A DNA stretch of 64,000 nucleotides from positions 53,910,430 through 53,974,429 of the forward strand of contig NC_090399.1 of the NCBI RefSeq assembly GCF_036365525.1, read 5' to 3'. This document shows positions 1-64,000 of the stretch, piece by piece. Below the pieces are notes generated by a model. It was not told where the DNA came from. It searched no databases and saw only the letters and a list, made by a program, of their open reading frames with translations. Made by a program: the position numbers and the translations under genes. The number at the start of each line of letters is the position of its first letter. Position 1 is the first letter of the stretch. Origin of the DNA: Heterodontus francisci (lineage: Eukaryota).

Positions 1-3000
1 GTTTAATATCTGGTTTATTCCTGTTTAATATCTGTCTTTGCACCTGTTTATTATCTGGTTTATCCCTGTTTAATATCTGTCTTTATTCCTGTTTAATATC
101 TGTCTTTGTACCTGTTTAATATCTGGTTTATTCCTGTTTAATATCTGTCTTTGTACCTGTTTAATATCTGGTTTATTCCTGTTTAATATCTGTCTTTGTA
201 CCTGTTTAATATCTGTCTTTATTCCTGTTTAATATCTGTCTTTGTACCTGTTTAATATCTGGGTTTATTCCTGTTTAATATCTGTCTTTGTACCTGTTTA
301 ATATCTGGTTTATTCCTGTTTAATATCTGTCTTTGTACCTGTTTAATATCTGCTTTATTCCTGTTTAATATCTGTCTTTGTACCTGTTTTATATCTGGGT
401 TCATTCCTCTTTATTATCTGGTTTATCCCTGTTTAACATCTGCTTTATTCCTGTTTAATATCTGTCTTTGTACCTGTTTAATATCTGGTTTATTCCTGTT
501 TAATATCTGTCTTTGTACCTGTTTAATATCTGGTTTATCCCTGTTTAATATCTGTCTTTATTCCTGTTTAATATCTGTCTTTGTACCTGTTTAATATCTG
601 GTTTATTCCTGTTTAATATCTGTCTTTGTACCTGTTTAATATCTGGTTTATCCCTGTTTATTATCTGGTTTATCCCTGTTTAATATCTGCTTTATTCCTG
701 TTTAATATCTGTCTTTGTACCTGTTTATTATCCGGTTTATCCCTGTTTAATATCTGGTTTATCCCTTTTTAATAGTTGGGTTTATTCCTGTTTTATATCT
801 GGGTTCATTCCTCTTTATTATCTGGTTTATCCCTGTATAATATCTGGTTTATCCCTGTTTAATATCTGGGTTTATCCATGTTTAATGGCTGGGTTCATTC
901 CATGCTTAATATATGGCTGTACTCCCTGTTTAATATCTGGTTTATTCCTGTTTAATATCTGTCTTTGTACCTGTTTAATATCTGGTTTATCCCTGTTTAT
1001 TATCTGGTTTATCCCTGTTTAATATCTGCTTTATTCCTGTTTAATATCTGTCTTTGTACCTGTTTATTATCTGGTTTATCCCTGTTTAATATCTGGTTTA
1101 TCCCTTTTTAATAGTTGGGTTTATTCCTGTTTTATATCTGGGTTCATTCCTCTTTATTATCTGGTTTATCCCTGTTTAATATCTGGTTTATCCCTGTTTA
1201 ATAGTTGGGTTTATTCCTGTTTTATATCTGGGTTCATTCCTCTTTATTATCTGGTTTATCCCTGTTTAATATCTGTCTTTGTACCTGTTTAATATCTGGT
1301 TTATTCCTGTTTAATATCTGTCTTTGTACATGTTTAATATCTGTCTTTATTCCTGTTTAATATCTGTCTTTGTACCTGTTTCATATCTGGGTTTATTCCT
1401 GTTTAATATCTGTCTTTGTACCTGGTTAATATCTGGTTTATTCCTGTTTAATATCTGTCTTTGTACCTGTTTAATATCTGCTTTATTCCTGTTTAATATA
1501 TGTCTTTGTACCTGTTTAATATCTGGTTTATTCCTGTTTAATATCTGTCTTTGTACCTGTTTAATATCTGCTTTATCCCTGTTTATTATCTGGTTTATGC
1601 CTGTTTAATATCTGGTTTATCCCTGTTTAATATCTGTCTTTGTACCTGTTTAATATCTGGTTTATCCCTGTTTAATATCTGGTTTATCCCTTTTTAATAG
1701 TTGGGTTTATTCCTGTTTTATATCTGGGTTCATTCCTCTTTATTATCTGGTTTATCCCTGTTTAATATCTGGTTTATCCCTGTTTAATAGTTGGGTTTAT
1801 TCCTGTTTTATATCTGGGTTCATTCCTCTTTATTATCTGGTTTATCCCTGTTTAATATCTGGTTTATTCCTGTTTAATATCTGGTTTATCCCTGTTTAAT
1901 ATCTGGTTTATCCCTGTTTAATATCTGGTTTATCCCTTTTTAATATCTGCTTTATTCCTGTTTAATATCTGTCTTTGTACCTGTTTAATATCTGGTTTAT
2001 TCCTGTTTAATATCTGTCTTTGTACCTGTTTAATATCTGGTTTATCCCTGTTTTATATCTGGTTTATCCCTGTTTAATATCTGTCTTTATTCCTGTTTAA
2101 TATCTGTCTTTGTACCTGTTTAATATCTGGTTTATTCCTGTTTAATATCTGTCTTTGTACCTGTTTAATTTCTGGTTTATCCCTGTTTAATATCTGGTTT
2201 ATCCCTGTTTAATATCTGTCTTTATTCCTGTTTAATATCTGTCTTTGTACCTGTTTAATATCTGGTTTATTCCTGTTTAATATCTGTCTTTGTACCTGTT
2301 TAATATCTGCTTTATTCCTGTTTAATATCTGTCTTTGTACCTGTTTAATATCTGGTTTATTCCTGTTTAATATCTGTCTTTGTACCTGTTTAATATCTGT
2401 CTTTATTCCTGTTTAATATCTGTCTTTGTACCTGTTTAATATCTGGTTTATTCCTGTTTAATATCTGTCTTTGTACCTGTTTAATATCTGGTTTATTCCT
2501 GTTTAATATCTGTCTTTATTCCTGTTTAATATCTGTCTTTGTACCTGTTTAATATCTGCTTTATTCCTGTTTAATATCTGTCTTTGTACCTGTTTAATAT
2601 CTGGTTTATTCCTGTTTAATATCTGTCTTTGTACCTGTTTAATATCTGGTTTATTCCTGTTTAATATCTGTCTTTGTACATGTTTAATATCTGTCTTTAT
2701 TCCTGTTTAATATCTGTCTTTGTACCTGTTTCATATCTGGGTTTATTCCTGTTTAATATCTGTCTTTGTACCTGGTTAATATCTGGTTTATTCCTGTTTA
2801 ATATCTGTCTTTGTACCTGTTTAATATCTGCTTTATTCCTGTTTAATATATGTCTTTGTACCTGTTTAATATCTGGTTTATTCCTGTTTAATATCTGTCT
2901 TTGTACCTGTTTAATATCTGCTTTATCCCTGTTTATTATCTGGTTTATGCCTGTTTAATATCTGGTTTATCCCTGTTTAATATCTGTCTTTGTACCTGTT

Positions 3001-6000
3001 TAATATCTGGTTTATTCCTGTTTAATATCTGTCTTTATTCCTGTTTAATATCTGTCTTTGTACCTGTTTAATATCTGCTTTATTCCTGTTTAATATCTGT
3101 CTTTGTACCTGTTTAATATCTGGTTTATTCCTGTTTAATATCTGTCTTTGTACCTGTTTAATATCTGGTTTATTCCTGTTTAATATCTGTCTTTGTACCT
3201 GTTTAATATCTGTCTTTATTCCTGTTTAATATCTGTCTTTGTACCTGTTTAATATCTGGGTTTATTCCTGTTTAATATCTGTCTTTGTACCTGGTTAATA
3301 TCTGGTTTATTCCTGTTTAATATCTGTCTTTGTACCTGTTTAATATCTGCTTTATTCCTGTTTAATATCTGTCTTTGTACCTGTTTAATATCTGGTTTAT
3401 TCCTGTTTAATATCTGTCTTTGTACCTGTTTAATATCTGCTTTATCCCTGTTTATTATCTGGTTTATCCCTGTTTAATATCTGGTTTATCCCTGTTTAAT
3501 ATCTGTCTTTGTACCTGTTTAATATCTGCTTTATCCCTGTTTATTATCTGGTTTATTCCTGTTTAATATCTGTCTTTGTACCTGTTTAATATCTGCTTTA
3601 TTCCTGTTTAATATCTGTCTTTGTACCTGTTTAATATCTGGTTTATTCCTGTTTAATATCTGTCTTTGTACCTGTTTAATATCTGGTTTATCCCTGTTTA
3701 ATATCTGGTTTATCCCTGTTTAATAGTTGGGTTTATTCCTGTTTTATATCTGGGTTCATTCCTCTTTATTATCTGGTTTATCCCTGTTTAACATCTGCTT
3801 TATTCCTGTTTAATATCTGTCTTTGTACCTGTTTAATATCTGGTTTATTCCTGTTTAATATCTGTCTTTGTACCTGTTTAATATCTGGTTTATCCCTGTT
3901 TAATATCTGTCTTTATTCCTGTTTAATATCTGTCTTTGTACCTGTTTAATATCTGGTTTATTCCTGTTTAATATCTGTCTTTGTACCTGTTTAATATCTG
4001 GTTTATCCCTGTTTATTATCTGGTTTATCCCTGTTTAATATCTGCTTTATTCCTGTTTAATATCTGTCTTTGTACCTGTTTATTATCTGGTTTATCCCTG
4101 TTTAATATCTGGTTTATCCCTTTTTAATAGTTGGGTTTATTCCTGTTTTATATCTGGGTTCATTCCTCTTTATTATCTGGTTTATCCCTGTTTAATATCT
4201 GGTTTATCCCTGTTTAATATCTGGGTTTATCCCTGTTTAATGGCTGGGTTCATTCCATGCTTAATATATGGCTGTACCCCCTGTTTAATATCTGGTTTAT
4301 TCCTGTTTAATATCTGTCTTTGTACCTGTTTAATATCTGGTTTATCCCTGTTTATTATCTGGTTTATCCCTGTTTAATATCTGGTTTATCCCTTTTTAAT
4401 AGTTGGGTTTATTCCTGTTTTATATCTGGGTTCATTCCTCTTTATTATCTGGTTTATCCCTGTTTAATATCTGGTTTATCCCTGTTTAATATATGTCTTT
4501 GTACCTGTTTAATATCTGGTTTATCCCTGTTTAATATCTGTCTTTGTACCTGTTTAATATCTGGTTTATCCCTGTTTAATATCTGGTTTATCCCTGTTTA
4601 ATAGTTGGGTTTATTCCTGTTTTATATCTGGGTTCATTCCTCTTTATTATCTGGTTTATCCCTGTTTAATATCTGGTTTATTCCTGTTTAATATCTGTCT
4701 TTGTACCTGTTTAATATCTGGTTTATCCCTGTTTAATATCTGTCTTTGTACCTGTTTAATATCTGGTTTATCCCTGTTTAATATCTGTCTTTGTACCTGT
4801 TTATTATCTGGTTTATCCCTGTTTAATATCTGGTTTATCCCTGTTTAATAGTTGGGTTTATCCCTGTTTAATATCTGGTTTATCCCTGTTTAATATCTGG
4901 TTTATCCCTGTTTAATAGTTGGGTTTATCCCTGTTTAATATCTGGTTTATCCCTGTTTAATATCTGGTTTATCCCTGTTTAATATCTGGTTTATCCCTGT
5001 TTAATATCTGGTTTTTCCCTTTTTAATAGTTGGGTTTATCCCTGTTTAATATCTGGTTTATCCCTGTTTAATATCTGGTTTATCCCTGTTTAATATCTAG
5101 TTTATCCCTGTTTAATATCTGGTTTATCCCTGTTTAATAGTTGGGTTTATCCCTGTTTAATATCTGGTTTATCCCTGTTTAATATCTGGTTTATCCCTGT
5201 TTAATATCTGGTTTTTCCCTTTTTAATAGTTGGGTTTATCCCTGTTTAATATCTGGTTTATCCCTGTTTAATATCTGGTTTATCCCTGTTTAATATCTGG
5301 TTTATCCCTGTTTAATATCTGGTTTATCCCTGTTTAATATCTGGTTTTTCCCTTTTTAATAGTTGGGTTTATTCCTGTTTTATATCTGGGTTCATTCCTC
5401 TTTATTATCTGGTTTATCCCTGTTTAATATCTGGTTTATCCCTGTTTAATATCTGGTTTATCCCTGTTTAATATCTGGTTTTTCCCTTTTTAATAGTTGG
5501 GTTTATTCCTGTTTTATATCTGGGTTCATTCCTCTTTATTATCTGGTTTATCCCTGTTTAATATCTGGTTTATCCCTGTTTAATATCTGGTTTATCCCTG
5601 TTTAATATCTGGTTTATCCCTGTTTAATAGTTGGGTTTATCCCTGTTTAATATCTGGTTTATCCCTGTTTAATATCTGGTTTATCCCTGTTTAATAGTTG
5701 GGTTTATCCCTGTTTAATATCTGGTTTATCCCTGTTTAATATCTGGTTTATCCCTGTTTAATATCTGGTTTATCCCTGTTTAATATCTGGTTTTTCCCTT
5801 TTTAATAGTTGGGTTTATTCCTGTATTATATCTGGGTTCATTCCTCTTTATTATCTGGTTTATCCCTGTTTAATATATGGTTTATCCCTGTTTAATATCT
5901 GGTTTATTCCTCTTTATTATCTGGTTTATCCCTGTTTAATATCTGGTTTATCCCTGTTTAATATCTGGTTTATCCCTGTCTAATATCTGGGTTTATTCCT

Positions 6001-9000
6001 GTTTAATATCTGGTTTATCCCTGTTTAATATCTGGTTTATCCCTGTTTAATATCTGGTTTTTCCCTTTTTAATAGTTGGGTTTATTCCTGTTTTATATCT
6101 GGGTTCATTCCTCTTTATTATCTGGTTTATCCCTGTTTAATATCTGGTTTTTCCCTTTTTAATAGTTGGGTTTATCCCTGTTTAATATCTGGTTTATCCC
6201 TGTTTAATATCTGGTTTATCCCTGTTTAATATCTGGTTTATCCCTGTTTAATATCTGGTTTATCCCTGTTTAATATATGGTTTATCCCTGTTTAATAACT
6301 GGTTTATCCCTGTTTAATATCTGGTTTATCCCTGTCTAATATCTGGGTTTATTCCTGTTTAATATCTGGTTTATCCCTGTTTAATATCTGGTTTATCCCT
6401 GTTTAATATCTGGTTTTTCCCTTTTTAATAGTTGGGTTTATTCCTGTTTTATATCTGGGTTCATTCCTCTTTATTATCTGGTTTATCCCTGTTTAATATC
6501 TGGTTTTTCCCTTTTTAATAGTTGGGTTTATCCCTGTTTATTATCTGGTTTATCCCTGTTTAATATCTGGTTTTTCCCTTTTTATTAGTTGGGTTTATTC
6601 CTGTTTTATATCTGGGTTCATTCCTCTTTATTATCTGGTTTATCCCTGTTTAATATCTGGTTTTTCCCTTTTTAATAGTTGGGTTTATTCCTGTATTATA
6701 TCTGGGTTCATTCCTCTTTATTATCTGGTTTATCCCTGTTTAATATCTGGTTTATTCCTCTTTATTATCTGGTTTATCCCTGTTTAATATATGGTTTATC
6801 CCTGTTTAATAACTGGTTTATCCCTGTTTAATATCTGGTTTATCCCTGTTTAATATCTGGTTTATCCCTGTTTAATATATGGTTTATCCCTGTTTAATAA
6901 CTGGTTTATCCCTGTCTAATATCTGGGTTTATTCCTGTTTAATGGCTGGGTTCATTCACTGCTTAATATATGACTGTACTCCCTGTTTAATAACTGGTTT
7001 ATTCCTCTTTATTATCTGGTTTATCCCTGTTTAATATATGGTTTATCCCTGTTTAATAACTGGTTTATCCCTGTTTAATATCTGGTTTATCCCTGTTTAA
7101 TATCTGGTTTATCCCTGTTTAATATATGGTTTATCCCTGTTTAATAACTGGTTTATCCCTGTCTAATATCTGGGTTTATTCCTGTTTAATGGCTGGGTTC
7201 ATTCACTGCTTAATATATGACTGTACTCCCTGTTTAATATCTGGTTTATCCCTGTTTAATAGTTGGGTTTATTCCTGTATTATATCTGGGTTCATTCCTC
7301 TTTATTATCTGGTTTATCCCTGTTTAATATCTGGTTTATTCCTCTTTATTATCTGGTTTATCCCTGTTTAATATATGGTTTATCCCTGTTTAATAACTGG
7401 TTTATCCCTGTCTAATATCTGGGTTTATTCCTGTTTAATGGCTGGGTTCATTCACTGCTTAATATATGACTGTACTCCCTGTTTAATAACTGGTTTATTC
7501 CTGTTTAATATCTGGTTTATTCCTGTTTAATAACTGGTTTATCCCTGTTTAATATCTGGTTTATCCCTGTTTAATAACTGGTTTATCCCTGTTTAATATC
7601 TGGTTTATCCCTGTTTAATATCTGGTTTTTCCCTTTTTAATAGTTGGGTTTATTCCTGTATTATATCTGGGTTCATTCCTCTTTATTATCTGGTTTATCC
7701 CTGTTTAATATATGGTTTATCCCTGTTTAATATCTGGTTTATCCCTGTTTAATAGTTGGGTTTATTCCTGTATTATATCTGGGTTCATTCCTCTTTATTA
7801 TCTGGTTTATCCCTGTTTAATATATGGTTTATCCCTGTTTAATATCTGGTTTATCCCTGTTTAATATCTGGTTTTTCCCTTTTTAATAGTTGGGTTTATT
7901 CCTGTATTATATCTGGGTTCATTCCTCTTTATTATCTGGTTTATCCCTGTTTAATATCTGGTTTATCCCTGTTTAATAACTGGTTTATCCCTGTTTAATA
8001 TCTGGTTTATCCCTGTTTAATATCTGGTTTTTCCCTTTTTAATAGTTGGGTTTATTCCTGTATTATATCTGGGTTCATTCCTCTTTATTATCTGGTTTAT
8101 CCCTGTTTAATATCTGGTTTTTCCCTTTTTAATAGTTGGGTTTATTCCTGTATTATATCTGGGTTCATTCCTCTTTATTATCTGGTTTATCCCTGTTTAA
8201 TATCTGGTTTATCCCTGTTTAATAACTGGTTTATCCCTGTTTAATATCTGGTTTATCCCTGTTTAATATCTGGTTTTTCCCTTTTTAATAGTTGGGTTTA
8301 TTCCTGTATTATATCTGGGTTCATTCCTCTTTATTATCTGGTTTATCCCTGTTTAATATCTGGTTTTTCCCTTTTTAATAGTTGGGTTTATTCCTGTATT
8401 ATATCTGGGTTCATTCCTCTTTATTATCTGGTTTATCCCTGTTTAATATCTGGTTTATCCCTGTTTAATATCTGGTTTATCCCTGTTTAATATCTGGTTT
8501 ATCCCTGTTTAATATCTGGTTTTTCCCTTTTTAATAGTTGGGTTTATTCCTGTATTATATCTGGGTTCATTCCTCTTTATTATCTGGTTTATCCCTGTTT
8601 AATATCTGGTTTATCCCTGTTTAATAACTGGTTTATCCCTGTTTAATATCTGGTTTATCCCTGTTTAATATCTGGTTTTTCCCTTTTTAATAGTTGGGTT
8701 TATTCCTGTATTATATCTGGGTTCATTCCTCTTTATTATCTGGTTTATCCCTGTTTAATATCTGGTTTTTCCCTTTTTAATAGTTGGGTTTATTCCTGTA
8801 TTATATCTGGGTTCATTCCTCTTTATTATCTGGTTTATCCCTGTTTAATATATGGTTTATCCCTGTTTAATATCTGGTTTATTCCTCTTTATTATCTGGT
8901 TTATCCCTGTTTAATATATGGTTTATCCCTGTTTAATAACTGGTTTATCCCTGTTTAATATCTGGTTTATCCCTGTTTAATATCTGGTTTATCCCTTTCT

Positions 9001-9807
9001 AATATCTGGGTTTATTCCTGTTTAATGGCTGGGTTCATTCACTGCTTAATATATGACTGTACTCCCTGTTTAATAACTGGTTTATTCCTGTTTAATAACT
9101 GGTTTATTCCTGTTTAATATCTGGTTTATCCCTGTTTAATATCTGGTTTATCCCTGTTTAATAACTGGTTTATCCCTGTTTAATATCTGGTTTATCCCTG
9201 TTTAATAACTGGTTTATCCCTGTTTAATATCTGGTTTATCCCTGTTTAATAACTGGTTTATCCCTGTTTAATATCTGGTTTATCCCTGTTTAATATCTGG
9301 TTTATCCCTGTTTAACATCTGGGTTTATTCATGTTTAATATCTGTTTTATCCCTGTTTAATATCAGATTTATTCCTATTTAATATCTGGTTTATTCCTCT
9401 TTAATATCTGGTTCATCCCTTTTTAATATCTGTATTTATTCATGTTTAATAATTGGGTTTATCCCTGTTTAATATCAGATTTATTCCTGTTTAATATCTG
9501 GATTATCCCTGTTTAATATCTGTGTTTATTCCTCTTTAATATCTGGGTTTGTCCCTTTTTAATATCTGTCTTTTTCCTGTTTAATAATTGGGTTTATTCC
9601 TGTTTAATATCAGATTTATTCCTGTTTAATATCTGGTTTATTCCTGTCTAAATCTGGATTATCCCTGTTTAATATTTGTGTTTATTCCTCTTTAATATCT
9701 GGGTTTGTCCCTTTTTAATATCTGTGTTTATTCCTCTTTAATATCTGGGTTTGTCCTTGTTTCATAACTGTGTTTACTCCTGTAAAATATCTGGTTTATC
9801 CCTGTTT
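1..9807. repeat. T-rich tandem satellite, 22/23-bp monomers (consensus TTTATCCCTGTTTAATATCTGG), left segment; continues beyond window start
   Basis: Direct reading: continuous head-to-tail units sharing the core CCTGTTTAATATCTG. From 1 to ~4800 the 22-mer alternates with a 23-mer (CTTTGTACCTGTTTAATATCTGT), giving a 45-bp dimer. From ~4800 to 9300 the 22-mer dominates, with recurrent variant cassettes. Units are more degenerate after ~9300. Confidence 0.97.
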
Positions 9808-10297
9808 CTTTGGCCTCCTTGTCTCGAGAGACAATGGGTAAGTGCCTGGAGGTGGTCAGTGGTTTGTGAAGCAGCGCCTGGAGTGGCTATAAAGGCCAAT
9901 ACTAGAGTGACAGACTCTTCTACAGGTGCTGCAGATAAAATTGGTTGTCGGGGCTGTTACACAGTTGGCTCTCCCCTTGCGCTTCTGTCTTTTTTCCTGC
10001 CAACTGCTAAGTCTCTTCGACTCGCCACGCTTTAGCCCCGCCTTTATGGTTGCCCGCCTGCTCTGGCGATCACTGGCAACTGACTCCCATGACTTGTGAT
10101 CAATGTCACAGGACTTCATGCCGCATTTGCAGACGTCTTTAAAGCGGAGACATGGATGGCCGGTGGGTCTGATACCAGTGGCGAGCTCGCTGTACAATGT
10201 GTCCTTGGGGATCCTGCCATCTTCCATGCGGCTCACATGACCAAGCCATCTCAAGCGCCGCTGGCTTAGTAGGGTGTATATGCTGGGAATGTTGGCT
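9808..10297 (-). mobile_element. 5'-truncated RTE-clade non-LTR retrotransposon (LINE) 3' fragment inserted in the satellite
   Basis: The minus strand translates as ANIPSIYTLLSQRRLRWLGHVSRMEDGRIPKDTLYSELATGIRPTGHPCLRFKDVCK...W...A.DR..RR, the typical RTE ORF C-terminus. It ends in a CxxC...H...C zinc-finger-like motif, followed by a ~50-nt 3'UTR ending ...GGCCAAAG(AA). Candidate TSD TGTTT at 9803-9807 and 10300-10304. Confidence 0.88.
9856..10296 (-). pseudogene. C-terminal fragment of an RTE LINE ORF (post-RT region plus zinc-finger-like tail); no endonuclease or RT core
   Basis: ORF track 9856..10254 extended upstream in frame to the truncation point; no internal stops over ~146 codons; motif RWLGHVSRM...RIPK..LY.EL..G.RP.G.P.LRFKD. 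Confidence 0.85.
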
Positions 10298-11070
10298 ATT
10301 GTTTAATATCTGGGTTTATTTCTGTTTAATATCTGGATTTATTCATGTTTAATATCTGTTTTGTCCCTGTTTAATATCTCAGTTTATTCCTGTTTAATAT
10401 CTGGGTTTATCCCTTTTTATTATCTGATTTATCCCTGTTTAATATCTGGTTTATCCCTGTTTAATATCTGGGTTTATCCCTGTTTATTATCTGATTTATC
10501 CCTGTTTAATATCTGTGTGTATCCCTGTTTAATATCTCTGTTTATTCCTGTTTAATGTCTGTGTTTATTCCTCTTTAATATCTGGTTTATCCCTCTTCAA
10601 TATCTGGGTTTATCCCTGTTTAATATCTGTTTTTATCCCTGTTTAATATCTGGTTTATCCCTTTTTAATATCTTGTTTATCCCTGTTTAATATCTGGATT
10701 TATCCCTGTTTAATATCTGTCTTTATTCCTGTTTAATATCTGGTTTATCCCTGTTTAATATCTGGTTTATCCCTCTTTAATATCTGGTTTTGTCCCTGTT
10801 TAAGATCTGGTTTATTCCTGTTTAATATCTGTGTTTATTCCTGTTTAATATCTTGTTTCTCCCTTTTAATTGCTGGGTTTATCCCTGTTTAATCCGGTTT
10901 ATTCCCATTTAATATCTGATTTATCCCTGTTTAATATCTGGTTTCTCCCTGTTAATTGCTGGGTTTATCCCCATTTAATATCGAGGTTTATTCTCTGTTT
11001 AATAAGTGGGTTTATTCCCATTTAAATATCTGGTCTGTTCCCATTTAATATCTTGATGTATTCCTGTTTA
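10298..11070. repeat. T-rich 22/23-bp satellite, right (degenerate) segment
   Basis: Same TTTATCCCTGTTTAATATCTGG units resume after the LINE and decay progressively to ~11070. Confidence 0.93.
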
Positions 11071-11118
11071 ATCATGTTTTGCTTGCAGGTTCATGCTCCC
11101 AATGAGTTCTGTTACGTC

Positions 11119-11153
11119 CTGACTCTCTCTCTCTCTCTCTCTCACACACACAG
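11119..11153 (+). promoter_or_regulatory. 3' splice site of the MHC exon: branch-point candidate CTGAC (A at 11122), pyrimidine tract, acceptor CAG (AG 11152-11153)
   Basis: CCTGAC-(CT)10-(CA)5-G|AC TTG CAC; this gives the phase-1 junction expected for MHC domain exons. Confidence 0.8.
11123..11152. repeat. Compound microsatellite (CT)10(CA)5
   Basis: Direct reading of 11123-11152. Confidence 0.95.
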
Positions 11154-11402
11154 ACTTGCACCGAAACTTCCAGCATTTTATGGTGCAGGAGCGCAGCCCG
11201 GATAAGCAGTTTGATCTGGAGGAGGATGGGGATGAGGTTTTCTACATGGATTTCGATCTGCAGAAGGAAGTGGCGCGGATTCCTCATTTCCAGAACCTCG
11301 CAATGCGGGGAGGAGAGGCAGTGATCTCATCCCAAATTTCTGTCATGAAACAGAATTTAAATGTTTGCAAGAAGGAGTCAGGTGGGACCCTGGAACCAAA
11401 AG
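11154..11402 (+). CDS. MHC class II alpha chain, alpha-1 domain exon (exon 2), chondrichthyan type; internal exon only
   Basis: 249 bp, open, phase 1 at both ends (CAG|AC ... AAA G|GTAAGA). Translation xLHRNFQHFMVQERSPDKQFDLEEDGDEVFYMDFDLQKEVARIPHFQNLAMRGGEAVISSQISVMKQNLNVCKKESGGTLEPK. It has the class II alpha-1 signature DGDE.FY.DF...E...R.P.F and K.NL, and closely resembles my recollection of shark class II alpha chains (VQ.RSP.K.FD..EDGDE.FYMDF.L.KEVARIP.F...GGEA.IS...SGGT.EPK). Length matches class II A exon 2. Locus or lineage cannot be assigned by eye. Confidence 0.93.
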
Positions 11403-11408
11403 GTAAGA
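11403..11408 (+). promoter_or_regulatory. 5' splice donor GTAAGA of the MHC exon
   Basis: AAG|GTAAGA is a near-consensus donor exactly where alpha-1 homology ends (EPK). Confidence 0.88.
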
Positions 11409-11662
11409 GACTGGGGCCTCTTCCCAAGCAATTTGGATTGGGAAGAGAGTTTAAGTATTGCTCCATGGGAAGATTTTGACAGGGAGCAGGTTTCAGGCAA
11501 TGGGAGAGAGTGAACGTCAAACACACACTGTGCTATTTGTTGAATTGCCACCTACCTGCACAGACTGGGAGCGGGCAGCTTGCCCACGGCCTGGGCAGGA
11601 TATCAGTTTCATCTTCAGAGGTCAAATTAAAGTATAAAGGGAGGATACATTCACTGCTGCCA

Positions 11663-11776
11663 ATGAATTGCAAGGCTGTTCCCAGGATTACTGACACTTC
11701 CCTGGAGGCCTTAGTGGAAGGTGTGAGGGAAAGGAATAACATTCTATTTCCCACTCGTGGTAATAAGATTCCCAAG
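11663..11776 (+). mobile_element. Probable degenerate PIF/Harbinger transposon relic (N-terminus of the Myb/SANT-like DNA-binding protein)
   Basis: MNCKAVPRITDTSLEALVEGVRERNNILFPTRGNKIPK resembles the Harbinger Myb-like pattern (A.PRF.D..LE.L...V..R...LFP..G...P). TATAAA at 11633 lies 30 bp before the ATG. Similarity stops before the expected W..VA helix; no TIR pair confirmed. Confidence 0.45.
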
Positions 11777-12272
11777 ATCTACATAGACTGTGGGGAGGGG
11801 GGGGGGTGGAATTTTATGCCCTCCCCCACAGCGGATTTGGTGGCGTGTGGGGTGATATAATTAGGCAGGATGTGTTTTTTCGGATTCTGATGGCAGGAAT
11901 TAAGTCAGCAGCGCGTTTGGGGTGTTCCAGATTTCCCCCAGCACAGTGGGGGATTGCAGCTTTGCATTCATTTCAAATAACATGAACACTCATTACCCTA
12001 CACACAGTTCCAATTCACCTGCCAGATTACGTGAACGGTGAGCGATATTCCCGTGTCACCCGGTTCACGATTGTTTCTCCATGGCGTGCAGTGGTGGGAT
12101 TTGTGCAGTTGAGTCTCAGGACTGTGCTTTTCTCTCTTTAACTCATCCACTAAACTAACACCAGCATTGCAGTGGATGTTTGCCACTAGGCTCGGCATCA
12201 GCAAGGGTGAATCTTCTCAGGGGATGGCCGCAAAGGTGGTAGCTACCTGGAGGAGGAGGGGAAGGTGGTCGG

Positions 12273-15200
12273 GGAGGGAAGGGTGGTGCTGATTGGGTAC
12301 ATGGAGGAACAGGGGAGTGTGGAGTGGAGGGAAGGGTGGGGCTGATCGGGTACATAGAGGAACAGGGGAGTGTGGAGTGGAGGGAAGGGTGGTGCTGATT
12401 GGGTACATAGAGGAACAGGGGAGTGTGGAGTGGAGGGAAGGGTGGGGCTGATCGGGTACATGGAGGAACAGGGGAGTGTGGAGTGGAGGGAAGGGTGGGG
12501 CTGATCGGGTACATGGAGCAGCAGGGGATTGTGGAGTGGAGGGAAGGGTGGGGCTGATCGGGTACATAGAGGAACAGGGGAGTGTGGAGTGGAGGGAAGG
12601 GTGGTGCTGATTGGGTACATGGTGGAACAGGGGAGTGTGGAGTGGAGGGAAGGGTGGGGCTGATCGGGTACATGGAGGAACAGGGGAGTGTGGAGTGGAG
12701 GGAAGGGTGGGGCTGATCGGGTACATAGAGGAACAGGGGAGTGTGGACTCGAGGGAAGGGTGGGGCTGATCGGGTACATGGAGGAACAGGGGATTGTGGA
12801 GTGGAGGGAAGGGTGGGGCTGATCGGGTACATAGAGGAACAGGGGAGTGTGGAGTGGAGGGAAGGGTGGGGCTGATCGGGTACATAGAGGAACAGGGGAG
12901 TGTGGAGTGGAGGGAAGGGTGGTGCTGATTGGGTACATAGAGGAACAGGGGAGTGTGGAGTGGAGGGAAGGGTGGGGCTGATCGGGTACATGGAGGAACA
13001 GGGGATTGTGGAGTCGAGGGAAGGGTGGGGCTGATCGGGTACATGGAGGAACAGGGGAGTGTGGAGTGGAGGGAAGGGTGGGGCTGATCGGGTACATAGA
13101 GGAACAGGGGAGTGTGGAGTGGAGGGAAGGGTGGTGCTGATTGGGTACATAGAGGAACAGGGGAGTGTGGAGTGGAGGGAAGGGTGGGGCTGATCGGGTA
13201 CATGGAGGAACAGGGGATTGTGGAGTCGAGGGAAGGGTGGGGCTGATCGGGTACATGGAGGAACAGGGGATTGTGGAGTGGAGGGAAGGGTGGGGCTGAT
13301 CGGGTACATGGAGGAACAGGGGAGTGTGGAGTGGAGGGAAGGGTGGGGCTGATCGGGTACATGGAGGAACAGGGGAGTGTGGAGTGGAGGGAAGGGTGGG
13401 GCTGATTGGGTACATAGAGGAACAGGGGAGTGTGGAGTGGAGGGAAGGGTGGGGCTGATCGGGTACATGGAGGAACAGGGGATTGTGGAGTGGAGGGAAG
13501 GGTGGGGCTGATCGGGTACATAGAGGAACAGGGGAGTGTGGAGTGGAGGGAAGGGTGGGGCTGATCGGGTACATAGAGGAACAGGGGAGTGTGGAGTGGA
13601 GGGAAGGGTGGTGCTGATTGGGTACATAGAGGAACAGGGGAGTGTGGAGTGGAGGGAAGGGTGGGGCTGATCGGGTACATGGAGGAACAGGGGATTGAGG
13701 AGTCGAGGGAAGGGTGGGGCTGATCGGGTACATGGAGGAACAGGGGAGTGTGGAGTGGAGGGAAGGGTGGGGCTGATCGGGTACATGGAGGAACAGGGGA
13801 TTGTGGAGTCGAGGGAAGGGTGGGGCTGATCGGGTACATGGAGGAACAGGGGAGTGTGGAGTGGAGGGAAGGGTGGGGCTGATCGGGTACATGGAGGAAC
13901 AGGGGAGTGTGGAGTCGAGGGAAGGGTGGGGCTGATCAGGTACATGGAGGAACAGGGGAGTGTGGAGTGGAGGGAAGGGTGGGGCTGATAGGGTACATGG
14001 AGGAACAGGGGAGTGTGGAGTGGAGGGAAGGGTGGTGCTGATCGGGTACATGGAGGAACAGGGGAGTGTGGAGTGGAGGGAAGGGTGGGGCTGATCGGGT
14101 AAATAGAGGAACAGGGGAGTGTGGAGTGGAGGGAAGGGTGGGGCTGATCGGGTACATGGAGGAACAGGGGAGTGTGGAGTGGAGGGAAGGGTGGGGCTGA
14201 TCGGGTACATGGAGGAACAGGGGAGTGTGGAGTGGAGGGAAGGGTGGGGCTGATCGGGTACATGGTGGAACAGGGGAGTGTGGAGTGGAGGGAAGGGTGG
14301 GGCTGATCGGGTACATAGAGGAACAGGGGAGTGTGGAGTGGAGGGAAGGGTGGGGCTGATCGGGTACATAGAGGAACAGGGGATTGTGGAGTCGAGGGAA
14401 GGGTGGGGCTGATCGGGTACATAGAGGAACAGGGGAGTGTGGAGCGGAGGGAAGGGTGGGGCTGATCGGGTAAATAGAGGAACAGGGGAGTGTGGAGTGG
14501 AGGGAAGGGTGGGGCTGATCGGGTACATGGAGGAACAGGGGAGTGTGGAGTGGAGGGAAGGGTGGGGCCGATCGGGTAAATAGAGGAACAGGGGAGTGTG
14601 GAGTGGAGGGAAGGGTGGGGCTGATCGGGAACATGGAGGAACAGGGGAGTGTGGAGTGGAGGGAAGGGTGGGGCTGATCGGGAACATGGAGGAACAGGGG
14701 AGTGTGGAGTGGAGGGAAGGGTGGGGCTGATCGGGAACATGGAGGAACAGGGGAGTGTGGAGTGGAGGGAAGGGTGGGGCTGATCGGGAACATGGAGGAA
14801 CAGGGGAGTGTGGAGTGGAGGGAAGGGTGGGGCTGATCGGGTACATAGAGGAACAGGGGAGTGTGGAGTGGAGGGAACGGTGGTGCTGATCAGGTACATG
14901 GAGGAACAGGGGAGTGTGGAGTGGAGGGAAGGGTGGGGCTGATCGGGTACATGGAGGAACAGGGGAGTGTGGAGTGGAGGGAAGGGTGGGGCTGATCGGG
15001 TACATGAGCAGCAGGGGATTGTGGAGTCGAGGGAAGGGTGGGGCTGATCGGGTACATGGAGGAACAGGGGAGTGTGGAGTGGAGGGAAGGGTGGGGCTGA
15101 TCAGGGACATAGAGGAGCAGGGGAGTGTGGAGTGGAGGGAAGGGTGGGGCTGATCGGGTACATAGAGGAACAGGGGAGTGTGGAGTGGAGGGAAGGGTGG

Positions 15201-18200
15201 GGCTGATCGGGTACATGGAGGAACAGGGGAGTGTGGAGTGGAGGGAAGGGTGGGGCTGATCAGGTACATGGAGGAACAGGGGAGTGTGGAGTGGAGGGAA
15301 GGGTGGGGCTGATCGGGTACATGAGCAGCAGGGGATTGTGGAGTCGAGGGAAGGGTGGGGCTGATCAGGGACATAGAGGAGCAGGGGAGTGTGGAGTGGA
15401 GGGAAGGGTGGGGCTGATCGGGTACATGGAGGAACAGGGGAGTGTGGAGTGGAGGGAAGGGTGGGGCTGATCAGGGACATAGAGGAGCAGGGGAGTGTGG
15501 AGTGGAGGGAAGGGTGGGGCTGATCGGGTACATAGAGGAACAGGGGAGTGTGGAGCGGAGGGAAGGGTGGGGCTGATCGGGTACATAGAGGAACAGGGGA
15601 GTGTGGAGTGGAGGGAAGGGTGGGGCTGATCGGGTACATAGAGGAACAGGGGAGTGTGGAGTGGAGGGAAGGGTGGGGCTGATCGGGTACATAGAGGAAC
15701 AGGGGAGTGAGGAGTGGAGGGAAGGGTGGGGCTGATCGGGTACATAGAGGAACAGGGGAGTGTGGAGTGGAGGGAAGGGTGGGGCTGATCGGGTACATAG
15801 AGGAACAGGGGAGTGTGGAGTGGAGGGAAGGGTGGGGCTGATCGGGTACATAGAGGAACAGGGGAGTGTGGAGTGGAGGGAAGGGTGGGGCTGATCGGGT
15901 ACATGGAGGAACAGGGGAGTGTGGAGTGGAGGGAAGGGTGGGGCTGATCGGGTACATAGAGGAACAGGGGATTGTGGAGCGGAGGGAAGGGTGGGGCTGA
16001 TCGGGTACATAGAGGAACAGGGGAGTGTGGAGTGGAGGGAAGGGTGGGGCTGATCGGGTACATGAGCAGCAGGGGATTGTGGAGTCGAGGGAAGGGTGGG
16101 GCTGATCGGGTACATGGAGGAACAGGGGAGTGTGGAGTGGAGGGAAGGGTGGGGCTGATCAGGGACATAGAGGAGCAGGGGAGTGTGGAGTGGAGGGAAG
16201 GGTGGGGCTGATCGGGTACATGGAGGAACAGGGGAGTGTGGAGTGGAGGGAAGGGTGGGGCTGATCAGGGACATAGAGGAGCAGGGGAGTGTGGAGTGGA
16301 GGGAAGGGTGGGGCTGATCGGGTACAAAGAGGAACAGGGGAGTGTGGAGTGGAGGGAAGGGTGGGGCTGATCGGGTACAAAGAGGAACAGGGGAGTGTGG
16401 AGTGGAGGGAAGGGTGGGGCTGATCGGGTACATAGAGGAACAGGGGAGTGTGGAGTGGAGGGAAGGGTGGGGCTGATCAGGGACATAGAGGAGCAGGGGA
16501 GTGTGGAGTGGAGGGAAGGGTGGGGCTGATCGGGTACAAAGAGGAACAGGGGAGTGTGGAGTGGAGGGAAGGGTGGGGCTGATCGGGTACATAGAGGAAC
16601 AGGGGAGTGTGGAGTGGAGGGAAGGGTGGGGCTGATCGGGTACATGGTGGAACAGGGGAGTGTGGAGTGGAGGGAAGGGTGGGGCTGTTCGGGTACATGG
16701 AGGAACAGGGGAGTGTGGAGTGGAGGGAAGGGTGGGGCTGATCGGGTACAAAGAGGAACAGGGGAGTGTGGAGTGGAGGGAAGGGTGGAGCTGATCGGGT
16801 ACATAGAGGAGCAGGGGAGTGTGGAGTGGAGGGAAGGGTGGGGCTGATCGGGTACAAAGAGGAACAGGGGAGTGTGGAGTGGAGGGAAGGGTGGTGCTGA
16901 TCGGGTACATGGAGGAACAGGGGAGTGTGGAGTGGAGGGAAGGGTGGGGCTGATCGGGTACATAGAGGAACAGGGGAGTGTGGAGTGGAGGGAAGGGTGG
17001 TGCTGATCGGGTACATGGAGGAACAGGGGAGTGTGGAGTGGAGGGAAGGGTGGGACTGATCGGGTACATAGAGGAACAGGGGAGTGTGGAGTGGAGGGAA
17101 GGGTGGGGCTGATCGGGTACATGGAAGAACAGGGGAGTGCGGAGTCGAGGGAAGGGTGGTGCTGATCGGGTACATAGAGGAACAGGGGAGTGTGGAGTGG
17201 AGGGAAGGGTGGGGCTGATCGGGTACATAGAGGAACAGGGGAGTGTGGAGTGGAGGGAAGGGTGGGGCTGATCGGGTACATGGAGGAACAGGGGAGTGTG
17301 GAGTGGAGGGAAGGGTGGTGCTGATCGGGTACATGGAGGAACAGGGGAGTGTGGAGTGGAGGGAAGGGAGGGGCTGATCGGGTACATGGAGGAACAGGGG
17401 AGTGTGGAGTGGAGGGAAGGGTGGGGCTGATCGGGTACATAGAGGAACAGGGGAGTGTGGAGTGGAGGGAAGGGTGGGGCTGATCGGGTACAAAGAGGAA
17501 CAGGGGAGTGTGGAGTGGAGGGAAGGGTGGGGCTGATCGGGTACATAGAGGAACAGGGGAGTGTGGAGTGGAGGGAAGGGTGGGGCTGATCGGGTACATG
17601 GAGGAACAGGGGAGTGTGGAGCGGAGGGAAGGGTGGGGCTGATCGGGTACATAGAGGAACAGGGGAGTGTGGAGTGGAGGGAAGGGTGGGGCTGATCGGG
17701 TACATGGAGGAACAGGGGAGTGTGGAGTGGAGGGAAGGGTGGGGCTGATCGGGTACATGGAGGAACAGGGGAGTGTGGAGCGGAGGGAAGGGTGGGGCTG
17801 TTCGGGTACATGGAGGAACAGGGGAGTGTGGAGTGGAGGGAAGGGTGGGGCTGATCGGGTACATAGAGGAACAGGGGAGTGTGGAGTGGAGGGAAGGGTG
17901 GGGCTGATCGGGTACATAGAGGAACAGGGGAGTGTGGAGTGGAGGGAAGGGTGGGGCTGATCGGGTACATAGAGGAACAGGGGAGTGTGGAGTGGAGGGA
18001 AGGGTGGGGCTGATCGGGTACATGGAGGAACAGGGGAGTGTGGAGTGGAGGGAAGGGTGGGGCTGATCGGGTACATGGAAGAACAGGGGAGTGTGGAGTG
18101 GAGGGAAGGGTGGGGCTGATCGGGTACATGGAGGAACAGGGGAGTGTGGAGTGGAGGGAAGGGTGGGGCTGATCGGGTACATGGAGGAACAGGGGAGTGT

Positions 18201-21200
18201 GGAGTGGAGGGAAGGGTGGGGCTGATCGGGTACATGGAGGAACAGGGGAGTGTGGAGTGGAGGGAAGGGTGGGGCTGATCGGGTACATGGAGGAACAGGG
18301 GAGTGTGGAGTGGAGGGAAGGGTGGGGCTGATCGGGTACATGGAGGAACAGGGGAGTGTGGAGTGGAGGGAAGGGTAGGGCTGATCGGGTACATAGAGGA
18401 ACAGGGGAGTGTGGAGTGGAGGGAAGGGTGGGGCTGATCGGGTACATGGAGGAACAGGGGAGTGTGGAGTGGAGGGAAGGGTGGGGCTGATCGAGAACAT
18501 GGAGGAACAGGGGAGTGTGGAGTGGAGGGAAGGGTGGGGCTGATCGGGAACATGGAGGAACAGGGGAGTGTGGAGTGGAGGGAAGGGTGGGGCTGATCGG
18601 GAACATGGAGGAACAGGGGAGTGTGGAGTGGAGGGAAGGGTGGGGCTGATCAGGTACATAGAGGAACAGGGGAGTGTGGAGTGGAGGGAACGGTGGTGCT
18701 GATCAGGTACATGGAGGAACAGGGGAGTGTGGAGTGGAGGGAAGGGTGGGGCTGATCGGGTACATGGAGGAACAGGGGAGTGTGGAGTGGAGGGAAGGGT
18801 GGGGCTGATCGGGTACATGAGCAGCAGGGGATTGTGGAGTCGAGGGAAGGGTGGGGCTGATCGGGTACATGGAGGAACAGGGGAGTGTGGAGTGGAGGGA
18901 AGGGTGGGGCTGATCAGGGACATAGAGGAGCAGGGGAGTGTGGAGTGGAGGGAAGGGTGGGGCTGATCGGGTACATAGAGGAACAGGGGAGTGTGGAGTG
19001 GAGGGAAGGGTGGGGCTGATCAGGTACATGGAGGAACAGGGGAGTGTGGAGTGGAGGGAAGGGTGGGGCTGATCGGGTACATGGAGGAACAGGGGAGTGT
19101 GGAGTGGAGGGAAGGGTGGGGCTGATCAGGTACATGGAGGAACAGGGGAGTGTGGAGTGGAGGGAAGGGTGGGGCTGATCGGGTACATGAGCAGCAGGGG
19201 ATTGTGGAGTCGAGGGAAGGGTGGGGCTGATCAGGGACATAGAGGAGCAGGGGAGTGTGGAGTGGAGGGAAGGGTGGGGCTGATCGGGTACATGGAGGAA
19301 CAGGGGAGTGTGGAGTGGAGGGAAGGGTGGGGCTGATCAGGGACATAGAGGAGCAGGGGAGTGTGGAGTGGAGGGAAGGGTGGGGCTGATCGGGTACATA
19401 GAGGAACAGGGGAGTGTGGAGCGGAGGGAAGGGTGGGGCTGATCGGGTACATAGAGGAACAGGGGAGTGTGGAGTGGAGGGAAGGGTGGGGCTGATCGGG
19501 TACATAGAGGAACAGGGGAGTGTGGAGTGGAGGGAAGGGTGGGGCTGATCGGGTACATAGAGGAACAGGGGAGTGTGGAGTGGAGGGAAGGGTGGGGCTG
19601 ATCGGGTACATAGAGGAACAGGGGAGTGTGGAGTGGAGGGAAGGGTGGGGCTGATCGGGTACATAGAGGAACAGGGGAGTGTGGAGTGGAGGGAAGGGTG
19701 GGGCTGATCGGGTACATGAGCAGCAGGGGATTGTGGAGTCGAGGGAAGGGTGGGGCTGATCGGGTACATGGAGGAACAGGGGAGTGTGGAGTGGAGGGAA
19801 GGGTGGGGCTGATCAGGGACATAGAGTAGCAGGGGAGTGTGGAGTGGAGGGAAGGGTGGGGCTGATCGGGTACATGGAGGAACAGGGGAGTGTGGAGTGG
19901 AGGGAAGGGTGGGGCTGATCAGGGACATAGAGGAGCAGGGGAGTGTGGAGTGGAGGGAAGGGTGGGGCTGATCGGGTACAAAGAGGAACAGGGGAGTGTG
20001 GAGTGGAGGGAAGGGTGGGGCTGATCGGGTACATAGAGGAACAGGGGAGTGTGGAGTGGAGGGAAGGGTGGGGCTGATCAGGGACATAGAGGAGCAGGGG
20101 AGTGTGGAGTGGAGGGAAGGGTGGGGCTGTTCGGGTACATGGAGGAACAGGGGAGTGTGGAGTGGAGGGAAGGGTGGGGCTGATCGGGTACAAAGAGGAA
20201 CAGGGGAGTGTGGAGTGGAGGGAAGGGTGGAGCTGATCGGGTACATAGAGGAGCAGGGGAGTGTGGAGTGGAGGGAAGGGTGGGGCTGATCGGGTACAAA
20301 GAGGAACAGGGGAGTGTGGAGTGGAGGGAAGGGTGGGGCTGATCGGGTACATGGAGGAACAGGGGAGTGTGGAGTGGAGGGAAGGGTGGGGCTGATCGGG
20401 TACATAGAGGAACAGGGGAGTGTGGAGTGGAGGGAAGGGTGGTGCTGATCGGGTACATGGAGGAACAGGGGAGTGTGGAGTGGAGGGAAGGGTGGGACTG
20501 ATCGGGTACATCGAGGAACAGGGGAGTGTGGAGTGGAGGGAAGGGTGGGGCTGATCGGGTACATGGAAGAACAGGGGAGTGCGGAGTCGAGGGAAGGGTG
20601 GTGCTGATCGGGTACATAGAGGAACAGGGGAGTGTGGAGTGGAGGGAAGGGTGGGGCTGATCGGGTACATGGAGGAACAGGGGAGTGTGGAGTGGAGGGA
20701 AGGGTGGGGCTGATCGGGTACATAGAGGAACAGGGGAGTGTGGAGTGTAGGGAAGGGTGGGGCTGATCGGGTACATGGAGGAACAGGGGAGTGTGGAGTG
20801 GAGGGAAGGGTGGTGCTGATCGGGTACATGGAGGAACAGGGGAGTGTGGAGTGGAGGGAAGGGAGGGGCTGATCGGGTACATGGAGGAACAGGGGAGTGT
20901 GGAGTGGAGGGAAGGGTGGGGCTGATCGGGTACATAGAGGAACAGGGGAGTGTGGAGTGGAGGGAAGGGTGGGGCTGATCGGGTACATGGAGGAACAGGG
21001 GAGTGTGGAGTGGAGGGAAGGGTGGTGCTGATCGGGTACATGGAGGAACAGGGGAGTGTGGAGTGGAGGGAAGGGAGGGGCTGATCGGGTACATGGAGGA
21101 ACAGGGGAGTGTGGAGTGGAGGGAAGGGTGGGGCTGATCGGGTACATCGAGGAACAGGGGAGTGTGGAGTGGAGGGAAGGGTGGGGCTGATCGGGTACAT

Positions 21201-24200
21201 AGAGGAACAGGGGATTGTGGAGTCGAGGGAAGGGTGGGGCTGATCGGGTACAAAGAGGAACAGGGGAGTGTGGAGTGGAGGGAAGGGTGGGGCTGATCGG
21301 GTACATGGAGGAACAGGGGAGTGTGGAGTGGAGGGAAGGGTGGTGCTGATCGGGTACATGGAGGAACAGGGGAGTGTGGAGTGGAGGGAAGGGAGGGGCT
21401 GATCGGGTACATGGAGGAACAGGGGAGTGTGGAGTGGAGGGAAGGGTGGGGCTGATCGGGTACATAGAGGAACAGGGGAGTGTGGAGTGGAGGGAAGGGT
21501 GGGGCTGATCGGGTACATGGAGGAACAGGGGAGTGTGGAGTGGAGGGAAGGGTGGTGCTGATCGGGTACATGGAGGAACAGGGGAGTGTGGAGTGGAGGG
21601 AAGGGAGGGGCTGATCGGGTACATGGAGGAACAGGGGAGTGTGGAGTGGAGGGAAGGGTGGGGCTGATCGGGTACATAGAGGAACAGGGGAGTGTGGAGT
21701 GGAGGGAAGGGTGGGGCTGATCGGGTACATGGAGGAACAGGGGAGTGTGGAGTGGAGGGAAGGGTGGTGCTGATCGGGTACATGGAGGAACAGGGGAGTG
21801 TGGAGTGGAGGGAAGGGAGGGGCTGATCGGGTACATGGAGGAACAGGGGAGTGTGGAGTGGAGGGAAGGGTGGGGCTGATCGGGTACATCGAGGAACAGG
21901 GGAGTGTGGAGTGGAGGGAAGGGTGGGGCTGATCGGGTACATAGAGGAACAGGGGATTGTGGAGTCGAGGGAAGGGTGGGGCTGATCGGGTACAAAGAGG
22001 AACAGGGGAGTGTGGAGTGGAGGGAAGGGTGGGGCTGATCGGGTACATGGAGGAACAGGGGAGTGTGGAGTGGAGGGAAGGGTGGTGCTGATCGGGTACA
22101 TGGAGGAACAGGGGAGTGTGGAGTGGAGGGAAGGGAGGGGCTGATCGGGTACATGGAGGAACAGGGGAGTGTGGAGTGGAGGGAAGGGTGGGGCTGATCG
22201 GGTACATAGAGGAACAGGGGAGTGTGGAGTGGAGGGAAGGGTGGGGCTGATCGGGTACATGGAGGAACAGGGGAGTGTGGAGTGGAGGGAAGGGTGGTGC
22301 TGATCGGGTACATGGAGGAACAGGGGAGTGTGGAGTGGAGGGAAGGGAGGGGCTGATCGGGTACATGGAGGAACAGGGGAGTGTGGAGTGGAGGGAAGGG
22401 TGGGGCTGATCGGGTACATCGAGGAACAGGGGAGTGTGGAGTGGAGGGAAGGGTGGGGCTGATCGGGTACATAGAGGAACAGGGGAGTGTGGAGTGGAGG
22501 GAAGGGTGGGGCTGATCGGGTACATGGAGGAACAGGGGAGTGTGGAGTGGAGGGAAGGGTGGGGCTGATCGGGTACATAGAGGAACAGGGGAGTGTGGAG
22601 TGGAGGGAAGGGTGGGGCTGATCGGGTACATGGAGGAACAGGGGAGTGTGGAGTGGAGGGAAGGGTGGGGCTGATCGGGTACATGGAGGAACAGGGGAGT
22701 GTGGAGCGGAGGGAAGGGTGGGGCTGATCGGGTACATAGAGGAACAGGGGAGTGTGGAGTGGAGGGAAGGGTGGGGCTGATCGGGTACATAGAGGAACAG
22801 GGGAGTGTGGAGTGGAGGGAAGGGTGGGGCTGATCGGGTACATGGAGGAACAGGGGAGTGTGGAGTGGAGGGAAGGGTGGGGCTGATCGGGTACATAGAG
22901 GAACAGGGGAGTGTGGAGTGGAGGGAAGGGTGGGGCTGATCGGGTACATGGAGGAACAGGGGAGTGTGGAGTGGAGGGAAGGGTAGGGCTGATCGGGTAC
23001 ATAGAGGAACAGGGGAGTGTGGAGTGGAGGGAAGGGTGGGGCTGATCGGGTACATGGTGGAACAGGGGAGTGTGGAGTGGATTGAAGGGTGGGGCTGATC
23101 GGGTACATGGAGGAACAGGGGAGTGGAGGGAAGGGTGGGGCTGATCGGGTACATGGAGGAACAGGGGCGTGTGGAGTGGAGGGAAGGGTGGGGCTGATCG
23201 GGTACAAAGAGGAACAGGGGAGTGTGGAGTGGAGGGAAGGGTGGGGCTGATCGGGTACATGGTGGAACAGGGGAGTGTGGAGTGGAGGGAAGGGTGGGGC
23301 TGATCGGGTACATGGAGGAACAGGGGAGTGTGGAGTGGAGGGAAGGGTGGGGCTGATCGGGTACATGCTGGAACAGGGGAGTGTGGAGTGGAGGGAAGGG
23401 TGGGGCTGATCGGGTACATGGTGGAACAGGGGAGTGTGGAGTGGAGGGAAGGGTGGGGCTGAACGGGTACATGGAGGAACAGGGGAGTGTGGAGTGGAGC
23501 GATGGGTGGGGCTGATCGGGTACATGGAGGAACAGGGGAGTGTGGAGTGGAGGGAAGGGTGGGGCTGATCGGGTACATGGAGGAACAGGGGAGTGTGGAG
23601 TGGAGGGAAGGGTGGGGCTGATCGGGTACATGGAGGAACAGGGGAGTGTGGAGTGGAGGGAAGGGTGGGGCTGATCGGGTACATGGAAGAACAGGGGACT
23701 GTGGAGTGGAGGGAAGGGTGGGGCTGATCGGGTACATGGAGGAACAGGGGAGTGTGGAGTGGAGGGAAGGGTGGGGCTGATCGGGTACATGGAAGAACAG
23801 GGGAGTGTGGAGTGGAGGGAAGGGTGGGGCTGATCGGGTACATGGAGGAACAGGGGAATGTGGAGTGGAGGGAAGGGTGGGGCTGATCGGGTACATAGAG
23901 GAACAGGGGCGTGTGGAGTAGAGGGAAGGGTGGGGCTGATCGGGTACATGGAGGAACAGGGGAGTGTGGAGTGGAGGGAAGGGTGGGGCTGATCGGGTAC
24001 ATAGAGGAACAGGGGAGTGTGGAGTGGAGGGAAGGGTGGGGCTGATCGGGTACATGGAAGAACAGGGGAGTGTGGAGCGGAGGGAAGGGTGGGGCTGATC
24101 GGGTACATGGAGGAACAGGGGAGTGTGGAGTGGAGGGAAGGGTGGGGCTGATCGGGTACATAGAGGAACAGGGGCGTGTGGAGTGGAGGGAAGGGTGGGG

Positions 24201-27200
24201 CTGATCGGGTACATGGAGGAACAGGGGAGTGTGGAGTGGAGGGAAGGGTAGGGCTGATCGGGTACATAGAGGAACAGGGGAGTGTGGAGTGGAGGGAAGG
24301 GTGGGGCTTATCGGGTACATGGTGGAACAGGGGAGTGTGGAGTGGAGGGAAGGGTGGGGCTGATCGGGTACATAGAGGAACAGGGGAGTGTGGAGTGGAG
24401 GGAAGGGTGGGGCTGATCGGGTACATAGAGGAACAGGGGAGTGTGGAGTGGAGGGAAGGGTGGGGCTGATCGGGTACATGGAGGAACAGGGGAGTGTGGA
24501 GTGGAGGGAAGGGTGGGGCTGATCGGGTACATAGAGGAACAGGGGAGTGTGGAGCGGAGGGAAGGGTGGGGCTGATCGGGTACATGGAGGAACAGGGGAG
24601 TGTGGAGTGGAGGGAAGGGTGGGGCTGATCGGGTACATAGAGGAACAGGGGAGTGTGGAGTGGAGGGAAGGGTGGGGCTGATCGGGTACATGGTGGAACA
24701 GGGGAGTGTGGAGTGGAGGGAAGGGTGGGGCTGAACGGGTACATGGAGGAACAGGGGAGTGTGGAGTGGAGCGATGGGTGGGGCTGATCGGGTACATGGA
24801 GGAACAGGGGAGTGTGGAGTGGAGGGAAGGGTGGGGCTGATCGGGTACATAGAGGAACAGGGGAGTGTGGAGTGGAGGGAAGGGTGGGGCTGATCGGGTA
24901 CATAGAGGAACAGGGGAGTGTGGAGTCGAGGGAAGGGTGGGGCTGAGCGGGTACATGGAGGAACAGGGGAGTGTGGAGTGGAGGGAAGGGTGGGGCTGAT
25001 CGGGTACATAGAGGAACAGGGGAGTGTGGAGTGGAGGGAAGGGTGGGGCTGATCGGGTACATAGAGGAACAGGGGAGTGTGGAGTGGAGGGAAGGGTGGG
25101 GCTGATCGGGAACATGGAGGAACTGGGGAGTGTGGAGTGGAGGGAAGGGTGGGGCTGATCGGGTACATGGAGGAACTGGGGAGTGTGGAGTGGAGGGAAG
25201 GGTGGGGCTGATCGGGTACATAGAGGAACAGGGGAGTGTGGAGCGGAGGGAAGGGTGGGGCTGATCGGGTACATAGAGGAACAGGGGAGTGTGGAGTGGA
25301 GGGAAGGGTGGGGCTGATCGGGTACATAGAGGAACAGGGGAGTGTGGAGTGGAGGGAAGGGTGGGGCTGATCGGGTACATGGAGGAACAGGGGAGTGTGG
25401 AGTGGAGGGAAGGGTGGGGCTGATCGGGTACATGGAGGAACAGGGGCGTGTGGAGTGGAGGGAAGGGTGGGGCTGAACGGGTACATAGAGGAACAGGGGA
25501 GTGTGGAGTGGAGGGAAGGGTGGGGCTGATCGGGTACATAGAGGAACAGGGGAGTGTGGAGTGGAGGGAAGGGTGGGGCTTATCGGGTACATGGAGGAAC
25601 AGGGGAGTGTGGAGTGGAGGGAAGGGTGGGGCTGATCGGGTACATAGAGGAACAGGGGAGTGTGGAGTGAAGGGAAGGGTGGGGCTGATCGGGTACATGG
25701 AGGAACAGGGCAGTGTGGAGTGGAGGGAAGGGTGGAGCTGATCGGGTACATAGAGGAACAGGGGAGTGTGGAGTGGAGGGAAGGGTGGGGCTGATCGGGT
25801 ACATGGAGGAACAGGGGAGTGTGGAGTGGAGGGAAGGGTGGGGCTGATCGGGTACATAGAGGAACAGGGGAGTGTGGAGTGGAGGGAAGGGTGGGGCTGA
25901 TCGGGTACATGGTGGAACAGGGGAGTGTGGAGTGGAGGGAAGGGTGGGGCTGATCGGGTACATGGAGGAACAGGGGAGTGTGGAGTGGAGGGAAGGGTGG
26001 GGCTGATCGGGTACAAAGAGGAACAGGGGAGTGTGGAGTGGAGGGAAGGGTGGGGCTGATCGTGTACATGGAGGAACAGGGGAGTGTGGAGTGGAGGGAA
26101 GGGTGGGGCTGATCGTGTACATAGAGGAACAGGGGAGTGTGGAGTGGAGGGAACGGTGGTGCTGATCAGGTACATGGAGGAACAGGGGAGTGTGGAGTGG
26201 AGGGAAGGGTGGGGCTGATCGGGTACATGGTGGAACAGGGGAGTGTGGAGCGGAGGGAAGGGTGGGGCTGATCGGGTACATAGAGGAACAGGGGAGTGTG
26301 GAGTGGAGGGAAGGGTGGGGCTGATCGGGTGCATGGAGGAACAGGGGAGTGTGGAGTGGAGGGAAGGGTGGTGCTGATCGGGTACAAAGAGGAACAGGGG
26401 AGTGTGGAGTGGAGGGAAGGGTGGGGCTAATCGGGTACATAGAGGAACAGGGGAGTGTGGAGTGGAGGGAAGGGTGGGGCTGATCGGGCACATGGAAGAA
26501 CAGGGGAGTGTGGAGTGGAGGGAAGGGTGGGGCTGATCGGGTACATAGAGGAACAGGGGAGTGTGGAGTGGAGGGAAGGGTGGGGCTGATCGGGTACATA
26601 GAGGAACAGGGGAGTGTGGAGTGGAGGGAAGGGTGGGGCTGATCGGGTACATGGAGGAACAGGGGAGTGTGGAGTGGAGGGAAGGGTGGGGCTGATCGGG
26701 TACATGGAGGAACAGGGGAGTGTGGAGTGGAGGGAAGGGTGGGGCTGATCGGGTACATAGAGGAACAGGGGAGTGTGGAGTGAAGGGAAGGGTGGGGCTG
26801 ATCGGGTACATGGAGGAACAGGGCAGTGTGGAGTGGAGGGAAGGGTGGAGCTGATCGGGTACATAGAGGAACAGGGGAGTGTGGAGTGGAGGGAAGGGTG
26901 GGGCTGATCGGGTACATGGAGGAACAGGGGAGTGTGGAGTGGAGGGAAGGGTGGGGCTGATCGGGTACATAGAGGAACAGGGGAGTGTGGAGTGGAGGGA
27001 AGGGTGGGGCTGATCGGGTACATGGTGGAACAGGGGAGTGTGGAGTGGAGGGAAGGGTGGGGCTGATCGGGTACATGGAGGAACAGGGGAGTGTGGAGTG
27101 GAGGGAAGGGTGGGGCTGATCGGGTACAAAGAGGAACAGGGGAGTGTGGAGTGGAGGGAAGGGTGGGGCTGATCGTGTACATGGAGGAACAGGGGAGTGT

Positions 27201-30200
27201 GGAGTGGAGGGAAGGGTGGGGCTGATCGTGTACATAGAGGAACAGGGGAGTGTGGAGTGGAGGGAACGGTGGTGCTGATCAGGTACATGGAGGAACAGGG
27301 GAGTGTGGAGTGGAGGGAAGGGTGGGGCTGATCGGGTACATGGTGGAACAGGGGAGTGTGGAGCGGAGGGAAGGGTGGGGCTGATCGGGTACATAGAGGA
27401 ACAGGGGAGTGTGGAGTGGAGGGAAGGGTGGGGCTGATCGGGTGCATGGAGGAACAGGGGAGTGTGGAGTGGAGGGAAGGGTGGTGCTGATCGGGTACAA
27501 AGAGGAACAGGGGAGTGTGGAGTGGAGGGAAGGGTGGGGCTAATCGGGTACATAGAGGAACAGGGGAGTGTGGAGTGGAGGGAAGGGTGGGGCTGATCGG
27601 GCACATGGAAGAACAGGGGAGTGTGGAGTGGAGGGAAGGGTGGGGCTGATCGGGTACATAGAGGAACAGGGGAGTGTGGAGTGGAGGGAAGGGTGGGGCT
27701 GATCGGGTACATAGAGGAACAGGGGAGTGTGGAGTGGAGGGAAGGGTGGGGCTGATCGGGTACATGGAGGAACAGGGGAGTGTGGAGTGGAGGGAAGGGT
27801 GGGGCTGATCGGGTACATGGAGGAACAGGGGAGTGTGGAGCGGAGGGAAGGGTGGGGCTGATCGGGTACATGGTGGAACAGGGGAGTGTGGAGTGGAGGG
27901 AAGGGTGGGGCTGATCGGGTACATGGAGGAACAGGGGAGTGTGGAGTCGAGGGAAGGGTGGGGCTGATCGGGTACATGGAGGAACAGGGGAGTGTGGAGC
28001 GGAGGGAAGGGTGGGGCTGATCGGGTACATGGTGGAACAGGGGAGTGTGGAGTGGAGGGAAGGGTGGGGCTGATCGGGTACATGGAGGAACAGGGGAGTG
28101 TGGAGCGGAGGGAAGGGTGGGGCTGATCGGGTACATAGAGGAACAGGGGAGTGTGGAGCGGAGGGAAGGGTGGGGCTGATCGGGTACATAGAGGAACAGG
28201 GGAGTGTGGAGTGGAGGGAAGGGTGGGGCTGATCGGGTACATGGAGGAACAGGGGAGTGTGGAGCGGAGGGAAGGGTGGGGCTGATCGGGTACATGGAGG
28301 AACAGGGGAGTGTGGAGTGGAGGGAAGGGTGGGGCTGATCGGGTACATGGAGGAACAGGGGAGTGTGGAGTGGAGGGAAGGGTGGGGCTGATCGGGTACA
28401 AAGAGGAACAGGGGAGTGTGGAGTTTAGGGAAGGGTGGGGCTGATCGGGTACATGGAGGAACAGGGGAGTGTGGAGTGGAGGGAAGGGTGGGGCTGATCG
28501 GGTACATAGAGGAACAGGGGAGTGTGGAGTGGAGGGAAGGGTGGGGCTGATCGGGTACATGGAGGAACAGGGGAGTGTGGAGTGGAGGGAAGGGTGGGGC
28601 TGATCGGGTACATAGAGGAACAGGGGAGTGTGGAGTGGAGGGAAGGGTGGGGCTGATCGGGTACAAAGAGGAACAGGGGAGTGTGGAGTCGAGGGAAGGG
28701 TGGGGCTGATCTGGTACATAGAGGAACAGGGGAGTGTGGAGTGGAGGGAAGGGTGGGGCTGATCGGGTACATAGAGGAACAGGGGAGTGTGGAGAGGAGG
28801 GAAGGGTGGGGCTGATCGGGTACATAGAGGAACAGGGGAGTGTGGAGCGGAGGGAAGGGTGGGGCTGATCGGGTACATAGAGGAACAGGGGAGTGTGGAG
28901 TGGAGGGAAGGGTGGGGCTGATCGGGTACATGGAGGAACAGGGGAGTGTGGAGTGGAGGGAAGGGTGGGGCGGATCGGGTACATGGAGGAACAGGGGAGT
29001 GTGGAGCGGAGGGAAGGGTGGGGCTGTTCGGGTACATGGAGGAACAGGGGAGTGTGGAGTGGAGGGAAGGGTGGGGCTGATCGGGTACATAGAGGAACAG
29101 GGGAGTGTGGAGTGGAGGGAAGGGTGGGGCTGATTGGGTACATGGAGGAACAGGGGAGTGTGGAGTGGAGGGAAGGGTGGTGCTGATTGGGTACATAGAG
29201 GAGCAGGGGAGTGTGGAGTGGAGGGAAGGGTGGGGCTGATCGGGTACATGGAGGAACAGGGGAGTGTGTAGTGGAGGGAAGGGTGGGGCTGATCGGGTAC
29301 ATAGAGGAACAGGGGAGTGTGGAGTGGAGGGAAGGGTGGGGCTGATCGGGTACATAGAGGAACAGGGGAGTGTGGAGTGGAGGGAAGGGTGGGGCTGATC
29401 GGGTACATGGAGGAACAGGGGAGTGTGGAGTGGAGGGAAGGGTGGGGCTGATCGGGTACATGGTGGAACAGGGGAGTGTGGAGTGGAGGGAAGGGTGGGG
29501 CTGATCGGGTACATGGAGGAACAGGGGAGTGTGGAGTGGAGGGAAGGGTGGGGCTGATCGGGTACATGGAGGAACAGGGGAGTGTGGAGTGGAGGGAAGG
29601 GTGGGGCTGATTGGGTACATAGAGGAGCAGGGGAGTGTGGAGTGGAGGGAAGGGTGGGGCTGATCGGGTACAAAGAGGAACAGGGGAGTGTGGAGTGGAG
29701 GGAAGGGTGGGGCTGATCCGGTACATGGAGGAACAGGGGAGTGTGGAGCGGAGGGAAGGGTGGGGCTGATCGGGTACATGGAGGAACAGGGGAGTGTGGA
29801 GCGGAGGGAAGGGTGGGGCTGATGGGGTACATAGAGGAACAGGGGAGTGTGGAGTGGAGGGAAGGGTGGGGCTGATCGGGTACATAGAGGAACAGGGGAG
29901 TGTGGAGCGGAGGGAAGGGTGGGGCTGATGGGGTACATAGAGGAACAGGGGAGTGTGGAGTGGAGGGAAGGGTGGGGCTGATCGGGTACATAGAGGAACA
30001 GGGGAGTGTGGAGTCGAGGGAAGGGTGGGGCTGATCGGGTACATGGAGGAACAGGGCAGTGTGGAGTGGAGGAAAGGGTGGGGCTGATCGGGTACATGGA
30101 GGAACAGGGGAGTGTGGAGTGAAGGGAAGGGTGGGGCTGATCGGGTACATGGAGGAACAGGGGAGTGTGGAGTGGAGGGAAGGGTGGGGCTGATCGGGTA

Positions 30201-32995
30201 CATGGAGGAACAGGGCAGTGTGGAGTGGAGGAAAGGGTGGGGCTGATCGGGTACATGGAGGAACAGGGGAGTGTGGAGTGAAGGGAAGGGTGGGGCTGAT
30301 CGGGTACATGGAGGAACAGGGCAGTGTGGAGTGGAGGGAAGGGTGGGGCTGATCGGGTTCATAGAGGAACAGGGGAGTGTGGAGTGGAGGGAAGGGTGGG
30401 GCTGATCGGGTACATAGAGGAACAGGGGAGTGTGGAGTGAAGGGAAGGGTGGGGCTGATCGGGTACATGGAGGAACAGGGCAGTGTGGAGTGGAGGGAAG
30501 GGTGGGGCTGATCGGGTTCATAGAGGAACAGGGGAGTGTGGAGTGGAGGGAAGGGTGGGGCTGATCGGGTACATAGAGGAACAGGGGAGTGTGGAGTGAA
30601 GGGAAGGGTGGGGCTGATCGGGTACATGGAGGAACAGGGCAGTGTGGAGTGGAGGGAAGGGTGGGGCTGATCGGGTTCATAGAGGAACAGGGGAGTGTGG
30701 AGTGGAGGGAAGGGTGGGGCTGATCGGGTTCATAGAGGAACAGGGGAGTGTGGAGTGGAGGGAAGGGTGGGGCTGATCGGGTACATGGTGGAACAGGGGA
30801 GTGTGGAGCGGAGGGAAGGGTGGGGCTGATCGGGTACATGGTGGAACAGGGGAGTGTGGAGCGGAGGGAAGGGTGGGGCTGATCGGGTACATAGAGGAAC
30901 AGGGGAGTGTGGAGTGGAGGGAAGGGTGGGGCTGATCGGGTACATGGTGGAACAGGGGAGTGTGGAGTGGAGGGAAGGGTGGGGCTGATCGGGTACATAG
31001 AGGAACAGGGGAGTGTGGAGTGGAGGGAAGGGTGGGGCTGATCGGGTACATGGAGGAACAGGGGAGTGTGGAGTGGAGGGAAGGGTGGGGCTGATCGGGT
31101 ACATGGAGGAACAGGGGAGTGTGGAGTGGAGGGAAGGGTGGGGCTGATCGGGTACATGGTGGAACAGGGGAGTGTGGAGCGGAGGGAAGGGTGGGGCTGA
31201 TCGGGTACATAGAGGAACAGGGGAGTGTGGAGTGGAGGGAAGGGTGGGGCTGATCGGGTACATGGAGGAACAGGGGAGTGTGGAGTGGAGGGAAGGGTGG
31301 GGCTGATCGGGTACAAAGAGGACCAGGGGAGTGTGGAGTGGAGGGAAGGGTGGGGCTGATCGGGTACATGGTGGAACAGGGGAGTGTGGAGCGGAGGGAA
31401 GGGTGGGGCTGATCGTGTACATAGAGGAACAGGGGAGTGTGGAGTGGAGGGAAGGGTGGGGCTGATCGGGTACATAGAGGAACAGGGGAGTGTGGAGTGG
31501 AGGGAAGGGTGGGGCTGATCGGGTACATGGAGGAACAGGGGAGTGTGGAGTGGAGGGAAGGGTGGGGCTGATCGGGTACATGGAGGAACAGGGGAGTGTG
31601 GAGTGGAGGGAAGGGTGGGGCTGATCGGGTACATGGAGGAACAGGGGAGTGTGGAGCGGAGGGAAGGGTGGGGCTGATCGGGTACATAGAGGAACAGGGG
31701 AGTGTGGAGTGGAGGGAAGGGTGGGGCTGATCGGGTACATAGAGGAACAGGGGAGTGTGGAAGGAAGGGAAGGGTGGGGCTGATCGGGTACATGGAGGAA
31801 CAGGGCAGTGTGGAGTGGAGGGAAGGGTGGGGCTGATCGGGTACATGGAGGAACAGGGGAGTGTGGAGCGGAGGGAAGGGTGGGGCTGATCGGGTACATA
31901 GAGGAACAGGGGAGTGTGGAGTGGAGGGAAGGGTGGGGCTGATCGGGTACATAGAGGAACAGGGGAGTGTGGAAGGAAGGGAAGGGTGGGGCTGATCGGG
32001 TACATGGAGGAACAGGGCAGTGTGGAGTGGAGGGAAGGGTGGGGCTGATCGGGTACATGGAGGAACAGGGGAGTGTGGAGTGGAGGGAAGGGTGGGGCTG
32101 ATCGGGTACATGGAGGAACAGGGGAGTGTGGAGTGGAGGGAAGGGTGGGGCTGATCGGGGACATGGAGGAACAGGGGAGTGTGGAGTGGAGCGATGGGTG
32201 GGGCTGATCGGGTACATAGAGGAACAGGGGAGTGTGGAGTGGAGGGAAGAGTGGGGCTGATCGGGGACATGGAGGAACAGGGGAGTGTGGAGTGGAGGGA
32301 AGGGTGGGGCTGATCGGGTACATAGAGGAACAGGGGAGTGTGGAGTGGAGGGAAGGGTGGGGCCGATCGGGTAAATAGAGGAACAGGGGAGTGTGGAGTG
32401 GAGGGAAGGGTGGGGCTGATCGGGTACATGGAGGAACAGGGGAGTGTGGAGTGGAGGGAAGGGTGGGGCTGATCGGGTACAAAGAGGAACAGGGGAGTGT
32501 GTAGTGGAGGGAAGGGTGGGGCTGATCGGGTACATAGAGGAACAGGGGAGTGTGGAGTGGAGGGAAGGGTGGGGCTGATCGGGTACATAGAGGAACAGGG
32601 GAGTGTGGAGTGGAGGGAAGGGTGGGGCTGATCGGGTACATAGAGGAACAGGGGAGTGTGGAGTGGAGGGAAGGATGGGGCTGATCGGGTACATGGAGGA
32701 ACAGGGGAGTGTGGAGTGGAGGGAAGGGTGGGGCTGATCGGGTACATGGAGGAACAGGGGAGTGTGGAGTGGAGGGAAGGGTGGGGCTGATCGGGTACAT
32801 GGAGGAACAGGGGAGTGTGGAGCGGAGGGAAGGGTGGGGCTGTTCGGGTACATGGAGGAACAGGGGAGTGTGGAGTGGAGGGAAGGGTGGGGCTGATCGG
32901 GTACATAGAGGAACAGGGGAGTGTGTAGTGGAGGGAAGGGTGGGGCTGATCGGGTACATAGAGGAACAGGGGAGTGTGGAGTGGAGGGAAGGGTG
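12273..32995. repeat. G-rich 53-bp tandem satellite, left segment (consensus GGGAAGGGTGGGGCTGATCGGGTACATRGAGGAACAGGGGAGTGTGGAGTGGA)
   Basis: Direct reading. The G-form unit has 29 G, 12 A, 8 T, 4 C; units typically differ by 0-3 substitutions; rare 52-bp and 46-bp units occur. Confidence 0.98.
25620..27840. repeat. Higher-order tandem duplication of 21 units (1113 bp) within the 53-bp array
   Basis: Same order of variant units at offset 1113 (ORF ends 26166/27279 and 26427/27540); boundaries approximate. Confidence 0.8.
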
Positions 32996-33262
32996 TTTGC
33001 CTTTGCTCTGTGACCTTTTGGTCAGCTATGTGGCCTGGTCCAATCTGCACCTTCTCCTTTGTTATCTCTTGCCCAACCCCCACCTCACTTGTTTATAATC
33101 TGTGACTTTTCTAATATTTGTCAGTTCCGAAGAAGGGTCACTGACCCGAAACGTTAACTCTGCTTCTCTTTCCACAGATGCTGCCAGACCTGCTGAGTGA
33201 ATCCAGCATTTCTTGTTTTTGTTTCAGATTTCCAGCATCCGCAGTATTTTGCTTTTATTATA
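32996..33262 (+). mobile_element. 267-bp Penelope-like element terminal-repeat (pLTR) fragment inserted in the 53-bp satellite, with 8-bp TSD GAAGGGTG
   Basis: Unique T-rich sequence breaks one unit. GAAGGGTG occurs at 32988-32995 and 33263-33270, and removing 275 bp restores an intact unit. It contains a minimal hammerhead motif and the GATGCTGCCAGACCTGCTGAG...TCCAGCA block that I recognise as an abundant shark/ray repeat. The Penelope assignment is inferred from the hammerhead architecture. Confidence 0.72.
33123..33159 (+). ncRNA. Minimal type I hammerhead ribozyme motif (core variant U4C, extra A after A9)
   Basis: AGTT(stem I)-CCGAAGA-A-GGGTC(ACT)GACCC(stem II)-GAAA-CG-TT-AACT(stem I'). 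Stem III is reduced to the palindrome ACGT, as in dimer-forming minimal hammerheads of Penelope-like elements. Predicted cleavage after 33155. Confidence 0.68.
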
Positions 33263-34829
33263 GAAGGGTGGGGCTGATTGGGTACATGGAAGAACAGGGG
33301 AGTGTGGAGTGGAGGGAAGGGTGGGGCTGATCGGGTACATGGAGGAACAGGGGAGTGTGGAGTGGAGGGAAGGGTGGGGCTGATCGGGTACATGGAGGAA
33401 ATGGGGAGTGTGGAGTCGAGGGAAGGGTGGGGCTGATCGGGTACATGGAGGAACAGGGGAGTGTGGAGTGGAGGGAAGGGTGGGGCTGATCGGGTACAAA
33501 GAGGAACAGGGGAGTGTGGAGTGGAGGGAAGGGTGGGGCTGATCGGGTACATAGAGGAACAGGGGAGTGTGGAGTGGAGGGAAGGGTGGGGCTGATCGGG
33601 TACATAGAGGAACAGGGGAGTGTGGAGTGGAGGGAAGGGTGGGGCTTATCGGGTACATGGAGGAACAGGGGAGTGTGGAGTGGAGGGAAGGGTGGGGCTG
33701 ATCGGGTACATAGAGGAACAGGGGAGTGTGGAGTGAAGGGAAGGGTGGGGCTGATCGGGTACATGGAGGAACAGGGCAGTGTGGAGTGGAGGGAAGGGTG
33801 GGGCTGATCGGGTACATAGAGGAACAGGGGAGTGTGGAGTGGAGGGAAGGGTGGGGCTGATCGGGTACATGGAGGAACAGGGGAGTGTGGAGTGGAGGGA
33901 AGGGTGGGGCTGATCGGGTACATAGAGGAACAGGGGAGTGTGGAGTGGAGGGAAGGGTGGGGCTGATCGGGTACATGGAGGAACAGGGGAGTGTGGAGTG
34001 GAGGGAAGGGTGGGGCTGATCGGGTACATGGAAGAACAGGGGAGTGTGGAGTGGAGGGAAGGGTGGGGCTGATCGGGTACATAGAGGAACAGGGGAGTGT
34101 GGAGTGGAGGGAAGGGTGGGGCTGATCGGGTGCATGGAGGAACAGGGGAGTGTGGAGTGGAGGGAAGGGTGGGGCTGATCGGGTACAAAGAGGAACAGGG
34201 GAGTGTGGAGTGGAGGGAAGGGTGGGGCTAATCGGGTACATAGAGGAACAGGGGAGTGTGGAGTGGAGGGAAGGGTGGGGCTGATCGGGTACATGGAGGA
34301 ACAGGGGAGTGTGGAGTGGAGGGAAGGGTGGGGCTGATCGGGTACATAGAGGAACAGGGGAGTGTGGAGTAAAGGGAAGGGTGGGGCTGATCGGGTACAT
34401 GGAGGAACAGAGCAGTGTGGAGTGGAGGGAAGGGTGGGGCTGATCGGGTACATAGAGGAACAGGGGAGTGTGGAGTGGAGGGAAGGGTGGGGCTGATCGG
34501 GTACATGGAGGAACAGGGGAGTGTGGAGTGGAGGGAAGGGTGGGGCTGATCGGGTACATAGAGGAACAGGGGAGTGTGGAGTGGAGGGAAGGGTGGGGCT
34601 GATCGGGTACATGGTGGAACAGGGGAGTGTGGAGTGGAGGGAAGGGTGGGGCTGATCGGGTACATGGAGGAACAGGGGAGTGTGGAGCGGAGGGAAGGGT
34701 GGGGCTGATCGGGTACATAGAGGAACAGGGGAGTGTGGAGCGGAGGGAAGGGTGGGGCTGATCGGGTACATAGAGGAACAGGGGAGTGTGGAGTGGAGGG
34801 AAGGGTGGGGCTGATCGGGTACATGGAGG

Positions 34830-37800
34830 AACAGGGGAGTGTGGAGCGGAGGGAAGGGTGGGGCTGATCGGGTACATGGAGGAACAGGGGAGTGTGGAGT
34901 GGAGGGAAGGGTGGGGCTGATTGGGTACAGAGAGGAACAGGGGAGTGTGGAGTGGAGGGAAGGGTGGGGCTGATCGGGTACAAAGAGGAACAGGGGAGTG
35001 TGGAGTTTAGGGAAGGGTGGGGCTGATCGGGTACATGGAGGAACAGGGGAGTGTGGAGTGGAGGGAAGGGTGGGGCTGATCGGGTACATAGAGGAACAGG
35101 GGAGTGTGGAGTGGAGGGAAGGGTGGGGCTGATCGGGTACATGGAGGAACAGGGGAGTGTGGAGTGGAGTGAAGGGTGGGGCTGATCGGGTACAAAGAGG
35201 AACAGGGGAGTGTGGAGTCGAGGGAAGGGTGGGGCTGATCGGGTACATAGAGGAACAGGGGAGTGTGGAGTGGAGGGAAGGGTGGAGCTGATCGGGTACA
35301 TAGAGGAACAGGGGAGTGTGGAGAGGAGGGAAGGGTGGGGCTGATCGGGTACATAGAGGAACAGGGGAGTGTGGAGCGGAGAGAAGGGTGGGGCTGATCG
35401 GGTACATAGAGGAACAGGGGAGTGTGGAGTGGAGGGAAGGGTGGGGCTGATCGGGTACATGGAGGAACAGGGGAGTGTGGAGTGGAGGGAAGGGTGGGGC
35501 GGATCGGGTACATGGAGGAACAGGGGAGTGTGGAGCGGAGGGAAGGGTGGGGCTGTTCGGGTACATGGAGGAACAGGGGAGTGTGGAGTGGAGGGAAGGG
35601 TGGGGCTGATCGGGTACATAGAGGAACAGGGGAGTGTGGAGTGGAGGGAAGGGTGGGGCTGATTGGGTACATGGAGGAACAGGGGAGTGTGGAGTGGAGG
35701 GAAGGGTGGTGCTGATTGGGTACATAGAGGAGCAGGGGAGTGTGGAGTGGAGGGAAGGGTGGGGCTGATCGGGTACAAAGAGGAACAGGGGAGTGTGGAG
35801 TGGAGGGAAGGGTGGGGCTGATCGGGTACATGGAGGAACAGGGGAGTGTGTAGTGGAGGGAAGGGTGGGGCTGATCGGGTACATAGAGGAACAGGGGAGT
35901 GTGGAGTGGAGGGAAGGGTGGGGCTGATCGGGTACATAGAGGAACAGGGGAGTGTGGAGCGGAGGGAAGGGTGGGGCTGATCGGGTACATGGTGGAACAG
36001 GGGAGTGTGGAGTGGAGGGAAGGGTGGGGCTGATCGGGTACATAGAGGAACAGGGGAGTGTGGAGTGGAGGGAAGGGTGGGGCTGATCGGGTACATGGAG
36101 GAACAGGGGAGTGTGGAGTGGAGGGAAGGGTGGGGCTGATTGGGTACATAGAGGAGCAGGGGAGTGTGGAGTGGAGGGAAGGGTGGGGCTGATCGGGTAC
36201 AAAGAGGAACAGGGGAGTGTGGAGTGGAGGGAAGGGTGGGGCTGATCCGGTACATAGAGGAACAGGGGAGTGTGGAGTGGAGGGAAGGGTGGGGCTGATC
36301 GGGTACATAGAGGAACAGGGGAGTGTGGAGCGGAAGGAAGGGTGGGGCTGATGGGGTACATAGAGGAACAGGGGAGTGTGGAGTGGAGGGAAGGGTGGGG
36401 CTGATCGGGTACATGGAGGAACAGGGGAGTGTGGAGTGGAGGGAAGGGTGGGGCTGAGCGGGTACATGGAGGAACAGGGGAGTGTGGAGCGGAGGGAAGG
36501 GTGGGGCTGTTCGGGTACATGGAGGAACAGGGGAGTGTGGAGTGGAGGGAAGGGTGGGGCTGATCGGGTACATGGAGGAACAGGGGAGTGTGTAGTGGAG
36601 GGAAGGGTGGGGCTGATCGGGTACATAGAGGAACAGGGGAGTGTGGAGTGGAGGGAAGGGTGGGGCTGATCGGGTACATAGAGGAACAGTGGAGTGTGGA
36701 GTGGAGGGAAGGGTGGGGCTGATCGGGTACATAGAGGAACAGGGGAGTGTGGAGTGGAGGGAAGGGTGGGGCTGATCGGGTACATGGAGGAACAGGGGAG
36801 TGTGGAGTGGAGGGAAGGGTGGGGCTGATCGGGTACATGGAGGAACAGGGGAGTGTGGAGTGGAGGGAAGGGTGGGGCTGATCGGGTACATGGAAGAACA
36901 GGGGAGTGTGGAGTGGAGGGAAGGGTGGGGCTGATCGGGTACATGGAGGAACAGGGGAGTGTGGAGTGGAGGGAAGGGTGGGACTGATCGGGTACATGGA
37001 GGAAATGGGGAGTGTGGAGTGGAGGGAAGGGTGGGGCTGATCGGGTACATGGAGGAACAGGGGAGTGTGGAGTGGAGGGAAGGGTGGGGCTGATCGGGTA
37101 CAAAGAGGAACAGGGGAGTGTGGAGTGGAGGGAAGGGTGGGGCTGATCGGGTACATGGTGGAACAGGGGAGTGTGGAGTGGAGGGAAGGGTGGGGCTGAT
37201 CGTGTACATAGAGGAACAGGGGAGTGTGGAGCGGAGGGAAGGGTGGGGCTGATCGTGTACATAAAGGAACAGGGGAGTGTGGAGCGGAGGGAAGGGTGGG
37301 GCTGATCGTGTACATAGAGGAACAGGGGAGTGTGGAGTGGAGGGAAGGGTGGGGCTGATCGGGTACATGGAGGAACAGGGGAGTGTGGAGTGGAGGGAAG
37401 GGTGGGGCTGATCGGGTACAAAGAGGAACAGGGGAGTGTGGAGTGGAGGGAAGGGTGGGGCTGGTCGGGTACATAGAGGAACAGGGGAGTGTGGAGTGGA
37501 GGGAAGGGTGGGGCTGATCGGGTACATGGAGGAACAGGGGAGTGTGGAGTGGAGGGAAGGGTGGAGCTGATCGGGTACATAGAGGAACAGGGGAGTGTGG
37601 AAGGAAGGGAAGGGTGGGGCTGATCGGGTACATGGAGGAACAGGGCAGTGTGGAGTGGAGGGAAGGGTGGGGCTGATCGGGTACATAGAGGAACAGGGGA
37701 GTGTGGAGTGGAGGGAAGGGTGGGGCTGATCGGGTACATGGAGGAACAGGGGAGTGTGGAGTGGAGGGAAGGGTGGGGCTGATCGGGTACATAGAGGAAC

Positions 37801-40800
37801 AGGGGAGTGTGGAGTGGAGGGAAGGGTGGGGCTGATCGGGTACATGGTGGAACAGGGGAGTGTGGAGTGGAGGGAAGGGTGGGGCTGATCGGGTACATGG
37901 AGGAACAGGGGAGTGTGGAGTGGAGGGAAGGGTGGGGCTGATCGGGTACAAAGAGGAACAGGGGAGTGTGGAGTGGAGGGAAGGGTGGGGCTGATCGGGT
38001 ACATGGTGGAACAGGGGAGTGTGGAGCGGAGGGAAGGGTGGGGCTGATCGGGTACATGGAGGAACAGGGGAGTGTGGAGTGGAGGGAAGGGTGGGGCTGA
38101 TCGGGTACATAGAGGAACAGGGGAGTGTGGAGTGGAGGGAAGGGTGGGGCTGATCGGGTACATGGTGGAACAGGGGAGTGTGGAGTGGAGGGAAGGGTGG
38201 GGCTGATCGGGTACATAGAGGAACAGGGGAGTGTGGAGTGGAGGGAAGGGTGGGGCTGATCGGGTACATAGAGGAACAGGGGAGTGTGGAGTGGAGGGAA
38301 GGGTGGGGCTGATCGGGTACATGGAGGAACAGGGGAGTGTGGAGTGGAGGGAAGGGTGGGGCTGATCGGGTACATGGAGGAACAGGGGAGTGTGGAGTGG
38401 AGGGAAGGGTGGGGCTGATCGGGTACATAGAGGAACAGGGGAGTGTGGAGTGGAGGGAAGGGTGGGGCTGATCGGGTACATGGAGGAACAGGGGAGTGTG
38501 GAGCGGAGGGAAGGGTGGGGCTGATCGGGTACATGGAGGAACAGGGGAGTGTGGAGTGGAGGGAAGGGTGGGGCTGATTGGGTACAGAGAGGAACAGGGG
38601 AGTGTGGAGTGGAGGGAAGGGTGGGGCTGATCGGGTACAAATAGGAACAGGGGAGTGTGGAGTTTAGGGAAGGGTGGGGCTGATCGGGTACATGGAGGAA
38701 CAGGGGAGTGTGGAGTGGAGGGAAGGGTGGGGCTGATCGGGTACATAGAGGAACAGGGGAGTGTGGAGTGGAGGGAAGGGTGGGGCTGATCGGGTACATG
38801 GAGGAACAGGGGAGTGTGGAGTGGAGTGAAGGGTGGGGCTGATCGGGTACAAAGAGGAACAGGGGAGTGTGGAGTCGAGGGAAGGGTGGGGCTGATCGGG
38901 TACATAGAGGAACAGGGGAGTGTGGAGTGGAGGGAAGGGTGGAGCTGATCGGGTACATAGAGGAACAGGGGAGTGTGGAGAGGAGGGAAGGGTGGGGCTG
39001 ATCGGGTACATAGAGGAACAGGGGAGTGTGGAGTGGAGGGAAGGGTGGGGCTGATCGGGTACATGGAGGAACAGGGGAGTGTGGAGTGGAGGGAAGGGTG
39101 GGGCGGATCGGGTACATGGAGGAACAGGGGAGTGTGGAGCGGAGGGAAGGGTGGGGCTGTTCGGGTACATGGAGGAACAGGGGAGTGTGGAGTGGAGGGA
39201 AGGGTGGGGCTGATCGGGTACATAGAGGAACAGGGGAGTGTGGAGTGGAGGGAAGGGTGGGGCTGATTGGGTACATGGAGGAACAGGGGAGTGTGGAGTG
39301 GAGGGAAGGGTGGTGCTGATTGGGTACATAGAGGAGCAGGGGAGTGTGGAGTGGAGGGAAGGGTGGGGCTGATCGGGTACAAAGAGGAACAGGGGAGTGT
39401 GGAGTGGAGGGAAGGGTGGGGCTGATCGGGTACATGGAGGAACAGGGGAGTGTGTAGTGGAGGGAAGGGTGGGGCTGATCGGGTACATAGAGGAACAGGG
39501 GAGTGTGGAGTGGAGGGAAGGGTGGGGCTGATCGGGTACATAGAGGAACAGGGGAGTGTGGAGCGGAGGGAAGGGTGGGGCTGATCGGGTACATGGTGGA
39601 ACAGGGGAGTGTGGAGTGGAGGGAAGGGTGGGGCTGATCGGGTACATAGAGGAACAGGGGAGTGTGGAGTGGAGGGAAGGGTGGGGCTGATCGGGTACAT
39701 GGAGGAACAGGGGAGTGTGGAGTGGAGGGAAGGGTGGGGCTGATTGGGTACATAGAGGAGCAGGGGAGTGTGGAGTGGAGGGAAGGGTGGGGCTGATCGG
39801 GTACATGGAGGAACAGGGGAGTGTGGAGTGGAGGGAAGGGTGGGGCTGATCGGGTACAAAGAGGAACAGGGGAGTGTGGAGTGGAGGGAAGGGTGGGGCT
39901 GATCCGGTACATAGAGGAACAGGGGAGTGTGGAGTGGAGGGAAGGGTGGGGCTGATCGGGTACATAGAGGAACAGGGGAGTGTGGAGCGGAGGGAAGGGT
40001 GGGGCTGATCGGGTACATGGAGGAACAGGGGAGTGTGGAGTGGAGGGAAGGGTGGGGCTGAGCGGGTACATGGAGGAACAGGGGAGTGTGGAGCGGAGGG
40101 AAGGGTGGGGCTGTTCGGGTACATGGAGGAACAGGGGAGTGTGGAGTGGAGGGAAGGGTGGGGCTGATCGGGTACATGGAGGAACAGGGGAGTGTGTAGT
40201 GGAGGGAAGGGTGGGGCTGATCGGGTACATAGAGGAACAGGGGAGTGTGGAGTGGAGGGAAGGGTGGGGCTGATCGGGTACATAGAGGAACAGTGGAGTG
40301 TGGAGTGGAGGGAAGGGTGGGGCTGATCGGGTACATAGAGGAACAGGGGAGTGTGGAGTGGAGGGAAGGGTGGGGCTGATCGGGTACATGGAGGAACAGG
40401 GGAGTGTGGAGAGGAGGGAAGGGTGGGGCTGATCGGGTACATGGAGGAACAGGGGAGTGTGGAGTGGAGGGAAGGGTGGGGCTGATCGGGTACATGGAAG
40501 AACAGGGGAGTGTGGAGTGGAGGGAAGGGTGGGGCTGATCGGGTACATGGAGGAACAGGGGAGTGTGGAGTGGAGGGAAGGGTGGGACTGATCGGGTACA
40601 TGGAGGAAATGGGGAGTGTGGAGTGGAGGGAAGGGTGGGGCTGATCGGGTACATGGAGGAACAGGGGAGTGTGGAGTGGAGGAAAGGGTGGGGCTGATCG
40701 GGTACAAAGAGGAACAGGGGAGTGTGAAGTGGAGGGAAGGGTGGGGCTGATCGGGTACATGGTGGAACAGGGGAGTGTGGAGTGGAGGGAAGGGTGGGGC

Positions 40801-42050
40801 TGATCGTGTACATAGAGGAACAGGGGAGTGTGGAGCGGAGGGAAGGGTGGGGCTGATCGTGTACATAAAGGAACAGGGGAGTGTGGAGCGGAGGGAAGGG
40901 TGGGGCTGATCGTGTACATAGAGGAACAGGGGAGTGTGGAGTGGAGGGAAGGGTGGGGCTGATCGGGTACATGGAGGAACAGGGGAGTGTGGAGTGGAGG
41001 GAAGGGTGGGGCTGATCGGGTACAAAGAGGAACAGGGGAGTGTGGAGTGGAGGGAAGGGTGGGGCTGATCGGGTACATAGAGGAACAGGGGAGTGTGGAG
41101 TGGAGGGAAGGGTGGGGCTGATCGGGTACATGGAGGAACAGGGGAGTGTGGAGTGGAGGGAAGGGTGGAGCTGATCGGGTACATAGAGGAACAGGGGAGT
41201 GTGGAAGGAAGGGAAGGGTGGGGCTGATCGGGTACATGGAGGAACAGGGCAGTGTGGAGTGGAGGGAAGGGTGGGGCTGATCGGGTACATAGAGGAACAG
41301 GGGAGTGTGGAGTGGAGGGAAGGGTGGGGCTGATCGGGTACATGGAGGAACAGGGGAGTGTGGAGTGGAGGGAAGGGTGGGGCTGATCGGGTACATAGAG
41401 GAACAGGGGAGTGTGGAGTGGAGGGAAGGGTGGGGCTGATCGGGTACATGGTGGAACAGGGGAGTGTGGAGTGGAGGGAAGGGTGGGGCTGATCGGGTAC
41501 ATGGAGGAACAGGGGAGTGTGGAGTGGAGGGAAGGGTGGGGCTGATCGGGTACAAAGAGGAACAGGGGAGTGTGGAGTGGAGGGAAGGGTGGGGCTGATC
41601 GGGTACATGGTGGAACAGGGGAGTGTGGAGCGGAGGGAAGGGTGGGGCTGATCGGGTACATGGAGGAACAGGGGAGTGTGGAGTGGAGGGAAGGGTGGGG
41701 CTGATCGGGTACATAGAGGAACAGGGGAGTGTGGAGTGGAGGGAAGGGTGGGGCTGATCGGGTACATGGTGGAACAGGGGAGTGTGGAGTGGAGGGAAGG
41801 GTGGGGCTGATCGGGTACATAGAGGAACAGGGGAGTGTGGAGTGGAGGGAAGGGTGGGGCTGATCGGGTACATAGAGGAACAGGGGAGTGTGGAGTGGAG
41901 GGAAGGGTGGGGCTGATCGGGTACATGGAGGAACAGGGGAGTGTGGAGTGGAGGGAAGGGTGGGGCTGATCGGGTACATGGAGGAACAGGGGAGTGTGGA
42001 GTGGAGGGAAGGGTGGGGCTGATCGGGTACATAGAGGAACAGGGGAGTGT
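34830..42050. repeat. Higher-order tandem duplication of ~68-69 units (3604-3657 bp), slightly diverged
   Basis: Marker variants recur at offsets 3657 (35007/38664; GATTGGGTACAGAG ~34920/38577) and 3604 (35422/39026, 36376/39980); boundaries approximate. Confidence 0.8.
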
Positions 42051-44474
42051 GGAGTCGAGGGAAGGGTGGGGCTGATTGGGTACATAGAGGAGCAGGGGAG
42101 TGTGGAGTGGAGGGAAGGGTGGGGCTGATCGGGTACATGGAGGAACAGGGGAGTGTGGAGCGGAGGGAAGGGTGGGGCTGATCGGGTACATAGAGGAACA
42201 GGGGAGTGTGGAGCGGAGGGAAGGGTGGGGCTGATCGGGTACATGGAGGAACAGGGGAGTGTGGAGTGGAGGGAAGGGTGGGGCTGATCGGGTACATGGA
42301 GGAACAGGGGAGTGTGGAGCCGAGGGAAGGGTGGGGCTGATCGGGTACATAGAGGAACAGGGGAGTGTGGAGTGGAGGGAAGGGTGGGGCTGATCGGGTA
42401 CATGGAGGAACAGGGGAGTGTGGAGTGGAGGGAAGGGTGGGGCTGATTGGGTACATAGAGGAACAGGGGAGTGTGGAGTGGAGGGAAGGGTGGGGCTGAT
42501 CGGGTACATGGAGGAACAGGGGAGTGTGGAGTGGAGGGAAGGGTGGGGCCGATCGGGTAAATAGAGGAACAGGGGAGTGTGGAGTGGAGGGAAGGGTGGG
42601 GCTGATCGGGTACATGGAGGAACTTGAGAGTGTGGAGTGGAGGGAAGGGTGGGGCTGATCGGGTACATGGTGGAACAGGGGAGTGTGGAGTGGAGGGAAG
42701 GGTGGGGCTGATCGGGTACATAGAGGAGCAGGGGAGTGTGGAGTGGAGGGAAGGGTGGGGCTGATCGGGTACAAAGAGGAACAGGGGAGTGTGGAGTGGA
42801 GGGAAGGGTGGGGCTGATCGGGTACATAGAGGAACAGGGGAGTGTGGAGTGGAGGGAAGGGTGGGGCATATCGGGTACATAGAGGAACAGGGGAGTGTGG
42901 AGTGGAGGGAAGGGTGGGGCTGATCGGGTACATAGAGGAACAGGGGAGTGTGGAGCGGAGGGAAGGGTGGGGCTGATCGGGTACATAGAGGAACAGGGGA
43001 GTGTGGAGTGGAGGGAAGGGTGGGGCTGATCGGATACATAGAGGAACAGGGGAGTGTGGAGCGGAGGGAAGGGTGGGGCTGATTGGGTACATAGAGGAAC
43101 AGGGGAGTGTGGAGTGGAGGGAAGGGTGGGGCTGATCGGGTACATAGAGGAACAGGGGAGTGTGGAGTGGAGGGAAGGGTGGGGCTGATCGGGTACATAG
43201 AGGAACAGGGGAGTGTGGAGTGGATGGAAGGGTGGGGCTGATCGGGTACATGGAGGAACAGGGGAGTGTGGAGTGGAGGGAAGGGTGGGGCTGATCGGGT
43301 ACATGGAGGAACAGGGGATTGTGGAGCGGAGGGAAGGTTGGGGCTGTTCGGGTACATGGAGGAACAGGGGAGTGTGTAGTGGAGGGAAGGGTGGGGCTGA
43401 TCGGGTACATAGAGGAACAGGGGAGTGTGGAGTGGAGGGAAGGGTGGGGCTGATCGGGTACATAGAGGAACAGGGGAGTGTGGAGTGGAGGGAAGGGTGG
43501 GGCTGATCGGGTACATAGAGGAACAGGGGAGTGTGGAGTGGAGGGAAGGGTGGGGCTGATCGGGTACATGGAGGAACAGGGGAGTGTGGAGTGGAGGGAA
43601 GGGTGGGGCTGATCGGGTACATGGAGGAACAGGGGAGTGTGGAGCGGAGGGAAGGGTGGGGCTGTTCGGGTACATGGAGGAACAGGGGAGTGTGTAGTGG
43701 AGGGAAGGGTGGGGCTGATCGGGTACATAGAGGAACAGGGGAGTGTGGAGTGGAGGGAAGGGTGGGGCTGATCGGGTACATAGAGGAACAGGGGAGTGTG
43801 GAGTGGAGGGAAGGGTGGGGCTGATCGGGTACATAGAGGAACAGGGGAGTGTGGAGTGGAGGGAAGGGTGGGGCTGATCGGGTACATGGAGGAACAGGGG
43901 AGTGTGGAGTGGAGGGAAGGGTGGGGCTGATCGGGTACATAGAGGAACAGGGGAGTGTGGAGTGGAGGGAAGGGTGGGGCTGATCGGGTACATGGAGGAA
44001 CAGGGGAGTGTGGAGTGGAGGGAAGGGTGGGGCTGATCGGGTACATGGAGGAACAGGGGAGTGTGGAGTGGAGGGAAGGGTGGGACTGATCGGGTACATG
44101 GAGGAAATGGGGAGTGTGGAGTCGAGGGAAGGGTGGGGCTGATCGGGTACATGGAGGAACAGGGGAGTGTGGAGTGGAGGGAAGGGTGGGGCTGATCGGG
44201 TACAAAGAGGAACAGGGGAGTGTGGAGTGGAGGGAAGGGTGGGGCTGATCGGGTACATAGAGGAACAGGGGAGTGTGGAGTGGAGGGAAGGGTGGGGCTG
44301 ATCGGGTACATGGAGGAACAGGGGAGTGTGGAGTGGAGGGAAGGGTGGGGCTCATCGGGTACATGGAGGAACAGGGGAGTGTGGAGTGAAGGGAAGGGTG
44401 GGGCTCATCGGGTACATGGAGGAACAGGGGAGTGTGGAGTGGAGGGAAGTGTGGGGCTGATCGGGTACAAAGAG

Positions 44475-47400
44475 GAACAGGGGAGTGTGGAGTGAAGGGA
44501 AGGGTGGGGCTCATCGGGTACATGGAGGAACAGGGGAGTGTGGAGTGGAGGGAAGGGTGGGGCTGATCGGGTACAAAGAGGAACAGGGGAGTGTGGAGTG
44601 GAGGGAAGGGTGGGGCTGATCGGGTACATAGAGGAACAGGGGAGTGTGGAGTGGAGGGAAGGGTGGGGCTGATCCGGTACATGGAGGAACAGGGGAGTGT
44701 GGAGTGGAGGGAAGGGTGGGGCTGATCGGGTACATGGAGGAACAGGGGAGTTTGGAGTGGAGGGAAGGGTGGGGATGATCGGGTACATAGAGGAACAGGG
44801 GAGTGTGGAGTGAAGGGAAGGGTGGGGCTCATCGGGTACATGGAGGAACAGGGCAGTGTGGAGTGGAGGGAAGGGTGGGGCTGATCGGGTACATGGAGGA
44901 ACAGGGGAGTGTGGAGTGGAGGGAAGGGTGGGGCTGATCGGGTACAAAGAGGAACAGGGGAGTGTGGAGTGGAGGGAAGGGTTGGGCTGATCGGGTACAT
45001 GGAGGAACAGGGGATTGTGGAGTGGAGGGAAGGGTGGGGCTGATCGGGTACATGGTGGAACAGGGGAGTGTGGAGCGGAGGGAAGGGTGGGGCTGATCGG
45101 GTACATAGAGGAACAGGGGAGTGTGGAGTGGAGGGAAGGGTGGGGCTGATTGGGTACATGGAGGAACAGGGGAGTGTGGAGTAGAGGGAAGGGTGGGGCT
45201 GATCGGGTACATAGAGGAACAGGGGAGTGTGGAGTGGAGGGAAGGGTGGGGCTGATCGGGTACATGGTGGAACAGGGGAGTGTGGAGTGGAGGGAAGGGT
45301 GGGGCTGATCGGGTACATGGAGGAACAGGGGAGTGTGGAGTGGAGGGAAGGGTGGGGCTGATCGGGTACATGGAGGAACAGGGGAGTGTGGAGTGGAGGG
45401 AAGGGTGGGGCTGATCGGGTACATGGAGGAACAGGGGAGTGTGGAGTGGAGGGAAGGGTGGGGCTGATCGGGTACATGGAGGAACAGGGGAGTGTGGAGC
45501 GGAGGGAAGGGTGGGGCTGATCGGGTACATGGAGGAACAGGGGAGTGTGGAGTGGAGGGAAGGGTGGGGCTGATCGGGTACATGGAGGAACAGGGGAGTG
45601 TGGAGTGGAGGGAAGGGTGGGGCTGATCGGGTACAAAGAGGAACAGGGGAGTGTGGAGTGGAGGGAAGGGTGGGGCTGATCGGGTACATGGTGGAACAGG
45701 GGAGTGTGGAGCGGAGGGAAGGGTGGGGCTGATCGGGTACATAGAGGAACAGGGGAGTGTGGAGTGGAGGGAAGGGTGGGGCTGATCGGGTACATGGAGG
45801 AACAGGGGAGTGTGGAGTGGAGGGAAGGGTGGGGCTGATCGGGTACATGGAGGAACAGGGGAGTGTGGAGCGGAGGGAAGGGTGGGGCTTATCGGGTACA
45901 TAGAGGAACAGGGGAGTGTGGAGTGGAGGGAAGGGTGGGGCTGATCGGGTACATGGAGGAACAGGGGAGTGTGGAGTGGAGGGAAGGGTGGGGCTGATCG
46001 GGTACATGGAGGAACAGGGGAGTGTGGAGCGGAGGGAAGGGTGGGGCTGATCGGGTACATGGAGGAACAGGGGAGTGTGGAGTGGAGGGAAGGGTGGGGC
46101 TGATCGGGTACATAGAGGAACAGGGGAGTGTGGAGTTTAGGGAAGGGTGGGGCTGATCGGGTACATGGAGGAACAGGGGAGTGTGGAGTGGAGGGAAGGG
46201 TGGGGCTGATCGGGTACATGGAGGAACAGGGGAGTGTGGAGTTTAGGGAAGGGTGGGGCTGATCGGGTAAATAGAGGAACAGGGGAGTGTGGAGTGGAGG
46301 GAAGGGTGGGGCTGATCGGGTACATAGAGGAACAGGGGAGTGTGGAGTGGAGGGAAGGGTGGGGCTGATCGGGTACATAGAGGAACAGGGGAGTGTGGAG
46401 TGGAGGGAAGGGTGGGGCTGATCGGGTACATAGAGGAACAGGGGAGTGTGGAGCGGAGGGAAGGGTGGGGCTGATCAGGTACATGGAGGAACAGGGGAGT
46501 GTGTAGTGGAGGGAAGGGTGGGGCTGATCAGGTACATGGAGGAACAGGGGAGTGTGGAGTGGAGGGAAGGGTGGGGCTGATCGGGTACATAGAGGAACAG
46601 GGGAGTGTGGAGTGGAGGGAAGGGTGGGGCTGATCGGGTACATAGAGGAACAGGGGAGTGTGGAGCGGAGGGAAGGGTGGGGCTGATCAGGTACATGGAG
46701 GAACAGGGGAGTGTGTAGTGGAGGGAAGGGTGGGGCTGATCAGGTACATGGAGGAACAGGGGAGTGTGGAGTGGAGGGAAGGGTGGGGCTGATCGGGTAC
46801 ATAGAGGAACAGGGGAGTGTGGAGTGGAGGGAAGGGTGGGGCTGATCGGGTACATGGAGGAACAGGGGAGTGTGGAGTGGAGGGAAGGGTGGGGCTGATC
46901 GGGTACAAAGAGGAACAGGGGAGTGTGGAGTTTAGGGAAGGGTGGGGCTGATCGGGTACATCGAGGAACAGGGGAGTGTGGAGTGGAGGGAAGGGTGGGG
47001 CTGATCGGGTACATCGAGGAACAGGGGAGTGTGGAGTGGAGGGAAGGGTGGGGCTGATCGGGTACATAGAGGATCAGGGGAGTGTGGAGTTTAGGGAAGG
47101 GTGGGGCTGATCGGGTACATCGAGGAACAGGGGAGTGTGGAGTGGAGGGAAGGGTGGGGCTGATCGGGTACATGGAGGAACAGGGGAGTGTGGAGTGGAG
47201 GGAAGGGTGGGGCTGATCGGGTACATGGAGGAACAGGGGAGTGTGGAGCGGAGGGAAGGGTGGGGCTTATCGGGTACATAGAGGAACAGGGGAGTGTGGA
47301 GTGGAGGGAAGGGTGGGGCTGATCGGGTACATGGAGGAACAGGGGAGTGTGGAGCGGAGGGAAGGGTGGGGCTGATCGGGTACATGGAGGAACAGGGGAG

Positions 47401-50400
47401 TGTGGAGTGGAGGGAAGGGTGGGGCTGATCGGGTACATAGAGGAACAGGGGAGTGTGGAGTTTAGGGAAGGGTGGGGCTGATCGGGTACATGGAGGAACA
47501 GGGGAGTGTGGAGTGGAGGGAAGGGTGGGGCTTATCGGGTACATAGAGGAACAGGGGAGTGTGGAGTGGAGGGAAGGGTGGGGCTGATCGGGTACATGGA
47601 GGAACAGGGGAGTGTGGAGCGGAGGGAAGGGTGGGGCTGATCGGGTACATGGAGGAACAGGGGAGTGTGGAGTGGAGGGAAGGGTGGGGCTGATCGGGTA
47701 CATAGAGGAACAGGGGAGTGTGGAGTTTAGGGAAGGGTGGGGCTGATCGGGTACATGGAGGAACAGGGGAGTGTGGAGTGGAGGGAAGGGTGGGGCTGAT
47801 CGGGTACATGGAGGAACAGGGGAGTGTGGAGTTTAGGGAAGGGTGGGGCTGATCGGGTAAATAGAGGAACAGGGGAGTGTGGAGTGGAGGGAAGGGTGGG
47901 GCTGATCGGGTACATAGAGGAACAGGGGAGTGTGGAGTGGAGGGAAGGGTGGGGCTGATCGGGTACATAGAGGAACAGGGGAGTGTGGAGTGGAGGGAAG
48001 GGTGGGGCTGATCGGGTACATAGAGGAACAGGGGAGTGTGGAGCGGAGGGAAGGGTGGGGCTGATCAGGTACATGGAGGAACAGGGGAGTGTGTAGTGGA
48101 GGGAAGGGTGGGGCTGATCAGGTACATGGAGGAACAGGGGAGTGTGGAGTGGAGGGAAGGGTGGGGCTGATCGGGTACATAGAGGAACAGGGGAGTGTGG
48201 AGTGGAGGGAAGGGTGGGGCTGATCGGGTACATAGAGGAACAGGGGAGTGTGGAGCGGAGGGAAGGGTGGGGCTGATCAGGTACATGGAGGAACAGGGGA
48301 GTGTGTAGTGGAGGGAAGGGTGGGGCTGATCAGGTACATGGAGGAACAGGGGAGTGTGGAGTGGAGGGAAGGGTGGGGCTGATCGGGTACATAGAGGAAC
48401 AGGGGAGTGTGGAGTGAAGGGAAGGGTGGGGCTCATCGGGTACATGGAGGAACAGGGGAGTGTGGAGTGGAGGGAAGGGTGGGGCTGATCGGGTACAAAG
48501 AGGAACAGGGGAGTGTGGAGTGGAGGGAAGGGTGGGGCTGATCGGGTACATAGAGGAACAGGGGAGTGTGGAGTGGAGGGAAGGGTGGGGCTGATCCGGT
48601 ACATGGAGGAACAGGGGAGTGTGGAGTGGAGGGAAGGGTGGGGCTGATCGGGTACATGGAGGAACAGGGGAGTTTGGAGTGGAGGGAAGGGTGGGGATGA
48701 TCGGGTACATAGAGGAACAGGGGAGTGTGGAGTGAAGGGAAGGGTGGGGCTCATCGGGTACATGGAGGAACAGGGCAGTGTGGAGTGGAGGGAAGGGTGG
48801 GGCTGATCGGGTACATGGAGGAACAGGGGAGTGTGGAGTGGAGGGAAGGGTGGGGCTGATCGGGTACAAAGAGGAACAGGGGAGTGTGGAGTGGAGGGAA
48901 GGGTTGGGCTGATCGGGTACATGGAGGAACAGGGGATTGTGGAGTGGAGGGAAGGGTGGGGCTGATCGGGTACATGGTGGAACAGGGGAGTGTGGAGCGG
49001 AGGGAAGGGTGGGGCTGATCGGGTACATAGAGGAACAGGGGAGTGTGGAGTGGAGGGAAGGGTGGGGCTGATTGGGTACATGGAGGAACAGGGGAGTGTG
49101 GAGTAGAGGGAAGGGTGGGGCTGATCGGGTACATAGAGGAACAGGGGAGTGTGGAGTGGAGGGAAGGGTGGGGCTGATCGGGTACATGGTGGAACAGGGG
49201 AGTGTGGAGTGGAGGGAAGGGTGGGGCTGATCGGGTACATGGAGGAACAGGGGAGTGTGGAGTGGAGGGAAGGGTGGGGCTGATCGGGTACATGGAGGAA
49301 CAGGGGAGTGTGGAGTGGAGGGAAGGGTGGGGCTGATCGGGTACATGGAGGAACAGGGGAGTGTGGAGTGGAGGGAAGGGTGGGGCTGATCGGGTACATG
49401 GAGGAACAGGGGAGTGTGGAGCGGAGGGAAGGGTGGGGCTGATCGGGTACATGGAGGAACAGGGGAGTGTGGAGTGGAGGGAAGGGTGGGGCTGATCGGG
49501 TACATGGAGGAACAGGGGAGTGTGGAGTGGAGGGAAGGGTGGGGCTGATCGGGTACAAAGAGGAACAGGGGAGTGTGGAGTGGAGGGAAGGGTGGGGCTG
49601 ATCGGGTACATGGTGGAACAGGGGAGTGTGGAGCGGAGGGAAGGGTGGGGCTGATCGGGTACATAGAGGAACAGGGGAGTGTGGAGTGGAGGGAAGGGTG
49701 GGGCTGATCGGGTACATGGAGGAACAGGGGAGTGTGGAGTGGAGGGAAGGGTGGGGCTGATCGGGTACATGGAGGAACAGGGGAGTGTGGAGCGGAGGGA
49801 AGGGTGGGGCTTATCGGGTACATAGAGGAACAGGGGAGTGTGGAGTGGAGGGAAGGGTGGGGCTGATCGGGTACATGGAGGAACAGGGGAGTGTGGAGTG
49901 GAGGGAAGGGTGGGGCTGATCGGGTACATGGAGGAACAGGGGAGTGTGGAGCGGAGGGAAGGGTGGGGCTGATCGGGTACATGGAGGAACAGGGGAGTGT
50001 GGAGTGGAGGGAAGGGTGGGGCTGATCGGGTACATAGAGGAACAGGGGAGTGTGGAGTTTAGGGAAGGGTGGGGCTGATCGGGTACATGGAGGAACAGGG
50101 GAGTGTGGAGTGGAGGGAAGGGTGGGGCTGATCGGGTACATGGAGGAACAGGGGAGTGTGGAGTTTAGGGAAGGGTGGGGCTGATCGGGTAAATAGAGGA
50201 ACAGGGGAGTGTGGAGTGGAGGGAAGGGTGGGGCTGATCGGGTACATAGAGGAACAGGGGAGTGTGGAGTGGAGGGAAGGGTGGGGCTGATCGGGTACAT
50301 AGAGGAACAGGGGAGTGTGGAGTGGAGGGAAGGGTGGGGCTGATCGGGTACATAGAGGAACAGGGGAGTGTGGAGCGGAGGGAAGGGTGGGGCTGATCAG

Positions 50401-52335
50401 GTACATGGAGGAACAGGGGAGTGTGTAGTGGAGGGAAGGGTGGGGCTGATCAGGTACATGGAGGAACAGGGGAGTGTGGAGTGGAGGGAAGGGTGGGGCT
50501 GATCGGGTACATAGAGGAACAGGGGAGTGTGGAGTGGAGGGAAGGGTGGGGCTGATCGGGTACATAGAGGAACAGGGGAGTGTGGAGCGGAGGGAAGGGT
50601 GGGGCTGATCAGGTACATGGAGGAACAGGGGAGTGTGTAGTGGAGGGAAGGGTGGGGCTGATCAGGTACATGGAGGAACAGGGGAGTGTGGAGTGGAGGG
50701 AAGGGTGGGGCTGATCGGGTACATAGAGGAACAGGGGAGTGTGGAGTGGAGGGAAGGGTGGGGCTGATCGGGTACATGGAGGAACAGGGGAGTGTGGAGT
50801 GGAGGGAAGGGTGGGGCTGATCGGGTACAAAGAGGAACAGGGGAGTGTGGAGTTTAGGGAAGGGTGGGGCTGATCGGGTACATCGAGGAACAGGGGAGTG
50901 TGGAGTGGAGGGAAGGGTGGGGCTGATCGGGTACATCGAGGAACAGGGGAGTGTGGAGTGGAGGGAAGGGTGGGGCTGATCGGGTACATAGAGGATCAGG
51001 GGAGTGTGGAGTTTAGGGAAGGGTGGGGCTGATCGGGTACATCGAGGAACAGGGGAGTGTGGAGTGGAGGGAAGGGTGGGGCTGATCGGGTACATGGAGG
51101 AACAGGGGAGTGTGGAGTGGAGGGAAGGGTGGGGCTGATCGGGTACATGGAGGAACAGGGGAGTGTGGAGCGGAGGGAAGGGTGGGGCTTATCGGGTACA
51201 TAGAGGAACAGGGGAGTGTGGAGTGGAGGGAAGGGTGGGGCTGATCGGGTACATGGAGGAACAGGGGAGTGTGGAGCGGAGGGAAGGGTGGGGCTGATCG
51301 GGTACATGGAGGAACAGGGGAGTGTGGAGTGGAGGGAAGGGTGGGGCTGATCGGGTACATAGAGGAACAGGGGAGTGTGGAGTTTAGGGAAGGGTGGGGC
51401 TGATCGGGTACATGGAGGAACAGGGGAGTGTGGAGTGGAGGGAAGGGTGGGGCTTATCGGGTACATAGAGGAACAGGGGAGTGTGGAGTGGAGGGAAGGG
51501 TGGGGCTGATCGGGTACATGGAGGAACAGGGGAGTGTGGAGCGGAGGGAAGGGTGGGGCTGATCGGGTACATGGAGGAACAGGGGAGTGTGGAGTGGAGG
51601 GAAGGGTGGGGCTGATCGGGTACATAGAGGAACAGGGGAGTGTGGAGTTTAGGGAAGGGTGGGGCTGATCGGGTACATGGAGGAACAGGGGAGTGTGGAG
51701 TGGAGGGAAGGGTGGGGCTGATCGGGTACATGGAGGAACAGGGGAGTGTGGAGTTTAGGGAAGGGTGGGGCTGATCGGGTAAATAGAGGAACAGGGGAGT
51801 GTGGAGTGGAGGGAAGGGTGGGGCTGATCGGGTACATAGAGGAACAGGGGAGTGTGGAGTGGAGGGAAGGGTGGGGCTGATCGGGTACATAGAGGAACAG
51901 GGGAGTGTGGAGTGGAGGGAAGGGTGGGGCTGATCGGGTACATAGAGGAACAGGGGAGTGTGGAGCGGAGGGAAGGGTGGGGCTGATCAGGTACATGGAG
52001 GAACAGGGGAGTGTGTAGTGGAGGGAAGGGTGGGGCTGATCAGGTACATGGAGGAACAGGGGAGTGTGGAGTGGAGGGAAGGGTGGGGCTGATCGGGTAC
52101 ATAGAGGAACAGGGGAGTGTGGAGTGGAGGGAAGGGTGGGGCTGATCGGGTACATAGAGGAACAGGGGAGTGTGGAGCGGAGGGAAGGGTGGGGCTGATC
52201 AGGTACATGGAGGAACAGGGGAGTGTGTAGTGGAGGGAAGGGTGGGGCTGATCAGGTACATGGAGGAACAGGGGAGTGTGGAGTGGAGGGAAGGGTGGGG
52301 CTGATCGGGTACATAGAGGAACAGGGGAGTGTGGA
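44475..52335. repeat. Higher-order tandem duplication of 74 units (3922 bp), near-identical copies
   Basis: A long series of ORFs repeats at offset 3922 = 74x53 (44511/48433, 44829/48751, 45889/49811, 46137/50059, 47074/50996, 47833/51755); nested 1590-bp (30-unit) repeats inside. Confidence 0.88.
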
Positions 52336-55300
52336 GTGGAGGGAAGGGTGGGGCTGATCGGGTACATGGAGGAACAGGGGAGTGTGGAGTGGAGGGAAGG
52401 GTGGGGCTGATCGGGTACAAAGAGGAACAGGGGAGTGTGGAGTTTAGGGAAGGGTGGGGCTGATCGGGTACATCGAGGAACAGGGGAGTGTGGAGTGGAG
52501 GGAAGGGTGGGGCTGATCGGGTACATCGAGGAACAGGGGAGTGTGGAGTGGAGGGAAGGGTGGGGCTGATCGGGTACATAGAGGATCAGGGGAGTGTGGA
52601 GTTTAGGGAAGGGTGGGGCTGATCGGGTACATCGAGGAACAGGGGAGTGTGGAGTGGAGGGAAGGGTGGGGCTGATCGGGTACATGGAGGAACAGGGGAG
52701 TGTGGAGTGGAGGGAAGGGTGGGGCTGATCGGGTACAAAGAGGAACAGGGGAGTGTGGAGTTTAGGGAAGGGTGGGGCTGATCGGGTACATCGAGGAACA
52801 GGGGAGTGTGGAGTGGAGGGAAGGGTGGGGCTGATCGGGTACATCGAGGAACAGGGGAGTGTGGAGTGGAGGGAAGGGTGGGGCTGATCGGGTACATAGA
52901 GGATCAGGGGAGTGTGGAGTTTAGGGAAGGGTGGGGCTGATCGGGTACATCGAGGAACAGGGGAGTGTGGAGTGGAGGGAAGGGTGGGGCTGATCGGGTA
53001 CATCGAGGAACAGGGGAGTGTGGAGTGGAGGGAAGGGTGGGGCTGATCGGGTACATCGAGGAACAGGGGAGTGTGGAGTGGAGGGAAGGGTGGGGCTGAT
53101 CGGGCACATGGAAGAACAGGGGAGTGTGGAGTGGAGGGAAGGGTGGGGCTGATCGGGTACATGGAGGAACAGGGGAGTGTGGAGTGGAGGGAAGGGTGGG
53201 GCTGATCGGGCACATGGAAGAACAGGGGAGTGTGGAGTGGAGGGAAGGGTGGGGCTGATCGGGTACATGGAGGAACAGGGGAGTGTGGAGTCGAGGGAAG
53301 GGTGGGGCTGATCGGGTACATGGAGGAACAGGGGAGTGTGGAGTGGAGGGAAGGGTGGGGCTGATCGGGTACAAAGAGGAACAGGGGAGTGTGGAGTGGA
53401 GGGAAGGGTGGGGCTGATCGGGTACATAAAGGAACAGGGGAGTGTGGAGTGGAGGGAAGGGTGGGGCTGATCGGGTACCTGGAGGAACAGGGGAGTGTGG
53501 AGTGGAGGGAAGGGTGGGGCTGATCGGGTACAAAGAGGAACAGGGGAGTGTGGAGTGGAGGGAAGGGTGGGGCTGATCGGGTACATAGAGGAACAGGGGA
53601 GTGTGGAGTGGAGGGAAGGGTGGGGCTGATCGGGTACATAAAGGAACAGGGGAGTGTGGAGTGGAGGGAAGGGTGGGGCTGATCGGGTACATGGAGGAAC
53701 AGGGGAGTGTGGAGTGGAGGGAAGGGTGGGGCTGATCGGGTACATAGAGGAACAGGGGAGTGTGGCGTGAAGGGAAGGGTGGGGCTGATCAGGTACATGG
53801 TGGAACAGGGGAGTGTGGAGTGGAGGGAAGGGTGGGGCTGATCGGGTACATGGTGGAACAGGGGAGTGTGGAGTGGAGGGAAGGGTGGGGCTGATCGGGT
53901 ACATAGAGGAACAGGGGAGTGTGGAGCGGAGGGAAGGGTGGGGCTGATCGGGTACATAGAGGAACAGGGGAGTTTGGAGTGGAGGGAAGGGTGGGGCTGA
54001 TCGGGTAAATGGAGGAACAGGGGAGTGTGGAGCGGAGGGAAGGGTGGGGCTGATCGGGTACATGGTGGAACAGGGGAGTGTGGAGTCGAGTGAAGGGTGG
54101 GGCTGATTGGGTACATAGAGGAACAGGGGAGTGTGGAGTGGAGGGAAGGGTGGGGCTGATCGGGTACATGGAGGAACAGGGGAGTGTGGAGCGGAGGGAA
54201 GGGTGGGGCTGATCGGGTACATAGAGGAACAGGGGAGTGTGGAGCGGAGGGAAGGGTGGGGCTGATCGGGTACATAGAGGAACAGGGGAGTGTGGAGTGG
54301 AGGGAAGGGTGGGGCTGATCGGGTACATGGAGGAACAGGGGAGTGTGGAGTGGAGGGAAGGGTGGGACTGATCGGGTACATGGAAGAACAGGGGAGTGTG
54401 GAGTGGAGGGAAGGGTGGGGCTGTTCGGGTACATGGAGGAACAGGGGAGTGTGGAGTGGAGGGAAGGGTGGGGCTGATCGGGTACAAAGAGGAACAGGGG
54501 AGTGTGGAGTGGAGGGAAGGGTGGGGCTGATCGGGTAAATAGAGGAACAGGGGAGTGTGGAGTGGAGGGAAGGTGTGGAGTGGAGGGAAGGGTGGGGCTG
54601 ATCGGGTACATGGAGGAACAGGGGAGTGTGGAGTGGAGGGAAGGGTGGGGCTGATCGGGTACATAGAGGATCAGGGGAGTGTGGAGTGGAGGGAAGGTGT
54701 GGAGTGGAGGGAAGGGTGGGGCTGATCGGGTACATGGAGGAACAGGGGAGTGTGGAGTGGAGGGAAGGGTGGGGCTGATCGGGTACATAGAGGATCAGGG
54801 GAGTGTGGAGTCGAGGGAAGGGTGGGGCTGATCGGGTACAAAGAGGAACAGGGGACTGTGGAGTGGAGGGAAGGGTGGGGCTGATCGGGTACAAAGAGGA
54901 ACAGGGGAGTGTGGAGTGGAGGGAAGGGTGGGGCTGATCGGGTACATAGAGGAACAGGGGAGTGTGGAGTGGAGGGAAGGGTGGGGCTGATCGGGTACAT
55001 GGAGGAACAGGGGAGTGTGGAGTGGAGGGAAGGGTGGGGCTGATCGGGTACATGGAGGAACAGGGGAGTGTGGAGTGGAGGGAAGGGTGGGGCTGATCGG
55101 GTACATAGAGGAACAGGGGAGTGTGGAGTGGAGGGAAGGGTGGGGCTGATCGGTAACATGGTGGAACAGGGGAGTGTGGAGTGGAGGGAAGGGTGGGGCT
55201 GATCGGGTACATGGAGGAACAGGGGAGTGTGGAGTGGAGGGAAGGGTGGGGCTGATCGGGTACAAAGAGGAACAGGGGAGTGTGGAGTGGAGGGAAGGGT

Positions 55301-58300
55301 GGGGCTGATCGGGTACATGGAGGAACAGGGGAGTGTGGAGTGGAGGGAAGGGTGGGGCTGATCGGGTACATGGAGGAACAGGGGAGTGTGGAGTGGAGGG
55401 AAGGGTGGGGCTGATCGGGTACATAGAGGAACAGGGGAGTGTGGAGTGGAGGGAAGGGTGGGGCTGATCGGGTACATGGAGGAACAGGGGAGTGTGGAGT
55501 GGAGGGAAGGGTGGGGCTGATCGGGTACATGGAGGAACAGGGGAGTGTGGAGTGGAGGGAAGGGTGGGGCTGATCGGGTACATGGAGGAACAGGGGAGTG
55601 TGGAGTGGAGGGAAGGGTGGGGCTGATCGGGTACATAGAGGAACAGGGGAGTGTGGAGCGGAGGGAAGGGTGGGGCTGATCGGGTACATGGAGGAACAGG
55701 GGAGTGTGGAGTGGAGGGAAGGGTGGGGCTGATCGGGTACATAGAGGAACAGGGGAGTGTGGAGCGGAGGGAAGGGTGGGGCTGATCGGGTACATAGAGG
55801 AACAGGGGAGTGTGGAGTGGAGGGAAGGGTGGGGCTGATCGGGTACATAGAGGAACAGGGGAGTGTGGAGTGGAGGGAAGGGTGGGGCTGATCGGGTACA
55901 TGGAGGAACAGGGGAGTGTGGAGTGGAGGGAAGGGTGGGGCTGATCGGGTACATAGAGGAACAGGGGAGTGTGGAGCGGAGGGAAGGGTGGGGCTGATCG
56001 GGTACATAGAGGAACAGGGGAGTGTGGAGTGGAGGGAAGGGTGGGGCTGATCGGGTACATAGAGGAACAGGGGAGTGTGGAGTGGAGGGAAGGGTGGGGC
56101 TGATCGGGTAAATGGAGGAACAGGGGAGTGTGGAGCGGAGGGAAGGGTGGGGCTGATCGGGTACATGGTGGAACAGGGGAGTGTGGAGTCGAGGGAAGGG
56201 TGGGGCTGATCGGGTACATGGAGGAACAGGGGAGTGTGGAGTGGAGGGAAGGGTGGGGCTGATCGGGTACATAGAGGAACAGGGGAGTGTGGAGTGGAGG
56301 GAAGGGTGGGGCTGATCGGGTACATAGAGGAACAGGGGAGTGTGGAGTGGAGGGAAGGGTGGGGCTGATCGGGTACATAGAGGAACAGGGGAGTGTGGAG
56401 TGGAGGGAAGGGTGGGGCTGATCGGGTACATGGAGGAACAGGGGAGTGTGGAGCGGAGGGAAGGGTGGGGCTGATCGGGTACATAGAGGAACAGGGGAGT
56501 GTGGAGCGGAGGGAAGGGTGGGGCTGATCGGGTACATAGAGGAACAGGGGAGTGTGGAGTGGAGGGAAGGGTGGGGCTGATCGGGTACATGGAGGAACAG
56601 GGGAGTGTGGAGTGGAGGGAAGGGTGGGGCTGATCGGGTACAAAGAGGAACAGGGGAGTGTGGAGTGGAGGGAAGGGTGGGGCTGATCGGGTACATGGAG
56701 GAACAGGGGAGTGTGGAGTGGAGGGACGGGTGGGGCTGATCGGGTACATGGAGGAACAGGGGAGTGTGGAGCGGAGGGAAGGGTGGGGCTGATCGGGTAA
56801 ATAGAGGAACAGGGGATTGTGGAGTGGAGGGAAGGGTGGGGCTGATCGGGTACATGGAGGAACAGGGGAGTGTGGAGTGGAGGGAAGGGTGGGGCTGATC
56901 GGGTACATGGAGGAACAGGGGAGTGTGGAGTCGAGGGAAGGGTGGGGCTGATCGGGTACATAGTGGAACAGGGGAGTCTGGAGTGGAGGGAAGGGTGGGG
57001 CTGATCGGGTACATAGAGGAACAGGGGAGTGTGGAGTGGAGGGAAGGGTGGGGCTGATCGGGTACATGGAGGAAATGGGGAGTGTGGAGTCGAGGGAAGG
57101 GTGGGGCTGATCGGGTACATGGAGGAAATGGGGAGTGTGGAGTGGAGGGAAGGGTGGGGCTGATCGGGTACATGGAGGAACAGGGGAGTGTGGAGTGGAG
57201 GGAAGGGTGGGGCTGATCGGGTACATGGAGGAACAGGGGAGTGTGGAGTGGAGGGAAGGGTGGGGCTGATCGGGTACATGGAGGAACAGGGGAGTGTGGA
57301 GTGGAGGGAAGGGTGGGGCTGATCGGGTACATGGAGGAAATGGGGAGTGTGGAGTGGAGGGAAGGGTGGGGCTGATCGGGTACATGGAGGAACAGGGGAG
57401 TGTGGAGTGGAGGGAAGGGTGGGGCTGATCGGGTACATGGAGGAACAGGGGAGTGTGGAGTGGAGGGAAGGGTGGGGCTGATCGGGTACATGGAGGAACA
57501 GGGGAGTGTGGAGTGGAGGGAAGGGTGGGGCTGATCGGGTACATCGTGGAACGGGGGAGTGTGGAGTGGAGGGAAGGGTGGGGCTGATCGGGTACAAAGA
57601 GGAACAGGGGAGTGTGGAGTGGAGGGAAGGGTTGGGCTGATCGGGTACATGGAGGAACAGGGGATTGTGGAGTGGAGGGAAGGGTGGGGCTGATCGGGTA
57701 CATAGAGGAACAGGGGAGTGTGGAGTGGAGGGAAGGGTGGGGCTGATCGGGTACATGGAGGAACAGGGGATTGTGGAGTGGAGGGAAGGGTGGGGCTGAT
57801 CGGGTACATAGAGGAACAGGGGAGTGTGGAGTGGATGGAAGGGTGGGGCTGATCGGGTACATGGAGGAACAGGGGATTGTGGAGTGGAGGGAAGGGTGGG
57901 GCTGATCGGGTACATGGAGGAACAGGGGATTGTGGAGTGGAGGGAAGGGTGGGGCTGATCGGGTACATGGAGGAACAGGGGAGTGTGGAGTGGAGGGAAG
58001 GGTGGGGCTGATCGGGTACATGGAGGAACAGGGGAGTGTGGAGTGGAGGGAAGGGTGGGGCTGATCGGGTACATAGAGGAACAGGGGAGTGTGGAGCGGA
58101 GGGAAGGGTGGGGCTGATCGGGTACATAGAGGAACAGGGGAGTGTGGAGTGGAGGGAAGGGTGGGGCTGATCGGGTACATGGAGGAACAGGGGAGTGTGG
58201 AGTGGAGGGAAGGGTGGGGCTGATCGGGTACATGGAGGAACAGGGGAGTGTGGAGTGGAGGGAAGAGTGGGGCTGATCGGGTACATGGAGGAACAGGGGA

Positions 58301-61300
58301 GTGTGGAGTGGAGGGAAGGGTGGGGCTGATCGGGTACATGGAGGAACAGGGGAGTGTGGAGTGGAGGGAAGGGTGGGGCTGATCGGGTACAAAGAGGAAC
58401 AGGGGAGTGTGGAGTGGAGGGAAGGGTGGGGCTGATCGGGTACATAGAGGAACAGGGGAGTGTGGAGCGGAGGGAAGGGTGGGGCTGATCGGGTACATAG
58501 AGGAACAGGGGAGTGTGGAGTGGAGGGAAGGGTGGGGCTGATCGGGTACATGGAGGAACAGGGGAGTGTGGAGTGGAGGGAAGGGTGGGGCTGATCGGGT
58601 ACAAAGAGGAACAGGGGAGTGTGGAGTGGAGGGAAGGGTGGGGCTGATCGGGTACATGGAGGAACAGGGGAGTGTGGAGTGGAGGGACGGGTGGGGCTGA
58701 TCGGGTACATGGAGGAACAGGGGAGTGTGGAGCGGAGGGAAGGGTGGGGCTGATCGGGGACATGGAGGAACAGGGGAGTGTGGAGTCGAGGGAAGGGTGG
58801 GGCTGATCGGGTACATAGAGGAACAGGGGAGTCTGGAGTGGAGGGAAGGGTGGGGCTGATCGGGTACATAGAGGAAATGGGGAGTGTGGAGTCGAGGGAA
58901 GGGTGGGGCTGATCGGGTACATGGAGGAAATGGGGAGTGTGGAGTCGAGGGAAGGGTGGGGCTGATCGGGTACAAAGAGGAACAGGGGACTGTGGAGTCG
59001 AGGGAAGGGTGGGGCTGATCGGGTACATGGAGGAACAGGGGAGTCTGGAGTGGAGGGAAGGGTGGGGCTGATCGGGTACATAGAGGAACAGGGGAGTGTG
59101 GAGTGGAGGGAAGGGTGGGGCTGATCGGGTACATAGAGGAACAGGGGAGTGTGGAGTGGAGGGAAGGGTGGGACTGATCGGGTACATGGAGGAACAGGGG
59201 AGTCTGGAGTGGAGGGAAGGGTCGGGCTGGTCGGGTACATGGAGGAACAGGGGAGTGTGGAGTGGAGGGAAGGGTGGGACTGATCGGGTACATAGAGGAA
59301 ATGGGGTGTGTGGAGTGGAGGGAAGGGTGGGGCTGATCGGGCACATGGAAGAACAGGGGAGTGTGGAGTGGAGGGAAGGGTGGGGCTGATCGGGTACATG
59401 GAGGAACAGGGGAGTGTGGAGTGGAGGGAAGGGTGGGGCTGATCGGGTACAAAGAGGAACAGGGGAGTGTGGAGTGGAGGGAAGGGTGGGGCTGATCGGG
59501 TACATAGAGGAACAGGGGAGTGTGGAGTTTAGGGAAGGGTGGGGCTGATCGGGTACATAGAGGAACAGGGGAGTGTGGAGTGGAGGGAAGGGTGGGGCTG
59601 ATCGGGTACATAGAGGAACAGGGGAGTGTGGAGTGGAGGGAAGGGTGGGGCTGATCGGGTACATGGAGGAACAGGGGATTGTGGAGTGGAGGGAAGGGTG
59701 GGGCTGATCGGGTACAAAGAGGAACAGGGGAGTGTGGAGTGGAGGGAAGGGTGGGGCTGATCGGGTACATAGAGGAACAGGGGAGTGTGGAGTTTAGGGA
59801 AGGGTGGGGCTGATCGGGTACATGGAGGAACAGGGGAGTGTGGAGTGGAGGGAAGGGTGGGGCTGATCGGGTACATAGAGGAACAGGGGAGTGTGGAGTG
59901 GAGGGAAGGGTGGGGCTGATCGGGTACATAGAGGAACAGGGGAGTGTGGAGTGGAGGGAAGGGTGGGGCTGATCGGGTACATGGAGGAACAGGGGATTGT
60001 GGAGTGGAGGGAAGGGTGGGGCTGATCGGGTACATGGAGGAACAGGGGATTGTGGAGTGGAGGGAAGGGTGGGGCTGATCGGGTACATGGAGGAACAGGG
60101 GAGTGTGGAGTGGAGGGAAGGGTGGGGCTGATCGGGCACATGGAAGAACAGGGGAGTGTGGAGTGGAGGGAAGGGTGGGGCTGATCGGGTACATGGAGGA
60201 ACAGGGGAGTGTGGAGTGGAGGGAAGGGTGGGGCTGATCGGGTACATGGAGGAACAGGGGAGTGTGGAGTGGAGGGAAGGGTGGGGCTGATCGGGTACAT
60301 GGAGGAACAGGGGAGTGTGGAGTCGAGGGAAGGGTGGGGCTGATCGGGTACATGGAGGAACAGGGGAGTGTGGAGTGGAGGGAAGGGTGGGGCTGATCGG
60401 GTACAAAGAGGAACAGGGGAGTGTGGAGTGGAGGGAAGGGTGGGGCTGATCGGGTACATAAAGGAACAGGGGAGTGTGGAGTGGAGGGAAGGGTGGGGCT
60501 GATCGGGTACATAAAGGAACAGGGGAGTGTGGAGTGGAGGGAAGGGTGGGGCTGATCGGGTACATAAAGGAACAGGGGAGTGTGGAGTGGAGGGAAGGGT
60601 GGGGCTGATCGGGTACATAGAGGAACAGGGGAGTGTGGAGTGGAGGGAAGGGTGGGGCTGATCGGGTACATGGAGGAACAGGGGAGTGTGGAGTGGAGGG
60701 AAGGGTGGGGCTGATCGGGTACATGGAGGAACAGGGGAGTGTGGAGTGGAGGGAAGGGTGGGGCTGATCGGGTACAAAGAGGAACAGGGGAGTGTGGAGT
60801 GGAGGGAAGGGTGGGGCTGATCGGGTACATAGAGGAACAGGGGAGTGTGGAGTGAAGGGAAGGGTGGGGCTGATCGGGTACATGGAGGAACAGGGGAGTG
60901 TGGAGTGGAGGGAAGGGTGGGGCTGATCGGGTACATAGAGGAACAGGGGAGTGTGGAGTGGAGGGAAGGGTGGGGCTGATCGGGTACATGGAGGAACAGG
61001 GGATTGTGGAGTGGAGGGAAGGGTGGGGCTGATCGGGTACATGGAGGAACAGGGGAGTGTGGAGTGGAGGGAAGGGTGGGGCTGATCGGGCACATGGAAG
61101 AACAGGGGAGTGTGGAGTGGAGGGAAGGGTGGGGCTGATCGGGTACATGGAGGAACAGGGGAGTGTGGAGTCGAGGGAAGGGTGGGGCTGATCGGGTACA
61201 TGGAGGAACAGGGGAGTGTGGAGTGGAGGGAAGGGTGGGGCTGATCGGGTACAAAGAGGAACAGGGGAGTGTGGAGTGGAGGGAAGGGTGGGGCTGATCG

Positions 61301-64000
61301 GGTACATAAAGGAACAGGGGAGTGTGGAGTGGAGGCTGGGTGGGGCTGATCGGGTACATAGAGGAACAGGGGAGTGTGGAGTGAAGGGAAGGGTGGGGCT
61401 GATCGGGTACATGGAGGAACAGGGGAGTGTGGAGTGGAGGGAAGGGTGGGGCTGATCGGGTACATGGAGGAACAGGGGAGTGTGGAGTGGAGGGAAGGGT
61501 GGGGCTGATCGGGTACATGGAGGAACAGGGGAGTGTGGAGTGGAGGGAAGGGTGGGGCTGATCGGGTACATAGAGGAAGAGGGGAGTGTGGAGTGGTAGG
61601 AAGGGTGAGGCTGATCGGGTACATGGAGGAACAGGGGAGTGTGGAGTGGAGGGAAGGGTGGGGCTGATCGGGTACATAGAGGAACAGGGGAGTGTGGAGT
61701 GGAGGGAAGGGTGGGGCTGATCGGGTACATGGAGGAACAGGGGAGTGTGGAGTGGAGGGAAGGGTGGGGCTGATCGGGTACAAAGAGGAACAGGGGAGTG
61801 TGGAGTGGAGGGAAGGGTGGGGCTGATCGGGTACATGGAGGAACAGGGGAGTGTGGAGTGGAGGGAAGGGTGGGGCTGATCGGGTACATAGAGGAACAGG
61901 GGAGTGTGGAGTGAAGGGAAGGGTGGGGCTGATCGGGTACATGGAGGAACAGGGCAGTGTGGAGTGGAGGGAAGGGTGGGGCTGATCGGGTACATGGAGG
62001 AACAGGGGAGTGTGGAGTGGAGGGAAGGGTGGGGCTGATCGGGTACATGGAGGAACAGGGGAGTGTGGAGTGGAGGGAAGGGTGGGGCTGATCGGGTACA
62101 TGGAGGAACAGGGGAGTGTGGAGTGGAGGGAAGGGTGGGGCTGATCGGGTACATAGAGGAACAGGGGAGTGTGGAGCGGAGGGAAGGGTGGGGCTGATCG
62201 GGTACATAGAGGAACAGTAGAGTGTGGAGTGGAGGGAAGGGTGGGGCTGATCGGGTACATGGAGGAACAGGGGAGTGTGGAGCGGAGGGAAGGGTGGGGC
62301 TGATCGGGAACATGGTGGAACAGGGGAGTGTGGAGCGGAGGGAAGGGTGGGGCTGATCGGGTACATGGAGGAACAGGGGAGTGTGGAGTGGAGGGAAGGG
62401 TGGGGCTGATCGGGTACATGGAGGAACAGGGGAGTGTGGAGCGGAGGGAAGGGTGGGGCTGATCGGGTACATAGATGAACAGGGGAGTGTGGAGTGGAGG
62501 GAAGGGTGGGGCTGATCGGGTACATGGAGGAACAGGGGAGTGTGGAGTGGAGGGAAGGGTGGGGCTGATCGGGTACAAAGAGGAACAGGGGAGTGTGGAG
62601 TGGAGGGAAGGGTGGGGCTGATCGGGTACATGGAGGAAATGGGGAGTGTGGAGTCGAGGGAAGGGTGGGGCTGACCGGGTACAAAGAGGAACAGGGGAGT
62701 GTGGAGTGGAGGGAAGGGTGGGGCTGATCGGGTACAAAGAGGAACAGGGGAGTGTGGAGTGGAGGGAAGGGTGGGGCTAATCGGGTACATGGTGGAACAG
62801 GGGAGTGTGGAGTCGAGGGAAGGGTGGGGCTGATTGGGTACATAGAGGAACAGGGGAGTGTGGAGTGGAGGGAAGGGTGGGGCTGATCGGGTACATGGAG
62901 GAACAGGGGAGTGTGGAGCGGAGGGAAGGGTGGGGCTGATCGGGGACATAGAGGAACAGGGGAGTGTGGAGTGGAGGGAAGGGTGGGGCTGATCGGGTAC
63001 ATGGAGGAACAGGGGAGTGTGGAGTGGAGGGAAGGGTGGGGCTGATCGGGTACAAAGAGGAACAGGGGAGTGTGGAGTGGAGGGAAGGGTGGGGCTGATC
63101 GGGTAAATAGAGGAACAGGGGTGTGTGGAGTGGAGGGAAGGGTGGGGCTGATCGGGTACATGGAGGAAATGGGGAGTGTGGAGTCGAGGGAAGGGTGGGG
63201 CTGATCGGGTACAAAGAGGAACAGGGGAGTGTGGAGTGGAGGGAAGGGTGGGGCTGATCGGGTACAAAGAGGAACAGGGGAGTGTGGAGTGGAGGGAAGG
63301 GTGGGGCTGATCGGGTACATGGAAGAACAGGGGAGTGTGGAGTGGAGGGAAGGGTGGGGCTGATCGGGTACATGGAGGAACAGGGGAGTGTGGAGTCGAG
63401 GGAAGCTGGGGCTGATCGGGTACATGGAGGAACAGGGGAGTGTGGAGTGGAGGGAAGGGTGGGGCTGATCGGGTACATAGAGGAACAGGGGAGTGTGGAG
63501 TGGAGGGAAGGGTGGGGCTGATCGGGTACATGGAGGAACAGGGGAGTGTGGAGTGGAGGGAAGGGTGGGGCTGATCGGGTACATGGAGAAACAGGGGAGT
63601 GTGGAGTGGAGGGAAGGGTGGGGCTGATCGGGTACATGGAGGAACAGGGGAGTGTGGAGTGGAGGGAAGGGTGGGGCTGATCGGGTACATGGAAGAACAG
63701 GGGAGTGTGGAGTGGAGGGAAGGGTGGGGCTGATCGGGTACATGGAGGAACAGGGGAGTGTGGAGTCGAGGGAAGGGTGGGGCTGATCGGGTACATAGAG
63801 GAACAGGGGAGTGTGGAGTGGAGGGAAGGGTGGGGCTGATCGGGTACATAGAGGAACAGGGGAGTGTGGAGTGAAGGGAAGGGTGGGGCTGATCGGGTAC
63901 ATGGAGAAACAGGGCAGTGTGGAGTGGAGGGAAGGGTGGGGCTGATCGGGTACATGGAGGAACAGGGGAGTGTGGAGTGGAGGGAAGGGTGGGGCTGATC

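What the first reader, a model, noticed from the sequence alone, without database searches (positions are those of the whole stretch)
1..64000. An intact MHC class II alpha-1 exon stranded between two giant satellites: a candidate MHC gene with satellite-filled giant introns
Seen: the exon at 11154-11402 is open, full-length and has good phase-1 splice sites. There is no leader exon in the 11 kb upstream and no alpha-2 (Ig C1) exon in the 52.6 kb downstream; only ~1.2 kb of non-satellite DNA surrounds it. Established: class II A genes of mammals and teleosts are typically a few kb with short introns around exon 2, and satellite-filled giant introns are known mainly from cases such as the Drosophila Y fertility genes. 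Inference: this is either an expressed >64-kb class II alpha gene whose introns are two unrelated satellite arrays, or an orphaned exon. In the first case, array length could affect expression timing, recombinationally isolate or shuffle the polymorphic peptide-binding exon, and hide such loci from short-read assemblies.
Basis: partly seen in the sequence, partly recalled or inferred. Interest (0 to 1): 0.8.

Follow-up and report, generated by a model that had tools for sequence, protein, structure and literature searches.

The report
Shark MHC gene with satellite introns
The lone exon is the peptide-binding exon of a real, annotated and expressed horn shark MHC class II alpha gene. The introns on both sides of it are filled with tens of kilobases of tandem repeats, which is unusual for an immune gene but has been seen at other MHC genes of this genome.

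Summary
Window 11154-11402 is an open, phase-1 MHC class II alpha-1 exon (Pfam PF00993, E 1e-14). It sits in 1.17 kb of non-satellite DNA between a 22-bp AT-rich satellite (over 10.5 kb) and a 53-bp G-rich satellite (over 51 kb).

It is not an orphan. Its 82 residues match residues 24-105 of a full-length 247-aa RefSeq protein of Heterodontus francisci (XP_067865883.1/XP_067865884.1) exactly. That protein has a leader, an alpha-2 domain and a TM/tail.

Contigs from RNA-type runs of the same animal match the exon without a difference. They leave the genome exactly at the predicted donor (11402|11403) and continue into the first codons of that protein's alpha-2 domain. A DNA contig of the same animal runs straight on into the intron.

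None of the other exons is in the window. So intron 1 is over 11.15 kb (95% satellite), intron 2 is over 52.6 kb (98% satellite), and the gene is over 64 kb.

The gene is a divergent paralogue of the main class II alpha gene about 1.9 Mb away. Its contigs are roughly 60-1000 times shallower than that gene's, and it lacks the alpha-1 N-glycosylation site.

Earlier notes of this scan report the same architecture at MHC class I genes on this chromosome.

The parts
1..9807 (+). Intron 1 (part): 22-bp AT-rich satellite, consensus GTTTAATATCTGGTTTATCCCT with a 45-bp dimer. It runs off the window's start and is T-rich on the gene's sense strand.
   Evidence: TRF gives 437 copies at 83-86% match. GC is 0.30-0.33 and AT skew is -0.5. 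AG occurs 40 times against CT 964 times.
9808..10299 (-). Non-satellite insert inside satellite 1. From reading, it looks like a 5'-truncated retroelement tail, antisense to the gene.
   Evidence: The k-mer scan marks it as non-satellite. There is a minus-strand ORF of 132 aa at 9856-10254 with no Pfam family. The retroelement assignment rests on reading only.
10300..11072 (+). Intron 1 (part): satellite 1 resumes, 34 copies.
   Evidence: TRF.
11073..11153 (+). Last 81 bases of intron 1: a (CT)n(CA)n pyrimidine-rich tract followed by the acceptor CAG.
   Evidence: Sequence read directly. The split codon T|AC fits Tyr23 of XP_067865883.1. Use of the acceptor is not shown directly, because read laying skipped 11073-11159 as repeat.
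11154..11402 (+). Exon 2 (alpha-1, peptide-binding domain) of a horn shark MHC class II alpha gene, phase 1 at both ends.
   Evidence: Open frame. Pfam PF00993, E 1e-14. It is identical to residues 24-105 of P0013 = XP_067865883.1/XP_067865884.1. Contigs of RNA-type runs are identical over 11160-11402 and spliced at 11402.
11403..12243 (+). Start of intron 2, non-satellite. It begins with the donor GTAAGA. The stretch 11793-12243 is a dispersed repeat of this genome.
   Evidence: A DNA contig of the same animal is collinear over 11160-11860 with 0 differences. Summed DNA depth is 3.5-8 up to about 11792 and then 800-12,000.
12244..32995 (+). Intron 2 (part): 53-bp G-rich satellite with one canonical G-quadruplex motif per unit on the sense strand.
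   Evidence: TRF gives 976 copies at 95% match. GC skew is +0.74. There are 868 G4 motifs on + and 0 on -. With G4 folding allowed, a G4 appears in the RNA minimum-energy fold.
32996..33262 (.). 267-bp SINE-like insertion in satellite 2, flanked by an 8-bp target-site duplication GAAGGGTG (32988-32995 and 33263-33270).
   Evidence: Sequence read directly, composition dip, k-mer scan. No Rfam family matches at E up to 1.
33263..64000 (+). Intron 2 (part): the 53-bp satellite continues and runs off the window's end. It includes an exact tandem duplication of about 3.9 kb at roughly 44471-52338.
   Evidence: TRF. The longest exact repeat is 3946 bases at a lag of 3922.

Best explanation
The exon is exon 2 (alpha-1 domain) of an intact, transcribed and correctly spliced MHC class II alpha gene of the horn shark (RefSeq XP_067865883.1/XP_067865884.1, 247 aa).

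It is a second, divergent class II alpha locus of the DBA type, about 1.9 Mb from the highly expressed class II alpha gene on the same 74.5-Mb sequence.

Its introns 1 and 2 have been inflated by two unrelated tandem arrays, so the primary transcript must be over 64 kb. RNA polymerase II has to read through at least 10.6 kb of U-rich and at least 51 kb of G-rich repeat RNA.

The 249-nt exon is probably recognised by exon definition, through its long pyrimidine tract with CAG acceptor and its near-consensus donor.

Shown: domain identity, identity to the annotated protein, use of the donor site and the join to alpha-2, absence of the partner exons from the window, and the satellite content.

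Inferred: use of the acceptor, transcription through the arrays, and that the arrays are passengers of a repeat-rich chromosome rather than functional parts. The much lower contig depth than the paralogue's may or may not be caused by the arrays.
For: - Pfam MHC_II_alpha, E 1e-14.
- P0013 contains the exon's 82 residues exactly, flanked by the leader MEAGSYLTVLTLGVIHGAWAGEY, a C1-set alpha-2 domain (Pfam E 6e-21) and a TM/tail. The accessions and the 74,466,956-bp record come.
- Read laying: contigs of 420 and 415 nt (depth 338 and 163) from two RNA-type runs of the same animal match 11160-11402 with 0 differences. They diverge from the genome exactly after 11402 into TTCCTCCACAGATTGCCATGTACCC. 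With the exon's last G this reads VPPQIAMYP, which is residues 106-114 of P0013.
- The DNA contig of the same animal instead continues collinearly into the intron as far as 11860.
- That 25-mer and all other parts of P0013 are absent from the window.
- Satellites make up 94.9% of the 11,153 bases upstream and 97.9% of the 52,598 bases downstream.
- No donor-like site in either intron part reaches the true donor's 6/7 match. Satellite 2 itself offers no pyrimidine-tract acceptor.
Against: - The runs are labelled 'RNA?' as a guess by the tool. The spliced junction is the evidence that they are RNA.
- The acceptor junction was not displayed, because 11073-11159 was skipped as repeat.
- Contiguity and the true length of the arrays could not be checked. 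Read laying allows one call, and Logan contigs cannot span satellites.
- The gene's own contigs are about 60-1000 times shallower than those of the paralogue.
- The protein has 7 unique changes at nearly invariant elasmobranch positions and lacks the alpha-1 N-glycosylation sequon. It may therefore be a weakly used or decaying locus, not a working classical gene.
Confidence: 0.85

Rival explanations
1. Orphan exon. It would be a relic alpha-1 exon left between two satellites after the rest of the gene was lost, neither expressed nor spliced.
For: No partner exon lies in the 64 kb. The unique DNA around the exon is very small. The sequence is somewhat deviant and has lost the N-glycosylation sequon.
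Against: Contigs from RNA-type runs are identical to the exon and spliced at its donor to an alpha-2 start. A complete 247-aa annotated protein contains the exon exactly. The frame is open over all 82 codons.
Confidence: 0.03
2. Assembly artefact. The exon would belong to a compact gene, and one or both arrays are wrongly joined to it or grossly over-extended by the assembler, so the giant introns are not real.
For: Long arrays of 95%-identical 53-bp units are hard to assemble. An exact tandem duplicate of about 3.9 kb inside satellite 2 could be either biology or an assembler quirk. No read evidence across the satellite junctions was obtained here.
Against: Both junctions (11072/11073 and about 12243/12244) lie 1.2 kb apart, well within one long read (inference). 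The window has no N. The arrays carry old insertions, including one with a target-site duplication, and many unit variants: 111 distinct units among 706. The annotated model needs partner exons outside the window anyway. Earlier scan notes describe the same architecture at several other MHC genes of this chromosome; I did not check those notes.
Confidence: 0.08
3. The transcripts come from another copy. This could be the other haplotype or an unassembled duplicate with an identical alpha-1 exon and short introns, with the copy in this window silent.
For: Logan contigs cannot tell which of several identical copies was transcribed. Shark class II regions hold one to four alpha and beta copies depending on species (PMC10751288).
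Against: Only one DNA contig path at single-copy depth (3.5) covers the exon and its intron flank in the DNA run of the same animal. The protein was recorded on a single contig.
Confidence: 0.04

Closest known systems
Elasmobranch MHC class II alpha genes of the DBA lineage (Almeida et al. 2020, PMC8010645), in particular the horn shark paralogue XP_067865873.1
   Same: Same domain order: leader, alpha-1, C1-set alpha-2, CP/TM/CYT, 247 aa. His-alpha5 is present, which is the DBA state (DAA has Tyr). Also shared are Asp27, Asp29/Glu30, Asn69, the two alpha-2 cysteines, an N-I-T sequon in alpha-2 and a nearly identical TM/tail.
   Different: Identity to the paralogue is 67% in alpha-1 and 80% in alpha-2. 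The tree branch is about twice as long and is not resolved as the paralogue's sister. There are 7 unique changes at near-invariant sites, against a median of 2. The conserved alpha-1 N-glycosylation sequon is lost (KNLS becomes KKES). Contig depth is about 60-1000 times lower. Introns 1 and 2 are over 11 and over 52 kb of satellite.
Drosophila Y-linked fertility genes kl-3 and kl-5 with satellite-containing gigantic introns (Fingerhut et al. 2019, PMC6508621)
   Same: A protein-coding gene whose small exons are separated by long arrays of simple tandem repeats. These must be transcribed and spliced out.
   Different: Here the repeats span tens of kilobases at least (upper bound unknown), not megabases. 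The units are 22 and 53 bp, not 5-7 bp. The gene is an immune gene on a recombining chromosome, not a male-germline gene on a heterochromatic Y. No dedicated expression programme is known or was tested.
Horn shark MHC class I gene with satellite-filled introns
   Same: Same genome and chromosome. An annotated, expressed MHC gene whose small exons are islands in more than 60 kb of tandem repeats. This is an AI note and was not re-tested here.
   Different: That gene is class I, not class II. One of its repeat families is said to derive from an exon and its splice site. Here I saw no likeness between the two satellites and the exon: tblastn of the protein on the arrays gives only E above 1.

Membership tests
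MHC class II alpha chain gene | Alpha-1 (peptide-binding) domain of the class II alpha type | tested here: met
   Pfam PF00993, E 1e-14, 54.5 bits against a cut-off of 23, on the exon alone. HLA-DQ/H2-A alpha chains are the best solved relatives.
MHC class II alpha chain gene | Membrane-proximal Ig C1-set alpha-2 domain with two cysteines, then connecting peptide, TM with the Gly motif, and a short tail | tested here: met
   This is met in the annotated protein P0013, which contains the exon: C1-set E 6e-21, LICLADGF...YSCHVDH, and the TM ICALGLTLGIISAVVGIILLI. These exons lie outside the window.
MHC class II alpha chain gene | Exon 2 in phase 1, spliced to the leader and alpha-2 exons | tested here: met
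   The donor join to alpha-2 is seen in two RNA-type runs. The acceptor join is only inferred, from the split Tyr23 codon and from the 147-151 contig letters lying 5' of 11160.
Classical (peptide-presenting) elasmobranch class II alpha | Conserved structural and peptide-bonding residues: His-alpha5/Asp-alpha27 salt bond, Asp29/Glu30, Asn-alpha69 | tested here: met
   These are H2, D24, D26/E27 and N67 of the exon's translation, aligned to DR/DQ numbering and to 24 elasmobranch sequences.
Classical (peptide-presenting) elasmobranch class II alpha | N-linked glycosylation sequon in alpha-1 (N-alpha75, conserved across most elasmobranchs; PMC8010645) | tested here: not met
   The exon has KKES where its relatives have KNLS or KNQS, and there is no N-X-S/T anywhere in alpha-1.
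Classical (peptide-presenting) elasmobranch class II alpha | High expression in immune tissue and polymorphism of alpha-1 | tested here: inconclusive
   The gene is expressed, but its contig depth is 18-338 against 3,300 to about 330,000 for the paralogue in the same runs. The tissue is unknown and depth is a poor measure. Polymorphism was not tested.
Classical (peptide-presenting) elasmobranch class II alpha | A linked beta-chain partner gene | not testable with these tools
Genes with satellite-containing giant introns (Drosophila kl-3/kl-5 type) | Introns made mostly of long tandem arrays | tested here: met
   94.9% of the visible 11.15 kb of intron 1 and 97.9% of the visible 52.6 kb of intron 2 are satellite.
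Genes with satellite-containing giant introns (Drosophila kl-3/kl-5 type) | Arrays are transcribed as part of the pre-mRNA, with megabase scale and a dedicated expression programme | not tested
The total intron length is unknown.

The most novel reading that the evidence does not exclude
Satellite inflation of introns may be a systematic, possibly consequential property of the MHC genes (class I and class II) on this horn shark chromosome, and not a one-off.

The arrays would physically and recombinationally separate the peptide-binding exon from the rest of the gene. They would also impose a long transcription delay and a sense-strand G-quadruplex/R-loop burden of about 870 motifs in intron 2. 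That burden could throttle expression, so that array growth turns a classical gene into a low-expressed one.

If so, it would contradict the picture of a 'compact, regimented' elasmobranch adaptive MHC.
Probability: 0.15. Interest if true: 0.75.

Novelty: new variant of a known kind. Interest (0 to 1): 0.45.

Why it matters
Class II A genes are textbook compact genes, and the cartilaginous-fish adaptive MHC has been described as highly regimented and compact (PMC10751288). This class II alpha gene is demonstrably spliced, yet its peptide-binding exon is an island of about 250 bases (with about 0.9 kb of flank) in more than 62 kb of tandem repeats.

That shows vertebrate splicing can cope with satellite-filled introns in an ordinary somatic gene. 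It gives a natural paralogue pair, one in this state and one highly expressed, for asking what such arrays cost in expression. It also warns that exon-by-exon or short-read surveys will miss or fragment such loci.

The interest is limited in three ways:
- The gene is already annotated.
- Intron and tandem-repeat expansion in shark genomes is known in general.
- This scan has already noted the same pattern at class I genes of the same chromosome.

Tried and rejected
- **Word search with the exon alone:** The search for homologous proteins found no candidate. Its length window (45-143 aa) excludes full-length chains, so this blank means nothing. The full-length relatives came from the search of protein representatives and from a second word search with the 271-aa hit.
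- **Earlier findings:** By sequence it was blank, which means nothing according to the operators. By words it gave no note on an alpha-2 exon.
- **RNA families:** Rfam gave no hit in the window at gathering scores and none at E up to 1 in 32900-33400.
- **Higher-order repeat in satellite 2:** I found only the 53-bp period with register drift, plus one local exact duplication of about 3.9 kb.
- **Long minus-strand ORFs in satellite 2 (up to 1043 aa):** these are mechanical. The repeat lacks stops in those frames and there is no Pfam family.
- **DM-like or other non-classical class II identity:** rejected. The protein sits inside the elasmobranch class II alpha group with DBA-type His-alpha5.
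- **Literature:** searches found no description of satellite-filled introns in shark MHC genes.
- **No joined model:** The exon was searched alone, and the full-length sequence used was the database protein as the tool returned it.
Full report
**What is in the window**

Tandem Repeats Finder and a k-mer scan show that almost all of the 64 kb is two unrelated satellites.
- The first is a 22-bp AT-rich unit (GTTTAATATCTGGTTTATCCCT, 45-bp dimer) covering 1-9807 and 10300-11072.
- The second is a 53-bp G-rich unit (976 copies, 95% match, GC skew +0.74) covering 12244-64000.

Only three stretches are not satellite.
- 9808-10299 is a 492-bp insert in satellite 1. From reading it looks like a truncated retroelement tail on the minus strand; it has no Pfam family.
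- 11073-12243 is 1,171 bp around the claimed exon.
- 32996-33262 is a 267-bp SINE-like insertion with an 8-bp target-site duplication.

There is no N in the window.

**The exon**

One frame of 11154-11402 is open for 82 codons and the other two have stops. The exon is preceded by a (CT)n(CA)n tract and CAG, and followed by GTAAGA.

Its translation matches Pfam MHC_II_alpha at E 1e-14, 54.5 bits against a curated cut-off of 23. Its best solved relatives are HLA-DQ and H2-A alpha chains.

**Is it an orphan?**

A word search with the 82 residues found nothing. That is expected, because the tool's length window excludes full-length chains. The exhaustive representative search found two shark relatives at 56% identity.

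Using the 271-aa relative as the query gave 32 cartilaginous-fish class II alpha chains, two of them from Heterodontus francisci on one 74,466,956-bp record.

One of these, P0013 (247 aa; XP_067865883.1 and XP_067865884.1), contains the window's 82 residues exactly as residues 24-105. Around them it has a signal peptide (MEAGSYLTVLTLGVIHGAWAGEY), a C1-set alpha-2 domain (Pfam E 6e-21), a connecting peptide, a transmembrane segment and a tail.

The split codons fit: T|AC gives Tyr23 at the acceptor and G|TT gives Val106 at the donor.

**Expression and splicing**

The unique 1,171 bases were used to find runs. Four runs of the same animal were then laid on that stretch.

Two runs that the tool labels 'RNA?' each hold one contig that matches 11160-11402 without a single difference. 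The contigs are 420 and 415 nt, at depth 338 and 163. Each then leaves the genome exactly after 11402 with TTCCTCCACAGATTGCCATGTACCC(T).

With the exon's last G this reads V-P-P-Q-I-A-M-Y-P, which is residues 106-114 of P0013 and a typical start of an alpha-2 domain.

In the DNA-type run of the same animal, the contig instead runs collinearly from the exon into the intron (11160-11860, 0 differences, depth 3.5). So the junction belongs to spliced RNA, and the predicted donor is used.

The contigs also carry 147-151 letters 5' of 11160. That is about what 6 exon bases, a 70-nt leader coding part and a 5' UTR of about 70-75 nt would need. The tool skipped 11073-11159 as repeat, so use of the acceptor is inferred and not shown.

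**Where the partner exons are**

They are not in the window. tblastn of P0013 against both strands hits only the alpha-1 exon (E 6e-52), and everything else has E above 1. The alpha-2 25-mer seen in the RNA contigs is absent even with three mismatches.

- Intron 1 is longer than 11,153 bases, 94.9% of them satellite.
- Intron 2 is longer than 52,598 bases, 97.9% of them satellite.
- The gene is therefore longer than 64 kb.

**What kind of class II alpha gene it is**

Much deeper contigs in the same runs match 11183-11299 at about 90%. Their depth is 3,308 in one run, about 10,000 in another, and sums to about 330,000 in the third.

Their 5' loose end reads Y-E-H-E-E-F-Q-V-Y-V. That is the other horn shark protein, P0016 (XP_067865873.1).

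Earlier notes of this scan place a class II alpha and beta gene pair 1.88-1.91 Mb before this window on the same sequence. I take that alpha gene to be P0016; this is plausible but unchecked.

The window's gene is thus the minor paralogue. By contig depth it is roughly 60-1000 times less abundant, and the tool itself warns that depth is a poor measure.

Both proteins have His at alpha-5. According to Almeida et al. 2020 that is the DBA state, while DAA has Tyr.

P0013 is 67% identical to P0016 in alpha-1 and 80% in alpha-2. In the tree it sits on an unresolved shark polytomy with a branch about twice as long, 0.29 against 0.16.

It has seven unique substitutions at positions that are nearly invariant in 24 other elasmobranch sequences, against a median of two. 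Five of the seven are in alpha-1. It has also lost the alpha-1 N-glycosylation sequon, with KNLS changed to KKES.

The salt-bond residues, Asn-alpha69, the Ig cysteines and the TM are intact. I read it as an intact but divergent and weakly expressed class II alpha locus. Whether it is classical is open.

**How it probably works (inference)**

The exon has the strongest splice signals in the window.
- No GT in either visible intron part reaches the true donor's 6 of 7 consensus matches.
- Satellite 2 offers no pyrimidine-tract acceptor. The five acceptor-like sites downstream all lie in the non-satellite start of intron 2 (one) or in the SINE-like insert (four).
- Satellite 1 is almost free of AG on the sense strand across both blocks (44 AG against 1,033 CT). 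About 25 variant units do create YAG behind a pyrimidine-rich stretch.

This is compatible with simple exon definition across giant introns. It is a single case, and the strand orientation could be chance.

The 53-bp unit carries one canonical G-quadruplex motif on the sense strand. There are 868 such motifs on + and none on -. With G4 folding allowed, the G4 enters the RNA minimum-energy fold at -45.5 against -20.5 kcal/mol for three units.

From general knowledge, a G-rich non-template strand favours R-loops and polymerase stalling. This could contribute to the low transcript level, but I did not test it.

**Context and novelty**

The gene itself is already annotated. Earlier notes of this scan report the same architecture at several MHC class I genes on the same chromosome, and one was followed up as an expressed, annotated gene with exons as islands in more than 60 kb of repeats. 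Those are AI notes that I did not re-test.

So the scan has found this before on other DNA, and the phenomenon looks regional or genome-wide, not peculiar to this gene.

Published work says that shark genome expansion goes with intron elongation and that some regions are dominated by simple tandem repeats (bioRxiv 10.1101/2025.06.08.657570).

The two main papers on cartilaginous-fish class II genes and MHC organisation do not mention introns or satellites. One of them calls the adaptive MHC compact.

The closest described analogue of the architecture is the group of Drosophila Y fertility genes with satellite-containing gigantic introns (PMC6508621).

**Limits**

- Array contiguity and length were not verified with reads.
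- The acceptor junction, the tissue of the RNA runs, polymorphism and the beta partner are unknown.
The exon was searched alone, and the full-length sequence used was the database protein as returned.

Noticed in passing
window 32996-33262: A 267-bp SINE-like element is inserted in the 53-bp satellite with a clean 8-bp target-site duplication (GAAGGGTG). This shows the array was already there when the element landed.
   Followed up: partly
window about 44471-52338: An exact 3,946-base repeat at a lag of 3,922 bases (74 units) lies inside the 53-bp satellite, giving two identical tandem blocks of about 3.9 kb. It is either a very recent unequal exchange or an assembler duplication.
   Followed up: partly
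window 12155-15374 and onward, minus strand: The minus strand of the 53-bp satellite has ORFs of up to 1,043 aa encoding a proline-rich 53-residue periodic sequence. They have no Pfam family and look mechanical, because the repeat has no stop in those frames.
   Followed up: partly
window 11793-12243: The last 450 bases before the 53-bp satellite are a dispersed repeat of this genome. Summed DNA contig depth there is 800-12,000, against 3.5 for the exon flank. The first degenerate satellite unit starts inside it, so the array may have grown out of this element.
   Followed up: no
window 11126-11153: A compound (CT)n(CA)n microsatellite abuts the acceptor of the peptide-binding exon. The DNA contig of the same animal breaks at 11126, inside it.
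   Followed up: no
window 9808-10299: A 492-bp non-satellite insert sits in the 22-bp satellite. Its minus-strand ORF (132 aa, ends ...CSTCRRVCHSSIGLYSHSRRCFTNH) reads like the C-terminal tail of a retroelement ORF2, antisense to the gene. It has no Pfam match.
   Followed up: partly
protein P0001 (Hemiscyllium ocellatum RefSeq model, 271 aa): Its first 47 or so residues are not a signal peptide and are unlike every other shark class II alpha leader. The true leader exon was probably missed by the gene model, perhaps because intron 1 is also very long in that species.
   Followed up: no
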